Below, one piece after another: positions 1-39,554 of a stretch of DNA of 39,554 nt. Made by a program: the position numbers and the translations under genes. Source of the stretch: Nanobdellota archaeon (GTDB taxonomy: Archaea > Nanobdellota > Nanobdellia > Pacearchaeales > GW2011-AR1); assembly GCA_018817905.1 (NCBI GenBank), contig JAHISS010000107.1, positions 1 to 39,554 on the forward strand, in the 5' to 3' direction. The notes beneath the pieces are model-generated. The model searched no databases. It was not told the origin of the DNA and saw only the letters and a program-made list of their open reading frames with translations. How positions within the stretch are numbered: position 1 is the stretch's first letter; the number at the start of each line of letters is the position of its first letter.

Positions 1-70
1 CAACTTTGTTTTTTCTATAACCTTGTTTTACCGCAGACAATTTCTTACAAAATTGGCATTTTGTTTTCAT
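1..70 (-). CDS. First 23 codons of a CxxC zinc-ribbon protein gene leaving the window leftward; possibly the N-terminus of an IS-type transposase or InsA-like protein
   Basis: ATG at 68..70 on the minus strand, with GGAGGT (78..83) 7 nt upstream. It translates to MKTKCQFCKKLSAVKQGYRKNKV, the same peptide as at 39483..39554. Confidence 0.5.
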   Translation of the reverse strand, partial: MKTKCQFCKKLSAVKQGYRKNKV

Positions 71-139
71 AGAACATACCTCCTTATCAGAAGGTTAATC
101 TATCAGATTATATAAATCTGACGTTAATTGGACAGTATC
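1..139. repeat. Left copy of an inverted repeat of at least 139 nt (partner 39414..39552); runs off the window edge
   Basis: The reverse complement of 1..139 aligns gap-free to 39414..39552 (about 125/139). The inner 31 nt (109..139) are identical, the next 38 nt match 25/38, and the 70-nt coding part matches 69/70. Confidence 0.9.
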
Positions 140-993
140 CCCAACGCCTCAGCAATAACCCCTGAAACATCAATCCTGCTGAATTTATTTTCAATTGCGT
201 TTGTCGTTATTAAGCTTGCGTGTTTTCTGATTCTTTTTGCTGCGTCGCCTACGAGAACTCCGTGGACTCCGATGACTGTCACTTTTTCAGCTCCGTGATG
301 CTTTGCAACTTTTATTGTTTCAAGGATTGTGTTTCCTGTCCCGATTATGTCGTCTATGATTATTGTGTTTTTTCCGAGGGGCTTGCTTTGGATTTTTACT
401 TTTTCCCAAGTGAACCGCGTTTTTTTGAGAATTGTCGCTTGTTTACCGAGTAAGTTTGCTATGCGTTGAGCCCATTGTCTGCTTTCTTTGTCAGGTCCGA
501 CAATTGTGAACGGCTCTTTGAAATTCTTTTTGATATATTCAGCGATTAAATTATTTGCCGAAAGCTTTTCAAAATTCTTTCCGATTTGCTTGATGTTTTT
601 TATTCGTTGCAGGTGGGGGTCAATTATCAGGATTTTATCAAAGTTTTTTAGTAAAGGTGAAATGTATTTTATTGAAAAGGAATCAAAGTTTTCGAAATGT
701 GTATCTTGCCGAAGATAAGGGAAATAAGGAGCAGCCAAAATAATTTTTTTTGCCCCGAAATCCTTGGCAATTCCTGCTGCGAGAATTGTTTCAATCAATC
801 GATTATTTTGGTCTCTTGAAAACGAGTTGAAAATAACAACTGTTTTATTCTTTGGAGACGTTTTGAATTTCACGTAAGATTCTTCATCCGGAAAATCTTT
901 GACTTGAATTTCTTCGCAAGGCGTTTTTATTTGTTTAGCAACTAATTTCGCAAGAGTTTTTGTTGCGGGGAATGTTAGGATTAGAGTTGACAT
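124..993 (-). CDS. prs: Ribose-phosphate pyrophosphokinase (PRPP synthetase)
   Basis: 289-aa ORF with the PRPP-binding loop IIIDDIIGTGNTI, a DPHL motif and a length typical of archaeal Prs. The last four codons plus the stop (ILSN*) lie inside the terminal inverted repeat. Confidence 0.85.
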   Translation of the reverse strand: MSTLILTFPATKTLAKLVAKQIKTPCEEIQVKDFPDEESYVKFKTSPKNKTVVIFNSFSRDQNNRLIETILAAGIAKDFGAKKIILAAPYFPYLRQDTHFENFDSFSIKYISPLLKNFDKILIIDPHLQRIKNIKQIGKNFEKLSANNLIAEYIKKNFKEPFTIVGPDKESRQWAQRIANLLGKQATILKKTRFTWEKVKIQSKPLGKNTIIIDDIIGTGNTILETIKVAKHHGAEKVTVIGVHGVLVGDAAKRIRKHASLITTNAIENKFSRIDVSGVIAEALGILSN

Positions 994-994
994 T

Positions 995-1630
995 TTAGGA
1001 TTTACAAAGCCTATTCAATTTTTTAAAAGCTTGCTTTGGATTTTTTGATTTGGAAACGTATGAACCAATGTTAGCGTAATTGACGCCCGCTTTTGCAAGT
1101 TTTGGGATTATTCTCGGAGATGCGCCGCCGTCGACCTGGATTTTTATTTTTTTGTTTGTTTTTCTAAGAGCTTTTATTTTTTCAAGAGTCTTTGGGTTAA
1201 AGGAAACTCCTTCAACTCCGGGCGTGTGGCCCATGAAAAGGAGAACGTCTGCGAGGTTGGAAAGTTCTATGATTTTTTTTATTGGAGCATTAGGGTTAAA
1301 CGCAATCCCTGCTGTGAGATTTAGGGATTTTATTTGGTTTAGGATTTTTTCGGGATTTTTTGTAGCTTCGAAATGAAAGAAGATTTTTTTGAAACCTTTT
1401 TGTTTCAATGTTGAGAGATATTTTTCTGGATGCAGGCACATTAAGTGAGCTTCGAAATTGTTTTTGAACTTGGCAAGGTTTGGGATATCACGAGGTTGGA
1501 TTGATTTTGCTTTTACGAATTTTCCGTCCATGAAGTCTATTTGGATATTTTTTGAAATCGGCAAGATTTTTTTGAATCTTTCTTCGAATTCTTTTTTGTT
1601 GTGGGCGAAAATTGTTGGGATTAGTTTCAT
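995..1630 (-). CDS. rpe: Ribulose-phosphate 3-epimerase
   Basis: The ORF runs to 1840, but family similarity begins at Met71 (ATG 1628..1630). Motifs: IDFMDGKFV, AHLM, FHFEA, FNPNAP, MGHTPGVEGVSF, QVDGG. Confidence 0.75.
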   Translation of the reverse strand: MKLIPTIFAHNKKEFEERFKKILPISKNIQIDFMDGKFVKAKSIQPRDIPNLAKFKNNFEAHLMCLHPEKYLSTLKQKGFKKIFFHFEATKNPEKILNQIKSLNLTAGIAFNPNAPIKKIIELSNLADVLLFMGHTPGVEGVSFNPKTLEKIKALRKTNKKIKIQVDGGASPRIIPKLAKAGVNYANIGSYVSKSKNPKQAFKKLNRLCKS

Positions 1631-1781
1631 TTTCCGATCTTCCTTAAGATTATCATATAAACCAGAGTCGATTGGGATATGTGCTGTTGATGGCGATTGT
1701 CTTTTAATTTTACTTGCTGCGACTGGGAGTTTTACTGTTAAATTTCTTTTTTGTTGGTTTGGTAGTGCTGGCATTTTTGTT

Positions 1782-2237
1782 TTAGGGAAGAGTAGTCCAT
1801 TTTCCAATCTTCCTAATCCTGCGTTTATGTCTCTCCTCATTCGAGAAAGGAGTTTTCAACCAAATTGAAATAATCTTTTTTGTTTTTTCAAATGAAAAGT
1901 TTTTGGCGCGCAGGGCAAGGATATTTGTGTTGTTGTGTTCGCGAGAAAACCTTGCGGTGAATGCGTCGTAAGCTGTGACTGCCCGGATTCCTCTGAATTT
2001 GTTTGCTGCGATTGCCATGCCAACTCCAGAACTACAAACTAAAATTCCTTTCGAGTTTTTATTTTTTGAAACCTTTCTCGCAACTTTTGACGCAAAGTCA
2101 GGATAGTCGTCTTTAGGATTGTAAGAAAAAGGTCCGAGGTCTTCAACTTGATGCAGCTTTTGCAGATAAGTCTTGAGTTTTTCTTTTAGTTTGAAGCCGG
2201 CGTGGTCTGATGCGAGAAAAATATCTACCTCTTTCAT
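1782..2237 (-). CDS. rpiB: Ribose-5-phosphate isomerase B (RpiB/LacAB family)
   Basis: 151 aa with SDHAGFKLKE, CSSGVGMAIAANK, REHNNTNILAL and a C-terminal RHKRRIRKI tail. Confidence 0.85.
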   Translation of the reverse strand: MKEVDIFLASDHAGFKLKEKLKTYLQKLHQVEDLGPFSYNPKDDYPDFASKVARKVSKNKNSKGILVCSSGVGMAIAANKFRGIRAVTAYDAFTARFSREHNNTNILALRAKNFSFEKTKKIISIWLKTPFSNEERHKRRIRKIGKWTTLP

Positions 2238-2275
2238 GTTGAAAGTATGTTGAAGGAATTTATAATGGTTTTGTT

Positions 2276-2608
2276 TTAGTTTCTAAGGAGTTCACAGATT
2301 CTTTCTATGACTTCGTTAATCTTTTCCTGCTTTAGTGAACCAGCTTTGTACTCAATCAGAGAATAATCTCCTGTGAATAGATTAAGTGGTCTGACAAAGC
2401 TGTTTTGTTTTAACTTGCCTTTGTTAAAGTCTTCTTCTCGGATTGGCATTTTCTGTTTGTCATTGTAGGGGTTGCTTGTTATTTGACAAAGAAGAATATC
2501 TTCTCCTCCCAAATCTAATAGAACTAATGCTGGACGTTTTTCTACTCCTGTCAAATCAGAAAAAGGAAAATGTATTATTACAACATCTCCCTTCACAAAT
2601 CTTTCCAT
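2276..2608 (-). CDS. PemK/MazF-family type II toxin (mRNA interferase)
   Basis: 110 aa. N-terminus VKGDVVIIHFPFSDLTGVEKRPALVL followed by CQITS, typical of PemK/MazF. It overlaps the upstream small gene by 16 nt. Confidence 0.75.
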   Translation of the reverse strand: MERFVKGDVVIIHFPFSDLTGVEKRPALVLLDLGGEDILLCQITSNPYNDKQKMPIREEDFNKGKLKQNSFVRPLNLFTGDYSLIEYKAGSLKQEKINEVIERICELLRN

Positions 2609-2790
2609 GCCTCAGTCTCCTCAGGAGTGAGCCAATCCTTTGCTAAAGATTTTTCTGACAAAAGCGCGGTAACTGGAATGCCAGACTCTTTTTCTTCTTC
2701 TACAGTTATAACTAAATGATTTAATTTTTCTTCAATTGTTTTCATCTTCAGGTATAACATTTCTAAAGTTACATTTCTTTGCATTTCCAT
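2593..2790 (-). CDS. Cognate antitoxin (small acidic protein)
   Basis: 65 aa counted from ATG 2788..2790; the ORF track extends to 2844. The C-terminal LSEKSLAKDWLTPEETEAWKDL tail is of the type seen upstream of PemK toxins. A TATA-like element is centred about 26 nt upstream of this ATG. Confidence 0.5.
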   Translation of the reverse strand: MEMQRNVTLEMLYLKMKTIEEKLNHLVITVEEEKESGIPVTALLSEKSLAKDWLTPEETEAWKDL

Positions 2791-2811
2791 GATTTTTGAG
2801 GGGAATTTGTG

Positions 2812-2821
2812 TTTATAAAAA
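2812..2821 (-). promoter_or_regulatory. TATA-like box for the antitoxin-toxin operon
   Basis: The minus strand reads TTTTTATAAA, centred about 26 nt upstream of ATG 2790. Confidence 0.45.
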
Positions 2822-2850
2822 TTCCTATTGTTTTGTTTTAGCACAAAAAC

Positions 2851-2858
2851 TATTTAAT
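2851..2858 (+). promoter_or_regulatory. TATA-like box for the SpoIIM-like gene
   Basis: TATTTAAT centred about 25.5 nt upstream of ATG 2880. Confidence 0.4.
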
Positions 2859-2879
2859 CTCCAATTCCCTGTTATCAAA

Positions 2880-3737
2880 ATGTTAGAAATGTTAATCAAC
2901 CCGAAGAAGGCGGAGAGGCGGCCTTGGGAGATGTTTTTCGTCGGGGCGTTTTACGCGAGCTTGGCGGTTTTGCTGGTTGATTGGGTTTTTTCGCAAGATG
3001 CTGTTCTTGTCAAAAGTTCTGGGATATTGGTTGTGTTATTCACTGTTTTGTTTTCTCTTCCTTTTATTTATTACACGATTAGATTAGAAGAAACAAAAAT
3101 AGAAAAAGGTCGTGGCAGTTGGCAGTTGTTGAAAGACCATCGGCATGCGATATATACGTTTCTCTGGCTTTTTGTTGGTTTTACTGTTGCTTTTGCGTTT
3201 TGGTATAGTCTGCTTCCGACGACTCAAAGTTTTCGGGCGCAGATAGAAACATACTGCATGATAAACCGGCCTGGCGATTTTGACCAGTGTGTCAGAGATT
3301 ATGGAATTAAGGACACAACGCAGGTTACACCTTTTTTAACTAACAAAGAAAGATTGTTTTTGATTTTCACTAATAATATGTATGTTCTCCTTTTCACGTT
3401 GGTTTTTTCTTTGATTTTCGGGGCTGGCGTGATTTTTATTTTGGCGTGGAACGCGAGCGTTATAGGGGCGGCGATTGGAATCTTTACAGATTACAAGATT
3501 GCTGCTCTGCCGCTTGGCTTGTTGAGATTTTTCCTTCATGGAATTTTTGAAATCGGTTCGTATTTCATAATTGCGCTTGCCGGAGGAATGGTTTCTGTTG
3601 CAATCATCAGACATGAAACTGGAACTGAAAAATTCTGGGAAGTTTTGCAGGATTCTCTTAACTTAATTATTCTCTCTGTTGTAATTCTTTTTGTAGCAGC
3701 ACTGATTGAGGTTTTTGTAACTCCGTTGTTGTTTTAG
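2880..3737 (+). CDS. SpoIIM/DUF95-family integral membrane protein
   Basis: Multi-pass hydrophobic protein with FTNNMYVLL, AWNASVIGAAIG and FLHGIFEIGSYFI motifs. The start is set at MLEMLINPKK (2880) rather than the ORF-track 2796. Confidence 0.6.
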   Translation: MLEMLINPKKAERRPWEMFFVGAFYASLAVLLVDWVFSQDAVLVKSSGILVVLFTVLFSLPFIYYTIRLEETKIEKGRGSWQLLKDHRHAIYTFLWLFVGFTVAFAFWYSLLPTTQSFRAQIETYCMINRPGDFDQCVRDYGIKDTTQVTPFLTNKERLFLIFTNNMYVLLFTLVFSLIFGAGVIFILAWNASVIGAAIGIFTDYKIAALPLGLLRFFLHGIFEIGSYFIIALAGGMVSVAIIRHETGTEKFWEVLQDSLNLIILSVVILFVAALIEVFVTPLLF

Positions 3738-3749
3738 ATGCATGAAAAG

Positions 3750-3758
3750 TTTATATAA
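3750..3758 (+). promoter_or_regulatory. TATA-like box upstream of aglB
   Basis: AAAAG-TTTATATAA lies about 31 nt before ATG 3789. GAAGGT (3777..3782) is a possible Shine-Dalgarno sequence. Confidence 0.4.
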
Positions 3759-3788
3759 TGCTGTTTTTATCTGTTAGAAGGTTAAAAG

Positions 3789-6536
3789 ATGGAAGAAGAA
3801 ACAGGGGAAATTCTTGAGGACAAAACCGCTGGGATTGTTTCAGACGAGGAAGTCCTGCGAATAAGAAAAGACAAAATTGTTAAGTTTTTCAAGACCAATT
3901 ATAACTGGCTTGTCTATGTTGGGCTGGCGATTGTTACTTATCTTGCTGTTAAAATAAGGACGAGCAATCTTGCTGGATTAAGGGACGTAACAACTGGGAC
4001 GTGGACGCTTGGACCTGACTTGGATCCTTTCTTTTTTCTCAGACTTGCTCAATATATCGTTGAACATGGGCATCTGATGGCTGTGGACATGATGCGATAT
4101 GTGCCGCGCGGTTTTGACATGAGCGGAGAGTATTTGCTGCATCCTTACATGATGGCCTGGTTTCATAATTATCTCGGGCCGCTGTTGGGGACAGAATCTG
4201 TGACTCATTCAGCTGTTTTGTATCCTTCTTTTATGTTTGCTTTGACTGTGATAGCATTTTTCTTTATGACAAAAAAGATTTTTGTTGAGAGCCTTGGAGA
4301 AAAAAAGGCAAATATTATTGCACTGATTGCTTCGTTTTTTCTTTCTGTAATTCCATCGCTTTTACCTAGAACAATTGCGGGAATACCTGAAAAAGAATCT
4401 GCTGCGTTCCTCTTTTTGTTCCTGTCGTTTTACTTTTTCTTGTCAGCATGGAAATCTAAAAGCAGATCTTGGGGCTATGTTTGTGCTGTCTTGGCTGGCG
4501 CAGCTACTGCTGCAATGGCAAACATTTGGGGCGGATATATCTTTATCTTTCTGACTATTGCCCCAGTTATCTTTTTTGCATTTATCTTTGGGAAAGTTGA
4601 TAAAGGTAAATTTTTAGTTTATTCGACTTGGTTATTTTCTTCATTTGTCTTGATGGCTTTAACAAAATTTGACGTTAAGAGCTTGGTCAGTTCTGTTTCA
4701 ACTGGTCCTGCTACAGTTGTTTTTTTTGTTATTGCCATTCATTTTTTGTTGTTTGGCACAAACCTCAAGAAACATTTTGAATCAGGTAGATTTTCTAAAA
4801 TCCCGCCAAGGATTGCATCAACTTTGGTTACGGTGATTGTTTTGATTTTATTGGCGAGCGTTATTTTTGGACCATTGTTTATTCCATCCAAGCTTGGTGC
4901 GATAAAAGATAGTCTTGTTAAACCTGCGACCAGCAGATTGATTCAAACTGTTGCAGAAAACAGACAGCCGTATTTTACAGAATGGGAAAGCAATTTTGGG
5001 CCGCATGTGCGTGGTGCTGCTTTAACTTTTTGGTTGTTCTTTTTTGGTTCGGCGTATTTGTTTAATTTTATGATTTCTTCTTTAAAGAAGAAAGAAAGAT
5101 GGATTCTGAATTCTGCTTACTTAATTCTTTTAACAACTGTAATTTTTAGCAGGTATTCTTCCGGCAGCACTTTGAACGGAGAGAACTTTTTTAGCTTGTT
5201 TGTTTACGGGATGGGTTTTATTGTTTTTATTGGAGCTGCAGGGTTTTATTACTACAAGTACCATAAAGAAGGAAGGTTAGAACGGTTAAAACAAATAGAC
5301 CTGAGTTTGATGCTTGTGTTTTCCCTCTTCTTTTTGTGTATTGTAGCTGCGAGGTCTGCAGTCAGAACAATAATGATGCTGGTTCCTCCTGCTTCGATAA
5401 TTGTTTCATATTTTGTTGTGGCTGCTTACAGTGATGCGCGAAAAGTTAAAGACCATACCTGGAAAATTTTAGCTTGGTGCGCAGTCGTCTTAATCATTAT
5501 TAGTACTTTGTTTGCAGGTTATGGATTTTACAAAAGTGTCAGCGCCCAAGCTCCAAACCATGTGCCTTCGATTTACACGCAGCAATGGCAAAAGGCAATG
5601 GGCTGGGTCAGGGAAAACACTCCGGAGAATGCGGTCTTTGGTCATTGGTGGGATTACGGATATTGGCTACAGACAATGGGCGAGAGAGCGACTGTTTTAG
5701 ACGGAGGAAATGCAATAGCTTACTGGAATCATATGATGGGGAGATATGCCCTTACCGGGACAAATGAAACAGAGGCTTTGGAATTTTTGTATGCACATAA
5801 CACAACGCATTTTTTGATAGATTCAACAGATATTGGAAAGTATTCTGCATTTTCTTCAATTGGTTCTGATGCTAATTATGACAGGGCGAGCTATATCCCT
5901 ACATTTATCAGAGACAGTGGGCAAATGCAAGAAAAAAAGAATTCAACTGTTTTTGTTTACTCTGGAGGGGTTGGACTGGATGAAGATGTGATTTATGAAG
6001 AAAATGGAACAAGAGTATTTTTACCAGCTGGCAAGGCAGGTCTTGGCGCAATCTTTGTAGAAAAAGAATCTTTGGAAGGAGAGGTCATCGAACAGCCAAG
6101 GGGAATATTTGTTTACCAAGGGCAGCAATACAATCTGCCTTTCCGATATGCTTTTGATGGCGAGTTCAAAGATTTTGGTTCTGGGATTGAGGCAGGGATA
6201 TTTTTAATGCCCTCTATCGAAACCTCTGGGGGCGGTTTGGGAATTGAACCAGATGGAGCGCTTCTTTACCTAAGCAAGAGAACTGTGAACTCTCAGCTTG
6301 CAAAGATTTATTTGTATGAACTTGATAGTTCTTACTTTAAACTTGTTCATTCAGAAGATGATTTTGTTGTTGGCCAGATAAAGGGACAGATTGCTGGATT
6401 TGATTCTGACATCGTTTACTATCAAGGAGTTCGGGGGCCAATAAGAATCTGGGAAATTGATTATCCTGATGACATGAAAGTTGAAGAGAGATTTTTAGAC
6501 ACTAATTATCCTAAAGAAATAGCGTATGCAACATGA
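3789..6536 (+). CDS. aglB: Archaeal oligosaccharyltransferase (STT3 family, GT66)
   Basis: 915 aa with a long multi-TM N-terminal half and a soluble C-terminal half. The catalytic WWDYG motif is encoded in frame at 5646..5660 (FGHWWDYGYW). Confidence 0.9.
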   Translation: MEEETGEILEDKTAGIVSDEEVLRIRKDKIVKFFKTNYNWLVYVGLAIVTYLAVKIRTSNLAGLRDVTTGTWTLGPDLDPFFFLRLAQYIVEHGHLMAVDMMRYVPRGFDMSGEYLLHPYMMAWFHNYLGPLLGTESVTHSAVLYPSFMFALTVIAFFFMTKKIFVESLGEKKANIIALIASFFLSVIPSLLPRTIAGIPEKESAAFLFLFLSFYFFLSAWKSKSRSWGYVCAVLAGAATAAMANIWGGYIFIFLTIAPVIFFAFIFGKVDKGKFLVYSTWLFSSFVLMALTKFDVKSLVSSVSTGPATVVFFVIAIHFLLFGTNLKKHFESGRFSKIPPRIASTLVTVIVLILLASVIFGPLFIPSKLGAIKDSLVKPATSRLIQTVAENRQPYFTEWESNFGPHVRGAALTFWLFFFGSAYLFNFMISSLKKKERWILNSAYLILLTTVIFSRYSSGSTLNGENFFSLFVYGMGFIVFIGAAGFYYYKYHKEGRLERLKQIDLSLMLVFSLFFLCIVAARSAVRTIMMLVPPASIIVSYFVVAAYSDARKVKDHTWKILAWCAVVLIIISTLFAGYGFYKSVSAQAPNHVPSIYTQQWQKAMGWVRENTPENAVFGHWWDYGYWLQTMGERATVLDGGNAIAYWNHMMGRYALTGTNETEALEFLYAHNTTHFLIDSTDIGKYSAFSSIGSDANYDRASYIPTFIRDSGQMQEKKNSTVFVYSGGVGLDEDVIYEENGTRVFLPAGKAGLGAIFVEKESLEGEVIEQPRGIFVYQGQQYNLPFRYAFDGEFKDFGSGIEAGIFLMPSIETSGGGLGIEPDGALLYLSKRTVNSQLAKIYLYELDSSYFKLVHSEDDFVVGQIKGQIAGFDSDIVYYQGVRGPIRIWEIDYPDDMKVEERFLDTNYPKEIAYAT

Positions 6537-7543
6537 ACGATTATATTTTGATTCTCCCAATCTTGGCAAGTTTTTTTGTAACTTTGTTTTTGATTCCCTC
6601 TTGGATAAAGCGAGCAAAAAAGGCAGGTTTGGTTGGGAAAGATGTTAATAAGATTAATGGAAAGGAAATTGCTGAAGCAGGCGGGGTTACAGTTGTTTCT
6701 GGATTTGCTATGGGTGTTTTAATTTATGTTTCAATAAGCACATTTATTTTCAAAAGGGCTGACAATTTTATTGAAATATTTTCATTAATGAGTTCTATAT
6801 TTTTTATAGCTTTTATAGCTTTTACTGACGATATCCTCGGTTGGAAAATTGGGTTAAGAAGAAGAACGCGCATAGTTCTTGTGGCCTTTGCTTCAATTCC
6901 TTTAATTGCGATAAACGCTGGGAAGAGCGCGATTTCTGTGCCGTTTTTTGGCGGAGTTGATTTGGGGATTATCTATCCATTGGTTTTGATACCTCTCGGT
7001 ATTGTTGGCGCTACAACAACATATAATTTTTTGGCAGGGTTTAATGGGCTGGAAGCTGGGCAGGGAGTGATTATTCTTTCAGCGCTGGCAATAGTTTCTT
7101 ATTTTACTGGGAGTTCTTGGATTGCAATTATCGCTTTGTGCATGGTTTCAGCGCTTTTGGCTTTTCTTATTTTTAATTTTTGTCCGGCTAAAGTTTTTCC
7201 AGGGGATTCTTTAACCTATCCAGTCGGGGGCTTGATAGCAATAATGGCTATTCTCGGAAACTTTGAAAAGATTGCAGTGTTTTTTTTCATTCCAGTTATA
7301 ATAGAGTTTATTTTGAAAGGTCGTGGAAAATATGTAAAACAGAGTTTTGGCAAACCAAATTCTGACGGAAGTTTAGATTTGAAATATGAAAAGATTTATA
7401 GCTTAAATCATCTGGCGATATTTTTGATGAAAAATCACGGTGTAAAGCCAACTGAAAAAAAAGTTGTTTTTTCTATTTGGGCTTTTCAATTGCTTGTTAT
7501 TTTAATTGGGTTTGCTATTTTTAGCGGAGGAATCTTTTTGTGA
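6533..7543 (+). CDS. Dolichyl-phosphate GlcNAc-1-phosphate transferase (MraY/WecA/GPT family, AglH-like)
   Basis: 336-aa polytopic protein with FTDDILG and NFLAGFNGLEAGQG motifs. Its ATGA overlaps the aglB stop. Confidence 0.8.
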   Translation: MNDYILILPILASFFVTLFLIPSWIKRAKKAGLVGKDVNKINGKEIAEAGGVTVVSGFAMGVLIYVSISTFIFKRADNFIEIFSLMSSIFFIAFIAFTDDILGWKIGLRRRTRIVLVAFASIPLIAINAGKSAISVPFFGGVDLGIIYPLVLIPLGIVGATTTYNFLAGFNGLEAGQGVIILSALAIVSYFTGSSWIAIIALCMVSALLAFLIFNFCPAKVFPGDSLTYPVGGLIAIMAILGNFEKIAVFFFIPVIIEFILKGRGKYVKQSFGKPNSDGSLDLKYEKIYSLNHLAIFLMKNHGVKPTEKKVVFSIWAFQLLVILIGFAIFSGGIFL

Positions 7544-8748
7544 GATTGAATAAAAGTTTAATAAAGGGAAGCCTTGTTTTGTTAATTTCCTTTAATTTGT
7601 TTAATGTTATAAATTTTGTTTTTCATTTTGGGATGGCGCGGTTGTTGAGCATTTCTGATTATGGGATTTTATTGACTTTATTTTCTATAATCTATCTTCT
7701 CGCTGTTTTTTCTGAGTCTATCCAACTGGTGATTGTCAAATACTCTTCAAGAGAGAACGATGGGGGGAAATTAAAAAATTTGCTGATGCGTTCTCTTAAA
7801 AAATCCTTCTTTGTTTCACTATTTTTGTTTGCTCTTTATTTGGTTTTAGCTGTGCCTTTTTCTTATTTGTTGAAGATTGAATACCCGCTTATGGCGCTAA
7901 ACGGTGTGATAATTATAACCCTTTTCCTGTCTCCGGTTAGCAGGGGAATACTGCAGGGCAAGAAGCGGTTTAAAGACCTCGGAGTTAACATGCTGATTGA
8001 GGCGATAATTAAATTGGCGCTGGCGCTTGCCTTCGTTTATATTGGGTGGAGAGTTTATGGCGCGATTTTAGGAACCTTCTTTGGCCTTTTAATCGCTTTC
8101 TTCTTATCTTTCATAAAGCTCGGAGACATCACAAAATCTAAGGAGAAACCGGCCTATGTTCAGGATATTTACAAATATTCAAAACCGGCCTTTGTTGTTA
8201 ATCTTGCAATTTTGCTTTTTTATAGCCTGGATGTTATAATTGCAAGAATTTTCTTTTCTGAAGTTGCTGCGGGGTCTTACGCAATTGTGTCGATTCTTGC
8301 TAAAACTATCTTCATGGGAACTCAGCCGATAAGTCGGGCAATGTTTCCGTTATCTGCCGAAAATAAATCTGGTAAGAAAAAGTCAGAAAACATTTTTCTA
8401 AATTCTTTTGCAATCACTTTTGCTGCTATCATTTCAGCACTTATCCTGTTTTACTTCTTTCCGGAGTTTATCGTGAAAATATTTTCTGGAAAAGAAATTG
8501 AAATGTCTTCTAATCTTTTATTCTATTTGGGGATAGCCATTGGTTTGCTTTCGTTGTCCAACCTCATTCTTCTTTACAAATTGTCGCTGGGGAAAATACG
8601 CGGTTGTGCATACCTGTTCTTTTTGATAATTGTTGAGGTATTTTTATTGAGTTTCTTCTCAAAAGACCTATTCCAGTTTTCAATCGCTTTTATTACTGCT
8701 GCGGCAATTTTTCTTTGGGGAGTTATATTTTTAGTCAGAGAACGATGA
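7540..8748 (+). CDS. Wzx/MOP-type oligosaccharide flippase (polysaccharide biosynthesis protein)
   Basis: 402 aa, about 10-12 predicted TM segments, N-terminal FHFGMARLLSISDYG. A GTG start overlaps the upstream stop (GTGA). Confidence 0.65.
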   Translation: MRLNKSLIKGSLVLLISFNLFNVINFVFHFGMARLLSISDYGILLTLFSIIYLLAVFSESIQLVIVKYSSRENDGGKLKNLLMRSLKKSFFVSLFLFALYLVLAVPFSYLLKIEYPLMALNGVIIITLFLSPVSRGILQGKKRFKDLGVNMLIEAIIKLALALAFVYIGWRVYGAILGTFFGLLIAFFLSFIKLGDITKSKEKPAYVQDIYKYSKPAFVVNLAILLFYSLDVIIARIFFSEVAAGSYAIVSILAKTIFMGTQPISRAMFPLSAENKSGKKKSENIFLNSFAITFAAIISALILFYFFPEFIVKIFSGKEIEMSSNLLFYLGIAIGLLSLSNLILLYKLSLGKIRGCAYLFFLIIVEVFLLSFFSKDLFQFSIAFITAAAIFLWGVIFLVRER

Positions 8749-8815
8749 TATTTTAAAATCAGAATAATCTTTCTATCCTAATTATATTTAAAACATAGGC
8801 AATGTGCTAACCTAC

Positions 8816-9598
8816 ATGCGCAAAATAGCCATTCTTATCCCAGCATATAATGAAGAAAAAAGAATTGGCAGGACATTAGATGCATATTCTGTATATTTTG
8901 AAAATCTCCGCGAAAACAACGTTTTAGATTATGAGATTTTAGTTGTTATCAATAACACGACTGATAGGACAGAAGAGATAGTGAAAAATGCGATCATGGA
9001 AAACGGAAGAATCGCTTATTTGAATTTAAAACCAGGGGGAAAGGGATTTGCTGTAATAGAAGGGTTTAAAGATGCATTAAAAAGAGAAAATGATTTGATT
9101 GGTTTTGTTGATGCTGATTTGGCTACGCGGCCGGAGGACTTCTATGATCTTATTAGACGGATTGGCGGGGCTGGTGGGGCAATCGCAAGTAGGTATGTTC
9201 CTGGAGCGAGAGTTCAACCAAAACAAAGTTGGCAGAGAGTGTTCGTTTCGAGGGCGTTTAATTTTTTTATCAGAAGTTTTTTATTTTTGCCTTACCGAGA
9301 CACACAATGCGGTGCTAAATTGTTTAAAAGGAAAGCTATAGAAAAGAGCGTCGGCAGATTAACAATGTCGCAATGGGCATTTGACGTTGATTTGATTTAC
9401 AGCGTTAGAAAAAGCGGGTTTAGTGTTCGAGAGGTTGCAACTAGATGGTCTGACCGGGAATACTCAAAGATTAATTTCTGGAAAGCAGGTCCTTTGATGG
9501 TTCTCGGAGTTATTAGACTAAGATTATTGAATTCTTCCTTGAGGGATTTTATAAGAATTTATGATAGATTGCTTAATTGGATAAAAAATAGAAAATGA
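8816..9598 (+). CDS. GT2 glycosyltransferase, dolichyl-phosphate hexose synthase-like (Alg5/Dpm1/AglD-like)
   Basis: ILIPAYNEEKRIGRTLD, VDADLAT and DTQCGAKLF motifs. ATG 8816 lies about 28 nt downstream of TATATTTA (8784..8791). Confidence 0.75.
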   Translation: MRKIAILIPAYNEEKRIGRTLDAYSVYFENLRENNVLDYEILVVINNTTDRTEEIVKNAIMENGRIAYLNLKPGGKGFAVIEGFKDALKRENDLIGFVDADLATRPEDFYDLIRRIGGAGGAIASRYVPGARVQPKQSWQRVFVSRAFNFFIRSFLFLPYRDTQCGAKLFKRKAIEKSVGRLTMSQWAFDVDLIYSVRKSGFSVREVATRWSDREYSKINFWKAGPLMVLGVIRLRLLNSSLRDFIRIYDRLLNWIKNRK

Positions 9599-9868
9599 AA
9601 AAAATAACGGTTGTTGTTCTTACTGCAAAAGAGGTTAAAATTGAGTTGCTTGATAAAAATAAGTTGAAATATTTTACAGGATTGTCAAGGGGTGAGGGCA
9701 GAATCCCTCGGAAAATAGAAATAGGGATGTTGAAAAGTTAAAACAAATTACGTTGCTTTTATTAATGCGCGAGGATATTTGTTTAGTAACTGGGAAAAAG
9801 TTGAAGTGAAAAGAAATCCGCCTGCGGAGCGGGAAATAAAAGAGTTTGCGGCAGATATTTTTAAATAG
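9595..9868 (+). pseudogene. Decayed GT2 glycosyltransferase stub (frameshifted, internally deleted, 3'-truncated)
   Basis: Frame 1 (9595..9741) gives MKKITVVVLTAKE...PRKIEIGMLKS*. The shifted frame (9734..9868) gives KVKTNYVAFINARGYLFSNWEKV...*. This resembles the GT2 core xEYIAFLDADDYLxPNxLEK with DAD changed to NAR. Confidence 0.45.
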
Positions 9869-9969
9869 GGAATAAACCTTGCAAAAGTTGAAGATTGATT
9901 GAAGCTCATAGCCACAAAAAGCTATGGGAATTTCTTTTCAATTAAAGACTATACTGAAACATAAAAAGT

Positions 9970-9977
9970 ATTTTAAA
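9970..9977 (+). promoter_or_regulatory. TATA-like box for radical SAM gene 1
   Basis: ATTTTAAA centred 25.5 nt upstream of ATG 9999, which supports the shorter start. Confidence 0.4.
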
Positions 9978-9998
9978 GCTATACTAATGAAAGAGGGT

Positions 9999-11393
9999 AT
10001 GAGAGTTTTACTGGTAAATGCTATATTTAGAAGAAAGCTTGGAGAGAGCAAAAGAATTTCAACTATTCTCCCACCGATTGGATTGGCCTATTTAGCAGCT
10101 GTTCTAAAAAAAGAAGGAATTAAAGTAACGGTGTTGGATATGAATGCTCTTAATATTGAGCCGAAAGACATTAGAAAGCATATTCTGAAGTATAATCCTG
10201 AAATTGTAGGATTTAGTGTTACAACCCCTGTAGCTCCCCAAGTGTTTGAGATGGCAAGTATTGTCAAAAAGATAAATCACAAGATAAAAACCGTTGTTGG
10301 CGGGCCTCATGTAACTGCTCTCCCTGAAGAAGCAATTAAGAAAGATTTTATAGATTTCATTGTAATTGGCGAGGGAGAGACAACTTTTCTGGAATTGATA
10401 AAAAATGTTGAAAAAGGTGAGCAATTTGAAAAAATAGATGGAATAATGTTCAGAAAAGGGACGAGAATAGTCAGAACAAAAGAGAGGGAAAAAATAAAAA
10501 ATCTAGATGAACTTCCATTTCCAGCTATAGAACTGCTGCCTATGGAGAGATATGTTTCAGCTGATTCTGAATATAAAAAATTTGCAACTATCTTAACTTC
10601 AAGAGGATGTCCTGCGAGGTGCATTTACTGCAATAAGCTTGTTTTTGGAAATACGTGCCACATGCGAAGCGCTAAGAACATAATAAAAGAAATAGATTCT
10701 TTAAAGAAGAATTATGGATATAAAGAATTTCACATATTAGATGATTTATTTACTGCGAACAGACAAAGAGTCGTTGACTTTTGTAATATTGTAATAAGAA
10801 GAGATATGAAAATAAGGTGGAAATGTGGGAATGGCGTGAGAGTTGGAACAGTTGACTTTGGATTGCTAAAACTCATGAAAAAAGCTGGATGCTATTCATT
10901 AAGTTATGGAATAGAATCTGGAAACCAGCAAATTCTTAATAATATGAGGAAGGGGCAAACATTAAAACAATGCAGAAATGCTGTTAAATGGACCATACGG
11001 GCAGGATTAACATGTGTTGGATTTTTCATGTTTGGAAATCTTGGAGAAAATGAAGAAACAATGAGAGAAACTTTAGAATTTGCAAAATCCCTAGATTTAG
11101 ACGTAGCACAGTTCCATATTCTTGTTCCGTATCCAGGAACTATTATAAGGGAGATTATAGAAAAAGAGGGGAAAATTTTTGAAAATGATTGGGGGGAGTA
11201 TGACAACTTGGTTGGGAAAGCTGTTTTTGAACATGGAGAGTTAAAAAAAGAGAGCATGGAAAAAATACACAAAGACGCATATAAAGAGTTTTATATGAGA
11301 CCAAGTTTCATAATAAAACAGATTTTCAAGAGAAGAAGTCTGCGTCAAATTAAAAATAGGATAAACGGATTCCTTACGTTGATTGAATACTAA
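9999..11393 (+). CDS. B12-binding-domain radical SAM enzyme (class B type), paralogue 1
   Basis: N-terminal Rossmann-like region (IVGFSVTT, VVGGPHVTALPEE, IGEGE) followed by TSRGCPARCIYC (CxxxCxxC, 10608..10631) and YGIESGN. The ORF track begins at 9924; GAGGGT lies before ATG 9999. Confidence 0.85.
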   Translation: MRVLLVNAIFRRKLGESKRISTILPPIGLAYLAAVLKKEGIKVTVLDMNALNIEPKDIRKHILKYNPEIVGFSVTTPVAPQVFEMASIVKKINHKIKTVVGGPHVTALPEEAIKKDFIDFIVIGEGETTFLELIKNVEKGEQFEKIDGIMFRKGTRIVRTKEREKIKNLDELPFPAIELLPMERYVSADSEYKKFATILTSRGCPARCIYCNKLVFGNTCHMRSAKNIIKEIDSLKKNYGYKEFHILDDLFTANRQRVVDFCNIVIRRDMKIRWKCGNGVRVGTVDFGLLKLMKKAGCYSLSYGIESGNQQILNNMRKGQTLKQCRNAVKWTIRAGLTCVGFFMFGNLGENEETMRETLEFAKSLDLDVAQFHILVPYPGTIIREIIEKEGKIFENDWGEYDNLVGKAVFEHGELKKESMEKIHKDAYKEFYMRPSFIIKQIFKRRSLRQIKNRINGFLTLIEY

Positions 11394-11394
11394 C

Positions 11395-12555
11395 ATGAAA
11401 AAGATAATCATACTATATGACTTCCTGAAAGAACTTGGGGGGTTAGAGCGGGTGATGTTTTTTCAGGCAAACGTCTTAAAAAAATTATATGATGTTGAAT
11501 TGCTATTTAGCTATGTTTCTGAAAAAGAAAAAGAGAGAATAGGAAAAGAATTTGCATTTAATGATTTTAGAAAGATCTCCCAGATTGGAAAGTCAAGAAA
11601 CGAAAATGTGCAGTTCTTTTCTACGCTTCTTTTCCCAGGCAAGCTGAAACAAAGAAAAGCTGATTTAATAATAAGCCATAGCTTCATGGCTTCAAGGATG
11701 GTTCATGTAAAGAAAAAAAACGAAAAAACAAAGTTTATCGCAATGATACACCACCCTCCGAATTTTCTTTATGAAAGAAATCTGAAGTGGGTCAATAATT
11801 CTTCGAGGTTTTTTGCTTATATTCTCGGATTGTTTTTTGGAGATATATTAAGAAGAGCTGACAGAAAATCTGTCAGGAATGCAGATAGCGTAATCGCTAA
11901 TAGCAACTACACAAGAAAAAGGATAAAAGAGATTTATGGCATAAACGCTGAGGTAATTTATCCGCCTATTTCAAACAAATTTGTGATAATTGACGAGAGA
12001 GTGGCAATAAAAATATTAAAAAAATTTGGAATAGAAAAAAGATTTATTCTTATGCATGGAAGAATGATAAAAGACAAGAGACCTGATTTGGGAGTTTTGG
12101 CTTTCTCTAAGATTAAAAATAAAGACATTGATTTTATCATTTCTGGGACAATTGAAGAGGAGAAAAGAATCAGAGAACTCGTCAATAAATTTGGAATAGA
12201 AAAAAGAGTAAAAATTGCCGGGAGAGTTTCTGAAGAACAACTTCTTGCCCTTTACAATGCTGCAGAATGTCTTATAATGCCCACTCCAAAAGAAGATTTT
12301 GGTATGACTACTGTTGAGGCGATTGCTTGTGGATGCCCTGTAATTGCTTGGAAAGACGGCGCTGGTCCTGAAGAGATAATAACTGAAGATCTGAATGGAC
12401 TGTTGGCGAGACCGTATGACATAGAAGATTTCAAAGAGAAAGTTGAAAAAAGCCTGGCAAGAAAATGGAACAAGAAAAAAGTTTCCCTTTCTTCAAGAAA
12501 ATTTTCTGAAAAAGAGATTGAAAAGCAATTGCTGAATTTGGTTGATAGGTTCTGA
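11395..12555 (+). CDS. GT4 (GT-B fold) glycosyltransferase
   Basis: C-terminal EDFGMTTVEAIACGCPVIAWKDGAGPEEII (E-x7-E type) motif. ATG 11395 lies just after the upstream stop. Confidence 0.8.
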   Translation: MKKIIILYDFLKELGGLERVMFFQANVLKKLYDVELLFSYVSEKEKERIGKEFAFNDFRKISQIGKSRNENVQFFSTLLFPGKLKQRKADLIISHSFMASRMVHVKKKNEKTKFIAMIHHPPNFLYERNLKWVNNSSRFFAYILGLFFGDILRRADRKSVRNADSVIANSNYTRKRIKEIYGINAEVIYPPISNKFVIIDERVAIKILKKFGIEKRFILMHGRMIKDKRPDLGVLAFSKIKNKDIDFIISGTIEEEKRIRELVNKFGIEKRVKIAGRVSEEQLLALYNAAECLIMPTPKEDFGMTTVEAIACGCPVIAWKDGAGPEEIITEDLNGLLARPYDIEDFKEKVEKSLARKWNKKKVSLSSRKFSEKEIEKQLLNLVDRF

Positions 12556-12563
12556 ATAAGAAA

Positions 12564-13409
12564 ATGGGAAAAATAAAAATTCCAGAAAAATTTGAAAAAG
12601 GGATAGTTACAGTTATAATTCCGACATACCATGCTGAAATGAATATTGAAAAATGCCTTAAGTCAATAAGAAATCAGACATACAGGAGGATAGAGATAAT
12701 AGTTGTTGACCAGACAAGCCCCGACGCCACTGTCAAAATTGCAAGGAAGTACTCCGATAAAATAATAATAATAGAAAAACCAAAGTTCTATTCCCCACCC
12801 TCTCACTCGAGGAACATAGGGGCCGCTGCTTCTAGAGGAGAGTTTATTGTTAATATCGATGCAGATATGGAGCTGGAGAAAACCTTAATAGAAAACTGCG
12901 TGAAGATTGCAAGAAAAAAAGAATGTGCTGGAGTGATAATACATGAAAAAGATGTGCCTCTCAACTTTTGGGCAAAGTGCAGAGCATTGGAGAAGGAGTG
13001 CATGATTAATGACCGTTTCTTTGAAGGGGTAAGATTTATTTCAAGAGAGGCATTCAGAAAAATCAAGGGTTATGACTCCAGTCTTGGAAGTGGGGAGGAC
13101 TGGGATTTACACGCGAGAATTAAAGAAACTGGAAAGATTTTTTATGCGGATTATTTTATTTTTCACCACACTGGCAAAAAACATTTAATTAAAAATTTTA
13201 GAAAGATGGTTGATTATGGAAGAACATTTGACAGATACATAAAAAAACATCCTGAACTTGCTAAGAAGCAGCTTACTATTTTCAGAGGAATGTATTTAAG
13301 AAACTGGAAAACACTTGTAAAAAAACCTATTCTTACTTTGGGGCTCGTAATACTCAAGCTTTCAGAGTTTGCTGGAGCGTTTATAGGAAAGATAATCGCT
13401 GGGAATTAA
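12564..13409 (+). CDS. GT2 (GT-A fold) glycosyltransferase
   Basis: VTVIIPTYHAEMNIEKCLKSIRNQTY, NIDADME and GSGEDWDL motifs. Confidence 0.8.
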   Translation: MGKIKIPEKFEKGIVTVIIPTYHAEMNIEKCLKSIRNQTYRRIEIIVVDQTSPDATVKIARKYSDKIIIIEKPKFYSPPSHSRNIGAAASRGEFIVNIDADMELEKTLIENCVKIARKKECAGVIIHEKDVPLNFWAKCRALEKECMINDRFFEGVRFISREAFRKIKGYDSSLGSGEDWDLHARIKETGKIFYADYFIFHHTGKKHLIKNFRKMVDYGRTFDRYIKKHPELAKKQLTIFRGMYLRNWKTLVKKPILTLGLVILKLSEFAGAFIGKIIAGN

Positions 13410-13488
13410 ATGACTAGCAACATACTTTTTGAAACTAGTGAGCCAAATAATCTTGCCATCGGTTTTATTAACAAATTTTTTTCAAAAA

Positions 13489-13497
13489 GTATTTAAA
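13489..13497 (+). promoter_or_regulatory. TATA-like box for the FkbM-type methyltransferase gene
   Basis: GTATTTAAA centred about 27 nt upstream of ATG 13520. Confidence 0.4.
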
Positions 13498-13519
13498 CGC
13501 TAATTTTCTTTTTATTAAA

Positions 13520-14314
13520 ATGAGACGATTTTTCCTTACAATGAAAAGTTTTTTGTGGAAACTAACTTTAAAGTACTTAGTCAATCCCAATAAACTTGTC
13601 AATATTCATGGGAATAAAATGTTTTTAGATTCAAGAGATTCATTATTACTTTCCATACGCAAAAATTATGAACCGAGACATGTTGCACTTATGAAGAGAA
13701 TAGTAAAACAAGGAGAAACCGTAGTTGATATTGGGGCCCATATTGGGTATTATACTCTTATTCTTGCAGAGACGGTTGGTCCAAAAGGAAAAGTATTTGC
13801 ATTCGAACCAAATCCAGAAAATTTTGAAGTATTGAAAAAAAATGTGGAAATTAATGGTTACAAAAATGTTATTCTGGAACAAAAAGCAGTTTCTAATAAG
13901 AATGGAAAAGCAAAATTTTATTTTTCTAAGATAAACAGTGGGGACGGAAAAATCTATGCTACAAAGGAAGAGAGAGGTAGTTGTGAGGTAAATTCTATAA
14001 AATTGGATGATTATTTTAAGAAAAAGAGAATAAAACCTTCTTTCTTTAAAATGGATATACAAGGCGCAGAGCCCAAAGCTTTTGAAGGCATGAAATGGAT
14101 ATTAGACAACCCTAGTTTAAAGTTTACTACAGAATTCCAGCCAGAAGCGATAGAATCTGCGGGATATAGCCCTAAAGAATTTTTAGACAGGATAAGAGAA
14201 GAAGGATTAAGTATATACGATTTAGGAAAAAAAGAGGTTATAAAAGATAACGATTCTTTAGTAGAATACTACAAATCTATAAACTACTTTACAACACTTT
14301 ATTGCTATAAATAA
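13520..14314 (+). CDS. FkbM-family SAM-dependent methyltransferase
   Basis: VVDIGAHIGYYTL, VFAFEPNPENFEVLKKNVEINGYKNV and FFKMDIQGAEPKA motifs typical of the FkbM family. Confidence 0.75.
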   Translation: MRRFFLTMKSFLWKLTLKYLVNPNKLVNIHGNKMFLDSRDSLLLSIRKNYEPRHVALMKRIVKQGETVVDIGAHIGYYTLILAETVGPKGKVFAFEPNPENFEVLKKNVEINGYKNVILEQKAVSNKNGKAKFYFSKINSGDGKIYATKEERGSCEVNSIKLDDYFKKKRIKPSFFKMDIQGAEPKAFEGMKWILDNPSLKFTTEFQPEAIESAGYSPKEFLDRIREEGLSIYDLGKKEVIKDNDSLVEYYKSINYFTTLYCYK

Positions 14315-15058
14315 TTATTTTTTCAGTAAGAACATTACAAGAATCTCTAAATTGGGATTATCATTAATTAAGTTTTGAATACTTGAAGGGTTTATTTCAA
14401 TAAAATGTTCTCCGTTTTTATAGAAGTATCTTTCCTCCATCTTTTTTAAATCAGAAATAAGCCAATCAAGTTCCTTCTTGCTGTAAATCCGAGTATGTCC
14501 ATTTTCAAGAATCTTTGCTTTGCCAGCAAGAGAGGTAGTAAGAATAATCTTCCCTTTTTTCTTAATCATTTTTTTCATTTTTTTCATCAACATCTTATCC
14601 TTTCTTCCTTCTGCTTTAGAACCATAATCCATGTTTAAACCGACGTGCTCTATAACTGATATGCAAGTAATTGCATCAAAGTAGTTGTCCGGAAAATCGA
14701 GATTCAATCCGTCTGCCTGGATGAACTTTAAATTTGGGTGTTTGAAGGGATAAGCGCGAGGGTCATTGCCATAGGTCTCATATCCTAAAGAAGCTATTTC
14801 TATGGGCATTATGCTATCAGAACATCCAACGTCAAGAATTTTTGCATTTTTATTCTTTGGGAGGTTTTGAAAAACAAATGGTCTTTCTAATACTCTTTCT
14901 TTAAAGCTCCATTCAAGAAGATTTAGTTTGGCAAGGATAATTTTCACGAATTCTACACCTGCAACAAAGAGGTCTCTAACTTTCTTAGGTTTGCAATAAA
15001 ATTTTATTGAATTGTTTACATAGAAGTTCTTAAGGTAGATTTTATCTTTTAGCGACAT
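14315..15058 (-). CDS. Class I SAM-dependent methyltransferase
   Basis: ILDVGCSDS (motif I), FDAITCISVIEHVGL and GKIILTT. Its stop directly abuts the stop of the convergent FkbM gene. Confidence 0.7.
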   Translation of the reverse strand: MSLKDKIYLKNFYVNNSIKFYCKPKKVRDLFVAGVEFVKIILAKLNLLEWSFKERVLERPFVFQNLPKNKNAKILDVGCSDSIMPIEIASLGYETYGNDPRAYPFKHPNLKFIQADGLNLDFPDNYFDAITCISVIEHVGLNMDYGSKAEGRKDKMLMKKMKKMIKKKGKIILTTSLAGKAKILENGHTRIYSKKELDWLISDLKKMEERYFYKNGEHFIEINPSSIQNLINDNPNLEILVMFLLKK

Positions 15059-15079
15059 TAGAATAGTAAATAGGAAACA

Positions 15080-15087
15080 TTTTTAAT
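15080..15087 (-). promoter_or_regulatory. TATA-like box for the methyltransferase gene 14315..15058
   Basis: A/T octamer centred 25.5 nt upstream of the minus-strand ATG at 15058. Confidence 0.35.
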
Positions 15088-15105
15088 ACCTTCTATCATG
15101 AAAAA

Positions 15106-15113
15106 TTATATAA
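15106..15113 (+). promoter_or_regulatory. TATA-like box for radical SAM gene 2
   Basis: TTATATAA centred 26.5 nt upstream of ATG 15136. Confidence 0.45.
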
Positions 15114-15135
15114 AAGAAAAAGATAATTTAAAAAA

Positions 15136-16557
15136 ATGAAAATATTATTATTAAGCCCCCCGACAGAAAACTCTAGATTTCCTCCACTGGGGATTGCCTA
15201 CATTTCTTCTTTTCTTAATGCTAACGGACACGAAGCGGTGATAAAAGATGCGAATAATATTTCTGCTAAAGAGATTGTTAATTCTGTGAAAAAGTACGCC
15301 CCTGACATTGTAGGAATAACAATGAATACTACAAATAGATTTGTCGCCATAGATATTTTGAAGAAAGTCAAGAAACGGTATAATCTTCCTACAATTGCTG
15401 GAGGACCTCATGCTACAATAATGACAGATCAGTTATTGAAAAACTATCCCCATATAGATTACATAGTGAGAAACGAGGGAGAATTTGTCACATTGAATTT
15501 GCTAAATTCTCTTGAAAAGGGAAAAGATTTGGGGAATATTACGGGGCTATCTTACAGAAAGAATAATCAGGTGTTCCATAATGCAAGGGCAGAACCTATA
15601 AAAGACTTGGATATATTACCCTATCCAGATTATAATTTCTTTGATTTGAAAAACTACTCAAAAAATCCTGAGCATCCAAAAGAAATTTTAAAATTTCCTG
15701 TGGGCAGCATCATGTCTTCAAGAGGATGCCCGTATCATTGTATATTTTGTTCAACATCACAACTCTGGGGGCATAGAATAAGATTCAGAAAGCCAGAGTT
15801 TGTTGTTGACGAAATGCAAAACCTCCTAAAAGAGCATAACACAAGATACATTGTTTTTAACGATGATAATTTCACAGCTGATAGAAAAAGGGCGATTGAA
15901 ATATGCAAGGTTATAATTAAAAGGGGCTTGCAAAAAGAGATAACTTGGGCTTGCAGTTCAGAAGTTAACATAATAAACAGGGACCTTCTTGAGTGGTTGA
16001 AAAAAGCAGGATGTCATATGATAGAATATGGCGTGGAAGACCCTGGAGAAGAAGGAACAAGGTTTTTTAAAAAGGCGCATACTCAAAAGCAGTTGTTTGA
16101 AGCCTTCAAGTTAACTAATGAAATAGGATTAAAGTCGAGAAGCTTTGTTATCGTGGGGGGTGACCACGAGAGCAAGGAAAATATTGAGTTAAAAAAAAGG
16201 CTAATGGAAAAAATTAATCCAACTGCTACAACTGCTTCGTTGTTGCTTGCTTTTCCGGGGACAGAACTATTTGAAAGAGGGAAGCAGAGAGGGTTATGGG
16301 ACGATTCTATCTGGCTTCGGCCGTGTGTTGGAAAAAAATTTCATAATTATGTCCCAATTTATCATAGCGAGAATATGGACCTTAATGGACTATTTGAAGC
16401 TTCTGCTGACTTATACTACTGGTGGAATAGAAAAAAAGGAAGTTTTAGATTCAGGGAGCAGGCAGGAGTAGTTAAAGGGCTTATCAAAAGAAGAGATTTC
16501 TTAAAGATATACGCCATGGGAAAGAGCGTTATAAAAAGAAGCGTCAAAGGGTTATAA
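15136..16557 (+). CDS. B12-binding-domain radical SAM enzyme, paralogue 2
   Basis: IVGITMNT, IAGGPHATIMTDQ, SSRGCPYHCIFC and YGVEDPGEEG motifs; 473 aa. Confidence 0.85.
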   Translation: MKILLLSPPTENSRFPPLGIAYISSFLNANGHEAVIKDANNISAKEIVNSVKKYAPDIVGITMNTTNRFVAIDILKKVKKRYNLPTIAGGPHATIMTDQLLKNYPHIDYIVRNEGEFVTLNLLNSLEKGKDLGNITGLSYRKNNQVFHNARAEPIKDLDILPYPDYNFFDLKNYSKNPEHPKEILKFPVGSIMSSRGCPYHCIFCSTSQLWGHRIRFRKPEFVVDEMQNLLKEHNTRYIVFNDDNFTADRKRAIEICKVIIKRGLQKEITWACSSEVNIINRDLLEWLKKAGCHMIEYGVEDPGEEGTRFFKKAHTQKQLFEAFKLTNEIGLKSRSFVIVGGDHESKENIELKKRLMEKINPTATTASLLLAFPGTELFERGKQRGLWDDSIWLRPCVGKKFHNYVPIYHSENMDLNGLFEASADLYYWWNRKKGSFRFREQAGVVKGLIKRRDFLKIYAMGKSVIKRSVKGL

Positions 16558-18126
16558 AGAATCCTGGTTTATCTTGTAAATTATGAGTGCTGGCTGACTG
16601 CTTTCTAAAAAATAAACTTGCGTAGGCACGACGGTTTCATTATGTCTCTGTGGCCAGTCATATGCCCAGTCCGAACTAGGTTGAAATATAGATAAAACCA
16701 AGTACTTGGGATTACTATTTTTTATAAAATCTGTGAAATTTTCTTCTGAACTGAACCAGTCCACATTATAAACTCGTCTCCCACTATAATAGGCATGCTG
16801 CGTCAAAGAAGAACTAATGATGATGTCGCTCTTGTTAGAATTCTCTTTAATCCATAACCCAGAATCCTTGACTTGCTGATAAGAATCTAATTTATTTCTT
16901 ACAATCATGTCTGCATGCTGCCATTGAGTGTAAACTCCCAAACAAAGAAAAACAAATATTAAGAATATTGAAAGATACTTTATCTTAAACATAGACTGAA
17001 CAAAATCTCCAAATTTGATAAGTCCTTTTGCTGTGAAGGCAAACATCCCTGGAAGAAGTGCGAAAAGCCATCTGTATTCAAAACCGCCCGCTCTTAAGAT
17101 AAATATAAAAAAGAATAGAAAACCAGCTATAAGAATTAAATTAAAAGTGTCTGCTTTATAGGAATTGTCTTCTACGTTTTTGTTTATCCTCTTTAAACCT
17201 TCTGGAAAGATAGCAATGCCACCTATAACCACAGTGACTCCTAAGAGAAATGCGTAGAATAAAACTGGAGGAATAAATGAAACTAACGACTGGTAGAATC
17301 CATAAAAAACTGAAGTAACGCCCCAATAAATTGGGGACTCATAATGATAAAACTGATTAACAAAGGCAAACCTGCGAGACAGAAAGTCCATAAAAATGTA
17401 ACCTGATATTACCAATCCGGTTAGACCTATTGCTGCAGAAATCCTGTATTTTTCTGGAATCTTATAAAAATGAATTATTACTAAAAATAATACGAGAATT
17501 GGGACAATGAATAGATTGCCTGACCTGAATAAAACACAAATAAGAATAAACAAAACAATCCATAGCAAAGCATATTTACTTTTAATAAAACTCCAATCTT
17601 CCTTTTTCAAGTAAACTTTAAACAAAATTATAATCGCTAAGAATTCAAAAATTAAAGACCAGTTTTCTGTATGAAACCGGTTGCTATAAAAAACATGTTC
17701 CCATAGCACTGTAAAAATTGCTGTAGATATTAAAGCGATTCTTTTATCTTTATACATTGCGCTTAATGCAAAATACAATAAGAAAATGGTGATTAGTGAA
17801 GGTATAAATGCTAGAAAAAATTTGAGAACAGTTTCATTGCTAACACCAATCATGTAAAATAAAGACGCTAAAAACGGAAAGCCGGGAAACCTATTAAGAG
17901 TGATGTGATATTCAAAGTTTGTGATTCCTGCAAAAGATTTTGCAATTGACATGTATTCTGCTTCGTCCCACCACAACGGTTGAGTTTTTGTTAAGAGAAA
18001 GTAATAAAACCTTATGGCAAATGCTAAAACGAGAATTCCCACTAAACATAGATTGTATGGGTTTTTCAGCCAATTTTTAATTTTTGTTTTTCTCTCTGAT
18101 AATTTTTCTTCTTCATCTGATTCCAT
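16552..18126 (-). CDS. GT-C fold glycosyltransferase, PMT_2/ArnT-like (lipid-linked sugar donor type)
   Basis: About 12 TM segments. The first-loop motif PLWWDEAEYMSIAKSF is typical of GT39/GT83-like enzymes, and there is a soluble C-terminal domain. ATG 18124..18126 is preferred over the TTG at 18141. Confidence 0.65.
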   Translation of the reverse strand: MESDEEEKLSERKTKIKNWLKNPYNLCLVGILVLAFAIRFYYFLLTKTQPLWWDEAEYMSIAKSFAGITNFEYHITLNRFPGFPFLASLFYMIGVSNETVLKFFLAFIPSLITIFLLYFALSAMYKDKRIALISTAIFTVLWEHVFYSNRFHTENWSLIFEFLAIIILFKVYLKKEDWSFIKSKYALLWIVLFILICVLFRSGNLFIVPILVLFLVIIHFYKIPEKYRISAAIGLTGLVISGYIFMDFLSRRFAFVNQFYHYESPIYWGVTSVFYGFYQSLVSFIPPVLFYAFLLGVTVVIGGIAIFPEGLKRINKNVEDNSYKADTFNLILIAGFLFFFIFILRAGGFEYRWLFALLPGMFAFTAKGLIKFGDFVQSMFKIKYLSIFLIFVFLCLGVYTQWQHADMIVRNKLDSYQQVKDSGLWIKENSNKSDIIISSSLTQHAYYSGRRVYNVDWFSSEENFTDFIKNSNPKYLVLSIFQPSSDWAYDWPQRHNETVVPTQVYFLESSQPALIIYKINQDSL

Positions 18127-18173
18127 TGTTAATCTAAACAAATAGAGTTTTTATGTATTTCTAAAGTCTATAT

Positions 18174-18186
18174 AAAACTTTTTAAA
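18174..18186 (+). promoter_or_regulatory. Promoter element AAAACTTTTTAAA of ferredoxin copy 1
   Basis: Identical 13-mer to 20698..20710. Its T/A core is centred about 25 nt upstream of ATG 18208. Confidence 0.45.
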
Positions 18187-18207
18187 TGCCTTTTGTTTTG
18201 TGGGGGT

Positions 18208-18393
18208 ATGTCTAAAAAAATAAAGATTGACGAGGAGAAATGCATTGGCTGCGGTTTGTGTGCTGAGTTGGCTCCTAAGAATTTTGAAATGCGCGGCGAT
18301 AAAGCTATTGTGAAAAAAGCAGCTGTTGAAAAAGCAGACGACGTGAATGGGGCGGTTGAGTCTTGCGCAGTCGAAGCCATATCTGTTTCATAG
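18208..18393 (+). CDS. Small single-cluster ferredoxin (Pyrococcus-type)
   Basis: 61 aa: KIKIDEEKCIGCGLCAELAP...ESCAVEAI (CxxCxxC...C). GGGGGT lies before ATG 18208. Confidence 0.75.
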   Translation: MSKKIKIDEEKCIGCGLCAELAPKNFEMRGDKAIVKKAAVEKADDVNGAVESCAVEAISVS

Positions 18394-18404
18394 AATTTAG
18401 GATT

Positions 18405-19802
18405 TTAATTTGATTTAATTTTTTCAATTATGCTTGAGGAAGATTTTCCTTCGACAGGAGGAATGAATTTTATTTGCCCACGGAAGTTTTCTATAATTTT
18501 TCTTTCTTCTTGGTCAATTGAATCTAAACTGTAATCGCCGCCTTTGACAAAAATATCTGGCTGGAATTCTGCTAAGTACTTTTCAACAGTTAATTCTGGA
18601 AAAACAATTATGTTATCGACAAATTCTAATGAGGACAAAATTTCTGCCCGCTCATTTTCTGTCTGAATTGGCCTCCCTTCTCCTTTTATTTTTCTTACAG
18701 AATCGTCTGAATTAATCCCTACAATCAGAACATCGCCTAATTTTTTTGCTTCTTTTAGATAGTGCAGGTGCCCTATGTGGAGCAAATCAAAGCACCCGTT
18801 CGCCCATACTAATTTTTTTCCTTTTCGTTTTAGGTCAGTCACCTCTGATTTTAAGCGATTAAAATCCAATATCTTTTTTTCTCCGGAAATAGCCTTGTCT
18901 GTTAATTCTTTTAAGCTAACAGAATAAGTCCCTGTTTTTTCCACCGCTATTCCCGCGGCGTGGTTTGCTATGATTGCTGCTTCGCTTAGGCGTGCTCCTG
19001 CAGCTACGGCAAGTGCAAGCGCTGCAATTGCGCTGTCTCCTGCGCCAGTTACGTCATATACTGCCCTGGCATAAGTTGGAATTTCAAGATACTGGTCGGA
19101 AAATAAAGACATCCCTTCTTTTCCGCGAGTCACTAAAACATTTGTTTCTAGATTTTCCCGAAGGATTTCCCCAGATTTTTTTAAGTCTGAACAAAGAGCC
19201 ATTTCTTTAGCTTCTTTTTCGTTTGGAGAGATAAGAAATACTCCCTTGTATAACTCTTTATTTTTAGGTTTTGGATCTACGATTATTTTGTTTTTGAAAG
19301 CGCTTAACGTCTTAATGAGTCCATAATTTACTGCTCCCTTTGCATAGTCTGAAATCAAAATAATTTTCGCTTCTCTTATTTCATTTATCATTTTTTCTTT
19401 TGTTGTTTCGCTGAAACTTTTTTCTGAAGTTTCTTCCTTGTCGCAACGCAACAACTGTTGTTCTCCCCCGATAATTCTTGTTTTCTGAGTTGTGACTTGG
19501 TTTTCATCTAAAAAATATGCAATTCCTTTCTCTTTTAATAATTCTTTTACAATTTCTGCGTTTTTGTCCTTGCCGACAAAACCGAAAAGTGAAACGCGGC
19601 CACCCAATGAAACGACGTTTGATGCAACATTTGCAGCCCCGCCAAGCTCGTTAAATTCGTTCTCTAAGGAAACAATCGGGACTGGCGCTTCTGGGTTGAT
19701 GCGTGAAACATTTCCCTGCAAATATCTGTCAAGCATTACGTCTCCAATTATCACTATTTTCGTGCCCCTAAAATTGGAAAGAATTTTGTTTATGTTTTTC
19801 AT
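18405..19802 (-). CDS. hldE: Bifunctional D-glycero-beta-D-manno-heptose-7-phosphate kinase / heptose-1-phosphate adenylyltransferase
   Basis: The N-terminus IVIIGDVMLDRYLQGNVSRINPEAPVPIV...GGAANVASNV and GAGDS belong to a pfkB kinase domain. The C-terminal NGCFDLLHIGHLHYLKEAK belongs to a cytidylyltransferase-type domain. 465 aa. Confidence 0.85.
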   Translation of the reverse strand: MKNINKILSNFRGTKIVIIGDVMLDRYLQGNVSRINPEAPVPIVSLENEFNELGGAANVASNVVSLGGRVSLFGFVGKDKNAEIVKELLKEKGIAYFLDENQVTTQKTRIIGGEQQLLRCDKEETSEKSFSETTKEKMINEIREAKIILISDYAKGAVNYGLIKTLSAFKNKIIVDPKPKNKELYKGVFLISPNEKEAKEMALCSDLKKSGEILRENLETNVLVTRGKEGMSLFSDQYLEIPTYARAVYDVTGAGDSAIAALALAVAAGARLSEAAIIANHAAGIAVEKTGTYSVSLKELTDKAISGEKKILDFNRLKSEVTDLKRKGKKLVWANGCFDLLHIGHLHYLKEAKKLGDVLIVGINSDDSVRKIKGEGRPIQTENERAEILSSLEFVDNIIVFPELTVEKYLAEFQPDIFVKGGDYSLDSIDQEERKIIENFRGQIKFIPPVEGKSSSSIIEKIKSN

Positions 19803-20038
19803 TACATCGGGTCCTCAAAATTTAATTGATAAGAAATCCCTTCAGCTTGCTGCGATTGCGAAAATGCCGCCCAACTCCCCGCGATTATCACATCTGATAA
19901 TTTGTGTTGATGGGGGCTGCTTTTTGATTTTATCTGAATATTCCGCAGTCTTTCTGCGATTGGGAGTTTTATTAAATCTTTTTGTGGGTTTGTTTTTGAT
20001 GGCATTTTATTATTGATACTTTTACTTTATGGAGTTGT

Positions 20039-20680
20039 TCATTTTGTGCTTTCGACTCTTTTCCAAGCATCTTGGTATTCCTTTTTTAATATTCTCGTGT
20101 GATAGAAAACGAGCATCCAGATATATAACCTTGTGGGGAATAATGCCAAGGTGTAAATTATTTCTTTAAAGCTCTCTGGGTAAAAAATTGCCCTGTGTCC
20201 TTCTATTAATTCATTTTTGAAAGATTTTGTTCTTGGTATTTTTTTTATGTTTACGTATTTTCTTGTTGCTTCGTGCCCCTTGGCTGTTCGCTTTTTTTGT
20301 TCTATGAAGTCGTGAAGATTTTTTGGGAAAGTGACGTACACTACTGCACTCGGGACGTAGGATATCTTGTATCCTTTTTCTCTGAACAAATAAGAGATAA
20401 CTGTGTCTTCTGGTATGTCTAATGGGAATTTTTTTATAACGTTGTTCCTGAATGCCCAAAAGTAACCAGAGCATTCTAGAAATTTTTTCTTTCTGAATCT
20501 CTTTAATCTTGCTTTGTGCGCGCCGACGTCGCATAAGAGGTGCGACCAATAACCAAAGATGTTTTCTTTAGAATCTATAGAGACCGGCCTCCCAGACACG
20601 CACCCCACTCCAGCGTCTTTAAAAGGTTCTAAAAGATATTTTAAACAATTTGATTTTACGTAAACAAACCTAGTTTTTAT
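20039..20680 (-). pseudogene. 5'-truncated paralogue of the GT2 gene at 23725..24633 (lacks about 95 N-terminal residues, including the nucleotide-binding part)
   Basis: The ORF 20039..20608 aligns collinearly with residues about 113-300 of the 302-aa GT2 (GCVSGRPVS/GCVTGKPVS, ECSGY, PRTKSF, FYP). Similarity continues upstream in frame (FVYVKSNCLKYLLEPFKDAGV vs DVYVSDNVLEEILKKFKDPKI) as far as a stop at 20681..20683. No ATG is present, only a GTG. Confidence 0.7.
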
Positions 20681-20697
20681 TTATTCCTATTTGTGGT

Positions 20698-20710
20698 AAA
20701 ACTTTTTAAA
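20698..20710 (+). promoter_or_regulatory. Promoter element AAAACTTTTTAAA of ferredoxin copy 2
   Basis: Identical 13-mer to 18174..18186, centred about 25.5 nt upstream of ATG 20732. Confidence 0.45.
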
Positions 20711-20731
20711 GGGCTTTTTCTTTTAAAGGGC

Positions 20732-20917
20732 ATGGTGAAGAAAATAAAAATTGACCAGGAAAAATGCATCGGCTGTGGTCTTTGCCTTAGCATTTGTAGT
20801 GAATATTTTGATATGAAAGATGACAAGGCTGTTGTAAAAAAATCAGATATTGAAAAGAAAGATAGTTTGAAAGAGGCTATAACCTCGTGCCCTGTTGAAG
20901 CAATAAAGACTTTTTAA
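20732..20917 (+). CDS. Small single-cluster ferredoxin, second copy
   Basis: 61 aa: KIKIDQEKCIGCGLCLSICSEYFDM...SCPVEAIKTF. Clear paralogue of 18208..18393. Confidence 0.75.
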   Translation: MVKKIKIDQEKCIGCGLCLSICSEYFDMKDDKAVVKKSDIEKKDSLKEAITSCPVEAIKTF

Positions 20918-21072
20918 GTTTCTATTGTTTTGATGGTAAACTGTATAAATTCATGACGTCTGTTGCTTCTTAAAAAAGTTTTGGAAAAATTAACTGAAGA
21001 AATTTTAATAGAAATTAATAATAGGCCCGTAAAGAGAAATCCTGCAGGGTCATATCGAAATGCAATTTGTTT

Positions 21073-22221
21073 AGAGAACTTTGCAAAATTCGGTCGTTGA
21101 CGACCGAAAAATCTAATTAGTCTGATGTTTTTATTTTAGTGAAAGAGGATAGAATGGAATCACTAATCGATTTTGCTTTGCAAGAGAAATATGCGAGAGT
21201 CAAAAAACTTCGCTCAAGACTTGAAGACATGAACAAATTAATTGAGTGGAATAAATTTCTCCCACTTTTTCCGCAACGAGCAACGCTCGTCGGAAGACCT
21301 AATTATGAAAAAATTCTGATGACAAAATTAATGTTTCTGCAAGGATGGTACACACTTAGCGACGAGGAATTAGAATTTCAAGTTAATGACAGATTAAGTT
21401 TCCAACAGTTTTTGGGTTTCCCAAAAACTGTTCCCGATTATTCAACTGTATGGAGATTCAGGGAAGCATTAACACAAGATGATACAATGGATAAACTTTG
21501 GGATGAATTGCAACGACAGATTGATGAGAAAAATATTAAAGTTGAGAAGGGCGTTATCCAAGATGCGACGTTTATAGTCGCTGATCCGGGAAAGACTAAA
21601 TCAGGAATGGATGAAAGAGGACAAGCAGCTAAGACATCGCGTTCACGCGATGGTAGTTGGACAAAAAAAGGAGAGAAAAGTTATTTCGGTTACAAAGCTC
21701 ACACAAAAACAGAAAGAGGTTCAAAAATTGTAAAAGACATTGCCGTCACGACGGCAAAAGTTCATGATGGGGCGATTGACTTAGCGGTAGCCAGCGATGT
21801 CATGTATCGCGATAGGGGTTATACTGGAATTAAAACAAAAGCAAAAGGCGATGCCACGATGAAACGTGGCAACTTGTCTGTTAAAGACAAGTTGAGAAAC
21901 AAAAGAATTCAACTGAAAAGAAACCAAGGCGAACATCCATACGGAACAATCAGCAGGTCTTTCCATGGAGGATCTACAAAATTGACGACGGTTAAACGCG
22001 TGTTTGTCCAACAAGCGTTTGTTTTCATGGCTTACAATCTTTTCAGACTAGGATTCCTGTTGAGATAATAGCGGTAGCTCTGAAGAAAATTCCTGAATAG
22101 AGAGAATCAACGTGTAAGTTTGTTTGCGGATAACGATAAAATTTGGGCAAAGCCCAAATTTTCTGTATTTGGTTTTTGTTTTCAAATTATTTGTTGAAAA
22201 TTGAATTATTCAAAGTTCTCT
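21073..22221 (+). mobile_element. IS5-family insertion sequence (about 1.15 kb)
   Basis: Imperfect terminal inverted repeats: AGAGAACTTTGCAAAATT (21073..21090) and the reverse complement of 22204..22221 (AGAGAACTTTGAATAATT). There is a single DDE transposase ORF. Internal hairpins are TTCGGTCG-TTGA-CGACCGAA (21089..21108) and AAAATTTGGGC-AAA-GCCCAAATTTT (about 22138..22162). Confidence 0.7.
21154..22068 (+). CDS. IS5-family DDE transposase
   Basis: The N-terminal LMFLQGWYTLSDEELEFQVNDRLSFQQFLG matches the DUF772-type domain. The DDE region shows IQDATFIVAD, GYKAHTK, YRDRGYTG and NQGEHPYG. An alternative GTG start lies at 21139. Confidence 0.8.
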   Translation: MESLIDFALQEKYARVKKLRSRLEDMNKLIEWNKFLPLFPQRATLVGRPNYEKILMTKLMFLQGWYTLSDEELEFQVNDRLSFQQFLGFPKTVPDYSTVWRFREALTQDDTMDKLWDELQRQIDEKNIKVEKGVIQDATFIVADPGKTKSGMDERGQAAKTSRSRDGSWTKKGEKSYFGYKAHTKTERGSKIVKDIAVTTAKVHDGAIDLAVASDVMYRDRGYTGIKTKAKGDATMKRGNLSVKDKLRNKRIQLKRNQGEHPYGTISRSFHGGSTKLTTVKRVFVQQAFVFMAYNLFRLGFLLR

Positions 22222-22263
22222 TTATATCGGCATATGTTTTTTAAATTACATAAACCTACTTGC

Positions 22264-23277
22264 CTAATCGGACAACTTTTCTGTTTGACATATGCCTGCT
22301 TCGAGGGCAAATAACACTTCTTCAGCAGTTATGCTTTTTGTTAACTCCTCCGAATATTGGTCCATCTTTTCTGGGAAAAAATCGTGCAGTATTGGAGAGA
22401 CTACTTTCGTTAGGAAGCCGTATGATTCAACTTCGTTAGGGGACGTGCAGAAAAATAATCCTATCGTGGGTTTTTTCAAAGCAATAGAAACATGCAACGG
22501 AAAACTATCTGAACAAATTATGGCTCTGCAAAGATTTACCAAGGCGATAAATTGCCCGCCTGTGTTTTTTGGATTGTTTCTACACACAGACACTCCGTCT
22601 TTTTCTAAAGCCCTTACAAATTTTTTGTGTTTTTCTGTTTCGTCTGGACCTCCAAAGATTAAAATGTCATGATTTTTCTCTCTGGCTTTTTTTATGAATT
22701 CTTTAATCCTCTCCTCATGCCAAACTTTAGATGGCCATCTGGGGGATGCACCCAGATGGATCCCTAGAAGGTTTTCCTTTTGGATATTGTTAGTTTTAAC
22801 AAATTCTTCGGCGTATTCGACATCCTTTTTGTTTAGCACCATCTCTGCGAGTTCTTTATTGTTGGGTAATTCTGCAGCCATGAACATCATTTCCTGATAA
22901 GTCTTGGTGTTTGTTTTTTTAAGTTCATCATCAAACAAAGTGTTTAGATAATATTCTGCACCAACATTGTATGCTGCGGGGTATCCGGCTTCTGAAAAAA
23001 ACCCGAATTTTTCTTTTGCTTTTATTTTGTTAGCGAGTGCTGTTGCATATTCGTCTATATCAAAATTGTAAAGAATGTCAAATTCTTCTTTGCTTTCAAA
23101 AGGCACGGTGAATAACTGGTCAATGTATTGAATTCCAGATAAAATTTCTTTTACGTTGTCTTTTGTTATCCACTTGATTTTTGAGTCTTTATATTTATCC
23201 TTTATTGACCTTACAATGGGTAATGTTCTGACTACGTCTCCCTTTGCACCAAGTTTAATTATTACTATTTTTCTCAT
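22264..23277 (-). CDS. GT9-family glycosyltransferase (heptosyltransferase-like), copy 1
   Basis: N-terminus MRKIVIIKLGAKGDVVRTLPIVRSIKDKY...IKWIT is typical of GT9. The C-terminal part shows ICSDSFPLHVSIALKKPTIGLF. Confidence 0.75.
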   Translation of the reverse strand: MRKIVIIKLGAKGDVVRTLPIVRSIKDKYKDSKIKWITKDNVKEILSGIQYIDQLFTVPFESKEEFDILYNFDIDEYATALANKIKAKEKFGFFSEAGYPAAYNVGAEYYLNTLFDDELKKTNTKTYQEMMFMAAELPNNKELAEMVLNKKDVEYAEEFVKTNNIQKENLLGIHLGASPRWPSKVWHEERIKEFIKKAREKNHDILIFGGPDETEKHKKFVRALEKDGVSVCRNNPKNTGGQFIALVNLCRAIICSDSFPLHVSIALKKPTIGLFFCTSPNEVESYGFLTKVVSPILHDFFPEKMDQYSEELTKSITAEEVLFALEAGICQTEKLSD

Positions 23278-23298
23278 GCAGATAAAGTGAAGACAGAG

Positions 23299-23306
23299 TT
23301 TTTAAA
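23299..23306. promoter_or_regulatory. Shared central TATA-like octamer of a 50-nt divergent spacer
   Basis: TTTTTAAA lies exactly 21 nt from the start codons at 23277 (-) and 23328 (+). Confidence 0.45.
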
Positions 23307-23327
23307 GATGGGTGTTTAGGGAATTTA

Positions 23328-23741
23328 ATGAAAATTTATATTGCCGGAAAGGTGCGAAATGCGCAGGAAAGAGCCGATTTAGAAGAGATAGACTCTTTAT
23401 GCAAGTCTCTTGGTTTTAAAACATTTCTTCCGCACAGAGATGTTGGTCTTGCTAAAGGTATTGAGGATGTCAAAAGAATATTCGGTGGCGATATAACCGA
23501 AGGTTTCAAAAATGTGGACATTGTTGTGGCGGTTCTTGATGGTCTGCATGTCGGTGCAGGAACCGCATGGGAGATAGGTTATGCTTATGCAAAAGGAATT
23601 CCCGCAATCGGCATTAAAACCGACGAAAAAGTCGAAGAAGCATTAGAATATCTAAGCGCAATTCTGATTGGATCTATGGAGATTGTCAGTTCGATGAAAG
23701 AATTGAAAGACAAGTTGTCTCGATTTAATCAAGCGTCCTAG
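23328..23741 (+). CDS. Nucleoside 2-deoxyribosyltransferase-like protein
   Basis: 137 aa with MKIYIAGKV, VVAVLDG and GAGTAWEIGYAYAKGIPAIGI, the conserved Glu context of PF05014-type proteins. Confidence 0.65.
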   Translation: MKIYIAGKVRNAQERADLEEIDSLCKSLGFKTFLPHRDVGLAKGIEDVKRIFGGDITEGFKNVDIVVAVLDGLHVGAGTAWEIGYAYAKGIPAIGIKTDEKVEEALEYLSAILIGSMEIVSSMKELKDKLSRFNQAS

Positions 23742-24633
23742 TTGTCGGTGTTTCCTTCACGCGCCACCCATCCGCGTAGATTTTATTGCTATTAATCTCG
23801 CTGAAAGCCTTGAAATAAATATAAAGCCGTGCAAAGTATGCTTCAATGTTCCAGAAAAATTCTTTTAAATTTTTTGGGTAAAAGAGGGCGAAAAACGCAC
23901 CCCACCTTATTTCGTTAAAAAAAGATTTTGTGCGTGGTGCGCCCGAAATCAGCCTGTTCAGATTTTCATGGCCTTTAATGTTTCTTATTTTTTGATTTGT
24001 CCAATCTTCCCAGTTGCTTGGATTTTTTACATATACTTCTGCTTTTTCTGCATAAGCAATTTTATAACCTTTTTTCCAGAATAAATGGGAAATTATTGCA
24101 TCCTCGCAAGCCCCTAATGGAAAGTCGAAAAGCACGCCCTTCCTAATCGCAAATAGATAACCTGAACATTCAAAGAATTTTCCTTGTTTTGATAACTCGC
24201 TTCTTGCTCTGTGAATACCCTCGAAAAACAAATTGGACCAGTAACCATATTTCGTGTTTTTTGGATTGATTGAAACAGGTTTTCCAGTCACGCAGCCAAT
24301 TTTCGGGTCTTTAAATTTTTTAAGTATTTCTTCTAGGACATTGTCAGAAACATAGACATCTCCGTCGGTAAGTATGAATATGTCGTTCGTGTTGCTTGAA
24401 CCATGCTCTTGGAACAGTAGATTTAGAGCGTAGCTTTTGCCCTCGCCCGGATCAAGAAAAAATTCTACATTCCTGCTATTAAGATTTTTTTCCAAAAATT
24501 CTTCTGTTTCCGAAAATGGGTCTACAACGATTATCTTAAATTCTTCTTTAATCTTTTGGCGCAGAAAGGATTTGACTGCTCTTAACGTTGCCTTTGGTTC
24601 CCTGTAAGAACTTATAATTATGTCTATCATCAA
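23725..24633 (-). CDS. GT2 glycosyltransferase (NodC/cellulose-synthase-like subtype with hydrophobic C-terminus)
   Basis: IIISSYREP, LTDGDVYV and GACEDAIISHLFWKKGYKI (ED motif). QKIRNIKG sits in the position of QxxRW. This is the intact paralogue of pseudogene 20039..20680. Confidence 0.75.
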   Translation of the reverse strand: MMIDIIISSYREPKATLRAVKSFLRQKIKEEFKIIVVDPFSETEEFLEKNLNSRNVEFFLDPGEGKSYALNLLFQEHGSSNTNDIFILTDGDVYVSDNVLEEILKKFKDPKIGCVTGKPVSINPKNTKYGYWSNLFFEGIHRARSELSKQGKFFECSGYLFAIRKGVLFDFPLGACEDAIISHLFWKKGYKIAYAEKAEVYVKNPSNWEDWTNQKIRNIKGHENLNRLISGAPRTKSFFNEIRWGAFFALFYPKNLKEFFWNIEAYFARLYIYFKAFSEINSNKIYADGWRVKETPTTRTLD

Positions 24634-24824
24634 ATTACCTCTATTGGATAATCTTCAGGCCTAATAATAACAATCTTCTCTCCAGATTCGGATTCTGCAA
24701 TTATTCTGCACTTTTTAGTTCCTTGCTTGCCTATTTCCGATAGTTCAGTTTCATTCACTGTGAACGTTCTCCCGGCTAATTTTATCTTATCGCCTTTCTT
24801 TAATTTTTTAGCTTCTTTTTTCAT
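24630..24824 (-). CDS. 64-aa protein resembling the N-terminal SH3/KOW-like domain of aIF5A
   Basis: LKKGDKIKLAGRTFTVNETELSEIGKQGTKKCRIIAES...PIEV lines up with aIF5A LKxGxyvxidGxPcxivexsxSKpGKHGxAKaRivg...vEV. It lacks the C-terminal OB domain. Its stop overlaps the downstream GT2 start (ATGA). Confidence 0.35.
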   Translation of the reverse strand: MKKEAKKLKKGDKIKLAGRTFTVNETELSEIGKQGTKKCRIIAESESGEKIVIIRPEDYPIEVI

Positions 24825-24845
24825 GTTTTATCTAAAAAAGTCAAA

Positions 24846-24853
24846 CTTATAAA
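24846..24853. promoter_or_regulatory. Shared central TATA-like octamer of a 50-nt divergent spacer
   Basis: CTTATAAA lies exactly 21 nt from the start codons at 24824 (-) and 24875 (+). Confidence 0.45.
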
Positions 24854-24874
24854 CTTTATCTGCTTGCGCCGAAT

Positions 24875-25570
24875 ATGAAAAAGGCTATTGTGCTATGCTC
24901 GGGCGGGCTGGACAGCGTGGTGACAGCATATTACGTGAAGAAAAGACTGGATTATGAAAAAATAGTTATTTTGTTTTTTGATTATGGACAAAAAAGTCTA
25001 GAAGATGAAAGACTCTGTGCCGAAATGTGCGCGCGGGACTTGAATACCGAATTTAAAGAAATTCGACTTCCTGAACTTGGAAATTTGTCTGCTTCGCTGA
25101 TTAACAAGGGAGGTGAGATAAAGAAATTGTTGGTGAGCGACTTGAGAAACACTGGGGAAGAAAGTAAAAAATGGTACGTGCCCTGCCGAAATGTTGTTTT
25201 TTTGGTTTACGCGCTGGCATTAGCAGAATCTGAATTTTTAAAAAACAAAAAAATTTCAGACATTTTTGTAGGCTTCAAAAACGAAGGTAATGAAAGTTAT
25301 CCTGACACAACAAAAAAATTTGTTGAAAAGATTAACTCTTTGGGGGAAGAAGTTTGTGCAGGAAAATTTGAGATTTTTGCTCCGTTGATTGAGAAAGATA
25401 AAGAAGATATTGTCTTGCTAGGCAAAAAACTTGGTGTTGATTTTGCAAAAACATTTAGTTGTTATGCTGGTAGCGAGAGACACTGCGGCAATTGTCTTGC
25501 GTGCAAGTTGAGGCAACAAGGATTTTATTGGGCGGGCGTTGAAGATCCGACGAATTACGCAAAAGGTTAG
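24875..25570 (+). CDS. queC: 7-cyano-7-deazaguanine (preQ0) synthase
   Basis: AIVLCSGGLDSVV (PP-loop), VPCRN and the C-terminal zinc motif CGNCLACKLR; 231 aa. Confidence 0.85.
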   Translation: MKKAIVLCSGGLDSVVTAYYVKKRLDYEKIVILFFDYGQKSLEDERLCAEMCARDLNTEFKEIRLPELGNLSASLINKGGEIKKLLVSDLRNTGEESKKWYVPCRNVVFLVYALALAESEFLKNKKISDIFVGFKNEGNESYPDTTKKFVEKINSLGEEVCAGKFEIFAPLIEKDKEDIVLLGKKLGVDFAKTFSCYAGSERHCGNCLACKLRQQGFYWAGVEDPTNYAKG

Positions 25571-27099
25571 ACTTTATACCTCGCTCGGTCGTACCAAATT
25601 TTAAACTCTAAAGGTAAGCTTCGATATGTTGGTTTTAAGATTTTTTCTCTAATTAAATCATAAACCATAACAAACCTGACAGCAATCAAGGTGAGCAACT
25701 CATTTTTTAAATTTTTCTTAATTCTTTGTTCAACCAAGAGATAATTAAGCAAACTTTTTGGTATGATGCCAAATCTTTTTTCTGTTACGATTCCCCGCAT
25801 TAAATTTAAGAGCAACACGAGATACATGTTTTTTTTCTTGAGGAGAATGTGGGCGCTTCGGTCCCAGTAGTTTAATTGGTAGGCGGCGTCTTTTTCATTT
25901 TTTATTGTTCCGTCTTCTCTGGCGCGCTTGTCTAATTTTGTTCCTGGGAAAAAGACCAAGTTATTTACGGAAAGATAGTAGGGTTTTGGAATTTTTTGCA
26001 GTAAGCTTATGAGGTTGATTATGTCTCCTGGTTTTTCGTAAGGGTTGGAAGTTATAACGTCGTACATTACTGCGAGCTTGTTTTTGTATTTGTTGAGGAT
26101 TTTTCCGGCGTTCAAAACGTTTTCGTCTGTTTGCATTCGGTGGTAGATTTCTCGATTTGTTCTTTCGCTTCCCTGTATCCCGATTATTATATCTGTGCAG
26201 CCTGCATCAACTAAAAGGCGGATTTTTTCTTCTGAAATTGTTTTTGGGTCTCCGAGACATTTGAAGCGCATGTTTATTTTTTTCTTGTAGAGTTCGCAAA
26301 ATTCCCTTAACTGCTCTGTCGGGCGAAGAGAAAATGTGTCGTCTCTTATGTCGAAGTAGTTGAGGGATGGGAACTTTTTTTTCAGGAAAAGAATTCCGTC
26401 GATTATGTATTCAGGAGAATGCCAGCGCAGAATTTTTTTCCTTTTTCCCTCGTAAAGTTCGTTGAAAAGACAGTTGCTGCAATAATCGCAGCCGTATGGG
26501 CAGCCTCGGCCGGTTAGGAAAAAAATCTGTCCGCCAAGGTCGTATTCTTGAAATTTTCTTATTCTTCCTTTTTCGAGCAAGTATTGGGTTTTTATTTCGT
26601 AATCTGGGAAGGGGATGGCGTCGATGTTGTCGATTATGTTTCTTACAGGGTTTTTTATTATTTTTTCATCCTTTCTAACCCAAAGATTTTTTATTTTTGA
26701 GATGTCTTTGTTTTTTTCTATGGCTTTGACTAAATCTACAATTGCACCTTCGCCTTCTCCGACGCACACGATGTCTACGTGTTTTATGCAATCTTCTGGA
26801 CAAATTGTGGCGTGAACTCCTCCGTAAACTATGGGAATATTTAATTTTTTGAGGAAACTGATTATACGATTGGCGCGGTTAGCTGTGAATGCGAAAGAAT
26901 TTATTCCGATTAATTGAGAGTTTTTGCAGAGTTTGGCGAGTTGGGTTAGTTCTGACTTTGTATAGTTTCTTGAATAGTCCTCGCTTAACGTCATAAAAAC
27001 TAAGTTTACGTCGTGACCTTCTTTTTTTAGAACTGCTGAAATTGTTCTTATTCCCTGGTCTGAAGGGTATGTTGCTGTTGAGATTAGGGTTATTTTCAT
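25567..27099 (-). CDS. B12-binding-domain radical SAM enzyme, paralogue 3
   Basis: IVYGGVHATICPEDC, VCVGEGEGA, TGRGCPYGCDYC and IIGIQGSERTN motifs; 510 aa. Closest in-window relative is paralogue 5. Confidence 0.85.
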   Translation of the reverse strand: MKITLISTATYPSDQGIRTISAVLKKEGHDVNLVFMTLSEDYSRNYTKSELTQLAKLCKNSQLIGINSFAFTANRANRIISFLKKLNIPIVYGGVHATICPEDCIKHVDIVCVGEGEGAIVDLVKAIEKNKDISKIKNLWVRKDEKIIKNPVRNIIDNIDAIPFPDYEIKTQYLLEKGRIRKFQEYDLGGQIFFLTGRGCPYGCDYCSNCLFNELYEGKRKKILRWHSPEYIIDGILFLKKKFPSLNYFDIRDDTFSLRPTEQLREFCELYKKKINMRFKCLGDPKTISEEKIRLLVDAGCTDIIIGIQGSERTNREIYHRMQTDENVLNAGKILNKYKNKLAVMYDVITSNPYEKPGDIINLISLLQKIPKPYYLSVNNLVFFPGTKLDKRAREDGTIKNEKDAAYQLNYWDRSAHILLKKKNMYLVLLLNLMRGIVTEKRFGIIPKSLLNYLLVEQRIKKNLKNELLTLIAVRFVMVYDLIREKILKPTYRSLPLEFKIWYDRARYKV

Positions 27100-27124
27100 A
27101 AAGTTGAAAGAAATAAGAGATTTT

Positions 27125-28249
27125 TTAAACCTTTACATCATTCAAAATATAATTTTCTATTTTTTTAATTAATTTATCCCAGGAGAACTGCTCTACACTT
27201 TTTTTAGCTTCCTTTTTAATCTCTTTTTGGTTTCTTGATAAAGAAATGTCTATTTTTTCAGCAAGTTCTTGCGCATTCCCTATTGTAAAAAGATAACCAT
27301 TTTGCCCGCCGTTTATTATTTCTTTCCCCCCATCACTTTTACTTGAGACAACTATTTTTTGTCTTGCCATTGCTTCTATTAATGACTGTGGCATTCCTTC
27401 CCGTTTTGAAGAAAGAACAAATATTCTGGCAGAATCAATTTTTTTTATCTTTTCTTTTAAGTCATATATTGGTTTTGAAAAAATAATTCTCTGTTTTAAA
27501 TTCAATCGGGTTGAGAGCGCTTTTAATTCGTTAAGATAATCTTTTTCTGCTGGTCCGACAATTTCAAGTTTTATTTTTTTATCCACCATTAAGCTAAAAG
27601 CTTTAATCAAAGTTTCTATGTCCTTTATTGGAGCAATTCTTCCCAAGAACAATATTTTATTTTGCTCTTTTTCTTTTTTTTGTTTGAAAAATTCTTCTGG
27701 GATCCCGTTAGGAATATAGATAATTTTATCTTTTTTACAACCGAGGTTTAGAAGATAAGGTATTTCCCATCTTGTTATAGCTATGATTTTTGTATATTGA
27801 TTCAAAATTCTTTTGCCGATTAATTTGTCGTAAAGAAAAACAGCCGAATTTAACTTCCAATTTCTTAATTTTTTATCTAAAAAAGGTGCGTGTGTTACGA
27901 GAAAACATGGAACCCCCAATCTTTTTGCTATCTTTAATGCTTTTGTTGAATAGTATTGACGATATGCATGAGTGATTATTATATCTGGCTTTAGTTTTAA
28001 TGCTTCTTCTGTAAAACCCCAGAAGAATGTATTCTGGCCGAAAGAAGCCTTTGCTGGAAATCTGGTTATCTTGACCTTATTTATTACTTCATAGGGCTTG
28101 ACTATTTTATTTTTTCCCGTTCCTCTTTCGATATTTGAAGAAAAAACATGTACTTCGTGATTTTTAGCTAAACGTTCGGCTTCTCCAAGTACTCTTGTCC
28201 AGACTCCGCAAATTCCTGCTGAAAATGGGGAGAGTTCAAGTATTTTCAT
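27125..28249 (-). CDS. GT4 (GT-B fold) glycosyltransferase
   Basis: REGMPQSLIEAMARQKIVVSSKSDGGKEIINGGQNGYL motif and N-terminal MKILELSPFSAGICGVW. Confidence 0.8.
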   Translation of the reverse strand: MKILELSPFSAGICGVWTRVLGEAERLAKNHEVHVFSSNIERGTGKNKIVKPYEVINKVKITRFPAKASFGQNTFFWGFTEEALKLKPDIIITHAYRQYYSTKALKIAKRLGVPCFLVTHAPFLDKKLRNWKLNSAVFLYDKLIGKRILNQYTKIIAITRWEIPYLLNLGCKKDKIIYIPNGIPEEFFKQKKEKEQNKILFLGRIAPIKDIETLIKAFSLMVDKKIKLEIVGPAEKDYLNELKALSTRLNLKQRIIFSKPIYDLKEKIKKIDSARIFVLSSKREGMPQSLIEAMARQKIVVSSKSDGGKEIINGGQNGYLFTIGNAQELAEKIDISLSRNQKEIKKEAKKSVEQFSWDKLIKKIENYILNDVKV

Positions 28250-28262
28250 TTTCTTTTGGTTT

Positions 28263-29201
28263 TTAATTTTTAGTTATTATTTTAAGATACTTTTTAGATA
28301 ATTCATCCCAGGCTTTTATCTTTTGCGGTTTAAATTTCTTTTTTGTTTTTATTAATTTTGAAATGTCTAAGAAGCCATCATAATAAAGATTGTTTTTAAA
28401 GTCAAGATATTTTGAGATTTTTCCCCTTGGCGCCAAAACAGGTTTACCAAGAACTTGATATTCGAATAATTTTGATGAGCTATCATTGTCTTCAGTTAAT
28501 AAAAGAAAATCTGCAGAAAGAAGATGGCCATACACTTCGTTCGGTTCTTTCCAGCCAAGATAAAATGAATTTTGAGTATTTTTGGTTTTTTCTCCATTTT
28601 CAACGCCTCCTACAAGAACAAAATCTATCTTCTTTAATTTTTCAATTGCTTTTTTAAGTTCGGGATATTTTTTTACCCTTGAAAGTTCTCCAGAATAAAC
28701 AACTTTTATTTTATTTTTCCCAGGAAGTTTAATTCTTTTAGCTTTTTTTAAAAAGTTTGGGTTATAGCCCATCGGGAGATAAAAAATATTTTTATTTTCT
28801 TTTTTATTAAATTCATTTATCCCTCTCTCCAGCCTATATCTTGAAATTGAGATTATAATATCTGAATACTTCACTGCCAATTCTTCTAAAAATCTTAAAA
28901 AATACCTTTTCCATCTTTCATTTGCAGTTTCTTCATAATTATCCCCCCAATGAAAAATTAGTTTAGACTTAATTAGCCCCAGCTTATTAAATAGCGCAAT
29001 AAACCCGGCGATTGGGCCACAGGTGATTATAATATTTGGCTTAAAGGAGTTATATTTTTTAAAGAATGCTGACCACCCTTCTCTTGGAATAATTTCAACT
29101 TTGTGTCCATTTTTTTTGAACAATTGTGAATAAATGTTAATTGATCCTCTAAACTTATTAATATTCTTTTTCAGGGAATGATGGATAAATAAAATTCTCA
29201 T
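28263..29201 (-). CDS. GT-B fold glycosyltransferase (divergent GT4/GT1-like)
   Basis: Starts at MRILFIHHS (ATG 29199..29201), 4 nt after the upstream stop. The C-terminal SSKLFEYQVLGKPVLAP is a donor-binding-like segment. Confidence 0.55.
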   Translation of the reverse strand: MRILFIHHSLKKNINKFRGSINIYSQLFKKNGHKVEIIPREGWSAFFKKYNSFKPNIIITCGPIAGFIALFNKLGLIKSKLIFHWGDNYEETANERWKRYFLRFLEELAVKYSDIIISISRYRLERGINEFNKKENKNIFYLPMGYNPNFLKKAKRIKLPGKNKIKVVYSGELSRVKKYPELKKAIEKLKKIDFVLVGGVENGEKTKNTQNSFYLGWKEPNEVYGHLLSADFLLLTEDNDSSSKLFEYQVLGKPVLAPRGKISKYLDFKNNLYYDGFLDISKLIKTKKKFKPQKIKAWDELSKKYLKIITKN

Positions 29202-29205
29202 TTTG

Positions 29206-30126
29206 CTAGTACCATTCTTCGCAGATATTACAAAGAGGTATTTTATATTTTTCTCCGTTAAGATGCAATCTTCTGATATTCCCAAATTTTGGACTATTCC
29301 ATATATCTAATAAGTTTTGTTCTTTGATGTCCCCAACAATTACCTCCCCATAGGCATCGATACAACAAAGAACTGCCCTCCCATCACTTAAAAAATTTAG
29401 TCTATTAAAAATTTGAGGGCAAGGCAAAGTTGTTTTTTTATTAATTAAATTCTTTCTTCTCCTAACTCCTGACTCAGAACCAATGTGAAACCCTTGTACT
29501 TTTCCTTTCCATCTTTCTTTAAAACCTTTTAATTGCCCTTCATTTTCTGGGGTGCAGACAAAACTTAAGATTATTCTGATTCTCTTTCCAGACTCATTGT
29601 TTCTTAAAATGGAATAATTGATATTTCTTATTACTTTGTCCCAGCTTATTCCTTTAAACTTTTCAAAAGTTTCTTTCTCATCTGCATCTAAACTAAAATT
29701 AATCTCATCGCAAAGGCGATTTTCTACTAATTTATCAATTTTTTCAGGGGTCATTGCCAGACCATTGCTTATCAATCTAATTTTTACGGTTGGCAACTTC
29801 TCTTTGATGTATTCTAATCTTTCAAATAGATGAGGAGTAATAGATGGCTCTCCAAACAAGCTTGGTTTAATTAATTTTAGTTCTTTGTGATCGACACACT
29901 GATCAATTATTTTTCTAAAAACTTCCTCTGACATGTTGATGGCTCTTTTTTTATCTTTCTCATGAATATTTGAATGAGGACAAAATTTACATTTTGCGTT
30001 ACAAAGTGTAGAAAGTTCTATACTAATAATTTCGGGAAATTTTGTTTTTCTTGGTTTTTTTAACTGGTGATAAATCTTTTTGCAAAAATTTCTTGAAATT
30101 AAATAAGGTTTAGATTGTGCGATCAT
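29206..30126 (-). CDS. Radical SAM enzyme with SPASM/twitch-like Cys-rich C-terminal domain
   Basis: LSTLCNAKCKFCPH (CxxxCxxC) near the N-terminus. The C-terminal CPQIF...LCCIDAYGEVIVGDI...IWNS...PLCNICEEW pattern is SPASM-like. Confidence 0.75.
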   Translation of the reverse strand: MIAQSKPYLISRNFCKKIYHQLKKPRKTKFPEIISIELSTLCNAKCKFCPHSNIHEKDKKRAINMSEEVFRKIIDQCVDHKELKLIKPSLFGEPSITPHLFERLEYIKEKLPTVKIRLISNGLAMTPEKIDKLVENRLCDEINFSLDADEKETFEKFKGISWDKVIRNINYSILRNNESGKRIRIILSFVCTPENEGQLKGFKERWKGKVQGFHIGSESGVRRRKNLINKKTTLPCPQIFNRLNFLSDGRAVLCCIDAYGEVIVGDIKEQNLLDIWNSPKFGNIRRLHLNGEKYKIPLCNICEEWY

Positions 30127-30244
30127 AGATTCGATTCATTAAACAGATTTATAAATTTTTGCTAAATGGGAAGATGGTTCAAAGTTTGACTTGGGATTAA
30201 TTGAGGGGTGTTAGTTAATTTATGTGTTTATAAATCAACGAATA

Positions 30245-31252
30245 TTAAGATAAATCGTATCGGAAGTTCACAAATTTTTTTCTATCGTCTCGGATTGCCG
30301 CCTCCTTTTTATTGATATTATACCAAGCTACCATTTCTTTTATACCTTGTTCTATTGAGATATTTGGTTTGTAATTGAGAATTTCTTTTGCTTTATTTAT
30401 ATTTGCAAATGTTTTTTGTACATCTCCTTCTTGAGGAGAGATATATTTTAATTTGGCTTTTTTTCCAAGTTCTTTTTCTATTAAAGTTATAAGAGTAATT
30501 AATTTGATTGGATTAGAATTTCCTAAATTGAATATTTCGTAAGAGAATTCCTTCTCTAATGCTACAAGAATGCCTTCAACAATATCTGACACATAAGTAT
30601 AATCTCTTTCCATGTTTATATCCCCATATATCTCAATCTCTTCATTACTATCAATCAGTTTTGTAAATTTCATAGGAGCCATATCTACTCTTCCCCGAGG
30701 CCCATATACTGTGAAAAATCTTAAGCAGGCAACGGGTATTTTGTAGATGGAGTTATAAGTATAACAGATTAGTTCTCCGGATTTTTTTGTTACCGCATAA
30801 GGACTTATTGGTTTATCAGTATTATCTGTTTCATTAAAAAAATCGTCTTGTCTGTTGCCATACACGCTAGAGCTTGAGGCAAAAACAAATTTTTTAATTC
30901 CAAATATTTTTGATAATTCTAGCAAATTGAATGTCCCAGCTATATTTGTCTTTAAATATTGGGCGGGGTTTTTTATAGACGGCCTTACCCCTGCTCTTGC
31001 TGCTAGATGGATTATTTTAGTTAGACTATTCTCTTCAAAAACCCTCTTTAATTCTTCAAAATTTTCAATGTCTACTTTATACAACTTAAAATTATTCTTA
31101 GAAAGATTGTGCCTTATATTCTTTTCTTTTATCTGAGGATTATAAAAGTCGTTGAAGTTGTCTACACAGACTATATTTTCTCCTTTTTCTATTAATCTGT
31201 CTATGGCGTGGCTACCTATGAACCCTGCACCACCCGTAACCAGTATAGTCAT
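30245..31252 (-). CDS. NAD-dependent nucleotide-sugar epimerase (SDR), UDP-glucuronate 4-epimerase-like
   Basis: VTGGAGFIGSH, SPYAVTKKSGE (YxxxK) and RFFTVYGPRGRVDMAPMKF, typical of the GlcA 4-epimerase subgroup. Confidence 0.8.
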   Translation of the reverse strand: MTILVTGGAGFIGSHAIDRLIEKGENIVCVDNFNDFYNPQIKEKNIRHNLSKNNFKLYKVDIENFEELKRVFEENSLTKIIHLAARAGVRPSIKNPAQYLKTNIAGTFNLLELSKIFGIKKFVFASSSSVYGNRQDDFFNETDNTDKPISPYAVTKKSGELICYTYNSIYKIPVACLRFFTVYGPRGRVDMAPMKFTKLIDSNEEIEIYGDINMERDYTYVSDIVEGILVALEKEFSYEIFNLGNSNPIKLITLITLIEKELGKKAKLKYISPQEGDVQKTFANINKAKEILNYKPNISIEQGIKEMVAWYNINKKEAAIRDDRKKFVNFRYDLS

Positions 31253-31543
31253 AGAAGAATCAGAACAAAGGAAGTTTTTAAATATTCTGAAGAAGATTTT
31301 CTATGAACGTTCTTTGGAAGGATTTTGCGCGTGGTGCCCCTTTAATTTCCCACATGACTCGTGGCAACATTTACCAGAGTAAGTATTCAAGCAAAACCAC
31401 AAACTTTTGAATCCAACGATGATTCCTGAAGATGCCTCAATCTTGCATTTTCATGCTGTTTGAAAAATAACCTCAGAAAGGCTCTTTTTAAAAATTTGCA
31501 ACTCGTTTGTCAGCTTTAAAGTTAAGGATTTCAAGAGGAAAAA

Positions 31544-33097
31544 TCAATATAACTTAATTCTCTGCTTATGTCTCCTAATCAATTCTCTTACCCCTTCTTT
31601 TCTGAGTATTTCAATCGCATATATGGCCTCCATCTTCTTAAGAATAAAATTCCTCTTTATTCCTTTTGGAATCCAGAGCATAAAATCTTCCTTTAAACCG
31701 TATTGTTTTGCGATACTCCAAACTTTTCTTAACTTATTCCATTTGAATAATATATATCCTGTTCTGAACATAAACATATAAAATGCTTTTCTTCTCTCAT
31801 ATCTGTTAAAATCTGGAGTCTCAACATATGGTTCTTCACATTCAAATGCATCTAAAGATTTTTCATAAGGCTCTAACTCATTTCTTAATATTGTTCCATT
31901 TTTTTCAAACCATGCCCTAACGGGGGTGCCTCTAAAAGGAACTATTGGATTTATTGTCATATGATTTGGTTTAACCCTATTAGCAAATTTGATTGATTCT
32001 TTTATTCTCTCTAAGTTGTCATAAGGGAGACCTACAACAAAAGAAATAGTTAATCCAAACCCGCAATCCTTAACCAGATTACACGCATCTTCAATTTCTT
32101 TTAATGTCTCCCCTTTATTAACATGCTTGAAAACTTCTGGGTGTGCATGTTCTACCCCGATCCCTATTTCGCGACAATTACATTCTTTCAGCAATATTAG
32201 CAGTTCTCTATCAATTCCATCAGCCCTTGTATTGATAACATTAAGATTTGCATTTGTCTCTTTTTTATAGGCTCTTAGAAATTGTTTAAATCTTTCCTTC
32301 CATACAGTCGGGCAATCATCGAATATACTAATCCTCAGATGGGGCGAGATTTCTAAGGCAGATTTAATTTCTTTAATACAACCCTCAATTTCTCTATGCC
32401 TCCAGCGCTTGTGGGCCAGGTTAATTCCAACGCAAAAGCTACATTTAAAAGGGCATCCCCTGGAAGTCATTATGGGATAGTTCCTTATAATTTCCCACTG
32501 GTAAAAAGATTTGAATTCGGGTATTGGAATATCATTTAAATCGAGAGGACTATTAGAATTAATAATTTTTGGCACCCTTTCTTTTTTTGCATTTTCAACA
32601 ACATTTAAAAGAGTAAGCTCAGCTTCCCCTATAAATATATAGTCTGCGGATTTATTTTTCTTTAATTCATCAGTGTATAACGTAGCAAATGGGCCCCCGG
32701 TAAGAATTGGTAAATTGGGACTAGACTTATTAATCTCTGATATTATTTCCATGCCTTCGCGAGCATTAAAGGCATACATACTTACTCCGACCAAATCTGG
32801 TTTGAATTTCTCTATAAAATTAAACACGCTAGGAATTTTGCCTCTTAAAAAAGCGTAATCTACTATGAGAGTTTCATGTCCTCTTTTTTTTAGAATTCCT
32901 GACAAAATTGCAAGTCCGTTGTGAGGAAACGTAACATTAGAAGAACCTATTTTTTTAGGATTTATCAGTAATACTCTTTTTCTTTCGTGCTCTCCAACTT
33001 TCCTTATATTCTGTAATTCCTTAGATTGCATTTGAGTCATTCGTCTCTTGGGGGTAACCTTCTTACATGAATAGACTAATTTACTTCTTGATTTCAT
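31544..33097 (-). CDS. B12-binding-domain radical SAM enzyme, paralogue 4
   Basis: LVGVSMYA, LTGGPFATLYTDE, IGEAE, TSRGCPFKCSFC and IGIGVEHAHPE motifs; 517 aa. Its start overlaps the upstream methyltransferase stop (ATGA). Confidence 0.85.
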   Translation of the reverse strand: MKSRSKLVYSCKKVTPKRRMTQMQSKELQNIRKVGEHERKRVLLINPKKIGSSNVTFPHNGLAILSGILKKRGHETLIVDYAFLRGKIPSVFNFIEKFKPDLVGVSMYAFNAREGMEIISEINKSSPNLPILTGGPFATLYTDELKKNKSADYIFIGEAELTLLNVVENAKKERVPKIINSNSPLDLNDIPIPEFKSFYQWEIIRNYPIMTSRGCPFKCSFCVGINLAHKRWRHREIEGCIKEIKSALEISPHLRISIFDDCPTVWKERFKQFLRAYKKETNANLNVINTRADGIDRELLILLKECNCREIGIGVEHAHPEVFKHVNKGETLKEIEDACNLVKDCGFGLTISFVVGLPYDNLERIKESIKFANRVKPNHMTINPIVPFRGTPVRAWFEKNGTILRNELEPYEKSLDAFECEEPYVETPDFNRYERRKAFYMFMFRTGYILFKWNKLRKVWSIAKQYGLKEDFMLWIPKGIKRNFILKKMEAIYAIEILRKEGVRELIRRHKQRIKLY

Positions 33098-33570
33098 TTT
33101 ATCACTTTTAATTTCACATGAATTTCTTTAAAAACTCCGCGAATAACTAAACTTAACTTCCTTCTTAAAAACTTAGGAATATATACACCAAAATTTGGTG
33201 ATGGTTCAACTTCTAATTCGACAATTTCCCACCCTTTATTTTCTTCTCCCCAGTCTGTTACCGGCATTGTTAAATATTCAAATGTAGCTTCTGCAAAATA
33301 ACTAACATGCCCAAGCATACTAAATGAACCCTCATTATTAAAATGAGGTACATAAATCTCTATTATTCCATTAGTCTTACAAATCCTGTGTAATTCATTT
33401 AACACATTTTCTGTCCATCTTAAATGTTCTAATACATCTCTTGTAAAAATATAATCATAAGTATTATCCTTAATTGGATATGGAAATACCTCAAAATCAA
33501 AATCTTTTTTATCAAAATTATCAAACCCTTCCTTTATATCCAATCCGCATCCAAAATTTAACTTTTTCAT
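33094..33570 (-). CDS. Small class I SAM-dependent methyltransferase
   Basis: KLNFGCGLD, YDYIFTRDVLEHL and NGIIEIYVPH; 158 aa. Confidence 0.65.
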   Translation of the reverse strand: MKKLNFGCGLDIKEGFDNFDKKDFDFEVFPYPIKDNTYDYIFTRDVLEHLRWTENVLNELHRICKTNGIIEIYVPHFNNEGSFSMLGHVSYFAEATFEYLTMPVTDWGEENKGWEIVELEVEPSPNFGVYIPKFLRRKLSLVIRGVFKEIHVKLKVIK

Positions 33571-33686
33571 TTTTTTCGGTAAATGTTCCTCCCTCTAAAT
33601 TGTTTTGGTATTTCCTTTTTATATTCGCCGTAATAAACTTCCTTGTGTGTTTGTTCTGTTCCCATATTCGTTGTTTGTTCTTTCAT
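33567..33686 (-). CDS. Possible 39-aa upstream ORF coupled to the methyltransferase / radical SAM pair
   Basis: ATG 33684..33686. It translates to MKEQTTNMGTEQTHKEVYYGEYKKEIPKQFRGRNIYRKK, and its TGA overlaps the methyltransferase ATG (ATGA). It is below the ORF-track cutoff and no family was recognised. Confidence 0.2.
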   Translation of the reverse strand: MKEQTTNMGTEQTHKEVYYGEYKKEIPKQFRGRNIYRKK

Positions 33687-33791
33687 TTTAACGCCCCATT
33701 CCCTTTTCAGACATATTACTTATATTCTCTAATCAGCTCGGGTTTGTTTCTACTCGGCTATTTATATGCTCTTTCTCATTCCATTCTTTAT

Positions 33792-34721
33792 TTAGTCCTC
33801 ATTTCCATTTTTTAACAAATCTCTCATATTAATTAATTCAATTTTTCCTTTTTTCTTTAACTTAAGAACAGTATTTAAAATTATCTTTAAATTTTTCAAA
33901 CTTTTAAAGGTGAAGTCATGGCAACAAAGACAATATACTGCGTTTTTATCACGTTTATTTGCATTTTCTTCTATATCTTTTAATATTCTTTTTATCCTGC
34001 CTGGCTTACTTGTTCCATCAAAAGTAGATGAAACATGCACAAAGGTTAATCCGTATCTTTTAAATGGAGGAATAACTTTAAATTTGTGAGTCATTTTTTT
34101 TGGAAAATCCTCCAGCCCGGTATACCTTATAATCTTAAAACCATTTTTTCTTAAAGCAGAATATAGGACAGAAGGATTAGACTTGTCTTCAGTTATATTA
34201 AACGGAGAAGAACATGAAACAGGGCTTACTCCTATTTTATTTGCTGCATTTTTTGCAGCGCGTATACCTGAATCAACGATTTTTGATTCTTCTAATGGCC
34301 AACACTCATGTGCAAAACCATGGATTCCCAAATCAAAAAGGGGATTGTTTTTCATCTCTTTTTCTATAAAGTCTCCAAGGTAGAGTCCCGGATATTCAGA
34401 ATAGCCTGATTTAGGATCCCAGTAATACCAATTTTTTTTAAAAAACCATTTTGCTTTGGGTTTTAATTCATTAAAATGCGGCCATCCATTACAAGACTTT
34501 AAATAAAGATGCCCAGTAATGTTAAATGTTGCAGGAATTTGATTTTCCTTAAAAAATGTTACTAGATTTTTAAGGCCTTGGCGATTTTTAGCATAGATAA
34601 ATTTACCTCTTATTTTATTAAGGCGCCATTTTATTTGATAAATTTTAGAAAAACTATAAAACGGATTTTGAATATACTTCCAAAAGTCTGCTTCCGTATC
34701 GACGCTTAATAAGAACCTCAT
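33792..34721 (-). CDS. Polysaccharide deacetylase (CE4/NodB-like)
   Basis: FLLSVDTEADF, PATFNITGHL and DLGIHGFAHE (metal-binding Asp/His pattern); 309 aa. Confidence 0.65.
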   Translation of the reverse strand: MRFLLSVDTEADFWKYIQNPFYSFSKIYQIKWRLNKIRGKFIYAKNRQGLKNLVTFFKENQIPATFNITGHLYLKSCNGWPHFNELKPKAKWFFKKNWYYWDPKSGYSEYPGLYLGDFIEKEMKNNPLFDLGIHGFAHECWPLEESKIVDSGIRAAKNAANKIGVSPVSCSSPFNITEDKSNPSVLYSALRKNGFKIIRYTGLEDFPKKMTHKFKVIPPFKRYGLTFVHVSSTFDGTSKPGRIKRILKDIEENANKRDKNAVYCLCCHDFTFKSLKNLKIILNTVLKLKKKGKIELINMRDLLKNGNED

Positions 34722-34742
34722 TTTGGAGGGAGAACAAATATA

Positions 34743-34750
34743 TTTTTAAA
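34743..34750. promoter_or_regulatory. Shared central TATA-like octamer of a 50-nt divergent spacer
   Basis: TTTTTAAA, within ATATATTTTTAAATATATA, lies exactly 21 nt from the start codons at 34721 (-) and 34772 (+). Confidence 0.45.
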
Positions 34751-34771
34751 TATATAGTCTTACTTTAGATT

Positions 34772-36070
34772 ATGAAGTGGAAAGGATTTAAAGACATACA
34801 AGCCACAATTATTATAGATCTTAGTTTGTCTGAAGCGGAGCTTTTAAAAAACGCAGATAGAAGCAGGAGAAAGAATGTAAAAAAGGCTGAAAATGTGGGG
34901 CTTTTATTTCAAGAGGTAAAAACAAAAGAAGAGTTAGACAAATGGTATCTAATCTATCAAAAAGTGTGGAAAGCGGGGGGAATAGAATCGCAAGATATCA
35001 GTGAATTTAAAAAAGAGAATTATAAATTAGTTGTAGTAAAAAAAAGGGGCAAAATCCTGGGCGGTGGGATTATTGAAGAATTAAAAGATAAAATTGTCTT
35101 TAAGGCGTTTGCTTCTCTAATTGAGTTCCAAGACTTGAGGGTGAATGACTTTTTATATTGGAATGCTATTTTATACGGAAAAAAACTTGGGAAAAAATAT
35201 GTGGATCTTGGGGGCTGGCAGATTAAATCTCGAGGGCATCTTGCTGGAATCAATGAATTTAAAGAAAAATGGGGTGGAAAGGTTGTATATTACTATATTT
35301 ACAGCAAAAACCCAGCATACATTCTTGGAAGAAAAGCGATTAGGAACTTCGCATTTGGAAGATGGTTCTGGGATAGAATCAAAGGAAGACCTATTCAAAG
35401 AAGAAGTAAACATAAAAAAAACAAAAACGAATATGAGAATAAAGAATCAATTCAGCATTTCTCTACAATTAATAAAATTTTTGAAAAAGAAAAATATCTA
35501 ATTGAAAAGTATTTCAAAGGGAAAATTTTAGATTTGGGTTGTGGATGTGGAAGAACAACTAAAGAATTGTTCGATAGGGGTTATGATGTCGTGGGGGTAG
35601 AAATAGTTGAAGATATGGTTAAAGCGGCTAAAGACAATTTTCCTCAAATAAATTTTGAAATAGGCGATGCCTGCGATTTAAAATTCTCCAATGAGAGTTT
35701 TGATATTGTCTTTTTTTCTTACAATGGATTAGATTACATCTATCCCGAAAAAGAGAGAATTCGAGCATTGGAAGAAATTGAAAGAGCTTTAAAAAAGGGG
35801 GGATATTTTATTTATAGCTCCCATGACCCTTCTGTTTTAGTAAAAAAATTTAGACCTAAGTTTATTTTTAGAAATCTCATGAAGGGATCCATTTTTTCAA
35901 GATACAAATATGAACAGCAACCTTTCGGTGGATTCTATACATACTATGGTAATTTGAAGAAACAGAGGGATCTGATTGAAAAAAATACCTCCTTGAAGTA
36001 TGTTGAAACTAAGAGAGATAACCCAAAAGATTTACATCCTTATTATGTTTTTAAGAAAAATGGAAAATAA
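34772..36070 (+). CDS. Fusion protein: N-terminal FemAB/GNAT-like acyl- or aminoacyl-transferase domain plus C-terminal class I SAM methyltransferase
   Basis: Residues about 1-200 resemble the FemAB/BioF2-like GNAT fold (LSEAELLKNADRSRRKNVKKA, YWNAILYGKKLGKKYVDLGG, NEFKEKWGG). A K-rich linker follows. Residues about 250-432 show ILDLGCGCGRTT, VVGVEIVEDMV and FDIVFFSYNGLDY. Confidence 0.6.
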   Translation: MKWKGFKDIQATIIIDLSLSEAELLKNADRSRRKNVKKAENVGLLFQEVKTKEELDKWYLIYQKVWKAGGIESQDISEFKKENYKLVVVKKRGKILGGGIIEELKDKIVFKAFASLIEFQDLRVNDFLYWNAILYGKKLGKKYVDLGGWQIKSRGHLAGINEFKEKWGGKVVYYYIYSKNPAYILGRKAIRNFAFGRWFWDRIKGRPIQRRSKHKKNKNEYENKESIQHFSTINKIFEKEKYLIEKYFKGKILDLGCGCGRTTKELFDRGYDVVGVEIVEDMVKAAKDNFPQINFEIGDACDLKFSNESFDIVFFSYNGLDYIYPEKERIRALEEIERALKKGGYFIYSSHDPSVLVKKFRPKFIFRNLMKGSIFSRYKYEQQPFGGFYTYYGNLKKQRDLIEKNTSLKYVETKRDNPKDLHPYYVFKKNGK

Positions 36071-36638
36071 AGTGCCTCTTGGGATGAAGGATAGACCTAA
36101 GCAGATTCTTAACTTGGTTCCGAAAGATGTTAAAACTGTCTTAGACATTGGATCAGTTAAACCAAGTCTGTTCTCAGAGAGATATAAAACGTTAACGATG
36201 GATTATTCAAACGCCGATATAATGATGGATTTAAACGGGCTGCAAAAAATTCCCCTTCGAAGTAAGTCTATAAATTTAGTTGTCTTGTCTCAAATATTAG
36301 AGCATCTTTTTGAATTTGAAAACCTTATAGCTGAAGCAAAAAGAATTTCTAATAAATATATTTTGGTAGGACTACCCAACGAGTTTACAATAGATAATAG
36401 AATAAAATTTTTGTTTGGTGTACCCCCCAGTCTGAAAGGATACGACAAAAATGGACATAAATATTTGTTTGATATCCAAAGTGCGGAAGAATTGATTCAG
36501 CTTTTTTTTAAAGGTTATTTAAAGAAATACTTCCTTTTTGGGGTAACTGGGGGGAGATATCTACCCCTCGCGACGAGAAGGATTTTAGCAAGATTTATTC
36601 CTGGACTTTTTGCTGCACAGATATATTATTTAATATAA
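36060..36638 (+). CDS. Probable class I SAM-dependent methyltransferase
   Basis: Starts at MENKVPLG (ATG 36060), overlapping the upstream gene by 11 nt. Motifs: TVLDIGS, INLVVLSQILEHL and KYILVGLPNE. Confidence 0.5.
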   Translation: MENKVPLGMKDRPKQILNLVPKDVKTVLDIGSVKPSLFSERYKTLTMDYSNADIMMDLNGLQKIPLRSKSINLVVLSQILEHLFEFENLIAEAKRISNKYILVGLPNEFTIDNRIKFLFGVPPSLKGYDKNGHKYLFDIQSAEELIQLFFKGYLKKYFLFGVTGGRYLPLATRRILARFIPGLFAAQIYYLI

Positions 36639-36734
36639 AATTGAAAGTACGTGCTAAACTTTATAAGCTTCTTTTTTATTAGCTTACAAAGAATAAAAAC
36701 AGTAACTCAAATGGAATCCTTTAAAATGCCGTTA

Positions 36735-36869
36735 ATAAAGAACGATTGTCTTAAAGATAAGGCTATCTCTTCGGGAGTATCCAGGGAAATTAAGAAAAAA
36801 CATCCTGATTCAAAAATAACTGTGCTTTGTTCATTAATTAATAAGGAACTGATTGAAAAGAATAAAAAT
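36735..36869 (+). pseudogene. Stub of a GT9 gene 5' end; direct repeat of 38446..38580
   Basis: Encodes IKNDCLKDKAISSGVSREIKKKHPDSKITVLCSLINKELIEKNKN, against IRNDCIGDMVISSGVFREIKKKHPDSKITVLCSSINKELIEKNKN in the intact GT9. The run 36792..36834 matches 38503..38545 perfectly over 43 nt. The stub is in frame with the downstream radical SAM ORF. Confidence 0.7.
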
Positions 36870-36875
36870 AAAAAG

Positions 36876-38390
36876 ATGACCAAAATCGTACTAATTTCAC
36901 TTTATGATACCGCTTCTATTGGGCCTAGAATTCTGCATAAAGTTCTTGATGAAAAAGGGTATGAAGTGCATAGTATCTTCTTTAAATCTGGAAACTTGAC
37001 AAATGTGACAAAAAAGGAAGTTAAACTTTTGCTGGATAAAATTAACGAGATTAAACCTCAATTGATTGGCATTAGTTTAAGATCGAGATGTTTTAAAATT
37101 GCAACCAGATTAACAAAAGATATCAGAAAAGAAATAGATACCAAGATAATTTGGGGAGGGGTGCATCCCACCATAAAGCCAATGGACTGCTTAAAGTTTG
37201 CAGATATGATCTGTATAGGTGAGGGAGAAGAAGCATTGGTGAATCTTGCTGATTTAATAGATAAAAAGAAGAGTATTGAGAACGTTAAGAATATTTGGAT
37301 AAAATTTGGCAAAAAGATAATTAAAAATGATTTAGCACATTTAGAAGAGGACTTAGATAAAATTCCCTTTCCTGATTTTTCTGATTCAAACAAGTACTAT
37401 GTAGAAGATAATAAATGTTCTTGTGAGAATATATTCCCAGATCATCAAATAGTTTATACAATTATGACCACAAGAGGTTGTCCTTTTTCCTGTTCTTTTT
37501 GTAATGGGGGATCTTTGAGGGAGATTTATCACGGCAAAGGTAGGTATCTCAGAAGGAGGAGTGTGGAAAATGTGATAGAAGAATTAGTACTAGCAAAGAA
37601 AAGTTGGCCCTCAATCAAAAAAGTATATTTCATTGATGATGTTTTTTCTTATGATCTTGAATGGATTAAAAAGTTTAATCCATTATATAAGAGACATATT
37701 GGTCTTCCTTTTTATTGCTATGTTCACCCCGTTTATGTTAAGGATGAAACTATAAAAGTTCTGAAAGATATGGCATTATACGAAGTTAATATTGGAATAC
37801 AAAGTGGTTCTGAAAAGCTTCGAAAGGAAATTTATCATCGACCAGAATCTAATGAACAAATCGTCAATTCCATTAAAATCCTGAATAAATATAAGATTAG
37901 GGCTGTTTGCGATTTAATACTGGGAAATCCTTATGAAACTGAATCTGACAAGAAAGAAAACCTTAATTTACTGGTGAAATTGCCTAAGCCAATAATTTTG
38001 CTTACGTATAACCTCCTATTCTTCCCTAACAAGCTTACTGAAATGGCATTAGAAGACGGACTTATCAGTGAAAAAGACCTTGAAGAAAATAAAGAAAGAG
38101 TATACCACAGATGGGATGATAAATTTTTACAGAATTTTTCAAATACAGACTTGCTTTGGAATGGCCTTTACTATCTTGCATCAAAAGGATATCCTGATTG
38201 GTTAATTAAATGGTGTTATAAATCAATGAAAAAAAATCCTGCTATTTTAGTCTCATTAGTAAAGGGGATTGAAAGAAAGAACTTGCTTATATCCTCAGTT
38301 CCAAAGATAATGGGATATGTTAAAAGGAAGCAGTTTAAATTATTATTTGCTAAACTAAAGAGAAATTTAAGACTAACATCTCTTCGTTAA
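36876..38390 (+). CDS. B12-binding-domain radical SAM enzyme, paralogue 5
   Basis: MTKIVLISLYD..., IIWGGVHPTIKPMDC, ICIGEGEEA, TTRGCPFSCSFC and NIGIQSGSEKL motifs. The ORF track extends upstream to 36651 through the GT9 stub. The start at 36876 gives 504 aa, in line with the other paralogues. Confidence 0.85.
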   Translation: MTKIVLISLYDTASIGPRILHKVLDEKGYEVHSIFFKSGNLTNVTKKEVKLLLDKINEIKPQLIGISLRSRCFKIATRLTKDIRKEIDTKIIWGGVHPTIKPMDCLKFADMICIGEGEEALVNLADLIDKKKSIENVKNIWIKFGKKIIKNDLAHLEEDLDKIPFPDFSDSNKYYVEDNKCSCENIFPDHQIVYTIMTTRGCPFSCSFCNGGSLREIYHGKGRYLRRRSVENVIEELVLAKKSWPSIKKVYFIDDVFSYDLEWIKKFNPLYKRHIGLPFYCYVHPVYVKDETIKVLKDMALYEVNIGIQSGSEKLRKEIYHRPESNEQIVNSIKILNKYKIRAVCDLILGNPYETESDKKENLNLLVKLPKPIILLTYNLLFFPNKLTEMALEDGLISEKDLEENKERVYHRWDDKFLQNFSNTDLLWNGLYYLASKGYPDWLIKWCYKSMKKNPAILVSLVKGIERKNLLISSVPKIMGYVKRKQFKLLFAKLKRNLRLTSLR

Positions 38391-38391
38391 A

Positions 38392-39429
38392 ATGAAAATG
38401 ATTAAAACAAGTGAAAAAGTAAGAAGACCGATTAAAATAATTCTTATAAGGAATGATTGCATCGGGGATATGGTTATTTCTTCAGGAGTATTCAGAGAAA
38501 TCAAGAAAAAACATCCTGATTCAAAAATAACTGTGCTTTGTTCATCAATTAATAAGGAATTGATTGAAAAGAATAAGAATGTTGATGGCATAATTGTGTG
38601 CAATCCATTCTGGAGGGAGAAAACAATAGCATCATTTAATAACTACTTTAAGATAATCAAGAGAATAAAAAAAGAGAAGTTTGACATAGGTATTGATTTA
38701 AGATCAAGCTATATGACTCTTTTTTTCTTCTTGTATCTTGGGAGAATAAAGAAAAGAGTAGCATACTATGACCATCCTTTTAATAAGTCCAAAAGATTCC
38801 TGACTGATGCTCTTCCTTATAAAAATAACATAACCATTCATGCGAGCATTAATGATTTGAATTTGGTTAACTTTGCATTGAATATGGACAACAAGGACAA
38901 TTGGCCGGATATCGTGACTGACAAAGAGGATGTAAACAATCTAAAAGCTTTTGTAAATCAAGATTCCAACATGCTAAAGCCGTTTATATGCATTGTCCCT
39001 GACGCTAGTTCTGAAAGAAAACAATGGTCCTTAAACAAATTTAATAACATTATTAAGTATATTAGAGGTGGTTATCCTGAATATGACATTTTTTTGGTTG
39101 GAAGTAATGCAAAAAAGATAAATTATCTTTGGAAGAGGAATAGAGGAGCTATAAGATGTATAAATCAAAGTCTTAGAATGGTTTATCTTCTTTTCAAGCG
39201 TAGTAATTTAATAATTGCTCCGGATGGTGGTCCCATGCATTTAGCATGGGCTGCTAAAACAAAGTTAATTGCATTAATTCCCAAATATCTAAGTTTGGAG
39301 CATATGGGGCCTTTAAACAAAAATTCTCACGTCATATACAGTGAGATAAGTGAAATAAAAACTGATGAAATAAAGAAATTGATTGATAACATACTTATAA
39401 GAGACAGGCAAGAGATACTGTCCAATTAA
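38392..39429 (+). CDS. GT9-family glycosyltransferase (heptosyltransferase-like), copy 2
   Basis: ILIRNDCIGDMVISSGVFREIKKKHP is a GT9-type N-terminus. IIAPDGGPMHLAWAAKTKLIALI is a GT9 donor-site-like segment. The last four codons plus the stop (ILSN*) lie in the terminal inverted repeat. Confidence 0.7.
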   Translation: MKMIKTSEKVRRPIKIILIRNDCIGDMVISSGVFREIKKKHPDSKITVLCSSINKELIEKNKNVDGIIVCNPFWREKTIASFNNYFKIIKRIKKEKFDIGIDLRSSYMTLFFFLYLGRIKKRVAYYDHPFNKSKRFLTDALPYKNNITIHASINDLNLVNFALNMDNKDNWPDIVTDKEDVNNLKAFVNQDSNMLKPFICIVPDASSERKQWSLNKFNNIIKYIRGGYPEYDIFLVGSNAKKINYLWKRNRGAIRCINQSLRMVYLLFKRSNLIIAPDGGPMHLAWAAKTKLIALIPKYLSLEHMGPLNKNSHVIYSEISEIKTDEIKKLIDNILIRDRQEILSN

Positions 39430-39552
39430 CGTCAGATTTATATAGTTTGATAGTTTAACCTCTCTGAAAGGAGGTTAATGCTATGAAAACAAAATGCCAA
39501 TTTTGTAAGAAATTGTCTGCAGTAAAACAAGGTTATAGAAAAAACAAAGTTG
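39414..39552. repeat. Right copy of the inverted repeat (partner 1..139); runs off the window edge
   Basis: Same alignment as the left copy. The perfect 31-mer GATACTGTCCAATTAACGTCAGATTTATATA lies at 39414..39444. Confidence 0.9.
39437..39444 (+). promoter_or_regulatory. TATA-like box of the outward-facing zinc-ribbon gene (mirror copy at 109..116)
   Basis: TTTATATA forms the last 8 nt of the perfectly conserved 31-mer. GGAGGT lies at 39470..39475 and the ATG at 39483. Confidence 0.4.
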
Positions 39553-39554
39553 GA
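39483..39554 (+). CDS. First 24 codons of the second copy of the CxxC zinc-ribbon protein gene, leaving the window rightward
   Basis: MKTKCQFCKKLSAVKQGYRKNKVG, with GGAGGT 7 nt upstream of the ATG. It differs from the left copy by one synonymous change (GCA vs GCG). Confidence 0.5.
   Translation, partial: MKTKCQFCKKLSAVKQGYRKNKVG

Follow-up and report, generated by a model that had tools for sequence, protein, structure and literature searches.

A contig of 39,554 nt from a DPANN (Nanoarchaeota) archaeon carries one sequence, in inverted orientation, at both of its extremities, and this arrangement raises the question of whether the glycosylation region between the two arms is a mobile or invertible unit or whether the contig simply stops, on both sides, at a repeated element. 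The stretch analysed here (the window) is a complete contig, since no contig carrying its prs is longer than 39554 nt; "bracketed" is accordingly to be read as describing a contig whose two ends both fall within the repeat. The inverted geometry described in the initial annotation was reproduced in all its parts. The reverse complement of positions 1..139 aligns gap-free with 39414..39552 at 125/139 identical nucleotides, and this identity is partitioned into an inner core (109-139 and 39414-39444) with 31/31 matches, a leader with 25/38 matches (three substitutions and four small indels in a gapped alignment), and an orfA coding part with 69/70 matches, whose single change (GCG/GCA, both Ala) is synonymous. 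Read outward, both copies translate as MKTKCQFCKKLSAVKQGYRKNKV(G) from an ATG preceded at 7 nt by GGAGGT, and the prs and GT9 genes that read into the repeat from the inner side both end in ILSN-stop within it. The 22-mer at the repeat tip has just two sites in the window (0.00 expected by chance), and a tRNA scan of the window found none. A repeat placed exactly at both contig ends might suggest a chimeric or fold-back join made during assembly. However, the arms are only 90% identical, which does not correspond to a k-mer overlap, the junctions recur in independent assemblies, and the same tip is found in many other contexts; an artefact is accordingly regarded as highly improbable. Of the two junctions, that between prs and the left terminal inverted repeat (IRL) was recovered from an NCBI MAG and also from two Logan assemblies of separate runs, and that between the GT9 gene and the IRL from the NCBI MAG.

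Each arm can be divided, from its tip outward, into the parts of the left end of an insertion sequence (IS). In copy 1 (variant 1, minus strand) the IRL occupies 118..139 (GATACTGTCCAATTAACGTCAG, the same 22-mer as 39414-39435) and also holds the final four codons of prs together with its stop. It is followed by a putative archaeal TATA box of the transposase promoter (109..116, TTTATATA), by a leader (71..108) in which an anti-SD ACCTTC (90-95) pairs with the SD GGAGGT (78-83), and by the first 70 nt of orfA (1..70), which encodes a zinc ribbon and HTH protein and runs off the contig. Copy 2 (variant 2, plus strand) comprises an IRL at 39414..39435 in which the GT9 gene finds its final four codons and its stop, a putative TATA box at 39437..39444 (TTTATATA), a leader at 39445..39482 whose hairpin (39455-39463 with 39470-39478) pairs the SD GGAGGT (39470-39475), and the first 72 nt of orfA (39483..39554), which again run off the contig. 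The TATA octamer constitutes the last 8 nt of the 31-nt core and is 100% identical in five copies; a TATA-like box is kept at the same place in most family members. Folding of the two leaders gave a minimum free energy of -8.9 kcal/mol (z = -3.5, SD fully paired) for copy 1 and of -10.3 kcal/mol (z = -3.3) for copy 2. The pairing is retained between the two copies despite their substitutions and indels, and across the IS family 38/45 distinct leaders have a paired SD. Such a hairpin would block translation of the transposase from read-through transcripts. Transcription from the IS promoter, by contrast, would begin within the hairpin loop, so that the SD stays unpaired; promoter, start site and hairpin function are all predicted from consensus spacing only.

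The initial annotation read the repeat as two inverted copies of a duplicated or mobile element and saw a resemblance to zinc ribbons of the IS1/IS1595 kind that 23-24 residues could not establish. Exact and back-translated DNA patterns of the orfA start had no match in GTDB representative genomes, and Pfam gave no significant result for a 146-aa fragment. The window copies display 23-24 codons of orfA, and the family assignment rests on full copies in relatives. A third copy, found at locus L005 in a metagenome scan, has an orfA of 109 aa whose N-terminus is identical to that of the window copy and which runs on into a HYDEKY..KVKG..D DDE motif. The full copy in locus L006 (106..1113) measures 1008 bp, its IRL and right-end repeat (IRR) match at 17/21 positions, and its orfB carries the Pfam domain DDE_Tnp_IS240 (PF13610). 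A conceptual orfA-orfB fusion scored 32.2 bits against DDE_Tnp_IS240 (cutoff 27) and matched the NCBIfam profile transpos_IS6 in one continuous stretch over profile positions 1-201 of 202 (E 1.2e-23), while its 83.9 bits against the NCBIfam IS6 equivalog lie under the cutoff of 125. For orfA, more than 200 homologues of 97-116 aa were found, and in more than 100 homologues the frame is closed by a stop at this length. Related loci number 52, nearly all of them in DPANN MAGs, and include approximately 30 complete copies, 994-1018 bp long, whose ends are of the GATACTGT type; the terminal repeats are 22 nt long, imperfect, read GATACTGT..., share ACTGT with IS26 and lack a GG start. Tests for IS1 yielded 23-26 bits against transpos_IS1 (cutoff 100), mainly over the N-terminal part, no match to the Pfam IS1 DDE domain, and a weak match of the zinc ribbon to the IS1/IS1595 N-terminal domain (NCBIfam NF050000, E about 0.005-0.009).

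The full copies with terminal repeats and a DDE domain bear out the mobile element, and of the proposed IS1/IS1595 likeness the zinc ribbon retains its weak match whereas the catalytic part of the full copies is of the IS6/IS240 type. Because only 23-24 codons are visible in the window, the repeat might also be read as belonging to an ordinary family of duplicated cellular genes that have kept a conserved promoter and N-terminus. This reading has a negligible probability; it is refuted by the terminal repeats, 9-bp duplications and DDE transposase domain of the full copies, which lie in unrelated contexts in dozens of genomes. The contig ends are the left ends of an approximately 1.0-kb IS6-like IS of DPANN archaea, and the full-length, intact state of the two window copies is extrapolated from other copies.

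The genes that read into the element are prs (ribose-phosphate diphosphokinase; 124..993, minus strand) and a gene for a GT9-family glycosyltransferase (38392..39429, plus strand). Both are full length, and each carries a short IS-encoded tail, comprising its last four codons and stop, because every reading frame of the repeat tip is closed by a stop codon (16, 32 and 45 nt in). In alignment A1 the prs orthologues end in AL[KR]K plus 0-3 residues and ILSN occurs in 0/17, while in alignment A2 the GT9 homologues end 0-5 residues past the ..KIL position and ILSN occurs in 0/13. These comparisons agree with the earlier proposal that the inner end of the repeat supplies the ends of both genes. The further proposal that the native 3' ends were replaced applies to only about 1-5 residues, and apart from these few C-terminal residues the genes touched by the IS are intact. 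Other copies of the family cap genes as well: at 6/43 IRL junctions, an ORF of 80 codons or more terminates within the IRL, as exemplified by L014, where the protein ends in ...FEILSI followed by the stop.

The relationship between the two window copies bears directly on how the arrangement arose. In bin GCA_018815165.1, IRL junctions were detected on contigs 129, 176, 7 and 108, which gives the bin a minimum of four copies; these fall into two variants that are 178/180 identical in orfA. The bin may mix strains, and "at least four copies in one genome" strictly means in one bin. The left arm of the window is identical to the contig-7 copy (139/139 nt) and the right arm to the contig-108 copy (JAHIYI010000108; 139/139 nt). 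Since the two window copies belong to different variants and each matches another copy of the bin over 139/139 nt, they are probably not sisters of one inversion event, although such kinship could have been lost through gene conversion between copies. Their membership in different variants points to two independent insertions, in which a variant-1 copy would have entered the last codons of prs and a variant-2 copy those of the GT9 gene. As assemblers cannot cross a multi-copy repeat, a contig would be expected to end there. An independent assembly breaks at the same base (L001 and L004 end where the window ends), and the k=31 contigs of Logan stop within the 31-nt core; the element therefore accounts for the assembly breaks, as had been suggested. 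Taken jointly, a multi-copy IS6-like IS, two insertions into gene ends and contig breaks at these insertions very probably explain the locus.

Simple insertion of both window copies, which we infer, would have left a 9-bp duplication flanking each of them. The 9 nt abutting the IRL of copy 1 (140..148, minus strand; GGCGTTGGG in IS orientation) and those abutting the IRL of copy 2 (39405..39413, plus strand; CAGGCAAGA) are the expected inner members of such duplications, and their outer partners lie beyond the window, which covers 139 nt of each copy. Elsewhere in the family the target duplication is 9 bp in 12/12 copies that have one, and 15/27 complete copies with both flanks available are without one. 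That about half of the complete copies are without target duplications is expected for replicative or recombinational histories, and would suit a different origin, in which a single IS inverted the 39 kb by intramolecular replicative transposition in trans and thereby made its second copy. Trans intramolecular transposition is a known route to inverted copies in IS6/IS26, and the same IS end facing inward on both sides is the product of this pathway (PMC7986276). A replicative copy is nevertheless identical to its parent at birth, whereas the window copies are separated by three substitutions and four indels in the leader plus one coding SNP, and their perfect matches (139/139) elsewhere in the bin are two different copies; in addition, the gene order beside prs matches that of relatives up to the IS. 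An inversion of this kind is thus considered unlikely, and two separate insertions remain the preferred origin. Recombination between the near-identical inverted copies might still flip the segment, the 178/180 identity of the variants in orfA being the one observation in favour of this.

The initial annotation also allowed for mobilisation of the whole glycosylation region as a composite element formed by the two copies and the 39 kb between them. The cargo is of a kind that is often strain-variable (glycosyltransferases, B12-radical SAM enzymes and methyltransferases), and the G+C content falls to 0.29-0.33 over 27-39 kb, save for one 1-kb bin at 0.35. The segment also contains housekeeping genes (prs, rpe, rpiB, queC and AglB/STT3), however, and in its left part it keeps synteny with IS-free relatives, the core order STT3-SpoIIM-rpiB-rpe-prs being found in L064, which is without IS. 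Functional IS6-type pseudo-compound transposons have been reported with direct repeats only, their flanking copies being described as always direct and not inverted (PMC7986276). Assembly by itself would be expected to produce contigs delimited by a multi-copy repeat, with the inverted orientation arising in one of two cases a priori, and no second occurrence of the segment was seen. A composite transposon is consequently very improbable. With at least four copies in the bin, window copies of different variants and a left part that is syntenic chromosome, the 39 kb is not supported as a unit; to speak of a bracketed glycosylation island is an over-reading of a contig that ends in a multi-copy IS on both sides, and the bracketing mostly reflects contigs ending at repeats rather than a demonstrated composite transposon.

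The position of the insertions at gene ends may be explained by a target preference of the family. Among the flanking sequences, 15/49 on the IRL side and 9/31 on the IRR side have an outward-facing TATA octamer at a distance of exactly 14 nt from the tip, and no other distance between TATA and tip is represented by more than four flanks. This spacing suggests a preference for insertion 5 nt plus the 9-bp stagger upstream of a TATA box. In the relatives L063 and L064, the TATA-like box of the downstream ABC-ATPase gene overlaps the last prs codons and lies 4-5 nt beyond the point homologous to the prs insertion. If, as in these compact genomes, the TATA box of the next gene overlaps the end of the preceding gene, a preference for sites upstream of TATA would direct insertions into gene ends because of that overlap; selection against insertions deeper in essential genes would contribute too. 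At both window junctions the inner side is without a TATA octamer at 14 nt, and the predicted box would lie on the outer side. The outer flank on the prs side was sought through the ABC-ATPase gene, a protein too conserved for this purpose, with no match in the accession range of the bin.

The two reading frames of the family are offset in a constant manner. In 31/31 loci orfB lies in the +1 frame behind an invariant T6-7AAAAT motif. Other ways of expressing orfB were considered and rejected. Transcriptional slippage in the T-run was discarded after inspection of L006 by hand, in which any change of length puts the TAA at the T/A boundary in frame, and -1 slippage on U_UUU_UUA or U_UUA_AAA leads, in the same copy and likewise by hand, to a closed frame. 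Separate translation of orfB was rejected for most copies, in which no start codon lies between the preceding stop and the first catalytic D.

An IS that caps contigs is ordinary in itself, and this IS group has some unusual features. The group appears to be common in DPANN archaea and is a main cause of fragmented MAGs there. We tentatively propose, as a possibility that we hold slightly more doubtful than probable, that it is an undescribed DPANN-wide IS6-like branch that combines obligatory +1 recoding at UUUUUU(U)AAAAU with insertion at 5 nt plus a 9-bp stagger upstream of TATA, possibly by reading a promoter bent by TBP/TFB, and that it would routinely re-tail genes in compact genomes, as at both ends of this contig; a role of TBP/TFB in IS targeting is pure conjecture. 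If true, the group would offer, in its conserved frame offset, a rare archaeal candidate for programmed +1 recoding, and the fixed TATA spacing would represent promoter-guided integration by a prokaryotic DNA transposon. The limited collection of literature searched contained no description of the DPANN IS group, its frameshift or its TATA-proximal targeting.

Comparison with known systems places the group closest to the archaeal IS6-like elements, clades that ISfinder lists in its IS6 family, while marking several differences. Like them, it has an IS240/IS6-type DDE domain with an HTH before the catalytic domain, the K-x-R spacing after the catalytic E (NNNPIERYNGKIKDR in L006) that serves as a signature of archaeal IS6 transposases, and a predicted promoter at the left end. 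Its terminal repeats exceed 14 bp and have no GG start; longer repeats, often not starting with GG, are reported for archaeal IS6 members too (PMC6807381). The DPANN group differs from these elements in its size (about 1.0 kb against 0.7-0.9 kb), its extra N-terminal CxxC...CxxC zinc ribbon, its split coding region, with orfB constantly in the +1 frame, in place of one ORF, its target duplications of 9 bp instead of 8 bp, its score relative to the NCBIfam equivalog (83.9 against a cutoff of 125), and its hosts, as the archaeal IS6 lineages named in a review do not include DPANN (PMC7986276). With bacterial IS26/IS6, known for replicative cointegrates and for intramolecular inversion, it shares the catalytic family, many copies without target duplications, the possibility of inverted pairs through trans intramolecular transposition, and the ACTGT core of the terminal repeat. 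The terminal repeat of IS26 is GGCACTGTTGCAAA. The window copies are different variants, and for this reason the inversion pathway of IS26/IS6 is an unlikely origin for them. In IS1 (InsA / InsAB'), too, a short orfA with zinc ribbon and HTH precedes a DDE orfB read in a different frame, and target duplications measure 9 bp; the weak NCBIfam similarities to transpos_IS1 and the IS1/IS1595 zinc domain add to the likeness. IS1, however, uses a -1 frameshift on A6C, whereas the offset in the DPANN group is +1 behind T6-7AAAAT and its catalytic domain is that of IS6/IS240 and not the IS1 DDE. In some copies of the group the proposed recoding site is AAA-UAG with a 2-nt overlap, which resembles the +1 sites of Euplotes. 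Promoter-proximal targeting is a feature of the eukaryotic retroelements Ty3, Ty1 and Tf1, with which the group would share integration at a fixed short distance from a site bound by basal transcription factors; here the element is a DNA transposon in archaea, and the targeting is known from a statistic of sequence distances only. Finally, IS10 and IS50 are protected from outside transcription by fold-back inhibition. The DPANN group has a comparable predicted hairpin between the IS end and the start codon, pairing the ribosome-binding site, whose upstream arm precedes the predicted IS transcription start and would be present only in read-through transcripts, in this case in an archaeal promoter context.

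The inverted repeat with partitioned identity that the initial annotation had described at the window ends was confirmed on realignment, the reverse complement of positions 1..139 pairing without gaps with 39414..39552 at 125/139 positions. While the inner 31 nt of both arms (GATACTGTCCAATTAACGTCAGATTTATATA) are identical (31/31), the leaders match at 25/38 positions ungapped (3 substitutions and 4 small indels when gaps are admitted) and the first 70 coding nucleotides match at 69/70, with a synonymous GCG/GCA change as the sole difference. Both arms carry a Shine-Dalgarno (SD) GGAGGT 7 nt upstream of the ATG. The tip 22-mer occurs at only two sites in the window, one in each arm (chance expectation 0.00), and the window is itself a complete contig of 39,554 nt. 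The names carried by its prs orthologues assign the contig to Nanoarchaeota / DPANN.

A scan of JGI metagenomes using the last 31 known nucleotides as query returned a third copy (L005), whose upstream context is unlike that of the window. In this copy the interrupted reading frame, orfA, extends to 109 aa and encodes CxxC...CxxC followed by an HTH-like region; after it, in another frame, lies ...HYDEKYTKVKGKDHYDLNCID..., a DDE first-aspartate motif. A protein search with orfA yielded 213 homologues, nearly all of 97-116 aa and located on contigs of about 1 kb. L006, one of these contigs, carries a complete element (106..1113, 1008 bp) that has ends GATACTGTCTAATTAACGTCA and GATACTGTCAACTAATCGTCA, matching at 17/21 positions, and encodes an orfA of 102 aa and an orfB of 201 aa with the Pfam domain DDE_Tnp_IS240; an IS200-type Y1 transposase gene directly follows it (L006 1127-1612). 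A conceptual orfA+orfB fusion gave an uninterrupted match to NCBIfam transpos_IS6 at 83.9 bits (E 1.2e-23), short of the 125-bit cutoff, and scored above the cutoff of PF13610. Because of this complete element and the IS6-type profile matches, the inner 31 nt are assigned, on sequence grounds, to the left terminal repeat of an IS6-like insertion sequence (IS) plus a TTTATATA box, the latter a putative transposase promoter by the archaeal consensus. The earlier reading of the repeat as a mobile element was therefore correct, the arms being the left end of this IS. Its suggested resemblance to IS1/IS1595 survives as a weak match of the fusion N-terminus to the IS1/IS1595 zinc domain, but the family is IS6-like.

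To define the family, 52 loci were surveyed in GTDB representative genomes, DPANN in nearly all cases. Complete copies measure 994-1018 bp, with one further copy of 902 bp, and have 22-nt ends of GATACTGT type. Target duplications were identified in 12 copies and are 9 bp long in 12/12 (L017, L018, L019, L026, L028, L029, L031, L032, L034, L037, L038 and L040); they are absent from 15/27 complete copies with both flanks available. A leader hairpin that pairs the SD is present in 38/45 distinct leaders (mean z -2.6), with arm sequences that vary among copies, which explains how the leader can diverge while the parts flanking it stay constant. At the canonical TATA-to-start spacing of about 23 nt, the element's own transcript would start in the hairpin loop and would lack the anti-SD arm, so that only transcripts reading through from prs or GT9 would be silenced by the hairpin. 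The 38-nt leaders of two IS variants (window 71-108 and 39445-39482; L061 2874-2911 and L062 5363-5400) keep the SD-pairing hairpin despite the 3 substitutions and 4 indels between them. This change is a local excess, given that the variants match at 178/180 positions of orfA and at 31/31 of the terminal repeat plus TATA box; patch recombination and selection are candidate causes.

Comparison with an independent assembly, bin GCA_018815165.1, clarified why the contig ends where it does. Contig 129 of the bin exactly matches window 1-4355 and contig 176 corresponds to the GT9 end of the window, both ending inside orfA at the same base as the window; two Logan contigs (k=31) end within the 31-nt core. 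Contigs 7 and 108 carry the same element at a contig end, the former identical to the left arm (139/139) and the latter to the right arm (139/139). The two IS variants differ at 14 positions over these 139 nt and match at 178/180 over the 180 nt of orfA that follow. This puts the number of IS copies in the bin at four or more, in two variants. The window has one copy of each variant, which argues against replicative descent of one from the other. With at least four copies in the bin, a contig that stops in the IS on both sides is an expected assembly outcome and the inverted orientation a 1-in-2 chance. The proposal that the repeat explains the assembly break thus holds. Contig 108 also carries an IS66-type transposase gene and a reverse-transcriptase gene (L062 62-1366 and 3123-4181).

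Both flanking genes, prs (124..993, minus strand) and the GT9 glycosyltransferase gene (38392..39429, plus strand), enter the repeat by 16 nt and terminate in ILSN-stop. The IS tip presents stops in all three frames, 16, 32 and 45 nt in, and in the wider family its left end closes ORFs of at least 80 codons at 6/43 left-end junctions (e.g. ...FEILSI* in L014). The 17 aligned orthologues of prs (52-71% identity) finish with ...AL[KR]K plus 0-3 residues beyond an invariant Leu, with ILSN in 0/17; GT9 homologues extend 0-5 residues past the ...NIL position, and the ILSN ending was not found in any of those aligned. Replacement of the native 3' ends, as initially claimed, is upheld in that ILSN is foreign to the homologues, but it concerns at most a handful of residues, and both proteins are full length.

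Analysis of the flanks suggests promoter-proximal target choice by the IS. In 15/49 distinct left flanks (including L005, L011, L025, L027, L036-L038, L041, L043, L055, L061 and L062) and 9/31 right flanks (L014, L016, L019, L031, L032, L035, L038, L044 and L047), a TATA octamer pointing outward is separated from the tip of the IS by exactly 14 nt; any other distance is seen in 4 flanks at most. About 30% of independent insertions thus show this spacing, the target being TATA-N5 followed by the 9-bp duplication; L038 displays the full symmetric form, TATA-N5-[9-bp duplication]-N5-TATA, and contigs 7 and 108 obey the spacing. In two relatives, L063 and L064, the last prs codons and the stop are overlapped by a TATA-like box (TATTTATA and CATTTTTAA), 22-23 nt upstream of the next gene's ATG and 4-5 nt past the site that corresponds by homology to the insertion point in the window. 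The prs insertion therefore sits where the family rule predicts for the downstream gene's promoter, and its predicted TATA box would be in the outer flank of the IS, beyond the window. A downstream promoter may likewise explain the GT9-side insertion.

The idea that the 39-kb segment inverts or mobilises as a unit was not supported, and no evidence of either was found in the window or the related contigs examined. For IS6-type pseudo-compound transposons, flanking copies have been described in direct orientation only; inverted pairs are a product of trans intramolecular transposition (PMC7986276). L064, a relative that lacks the IS, has the order STT3-SpoIIM-rpiB-rpe-prs as in the window, with an ABC-ATPase gene 22 nt after prs, which identifies the left part of the window as core chromosome. 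The approximately 99% identical copies could still recombine and invert the segment. The inverted repeat is in itself ordinary.

Pfam annotation of the segment identified prs, rpe, rpiB, a PemK toxin gene, SpoIIM, AglB/STT3, QueC, a GT4-family (Glycos_transf_4) transferase, several GT1, GT2 and GT9 glycosyltransferases, a flippase, methyltransferases, an HldE-like kinase/cytidylyltransferase and a sugar-nucleotide dehydratase/epimerase (GDP-mannose 4,6-dehydratase family). The PemK/MazF-like gene, with a small ORF upstream of it, separates rpiB from SpoIIM (2276-2844); neither is present in the syntenic stretch L064 1307-1408. Five B12-binding radical SAM genes (9924-11393, 15136-16557, 25567-27099, 31544-33097 and 36651-38390) and one radical SAM/SPASM gene (29206-30126) stand among the methyltransferases and glycosyltransferases of one glycosylation cluster, a density unusual for an archaeal glycan locus. 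A 149-nt copy of the GT9 5' coding region (36721-36869 versus 38432-38580, 84% identical) is fused in frame upstream of the last B12-radical SAM gene (ORF 36651-38390), whose true start is probably near MTKIVLIS; the copy testifies to a partial duplication in the past. Direct repeats of 88 nt (18173-18260 and 20697-20784, 77% identical) each contain a promoter-like box of TTTTTAAA type together with the beginning of a short ORF, MSKKIKIDEEKCIGCGL..., of ferredoxin-like (4Fe-4S) appearance. An internal IS5-like element (21073-22221) has 19-nt inverted repeats, 89% complementary, and a 309-aa transposase (DUF772 + DDE_Tnp_1) at 21139-22068; the adjoining short GT2-like ORF (20039-20608) may be a gene remnant. 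G+C is 0.29-0.33 over 27001-39554 (one 1-kb bin 0.35) versus 0.32-0.40 elsewhere in the contig, which suggests a different history for the right third of the cluster.

As the window ends at orfA codon 24, the orfA/orfB junction was read in related copies only. There orfB lies in the +1 frame relative to orfA at 31/31 loci where both motifs were located (L006 460-500; also L005 and L008-L053), and the junction is an invariant T6-7AAAAT (31/31). The orfB frame opens right after a TAA straddling the T/A boundary, and most copies are missing an orfB start codon; at eight loci orfA terminates ...TTA AAA TAG and overlaps orfB by 2 nt only. These features point to a candidate programmed +1 recoding site at AAA|U in archaea. 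The IS group differs from the IS6 members catalogued so far in several defining features and merits its own description. Its target duplications are 9 bp, against the 8 bp given for the IS6 family. In the IS6 review, only a few members 'apparently require a frameshift', with unclear relevance (PMC7986276). The AAA|U site, here predicted from sequence, resembles the +1 sites AAA-UAA/UAG of Euplotes (PMC4759687).

What the first reader, a model, noticed from the sequence alone, without database searches (positions are those of the whole stretch)
9999..38390. Six radical SAM enzymes (five B12-binding paralogues) embedded in an AglB-linked glycan-assembly island
Seen in sequence: five ORFs of about 465-517 aa (9999..11393 +, 15136..16557 +, 25567..27099 -, 31544..33097 -, 36876..38390 +) share one architecture. 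Each has an N-terminal Rossmann-like, cobalamin-binding-type region ending in GGPH/GGVH/GGPF plus (I/V)GE(G/A)E, followed by (S/T/G)RGCPxxCxxC. A sixth ORF (29206..30126 -) has CNAKCKFC plus a Cys-rich SPASM/twitch-like tail. These genes are not grouped together. They are interleaved with GT2/GT4/GT9 glycosyltransferases, five SAM methyltransferases, a nucleotide-sugar epimerase, a deacetylase and two ferredoxins, directly downstream of aglB, the GlcNAc-1-P transferase and the flippase. Established knowledge: class B (cobalamin) radical SAM enzymes methylate or rearrange unactivated carbons, including sugar carbons in aminoglycoside and phosphonate pathways (GenK, GenD1, Fom3). Characterised archaeal Agl pathways use glycosyltransferases plus ordinary SAM methyltransferases. 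Inference: this locus may build a surface or N-linked glycan that is tailored by radical chemistry several times over (C-methylation, epimerisation or deoxygenation). To my knowledge that combination has not been described. Paralogues 3 and 5 are closest to each other (GGVHxTIxPxDC, IKN(L/I)W, IGIQ(G/S)SE, NPYE, K(I/L)PKP).
Basis: partly seen in the sequence, partly recalled or inferred. Interest (0 to 1): 0.85.

Follow-up and report, generated by a model that had tools for sequence, protein, structure and literature searches.

The report
Radical SAM enzymes in archaeal glycan locus
A tiny symbiotic archaeon (Pacearchaeota type) has five cobalamin-type radical SAM enzymes and one SPASM-type enzyme scattered through its surface-sugar assembly genes, and this pairing recurs across the whole lineage and beyond, pointing to an uncharacterised kind of glycan tailoring.

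Summary
All five ORFs carry B12-binding plus radical SAM domains, and the sixth carries radical SAM plus SPASM. They are interleaved with GT2, GT4 and GT9 genes downstream of AglB, a phosphosugar transferase and a flippase.

The locus is not a one-off island. Paralogue 3 ("R3") has orthologues at 65-79% identity in 46 Pacearchaeota/Woesearchaeota species representatives. It is fixed in a syntenic block: GT4, R3, (QueC), GT2, (NDT-like), GT9, (HldE), GT-C. R3 is far more conserved than its neighbours (median 72% versus 28-58%). The other four are deep paralogues (24-38% identity) from fast-diversifying families. Relatives of paralogues 1 and 4 also sit in glycan loci in Asgard, Chloroflexi and a large-genome archaeon.

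Natural fusions support sugar or lipid-linked-glycan substrates: B12-rSAM with a Wzx-type flippase, with a DegT aminotransferase, and with a methyltransferase.

None of the six reaches the cut-off of any characterised family. Two confident models show the class B fold, but AprD4 (non-methylating) matches equally well, so the chemistry is unresolved. I found no publication describing this association.

Verdict: a real feature, a new variant of a known enzyme kind, with the function inferred only.

The parts
3789..6536 (+). AglB/STT3 oligosaccharyltransferase (915 aa, WWDYG motif)
   Evidence: PF02516 at 65.6 bits. The WWDYG motif is visible in the translation. The same SpoIIM-STT3-GPT-flippase order is seen in L064.
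6533..7543 (+). Polyprenyl-phosphate phosphosugar transferase (Glycos_transf_4, AglH/WecA type)
   Evidence: PF00953 at 108 bits.
7540..8748 (+). Wzx-type flippase (Polysacc_synt)
   Evidence: PF01943 and PF13440.
8804..9598 (+). GT2_a, of the polyprenyl-phosphate sugar synthase type, directly upstream of rSAM 1
   Evidence: PF00535. PDB sequence hits: dolichol-P-mannose synthase 5mlz (E 8e-10), ArnC 9hwj (E 2e-7) and GtrB.
9999..11393 (+). B12-domain radical SAM 1 (accessory, AglB-proximal)
   Evidence: PF02310 at 96 bits and PF04055 at 71 bits. Best family scores are HpnJ 224 and BchE 212, both below cut-off. Model pLDDT is 94, matching TsrM, AprD4, OxsB, CysS and TokK. Homologues run from 65% down to 40% identity and sit in glycan loci.
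11383..13409 (+). GT4_a (11383-12555) and GT2_b (12564-13409)
   Evidence: Pfam.
13520..15058 (.). FkbM methyltransferase (13520-14314, + strand) and class I methyltransferase (14315-15058, - strand)
   Evidence: PF05050 and PF13489/PF08241.
15136..16557 (+). B12-domain radical SAM 2 (accessory)
   Evidence: Pfam. BchE scores 222, below cut-off. Orthologues at 63-64% identity occur in four Pacearchaeota/Woesearchaeota representatives. The L069 context has a second B12-rSAM but no glycosyltransferase.
16552..18141 (-). Multi-pass membrane protein, a PMT_2-like GT-C; distal end of the conserved block
   Evidence: No direct Pfam hit. It is homologous to PMT_2-annotated genes in L003 (37%, E 2e-56) and L004. 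A homologue is present in 30 of 46 R3 loci.
18193..18393 (+). Ferredoxin 1 (single 4Fe-4S type)
   Evidence: Fer4_13 at 51.9 bits.
18405..19802 (-). HldE-like bifunctional heptose-7-P kinase / heptose-1-P adenylyltransferase
   Evidence: NF008454 at 439 bits (cut-off 521); domain II at 180 against 181.5. PfkB and CTP_transf_like domains.
20039..20917 (.). Truncated GT2 (20039-20608, - strand) and ferredoxin 2 (20693-20917, + strand)
   Evidence: The fragment covers only the C-terminal two-thirds of a GT2 and is 83% identical to a GT2 in L008. Fer4_13 at 56 bits.
21073..22221 (+). IS5-type insertion sequence interrupting the conserved block
   Evidence: DUF772 and DDE_Tnp_1 transposase at 21139-22068. 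19-nt terminal inverted repeats, 89% complementary.
22264..23277 (-). GT9_a (heptosyltransferase family), part of the conserved block
   Evidence: PF01075 at 72.6 bits. A homologue is present in 23-24 of 46 R3 loci.
23328..23741 (+). NDT-like protein (nucleoside 2-deoxyribosyltransferase family), conserved on the opposite strand within the block
   Evidence: PF05014 at 53.6 bits. Present in 21 of 46 loci.
23725..24633 (-). GT2_c, the fixed downstream partner of R3
   Evidence: PF00535, PF13641 and PF13632. It is the first same-strand classified gene downstream of R3 in 38 of 40 loci, with median identity 58%.
24875..25570 (+). QueC (7-cyano-7-deazaguanine synthase type), convergent with R3 and overlapping its end by 4 nt
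   Evidence: PF06508 at 169 bits. TIGR00364 at 140 bits against a cut-off of 150. Present in 26 of 46 loci.
25567..27099 (-). B12-domain radical SAM 3 ('R3'), the lineage-wide core enzyme
   Evidence: Pfam. More than 120 clusters at 71-80% identity. 46 GTDB species representatives at 65-79% identity. Median identity 72% against 28-58% for its neighbours. Model pLDDT is 92, matching TsrM, MgmA, CysS, TokK, AprD4 and OxsB.
27125..29285 (-). GT4_b (27125-28249, directly upstream of R3) and a weak GT1-like gene (28263-29285)
   Evidence: Pfam. A GT4 ends less than 400 bp upstream of R3 in 24 of 39 loci.
29206..30126 (-). Radical SAM / SPASM (twitch-like) enzyme
   Evidence: PF04055 at 56 bits and PF13186 at 48 bits. 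The closest solved relative is BtrN, E 1.6e-11. SPASM rSAMs occur in 20 of 46 R3 loci.
30245..31252 (-). SDR nucleotide-sugar epimerase/dehydratase
   Evidence: PF16363 and PF01370. GalE at 188 and dTDP-glucose dehydratase at 181, both below cut-off.
31544..33097 (-). B12-domain radical SAM 4 (accessory; true start probably M20 at 33040)
   Evidence: Pfam. TIGR04013 at 110 bits against 251. Homologues are at most 57% identical and sit in glycan loci L067 and L068.
33094..36638 (.). Methyltransferase (33094-33570, -), weak deacetylase-like ORF (33792-34721, -), FemAB-like + methyltransferase (34772-36070, +), weak methyltransferase-like ORF (36000-36638, +)
36876..38390 (+). B12-domain radical SAM 5 (accessory; singleton at the 50% identity level), bracketed by 114-bp direct repeats
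   Evidence: Pfam. The best full-length relatives are 44-46% identical among 1.84 billion representatives. Direct repeats at 36756-36869 and 38467-38580 are 91% identical.
38392..39429 (+). GT9_b
   Evidence: PF01075 at 69 bits.

Best explanation
The window is the main cell-surface glycan assembly locus of a Pacearchaeota-type DPANN archaeon. It probably builds the lipid-linked oligosaccharide used for AglB N-glycosylation and related envelope glycans. The six radical SAM proteins are glycan-tailoring enzymes.

The locus has three parts:
(a) An initiation module: AglB, a phosphosugar transferase, a flippase, and a Dol-P-sugar-synthase-like GT2, followed by rSAM 1.
(b) A lineage-wide core block on the minus strand: GT4, R3, GT2, GT9, HldE and a PMT_2-like GT-C. 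It builds a conserved structure that probably contains heptose.
(c) Variable, lower-GC flanks carrying rSAM 2, 4 and 5, the SPASM enzyme, an SDR epimerase and O/N-methyltransferases.

Proposed mechanism (inferred). The CX3CX2C [4Fe-4S] cluster is reduced, plausibly by the two local ferredoxins. It cleaves SAM to a 5'-deoxyadenosyl radical, which abstracts hydrogen from an unactivated sugar carbon. The sugar is carried on a polyprenyl phosphate/diphosphate or on a nucleotide. In the B12-domain enzymes, methylcobalamin then most likely transfers a methyl group to the substrate radical, giving a C-methyl sugar as MoeK5, GenK and GenD1 do. The SPASM enzyme most likely oxidises or epimerises a sugar carbon, as BtrN does. 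The modified sugar is then extended by the flanking GTs, flipped, and transferred by AglB or by the GT-C.

Shown: domain architecture, motifs, fold, conserved synteny and natural fusions. Inferred: the sugar substrate (about 0.65) and methylation as the outcome (about 0.4).
For: Architecture and motifs.

Fold: models with pLDDT 92 and 94 match cobalamin-bound TsrM, TokK, OxsB, CysS and MgmA at E 1e-17 to 1e-27.

Synteny of R3: 46 species representatives carry it. GT2 is the first same-strand classified gene downstream in 38 of 40 loci. A GT4 lies directly upstream in 24 of 39. GT2, GT9 and GT-C all lie downstream in 18 of 31. At least one extra B12-rSAM is present in 30 of 46, and a SPASM rSAM in 20 of 46.

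AglB linkage is conserved. L064 has SpoIIM-STT3-GPT-flippase-GT2-GT2-GT4-B12-rSAM. AglB lies next to R3 in L025, L035, L045 and L046.

Relatives outside DPANN also sit in glycan loci: Helarchaeota L065 (NeuB, GT4, PMT_2), Chloroflexi L066 (DegT, flippase, GT2, PMT_2, YfhO), and L068 on a 2.9 Mb archaeal chromosome (seven GT genes and a flippase).

Natural fusions: DegT aminotransferase + B12-rSAM (L006); B12-rSAM + Polysacc_synt flippase (P0487) and B12-rSAM + methyltransferase (P0385).

GT2_a, next to rSAM 1, resembles Dol-P-Man synthase and ArnC. The SPASM enzyme's nearest solved relative is BtrN.

Precedents for class B enzymes acting on sugar-bearing substrates are MoeK5, GenK, Fms7 and HpnJ (PMC9204698).
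Against: There is no biochemical or glycan-structure evidence, and none of the six is orthologous to a characterised enzyme.

AprD4, which I recall is a non-cobalamin sugar diol dehydratase, matches the models as well as or better than the cobalamin enzymes (TM 0.76 for rSAM 1). Cobalamin use and methylation are therefore unproven.

Cobalamin biosynthesis is rarely complete in Woesearchaeota (PMC8421398), and I did not test uptake.

R3's conservation (72% median, higher than QueC at 51% or AglB at 43%) is atypical for a glycan-tailoring gene.

R3 abuts QueC in 26 of 46 loci.

The one usable locus for a paralogue 2 orthologue (L069) shows no GT within the sequence available.

Confidence: 0.6

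Rival explanations
1. Same glycan or glycolipid context, but some or all of the B12-domain enzymes are not methylases. They would catalyse ring contraction to a carbocycle (as HpnJ and calditol synthase do on a lipid-linked hexose or hexosamine), 1,2-diol dehydration leading to deoxygenation (as AprD4 does, without cobalamin), or epimerisation. For R3 in particular, the fixed GT2 + R3 pair would parallel HpnI (GT2) + HpnJ, which act on a lipid-anchored sugar head group.
For: rSAM 1 and 2 score best against the non-methylases HpnJ and BchE. AprD4 is the top TM-score match for rSAM 1 (0.76/0.77) and the best PDB sequence hit for rSAM 2 and 5. HpnJ and Cds are proposed radical ring-contraction enzymes acting on lipid-linked sugars (PMC13459092; PMC9204698). 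GT2_c gives weak hits to HpnI, PgaC and NodC-type membrane GT2s. A weak deacetylase-like ORF is present. Limited cobalamin supply in these organisms would favour cobalamin-independent chemistry.
Against: All scores lie far below the HpnJ and AprD4 cut-offs: 224 against 578, and 92 against 500. AprD4 sequence alignments cover only the radical SAM core. The N-terminal domains align with those of TokK, OxsB and TsrM and pass the PF02310 cut-off. According to the reviews, most characterised class B enzymes are methylases.
Confidence: 0.22
2. The enzymes modify proteins or peptides rather than sugars. They could methylate or cross-link S-layer, pilin or other secreted proteins that are also glycosylated, or mature a RiPP, and are co-located only because both processes decorate the cell surface.
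For: Class B and SPASM radical SAM enzymes are common peptide modifiers. There are partial hits to RiPP C-methyltransferase families (rSAM_ocin_1 at 115 bits, ApyD at 177 bits) and to the MCR glutamine methylase MgmA. A 48-aa ORF (9595-9741) lies just upstream of rSAM 1.
Against: All those scores are below cut-off. No peptidase, RRE domain or export ABC transporter was found in the window. The fusion partners are a flippase, a sugar aminotransferase and a methyltransferase, not peptide-handling domains. The context is dominated by GTs in every lineage sampled.
Confidence: 0.08
3. They are membrane-lipid tail modifiers (GrsA/B-, Gmm- or ladderane-type) that remodel scavenged lipids.
For: R3's best NCBIfam hit is the ladderane-associated lipid B12-rSAM (98 bits). 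GrsA/B are cobalamin-type radical SAM enzymes. Woesearchaeia MAGs carry some lipid-modifying homologues (PMC11868695). R3's housekeeping-level conservation would suit a membrane role.
Against: The score is 98 bits against a cut-off of 360. These DPANN lineages are reported to lack lipid biosynthesis. No isoprenoid or lipid genes occur in any of the roughly 60 loci examined, whereas GTs are ubiquitous.
Confidence: 0.04
4. R3 is functionally tied to QueC and the NDT-like gene (7-deazapurine or nucleoside metabolism), and its GT neighbours are incidental synteny.
For: QueC is convergent with R3 and overlaps it in 26 of 46 loci. The NDT-like gene is conserved in 21 of 46. The preQ0 pathway needs a radical SAM enzyme (QueE). 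A queuosine pathway has been reported in some DPANN (PMC8204110).
Against: QueC and the NDT-like gene are on the opposite strand. Loci that lack them keep the R3-GT2 pair (for example L008, L010, L014, L020). R3 is a 510-aa B12-domain enzyme, whereas QueE (from my own knowledge) is small and has no B12 domain. No QueD or QueE is seen nearby.
Confidence: 0.03

Closest known systems
MoeK5, GenK, GenD1, Fms7 (class B radical SAM enzymes of moenomycin and aminoglycoside pathways)
   Same: They share the B12-binding + radical SAM architecture. They act on sugar-bearing substrates, and their genes are interleaved with glycosyltransferases. From my own knowledge, they C-methylate sugar carbons, and in moenomycin the sugar sits on a lipid-phosphate-linked saccharide. 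The review places MoeK5 and GenK/Fms7 in the main class B cluster alongside HpnJ, which is the best family hit for rSAM 1.
   Different: Those enzymes belong to secondary-metabolite clusters of actinomycetes. The proteins here sit in primary cell-envelope and N-glycosylation loci of archaea, several per locus, and one (R3) is a lineage-wide core gene.
HpnI-HpnK-HpnJ (hopanoid cyclitol ether pathway) and calditol synthase Cds
   Same: A GT2 puts a hexosamine or hexose on a lipid, and a radical SAM enzyme (class B in the case of HpnJ) then rearranges the sugar. This parallels the fixed GT2_c + R3 pair and the GT2_a + rSAM 1 pair. rSAM 1's best family score is to HpnJ.
   Different: The HpnJ score is 224 bits against a cut-off of 578 (R3 scores 78), so they are not members. 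There are no hopanoid or GDGT genes. The context includes AglB, a flippase, GT4, GT9 and a GT-C.
AprD4 (radical SAM 1,2-diol dehydratase of apramycin)
   Same: It is the best or an equal-best structural match (TM 0.76 to rSAM 1). It is the best PDB sequence hit for rSAM 2 and 5. It acts on an aminoglycoside sugar.
   Different: From my own knowledge, AprD4's N-terminal domain does not bind cobalamin. Sequence alignments cover only the radical SAM core. The NF033070 score is at most 92 bits against a cut-off of 500.
Characterised archaeal Agl N-glycosylation pathways (Haloferax, Methanococcus, Sulfolobus)
   Same: AglB, a phosphosugar transferase, a flippase, GT2/GT4 genes, Dol-P-sugar synthase-like GT2s and SAM O-methyltransferases are all clustered.
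   Different: To my knowledge, and in the searched literature, the described Agl pathways contain no radical SAM enzymes. HldE and GT9 (bacterial LPS-type heptose genes) are also unusual for archaea.
Arn pathway logic (ArnC GT2, ArnD modification on Und-P-sugar, ArnT GT-C)
   Same: A polyprenyl-P-sugar synthase-like GT2, a modifying enzyme and a PMT_2-family GT-C are encoded together. GT2_a matches ArnC and Dol-P-Man synthase.
   Different: The modifying enzyme here would be a radical SAM enzyme, not a deformylase. This is an analogy only; I did not test it.
BtrN (twitch-domain radical SAM dehydrogenase of butirosin)
   Same: It is the closest solved relative of the sixth enzyme (E 1.6e-11). 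The match lies mainly in the auxiliary-cluster domain.
   Different: The sequence match is short and partial. The protein reaches the Pfam SPASM cut-off but no NCBIfam equivalog cut-off.

Membership tests
Class B (cobalamin-dependent) radical SAM enzymes | Radical SAM core with a CX3CX2C [4Fe-4S] motif (PF04055) | tested here: met
   PF04055 scores 48-80 bits in all five, above the 29.5 cut-off. CX3CX2C lies at residues 204, 198, 200, 215 and 202.
Class B (cobalamin-dependent) radical SAM enzymes | N-terminal Rossmann-type B12-binding domain (PF02310) | tested here: met
   PF02310 scores 52-96 bits, above the 32.1 cut-off, in all five. No DxHxxG motif is present; from my own knowledge that is usual for this class.
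Class B (cobalamin-dependent) radical SAM enzymes | Three-dimensional fold like cobalamin-bound members | tested here: met
   R3 (pLDDT 92) and rSAM 1 (pLDDT 94) match TsrM, TokK, OxsB, CysS and MgmA at E 1e-17 to 1e-27 with TM 0.59-0.74. Paralogues 2, 4 and 5 were not modelled.
Class B (cobalamin-dependent) radical SAM enzymes | Actual cobalamin binding and dependence | not testable with these tools
   AprD4, which has the same fold but (from my own knowledge) no cobalamin, matches equally well. Cobalamin biosynthesis is rarely complete in related genomes. Uptake genes were not surveyed.
HpnJ (TIGR03471), BchE (TIGR02026), ladderane lipid rSAM (TIGR04072), MJ_1487 family (TIGR04013), PhpK (TIGR04479), HpnR, BzaD, MCR Gln methylase, AprD4, TIGR04295 B12_rSAM_oligo | Whole-protein score at or above the curated NCBIfam cut-off | tested here: not met
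   Best scores against cut-offs: HpnJ 224/578, BchE 222/481, TIGR04072 159/360, TIGR04013 126/251, PhpK 168/600, AprD4 92/500, TIGR04295 93/400.
GenK, GenD1, Fom3, MoeK5, GrsA/B, Cds, Tes | Phylogenetic placement within the characterised clade | not tested
   No models or sequences of these enzymes were available in the tools. There is only an indirect link through the review's similarity network.
SPASM/twitch radical SAM enzymes | Radical SAM core plus a C-terminal Cys-rich auxiliary-cluster domain (PF13186) | tested here: met
   PF04055 at 56 bits and PF13186 at 48 bits (cut-off 21.5). CNAKCKFC plus C-terminal cysteines. BtrN matches at E 1.6e-11. No NCBIfam equivalog cut-off is reached.
Archaeal AglB-dependent N-glycosylation locus | STT3/AglB with WWDYG, a polyprenyl-P phosphosugar transferase, a flippase and GTs encoded together | tested here: met
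   The same layout is seen in L064. Whether the product is N-linked was not testable.
ADP-heptose pathway (HldE + GT9) | HldE equivalog score and a GT9 heptosyltransferase | tested here: inconclusive
   HldE scores 439 against 521; domain I 320 against 345; domain II 180 against 181.5. GT9 passes Pfam (73 bits) but scores only 57-62 bits against LPS heptosyltransferase models. No GmhA or GmhB lies in the window, although SIS, GHMP-kinase and HAD genes occur in L003, L004 and L006.

The most novel reading that the evidence does not exclude
B12-domain radical SAM enzymes may form a large, unrecognised class of cell-surface glycan tailoring enzymes. They would be used across archaea (DPANN, Asgard, methanogen-like lineages) and bacteria (Chloroflexi and others), and would diversify in the same way glycosyltransferases do. 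Within Pacearchaeota and Woesearchaeota, one of them (R3, with its fixed GT2 partner and a GT-C) would make a radical-modified sugar, either C-methylated or carbocyclic, that is a universal and probably essential envelope component. In that case envelope and N-glycan synthesis in these ultra-small symbionts would depend on cobalamin scavenged from hosts or neighbours.
Probability: 0.35. Interest if true: 0.8.

Novelty: new variant of a known kind. Interest (0 to 1): 0.66.

Why it matters
Characterised archaeal and bacterial surface-glycan pathways rely on glycosyltransferases, SDR enzymes, aminotransferases and ordinary SAM methyltransferases. Class B radical SAM enzymes are known to act on sugars only in antibiotic and hopanoid pathways.

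If the inference holds, radical chemistry on unactivated sugar carbons is a routine part of envelope glycan assembly in a major uncultured archaeal lineage, and it occurs in other phyla too. [quoted passage not shown] It would predict unusual C-branched, deoxy or carbocyclic sugars on DPANN cell surfaces, the interface with their hosts. It would also predict a cobalamin dependency in organisms that rarely encode cobalamin synthesis.

R3 is a practical entry point. It is 65-79% identical across 46 species, models with high confidence, and has defined partner genes for reconstitution.

Tried and rejected
- Family assignment: none of the six proteins reached any NCBIfam equivalog cut-off.
- Pattern-based scans of GTDB representatives found no close relatives for rSAM 1, rSAM 5 or the SPASM enzyme. 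So there is no context survey for rSAM 5 or the SPASM enzyme beyond distant SPASM paralogues (about 26% identity) in the R3 loci.
- PDB sequence searches gave nothing for GT2_c or the GT-C. The GT-C assignment therefore rests on transitive homology to PMT_2-annotated genes.
- I tested whether R3 divergence tracks neighbour divergence, to separate vertical inheritance from horizontal spread. There was no positive correlation (rho -0.47 to -0.04). I judged this uninformative because every comparison is to the window and R3 spans only 65-79%.
- No tRNA and no Rfam family was found in the window.
- Eight of the nine literature searches combined radical SAM or cobalamin terms with glycan, AglB, DPANN, Pacearchaeota or O-antigen terms; the ninth addressed cobalamin supply in DPANN. 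None found a paper describing the association. One search was too broad to be useful.
- Rejected readings: recent local duplication of the five paralogues (24-38% identity); a unique or mobile 'island' (the central block is syntenic in dozens of species); lipid-tail and RiPP roles (see the rival explanations).
- The L069 context of a paralogue 2 orthologue did not show GTs. I kept this as a counter-example rather than explaining it away.

Full report
OBSERVATION. Pfam places a B12-binding domain (PF02310, 52-96 bits) and a Radical_SAM domain (PF04055, 48-80 bits) above cut-off in all five 464-517 aa proteins. The 306-aa protein has Radical_SAM plus SPASM. The quoted motifs are all present: GGPH/GGVH/GGPF, (I/V)GE(G/A)E in four of the five, (S/G/T)RGC-CX3CX2C, and CNAKCKFC with a Cys-rich tail. 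Paralogues 3 and 5 are the closest pair at 38% identity; every other pair is 24-30%. These are therefore ancient paralogues, not a recent local expansion.

The neighbours are largely as described. They include AglB/STT3 with WWDYG, a Glycos_transf_4 phosphosugar transferase, a Polysacc_synt flippase, GT2, GT4 and GT9 genes, four firm methyltransferases plus one below threshold, an SDR epimerase/dehydratase, and two Fer4_13 ferredoxins. The 'deacetylase' is only weakly supported (14 bits).

ORGANISM. Best hits carry the labels Candidatus Pacearchaeota, Nanoarchaeota or Woesearchaeota. Paralogue 4 is identical to a protein of a 'Nanoarchaeota archaeon' MAG. The closest species representative for paralogue 3 is Ca. 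Pacearchaeota RIFOXYC1_FULL_38_15, at 79%. The window is a metagenomic DPANN contig.

A CORE ENZYME IN A CONSERVED BLOCK. Paralogue 3 (R3, 25567-27099, minus strand) behaves unlike the others.
- It has more than 120 clusters at 71-80% identity over its full length, and orthologues at 65-79% in 46 GTDB species representatives.
- Classifying the flanking ORFs with the window's own proteins shows a recurrent order: GT4, R3, QueC (opposite strand), GT2, NDT-like (opposite strand), GT9, sometimes HldE, then GT-C.
- GT2 is the first same-strand classified gene downstream of R3 in 38 of 40 loci with enough sequence. A GT4 ends within 400 bp upstream in 24 of 39. GT2, GT9 and GT-C all lie downstream in 18 of 31.
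- The window keeps exactly this order on its minus strand, from 28249 down to 16552. The only interruption is a 1.15-kb IS5-type element with 19-nt inverted repeats, a second ferredoxin gene and a truncated GT2, inserted between GT9 and HldE.
- R3 is much more conserved than its partners. Median identities are 72% for R3, 58% for GT2_c, 51-52% for QueC, HldE and the NDT-like gene, 45% for GT9, 43% for AglB, and 28-30% for GT4 and the GT-C.
- The block has the GC content of the housekeeping end of the contig (0.36-0.37). The flanks holding paralogues 1, 2, 4 and 5 are lower (0.31-0.35).
So the region is a conserved core with variable flanks, not a uniform island.

ACCESSORY ENZYMES.
- Paralogue 1's homologues fall smoothly from 65% to 40% identity and reach Helarchaeota and Chloroflexi. 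In a Nanoarchaeota genome the 60% homologue sits in SpoIIM-STT3-GPT-flippase-GT2-GT2-GT4-B12-rSAM, the same layout as the window. The Helarchaeota and Chloroflexi homologues lie among NeuB, UDP-GlcNAc 2-epimerase, GT4, GT2, DegT, flippase, PMT_2 and YfhO genes.
- Paralogue 4's homologues are at most 57% identical. They lie in a DPANN glycan locus with three B12-rSAMs, and in a cluster of GT2, GT4 and flippase genes on a 2.9 Mb archaeal chromosome.
- Paralogue 2 has orthologues at 63-64% in four representatives. The only long context (L069) has a second B12-rSAM and a GNAT, but no GT within the stretch available. I keep this as a counter-example.
- Paralogue 5 has no full-length relative above 46% identity among 1.84 billion representatives. 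It still belongs to a radiation of 2,871 clusters at E <= 1e-30. It is bracketed by 114-bp direct repeats of the GT9 5' end, which suggests it arrived as a cassette.
- Across 63 fetched loci there are 121 B12-rSAM ORFs in 37 clusters at >=40% identity. One cluster of 53 contains R3, and the rest are small. Of the 46 R3 loci, 30 carry one to four further B12-rSAMs and 20 carry a SPASM rSAM.

FUSIONS. Natural fusions tie the family physically to glycan machinery:
- a DegT sugar aminotransferase fused to a B12-rSAM (870 aa, L006);
- a B12-rSAM fused to a Polysacc_synt flippase (P0487, 938 aa);
- a B12-rSAM fused to a class I methyltransferase (P0385);
- a tandem double B12-rSAM (P0409).

FAMILY AND FOLD. 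None of the six reaches the cut-off of any NCBIfam model. The best scores are HpnJ 224/578 and BchE 222/481 for paralogues 1 and 2, ladderane lipid rSAM 98/360 for R3, and the MJ_1487 family 110-116/251 for paralogues 4 and 5. AlphaFold models of R3 (pLDDT 92.3) and paralogue 1 (pLDDT 94.1) match cobalamin-bound TsrM, TokK, OxsB, CysS and MgmA (E 1e-17 to 1e-27, TM 0.59-0.74). AprD4, a sugar 1,2-diol dehydratase that I recall does not bind cobalamin, matches as well or better (TM 0.76). Sequence alignments to AprD4 cover only the radical SAM core, whereas those to TokK, OxsB and TsrM include the N-terminal domain. The class B architecture is therefore established, but cobalamin use is not. The SPASM enzyme's closest solved relative is BtrN. 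GT2_a, next to paralogue 1, resembles dolichol-P-mannose synthase and ArnC.

MECHANISM. I conclude that these are glycan-tailoring radical SAM enzymes acting on polyprenyl-phosphate-linked or nucleotide-linked sugars. C-methylation through methylcobalamin is the single most likely outcome, by analogy with MoeK5 and GenK. Ring contraction (HpnJ or Cds type) and deoxygenation (AprD4 type) are serious alternatives. The two ferredoxins are plausible reductants. The layout of a Dol-P-sugar-synthase-like GT2, then an rSAM, with a GT-C nearby resembles ArnC-ArnD-ArnT logic, but that is an analogy only. Peptide, lipid-tail and 7-deazapurine roles are less likely, for the reasons given under the rival explanations.

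NOVELTY. Searches combining radical SAM with Pacearchaeota, DPANN, archaea, AglB, glycosyltransferase or O-antigen returned no paper describing this association. A 2026 review of B12-dependent radical SAM enzymes has no occurrence of glycan, polysaccharide, glycosyl or sugar. DPANN and Woesearchaeota genomics papers do not mention radical SAM enzymes or glycosyltransferases. From memory, NCBIfam curators named one family 'B12_rSAM_oligo' (TIGR04295) for its link to a polysaccharide-type cassette. The window's proteins are not members (at most 93 bits against a cut-off of 400). The enzyme class is known, so this is a new biological setting for it rather than a new kind of system.

LIMITS. The inference rests entirely on genomic context and structure prediction. 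The literature library does not cover subscription journals. I had no sequences of GenK, MoeK5, GrsA/B or Cds for a phylogeny. Cobalamin uptake was not surveyed, and biosynthesis is reported to be rarely complete in Woesearchaeota.

Noticed in passing
window 1-139 and 39414-39552: The two contig ends are a 93% identical inverted repeat. Each holds about 70 nt of shared upstream sequence plus the first ~23 codons of an outward-reading ORF (MKTKCQFCKKLSAVKQGYRKNKV..., with a zinc-finger-like N-terminus that looks like a transposase start). The assembly probably broke in two inverted copies of a repeated element, so the 39-kb segment is bounded by them.
   Followed up: partly
window 36756-36869 and 38467-38580: These are 114-bp direct repeats, 91% identical, derived from the 5' end of the GT9_b gene. 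They bracket rSAM 5 with a 1711-bp period. The upstream copy is an in-frame GT9 remnant fused to the long ORF 36651-38390. It looks like a scar from cassette insertion or duplication.
   Followed up: partly
window 20039-22221: An intact IS5-type element (inverted repeats at 21073-21091 and 22203-22221), a second ferredoxin gene, and an N-terminally truncated GT2 are inserted between GT9_a and HldE, inside the otherwise conserved block. The 5' region of the second ferredoxin gene is 76% identical to that of ferredoxin 1. The truncated GT2 is 83% identical to the GT2 of L008 at 13692-14258.
   Followed up: partly
window 23328-23741 and 24875-25570: QueC and an NDT-like (nucleoside 2-deoxyribosyltransferase family) gene are conserved on the opposite strand inside the glycan block, in 26 and 21 of 46 species. 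QueC overlaps the 3' end of R3 by 4 nt. Whether this reflects function or only frozen synteny is unknown.
   Followed up: partly
window 18405-19802, 22264-23277, 38392-39429: A bacterial LPS-type ADP-heptose enzyme (HldE-like, 439 bits) and two GT9 heptosyltransferase-family genes lie in an archaeal AglB locus. Related genomes instead carry a GDP-heptose-like gene set (SIS isomerase, GHMP kinase, HAD phosphatase, NTP transferase) at the same place (L003, L004, L006).
   Followed up: partly
L006 4153-6765; P0487; P0385; P0409: Domain fusions of B12-rSAMs: with a DegT aminotransferase (870 aa), with a Polysacc_synt flippase (938 aa), with a class I methyltransferase (961 aa), and a tandem double B12-rSAM (961 aa).
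   Followed up: partly
window 24630-24824: A 64-aa ORF with weak KOW / IF5A-N-like similarity lies between QueC and GT2_c. It is conserved at about 58% identity in 14 of 46 R3 loci.
   Followed up: no
window 2276-2608 and the 83-aa ORF upstream (L001 923-1174): A PemK/MazF-type toxin with a probable antitoxin lies next to the pentose-phosphate genes (RpiB, Rpe, PRPP synthetase).
   Followed up: no
window 2796-3737; L064 1-851; L035: A SpoIIM-like membrane protein lies immediately upstream of AglB, both in the window and in a Nanoarchaeota genome with only 43-60% identical locus proteins. This is a conserved but unexplained partner of AglB.
   Followed up: no
L024; L026 and L053 (same contig); L051: Some genomes carry two R3 copies (L024), or R3 plus a 52-53% identical sister paralogue about 20 kb away (contig CAYHEN010000001.1).
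   Followed up: no
window-wide: GC content separates the conserved block (18-26 kb, 0.36-0.37, like the housekeeping end) from the flanks that hold rSAM 1 and 2 (0.33-0.35) and the SPASM gene, rSAM 4 and rSAM 5 (0.31-0.32).
   Followed up: no
46 R3 loci: R3 identity to the window does not correlate positively with the identity of neighbouring genes (Spearman rho -0.47 to -0.04). This may reflect a star-like sampling of lineages, paralogous neighbours, or exchange of R3 between lineages. It is unresolved.
   Followed up: partly
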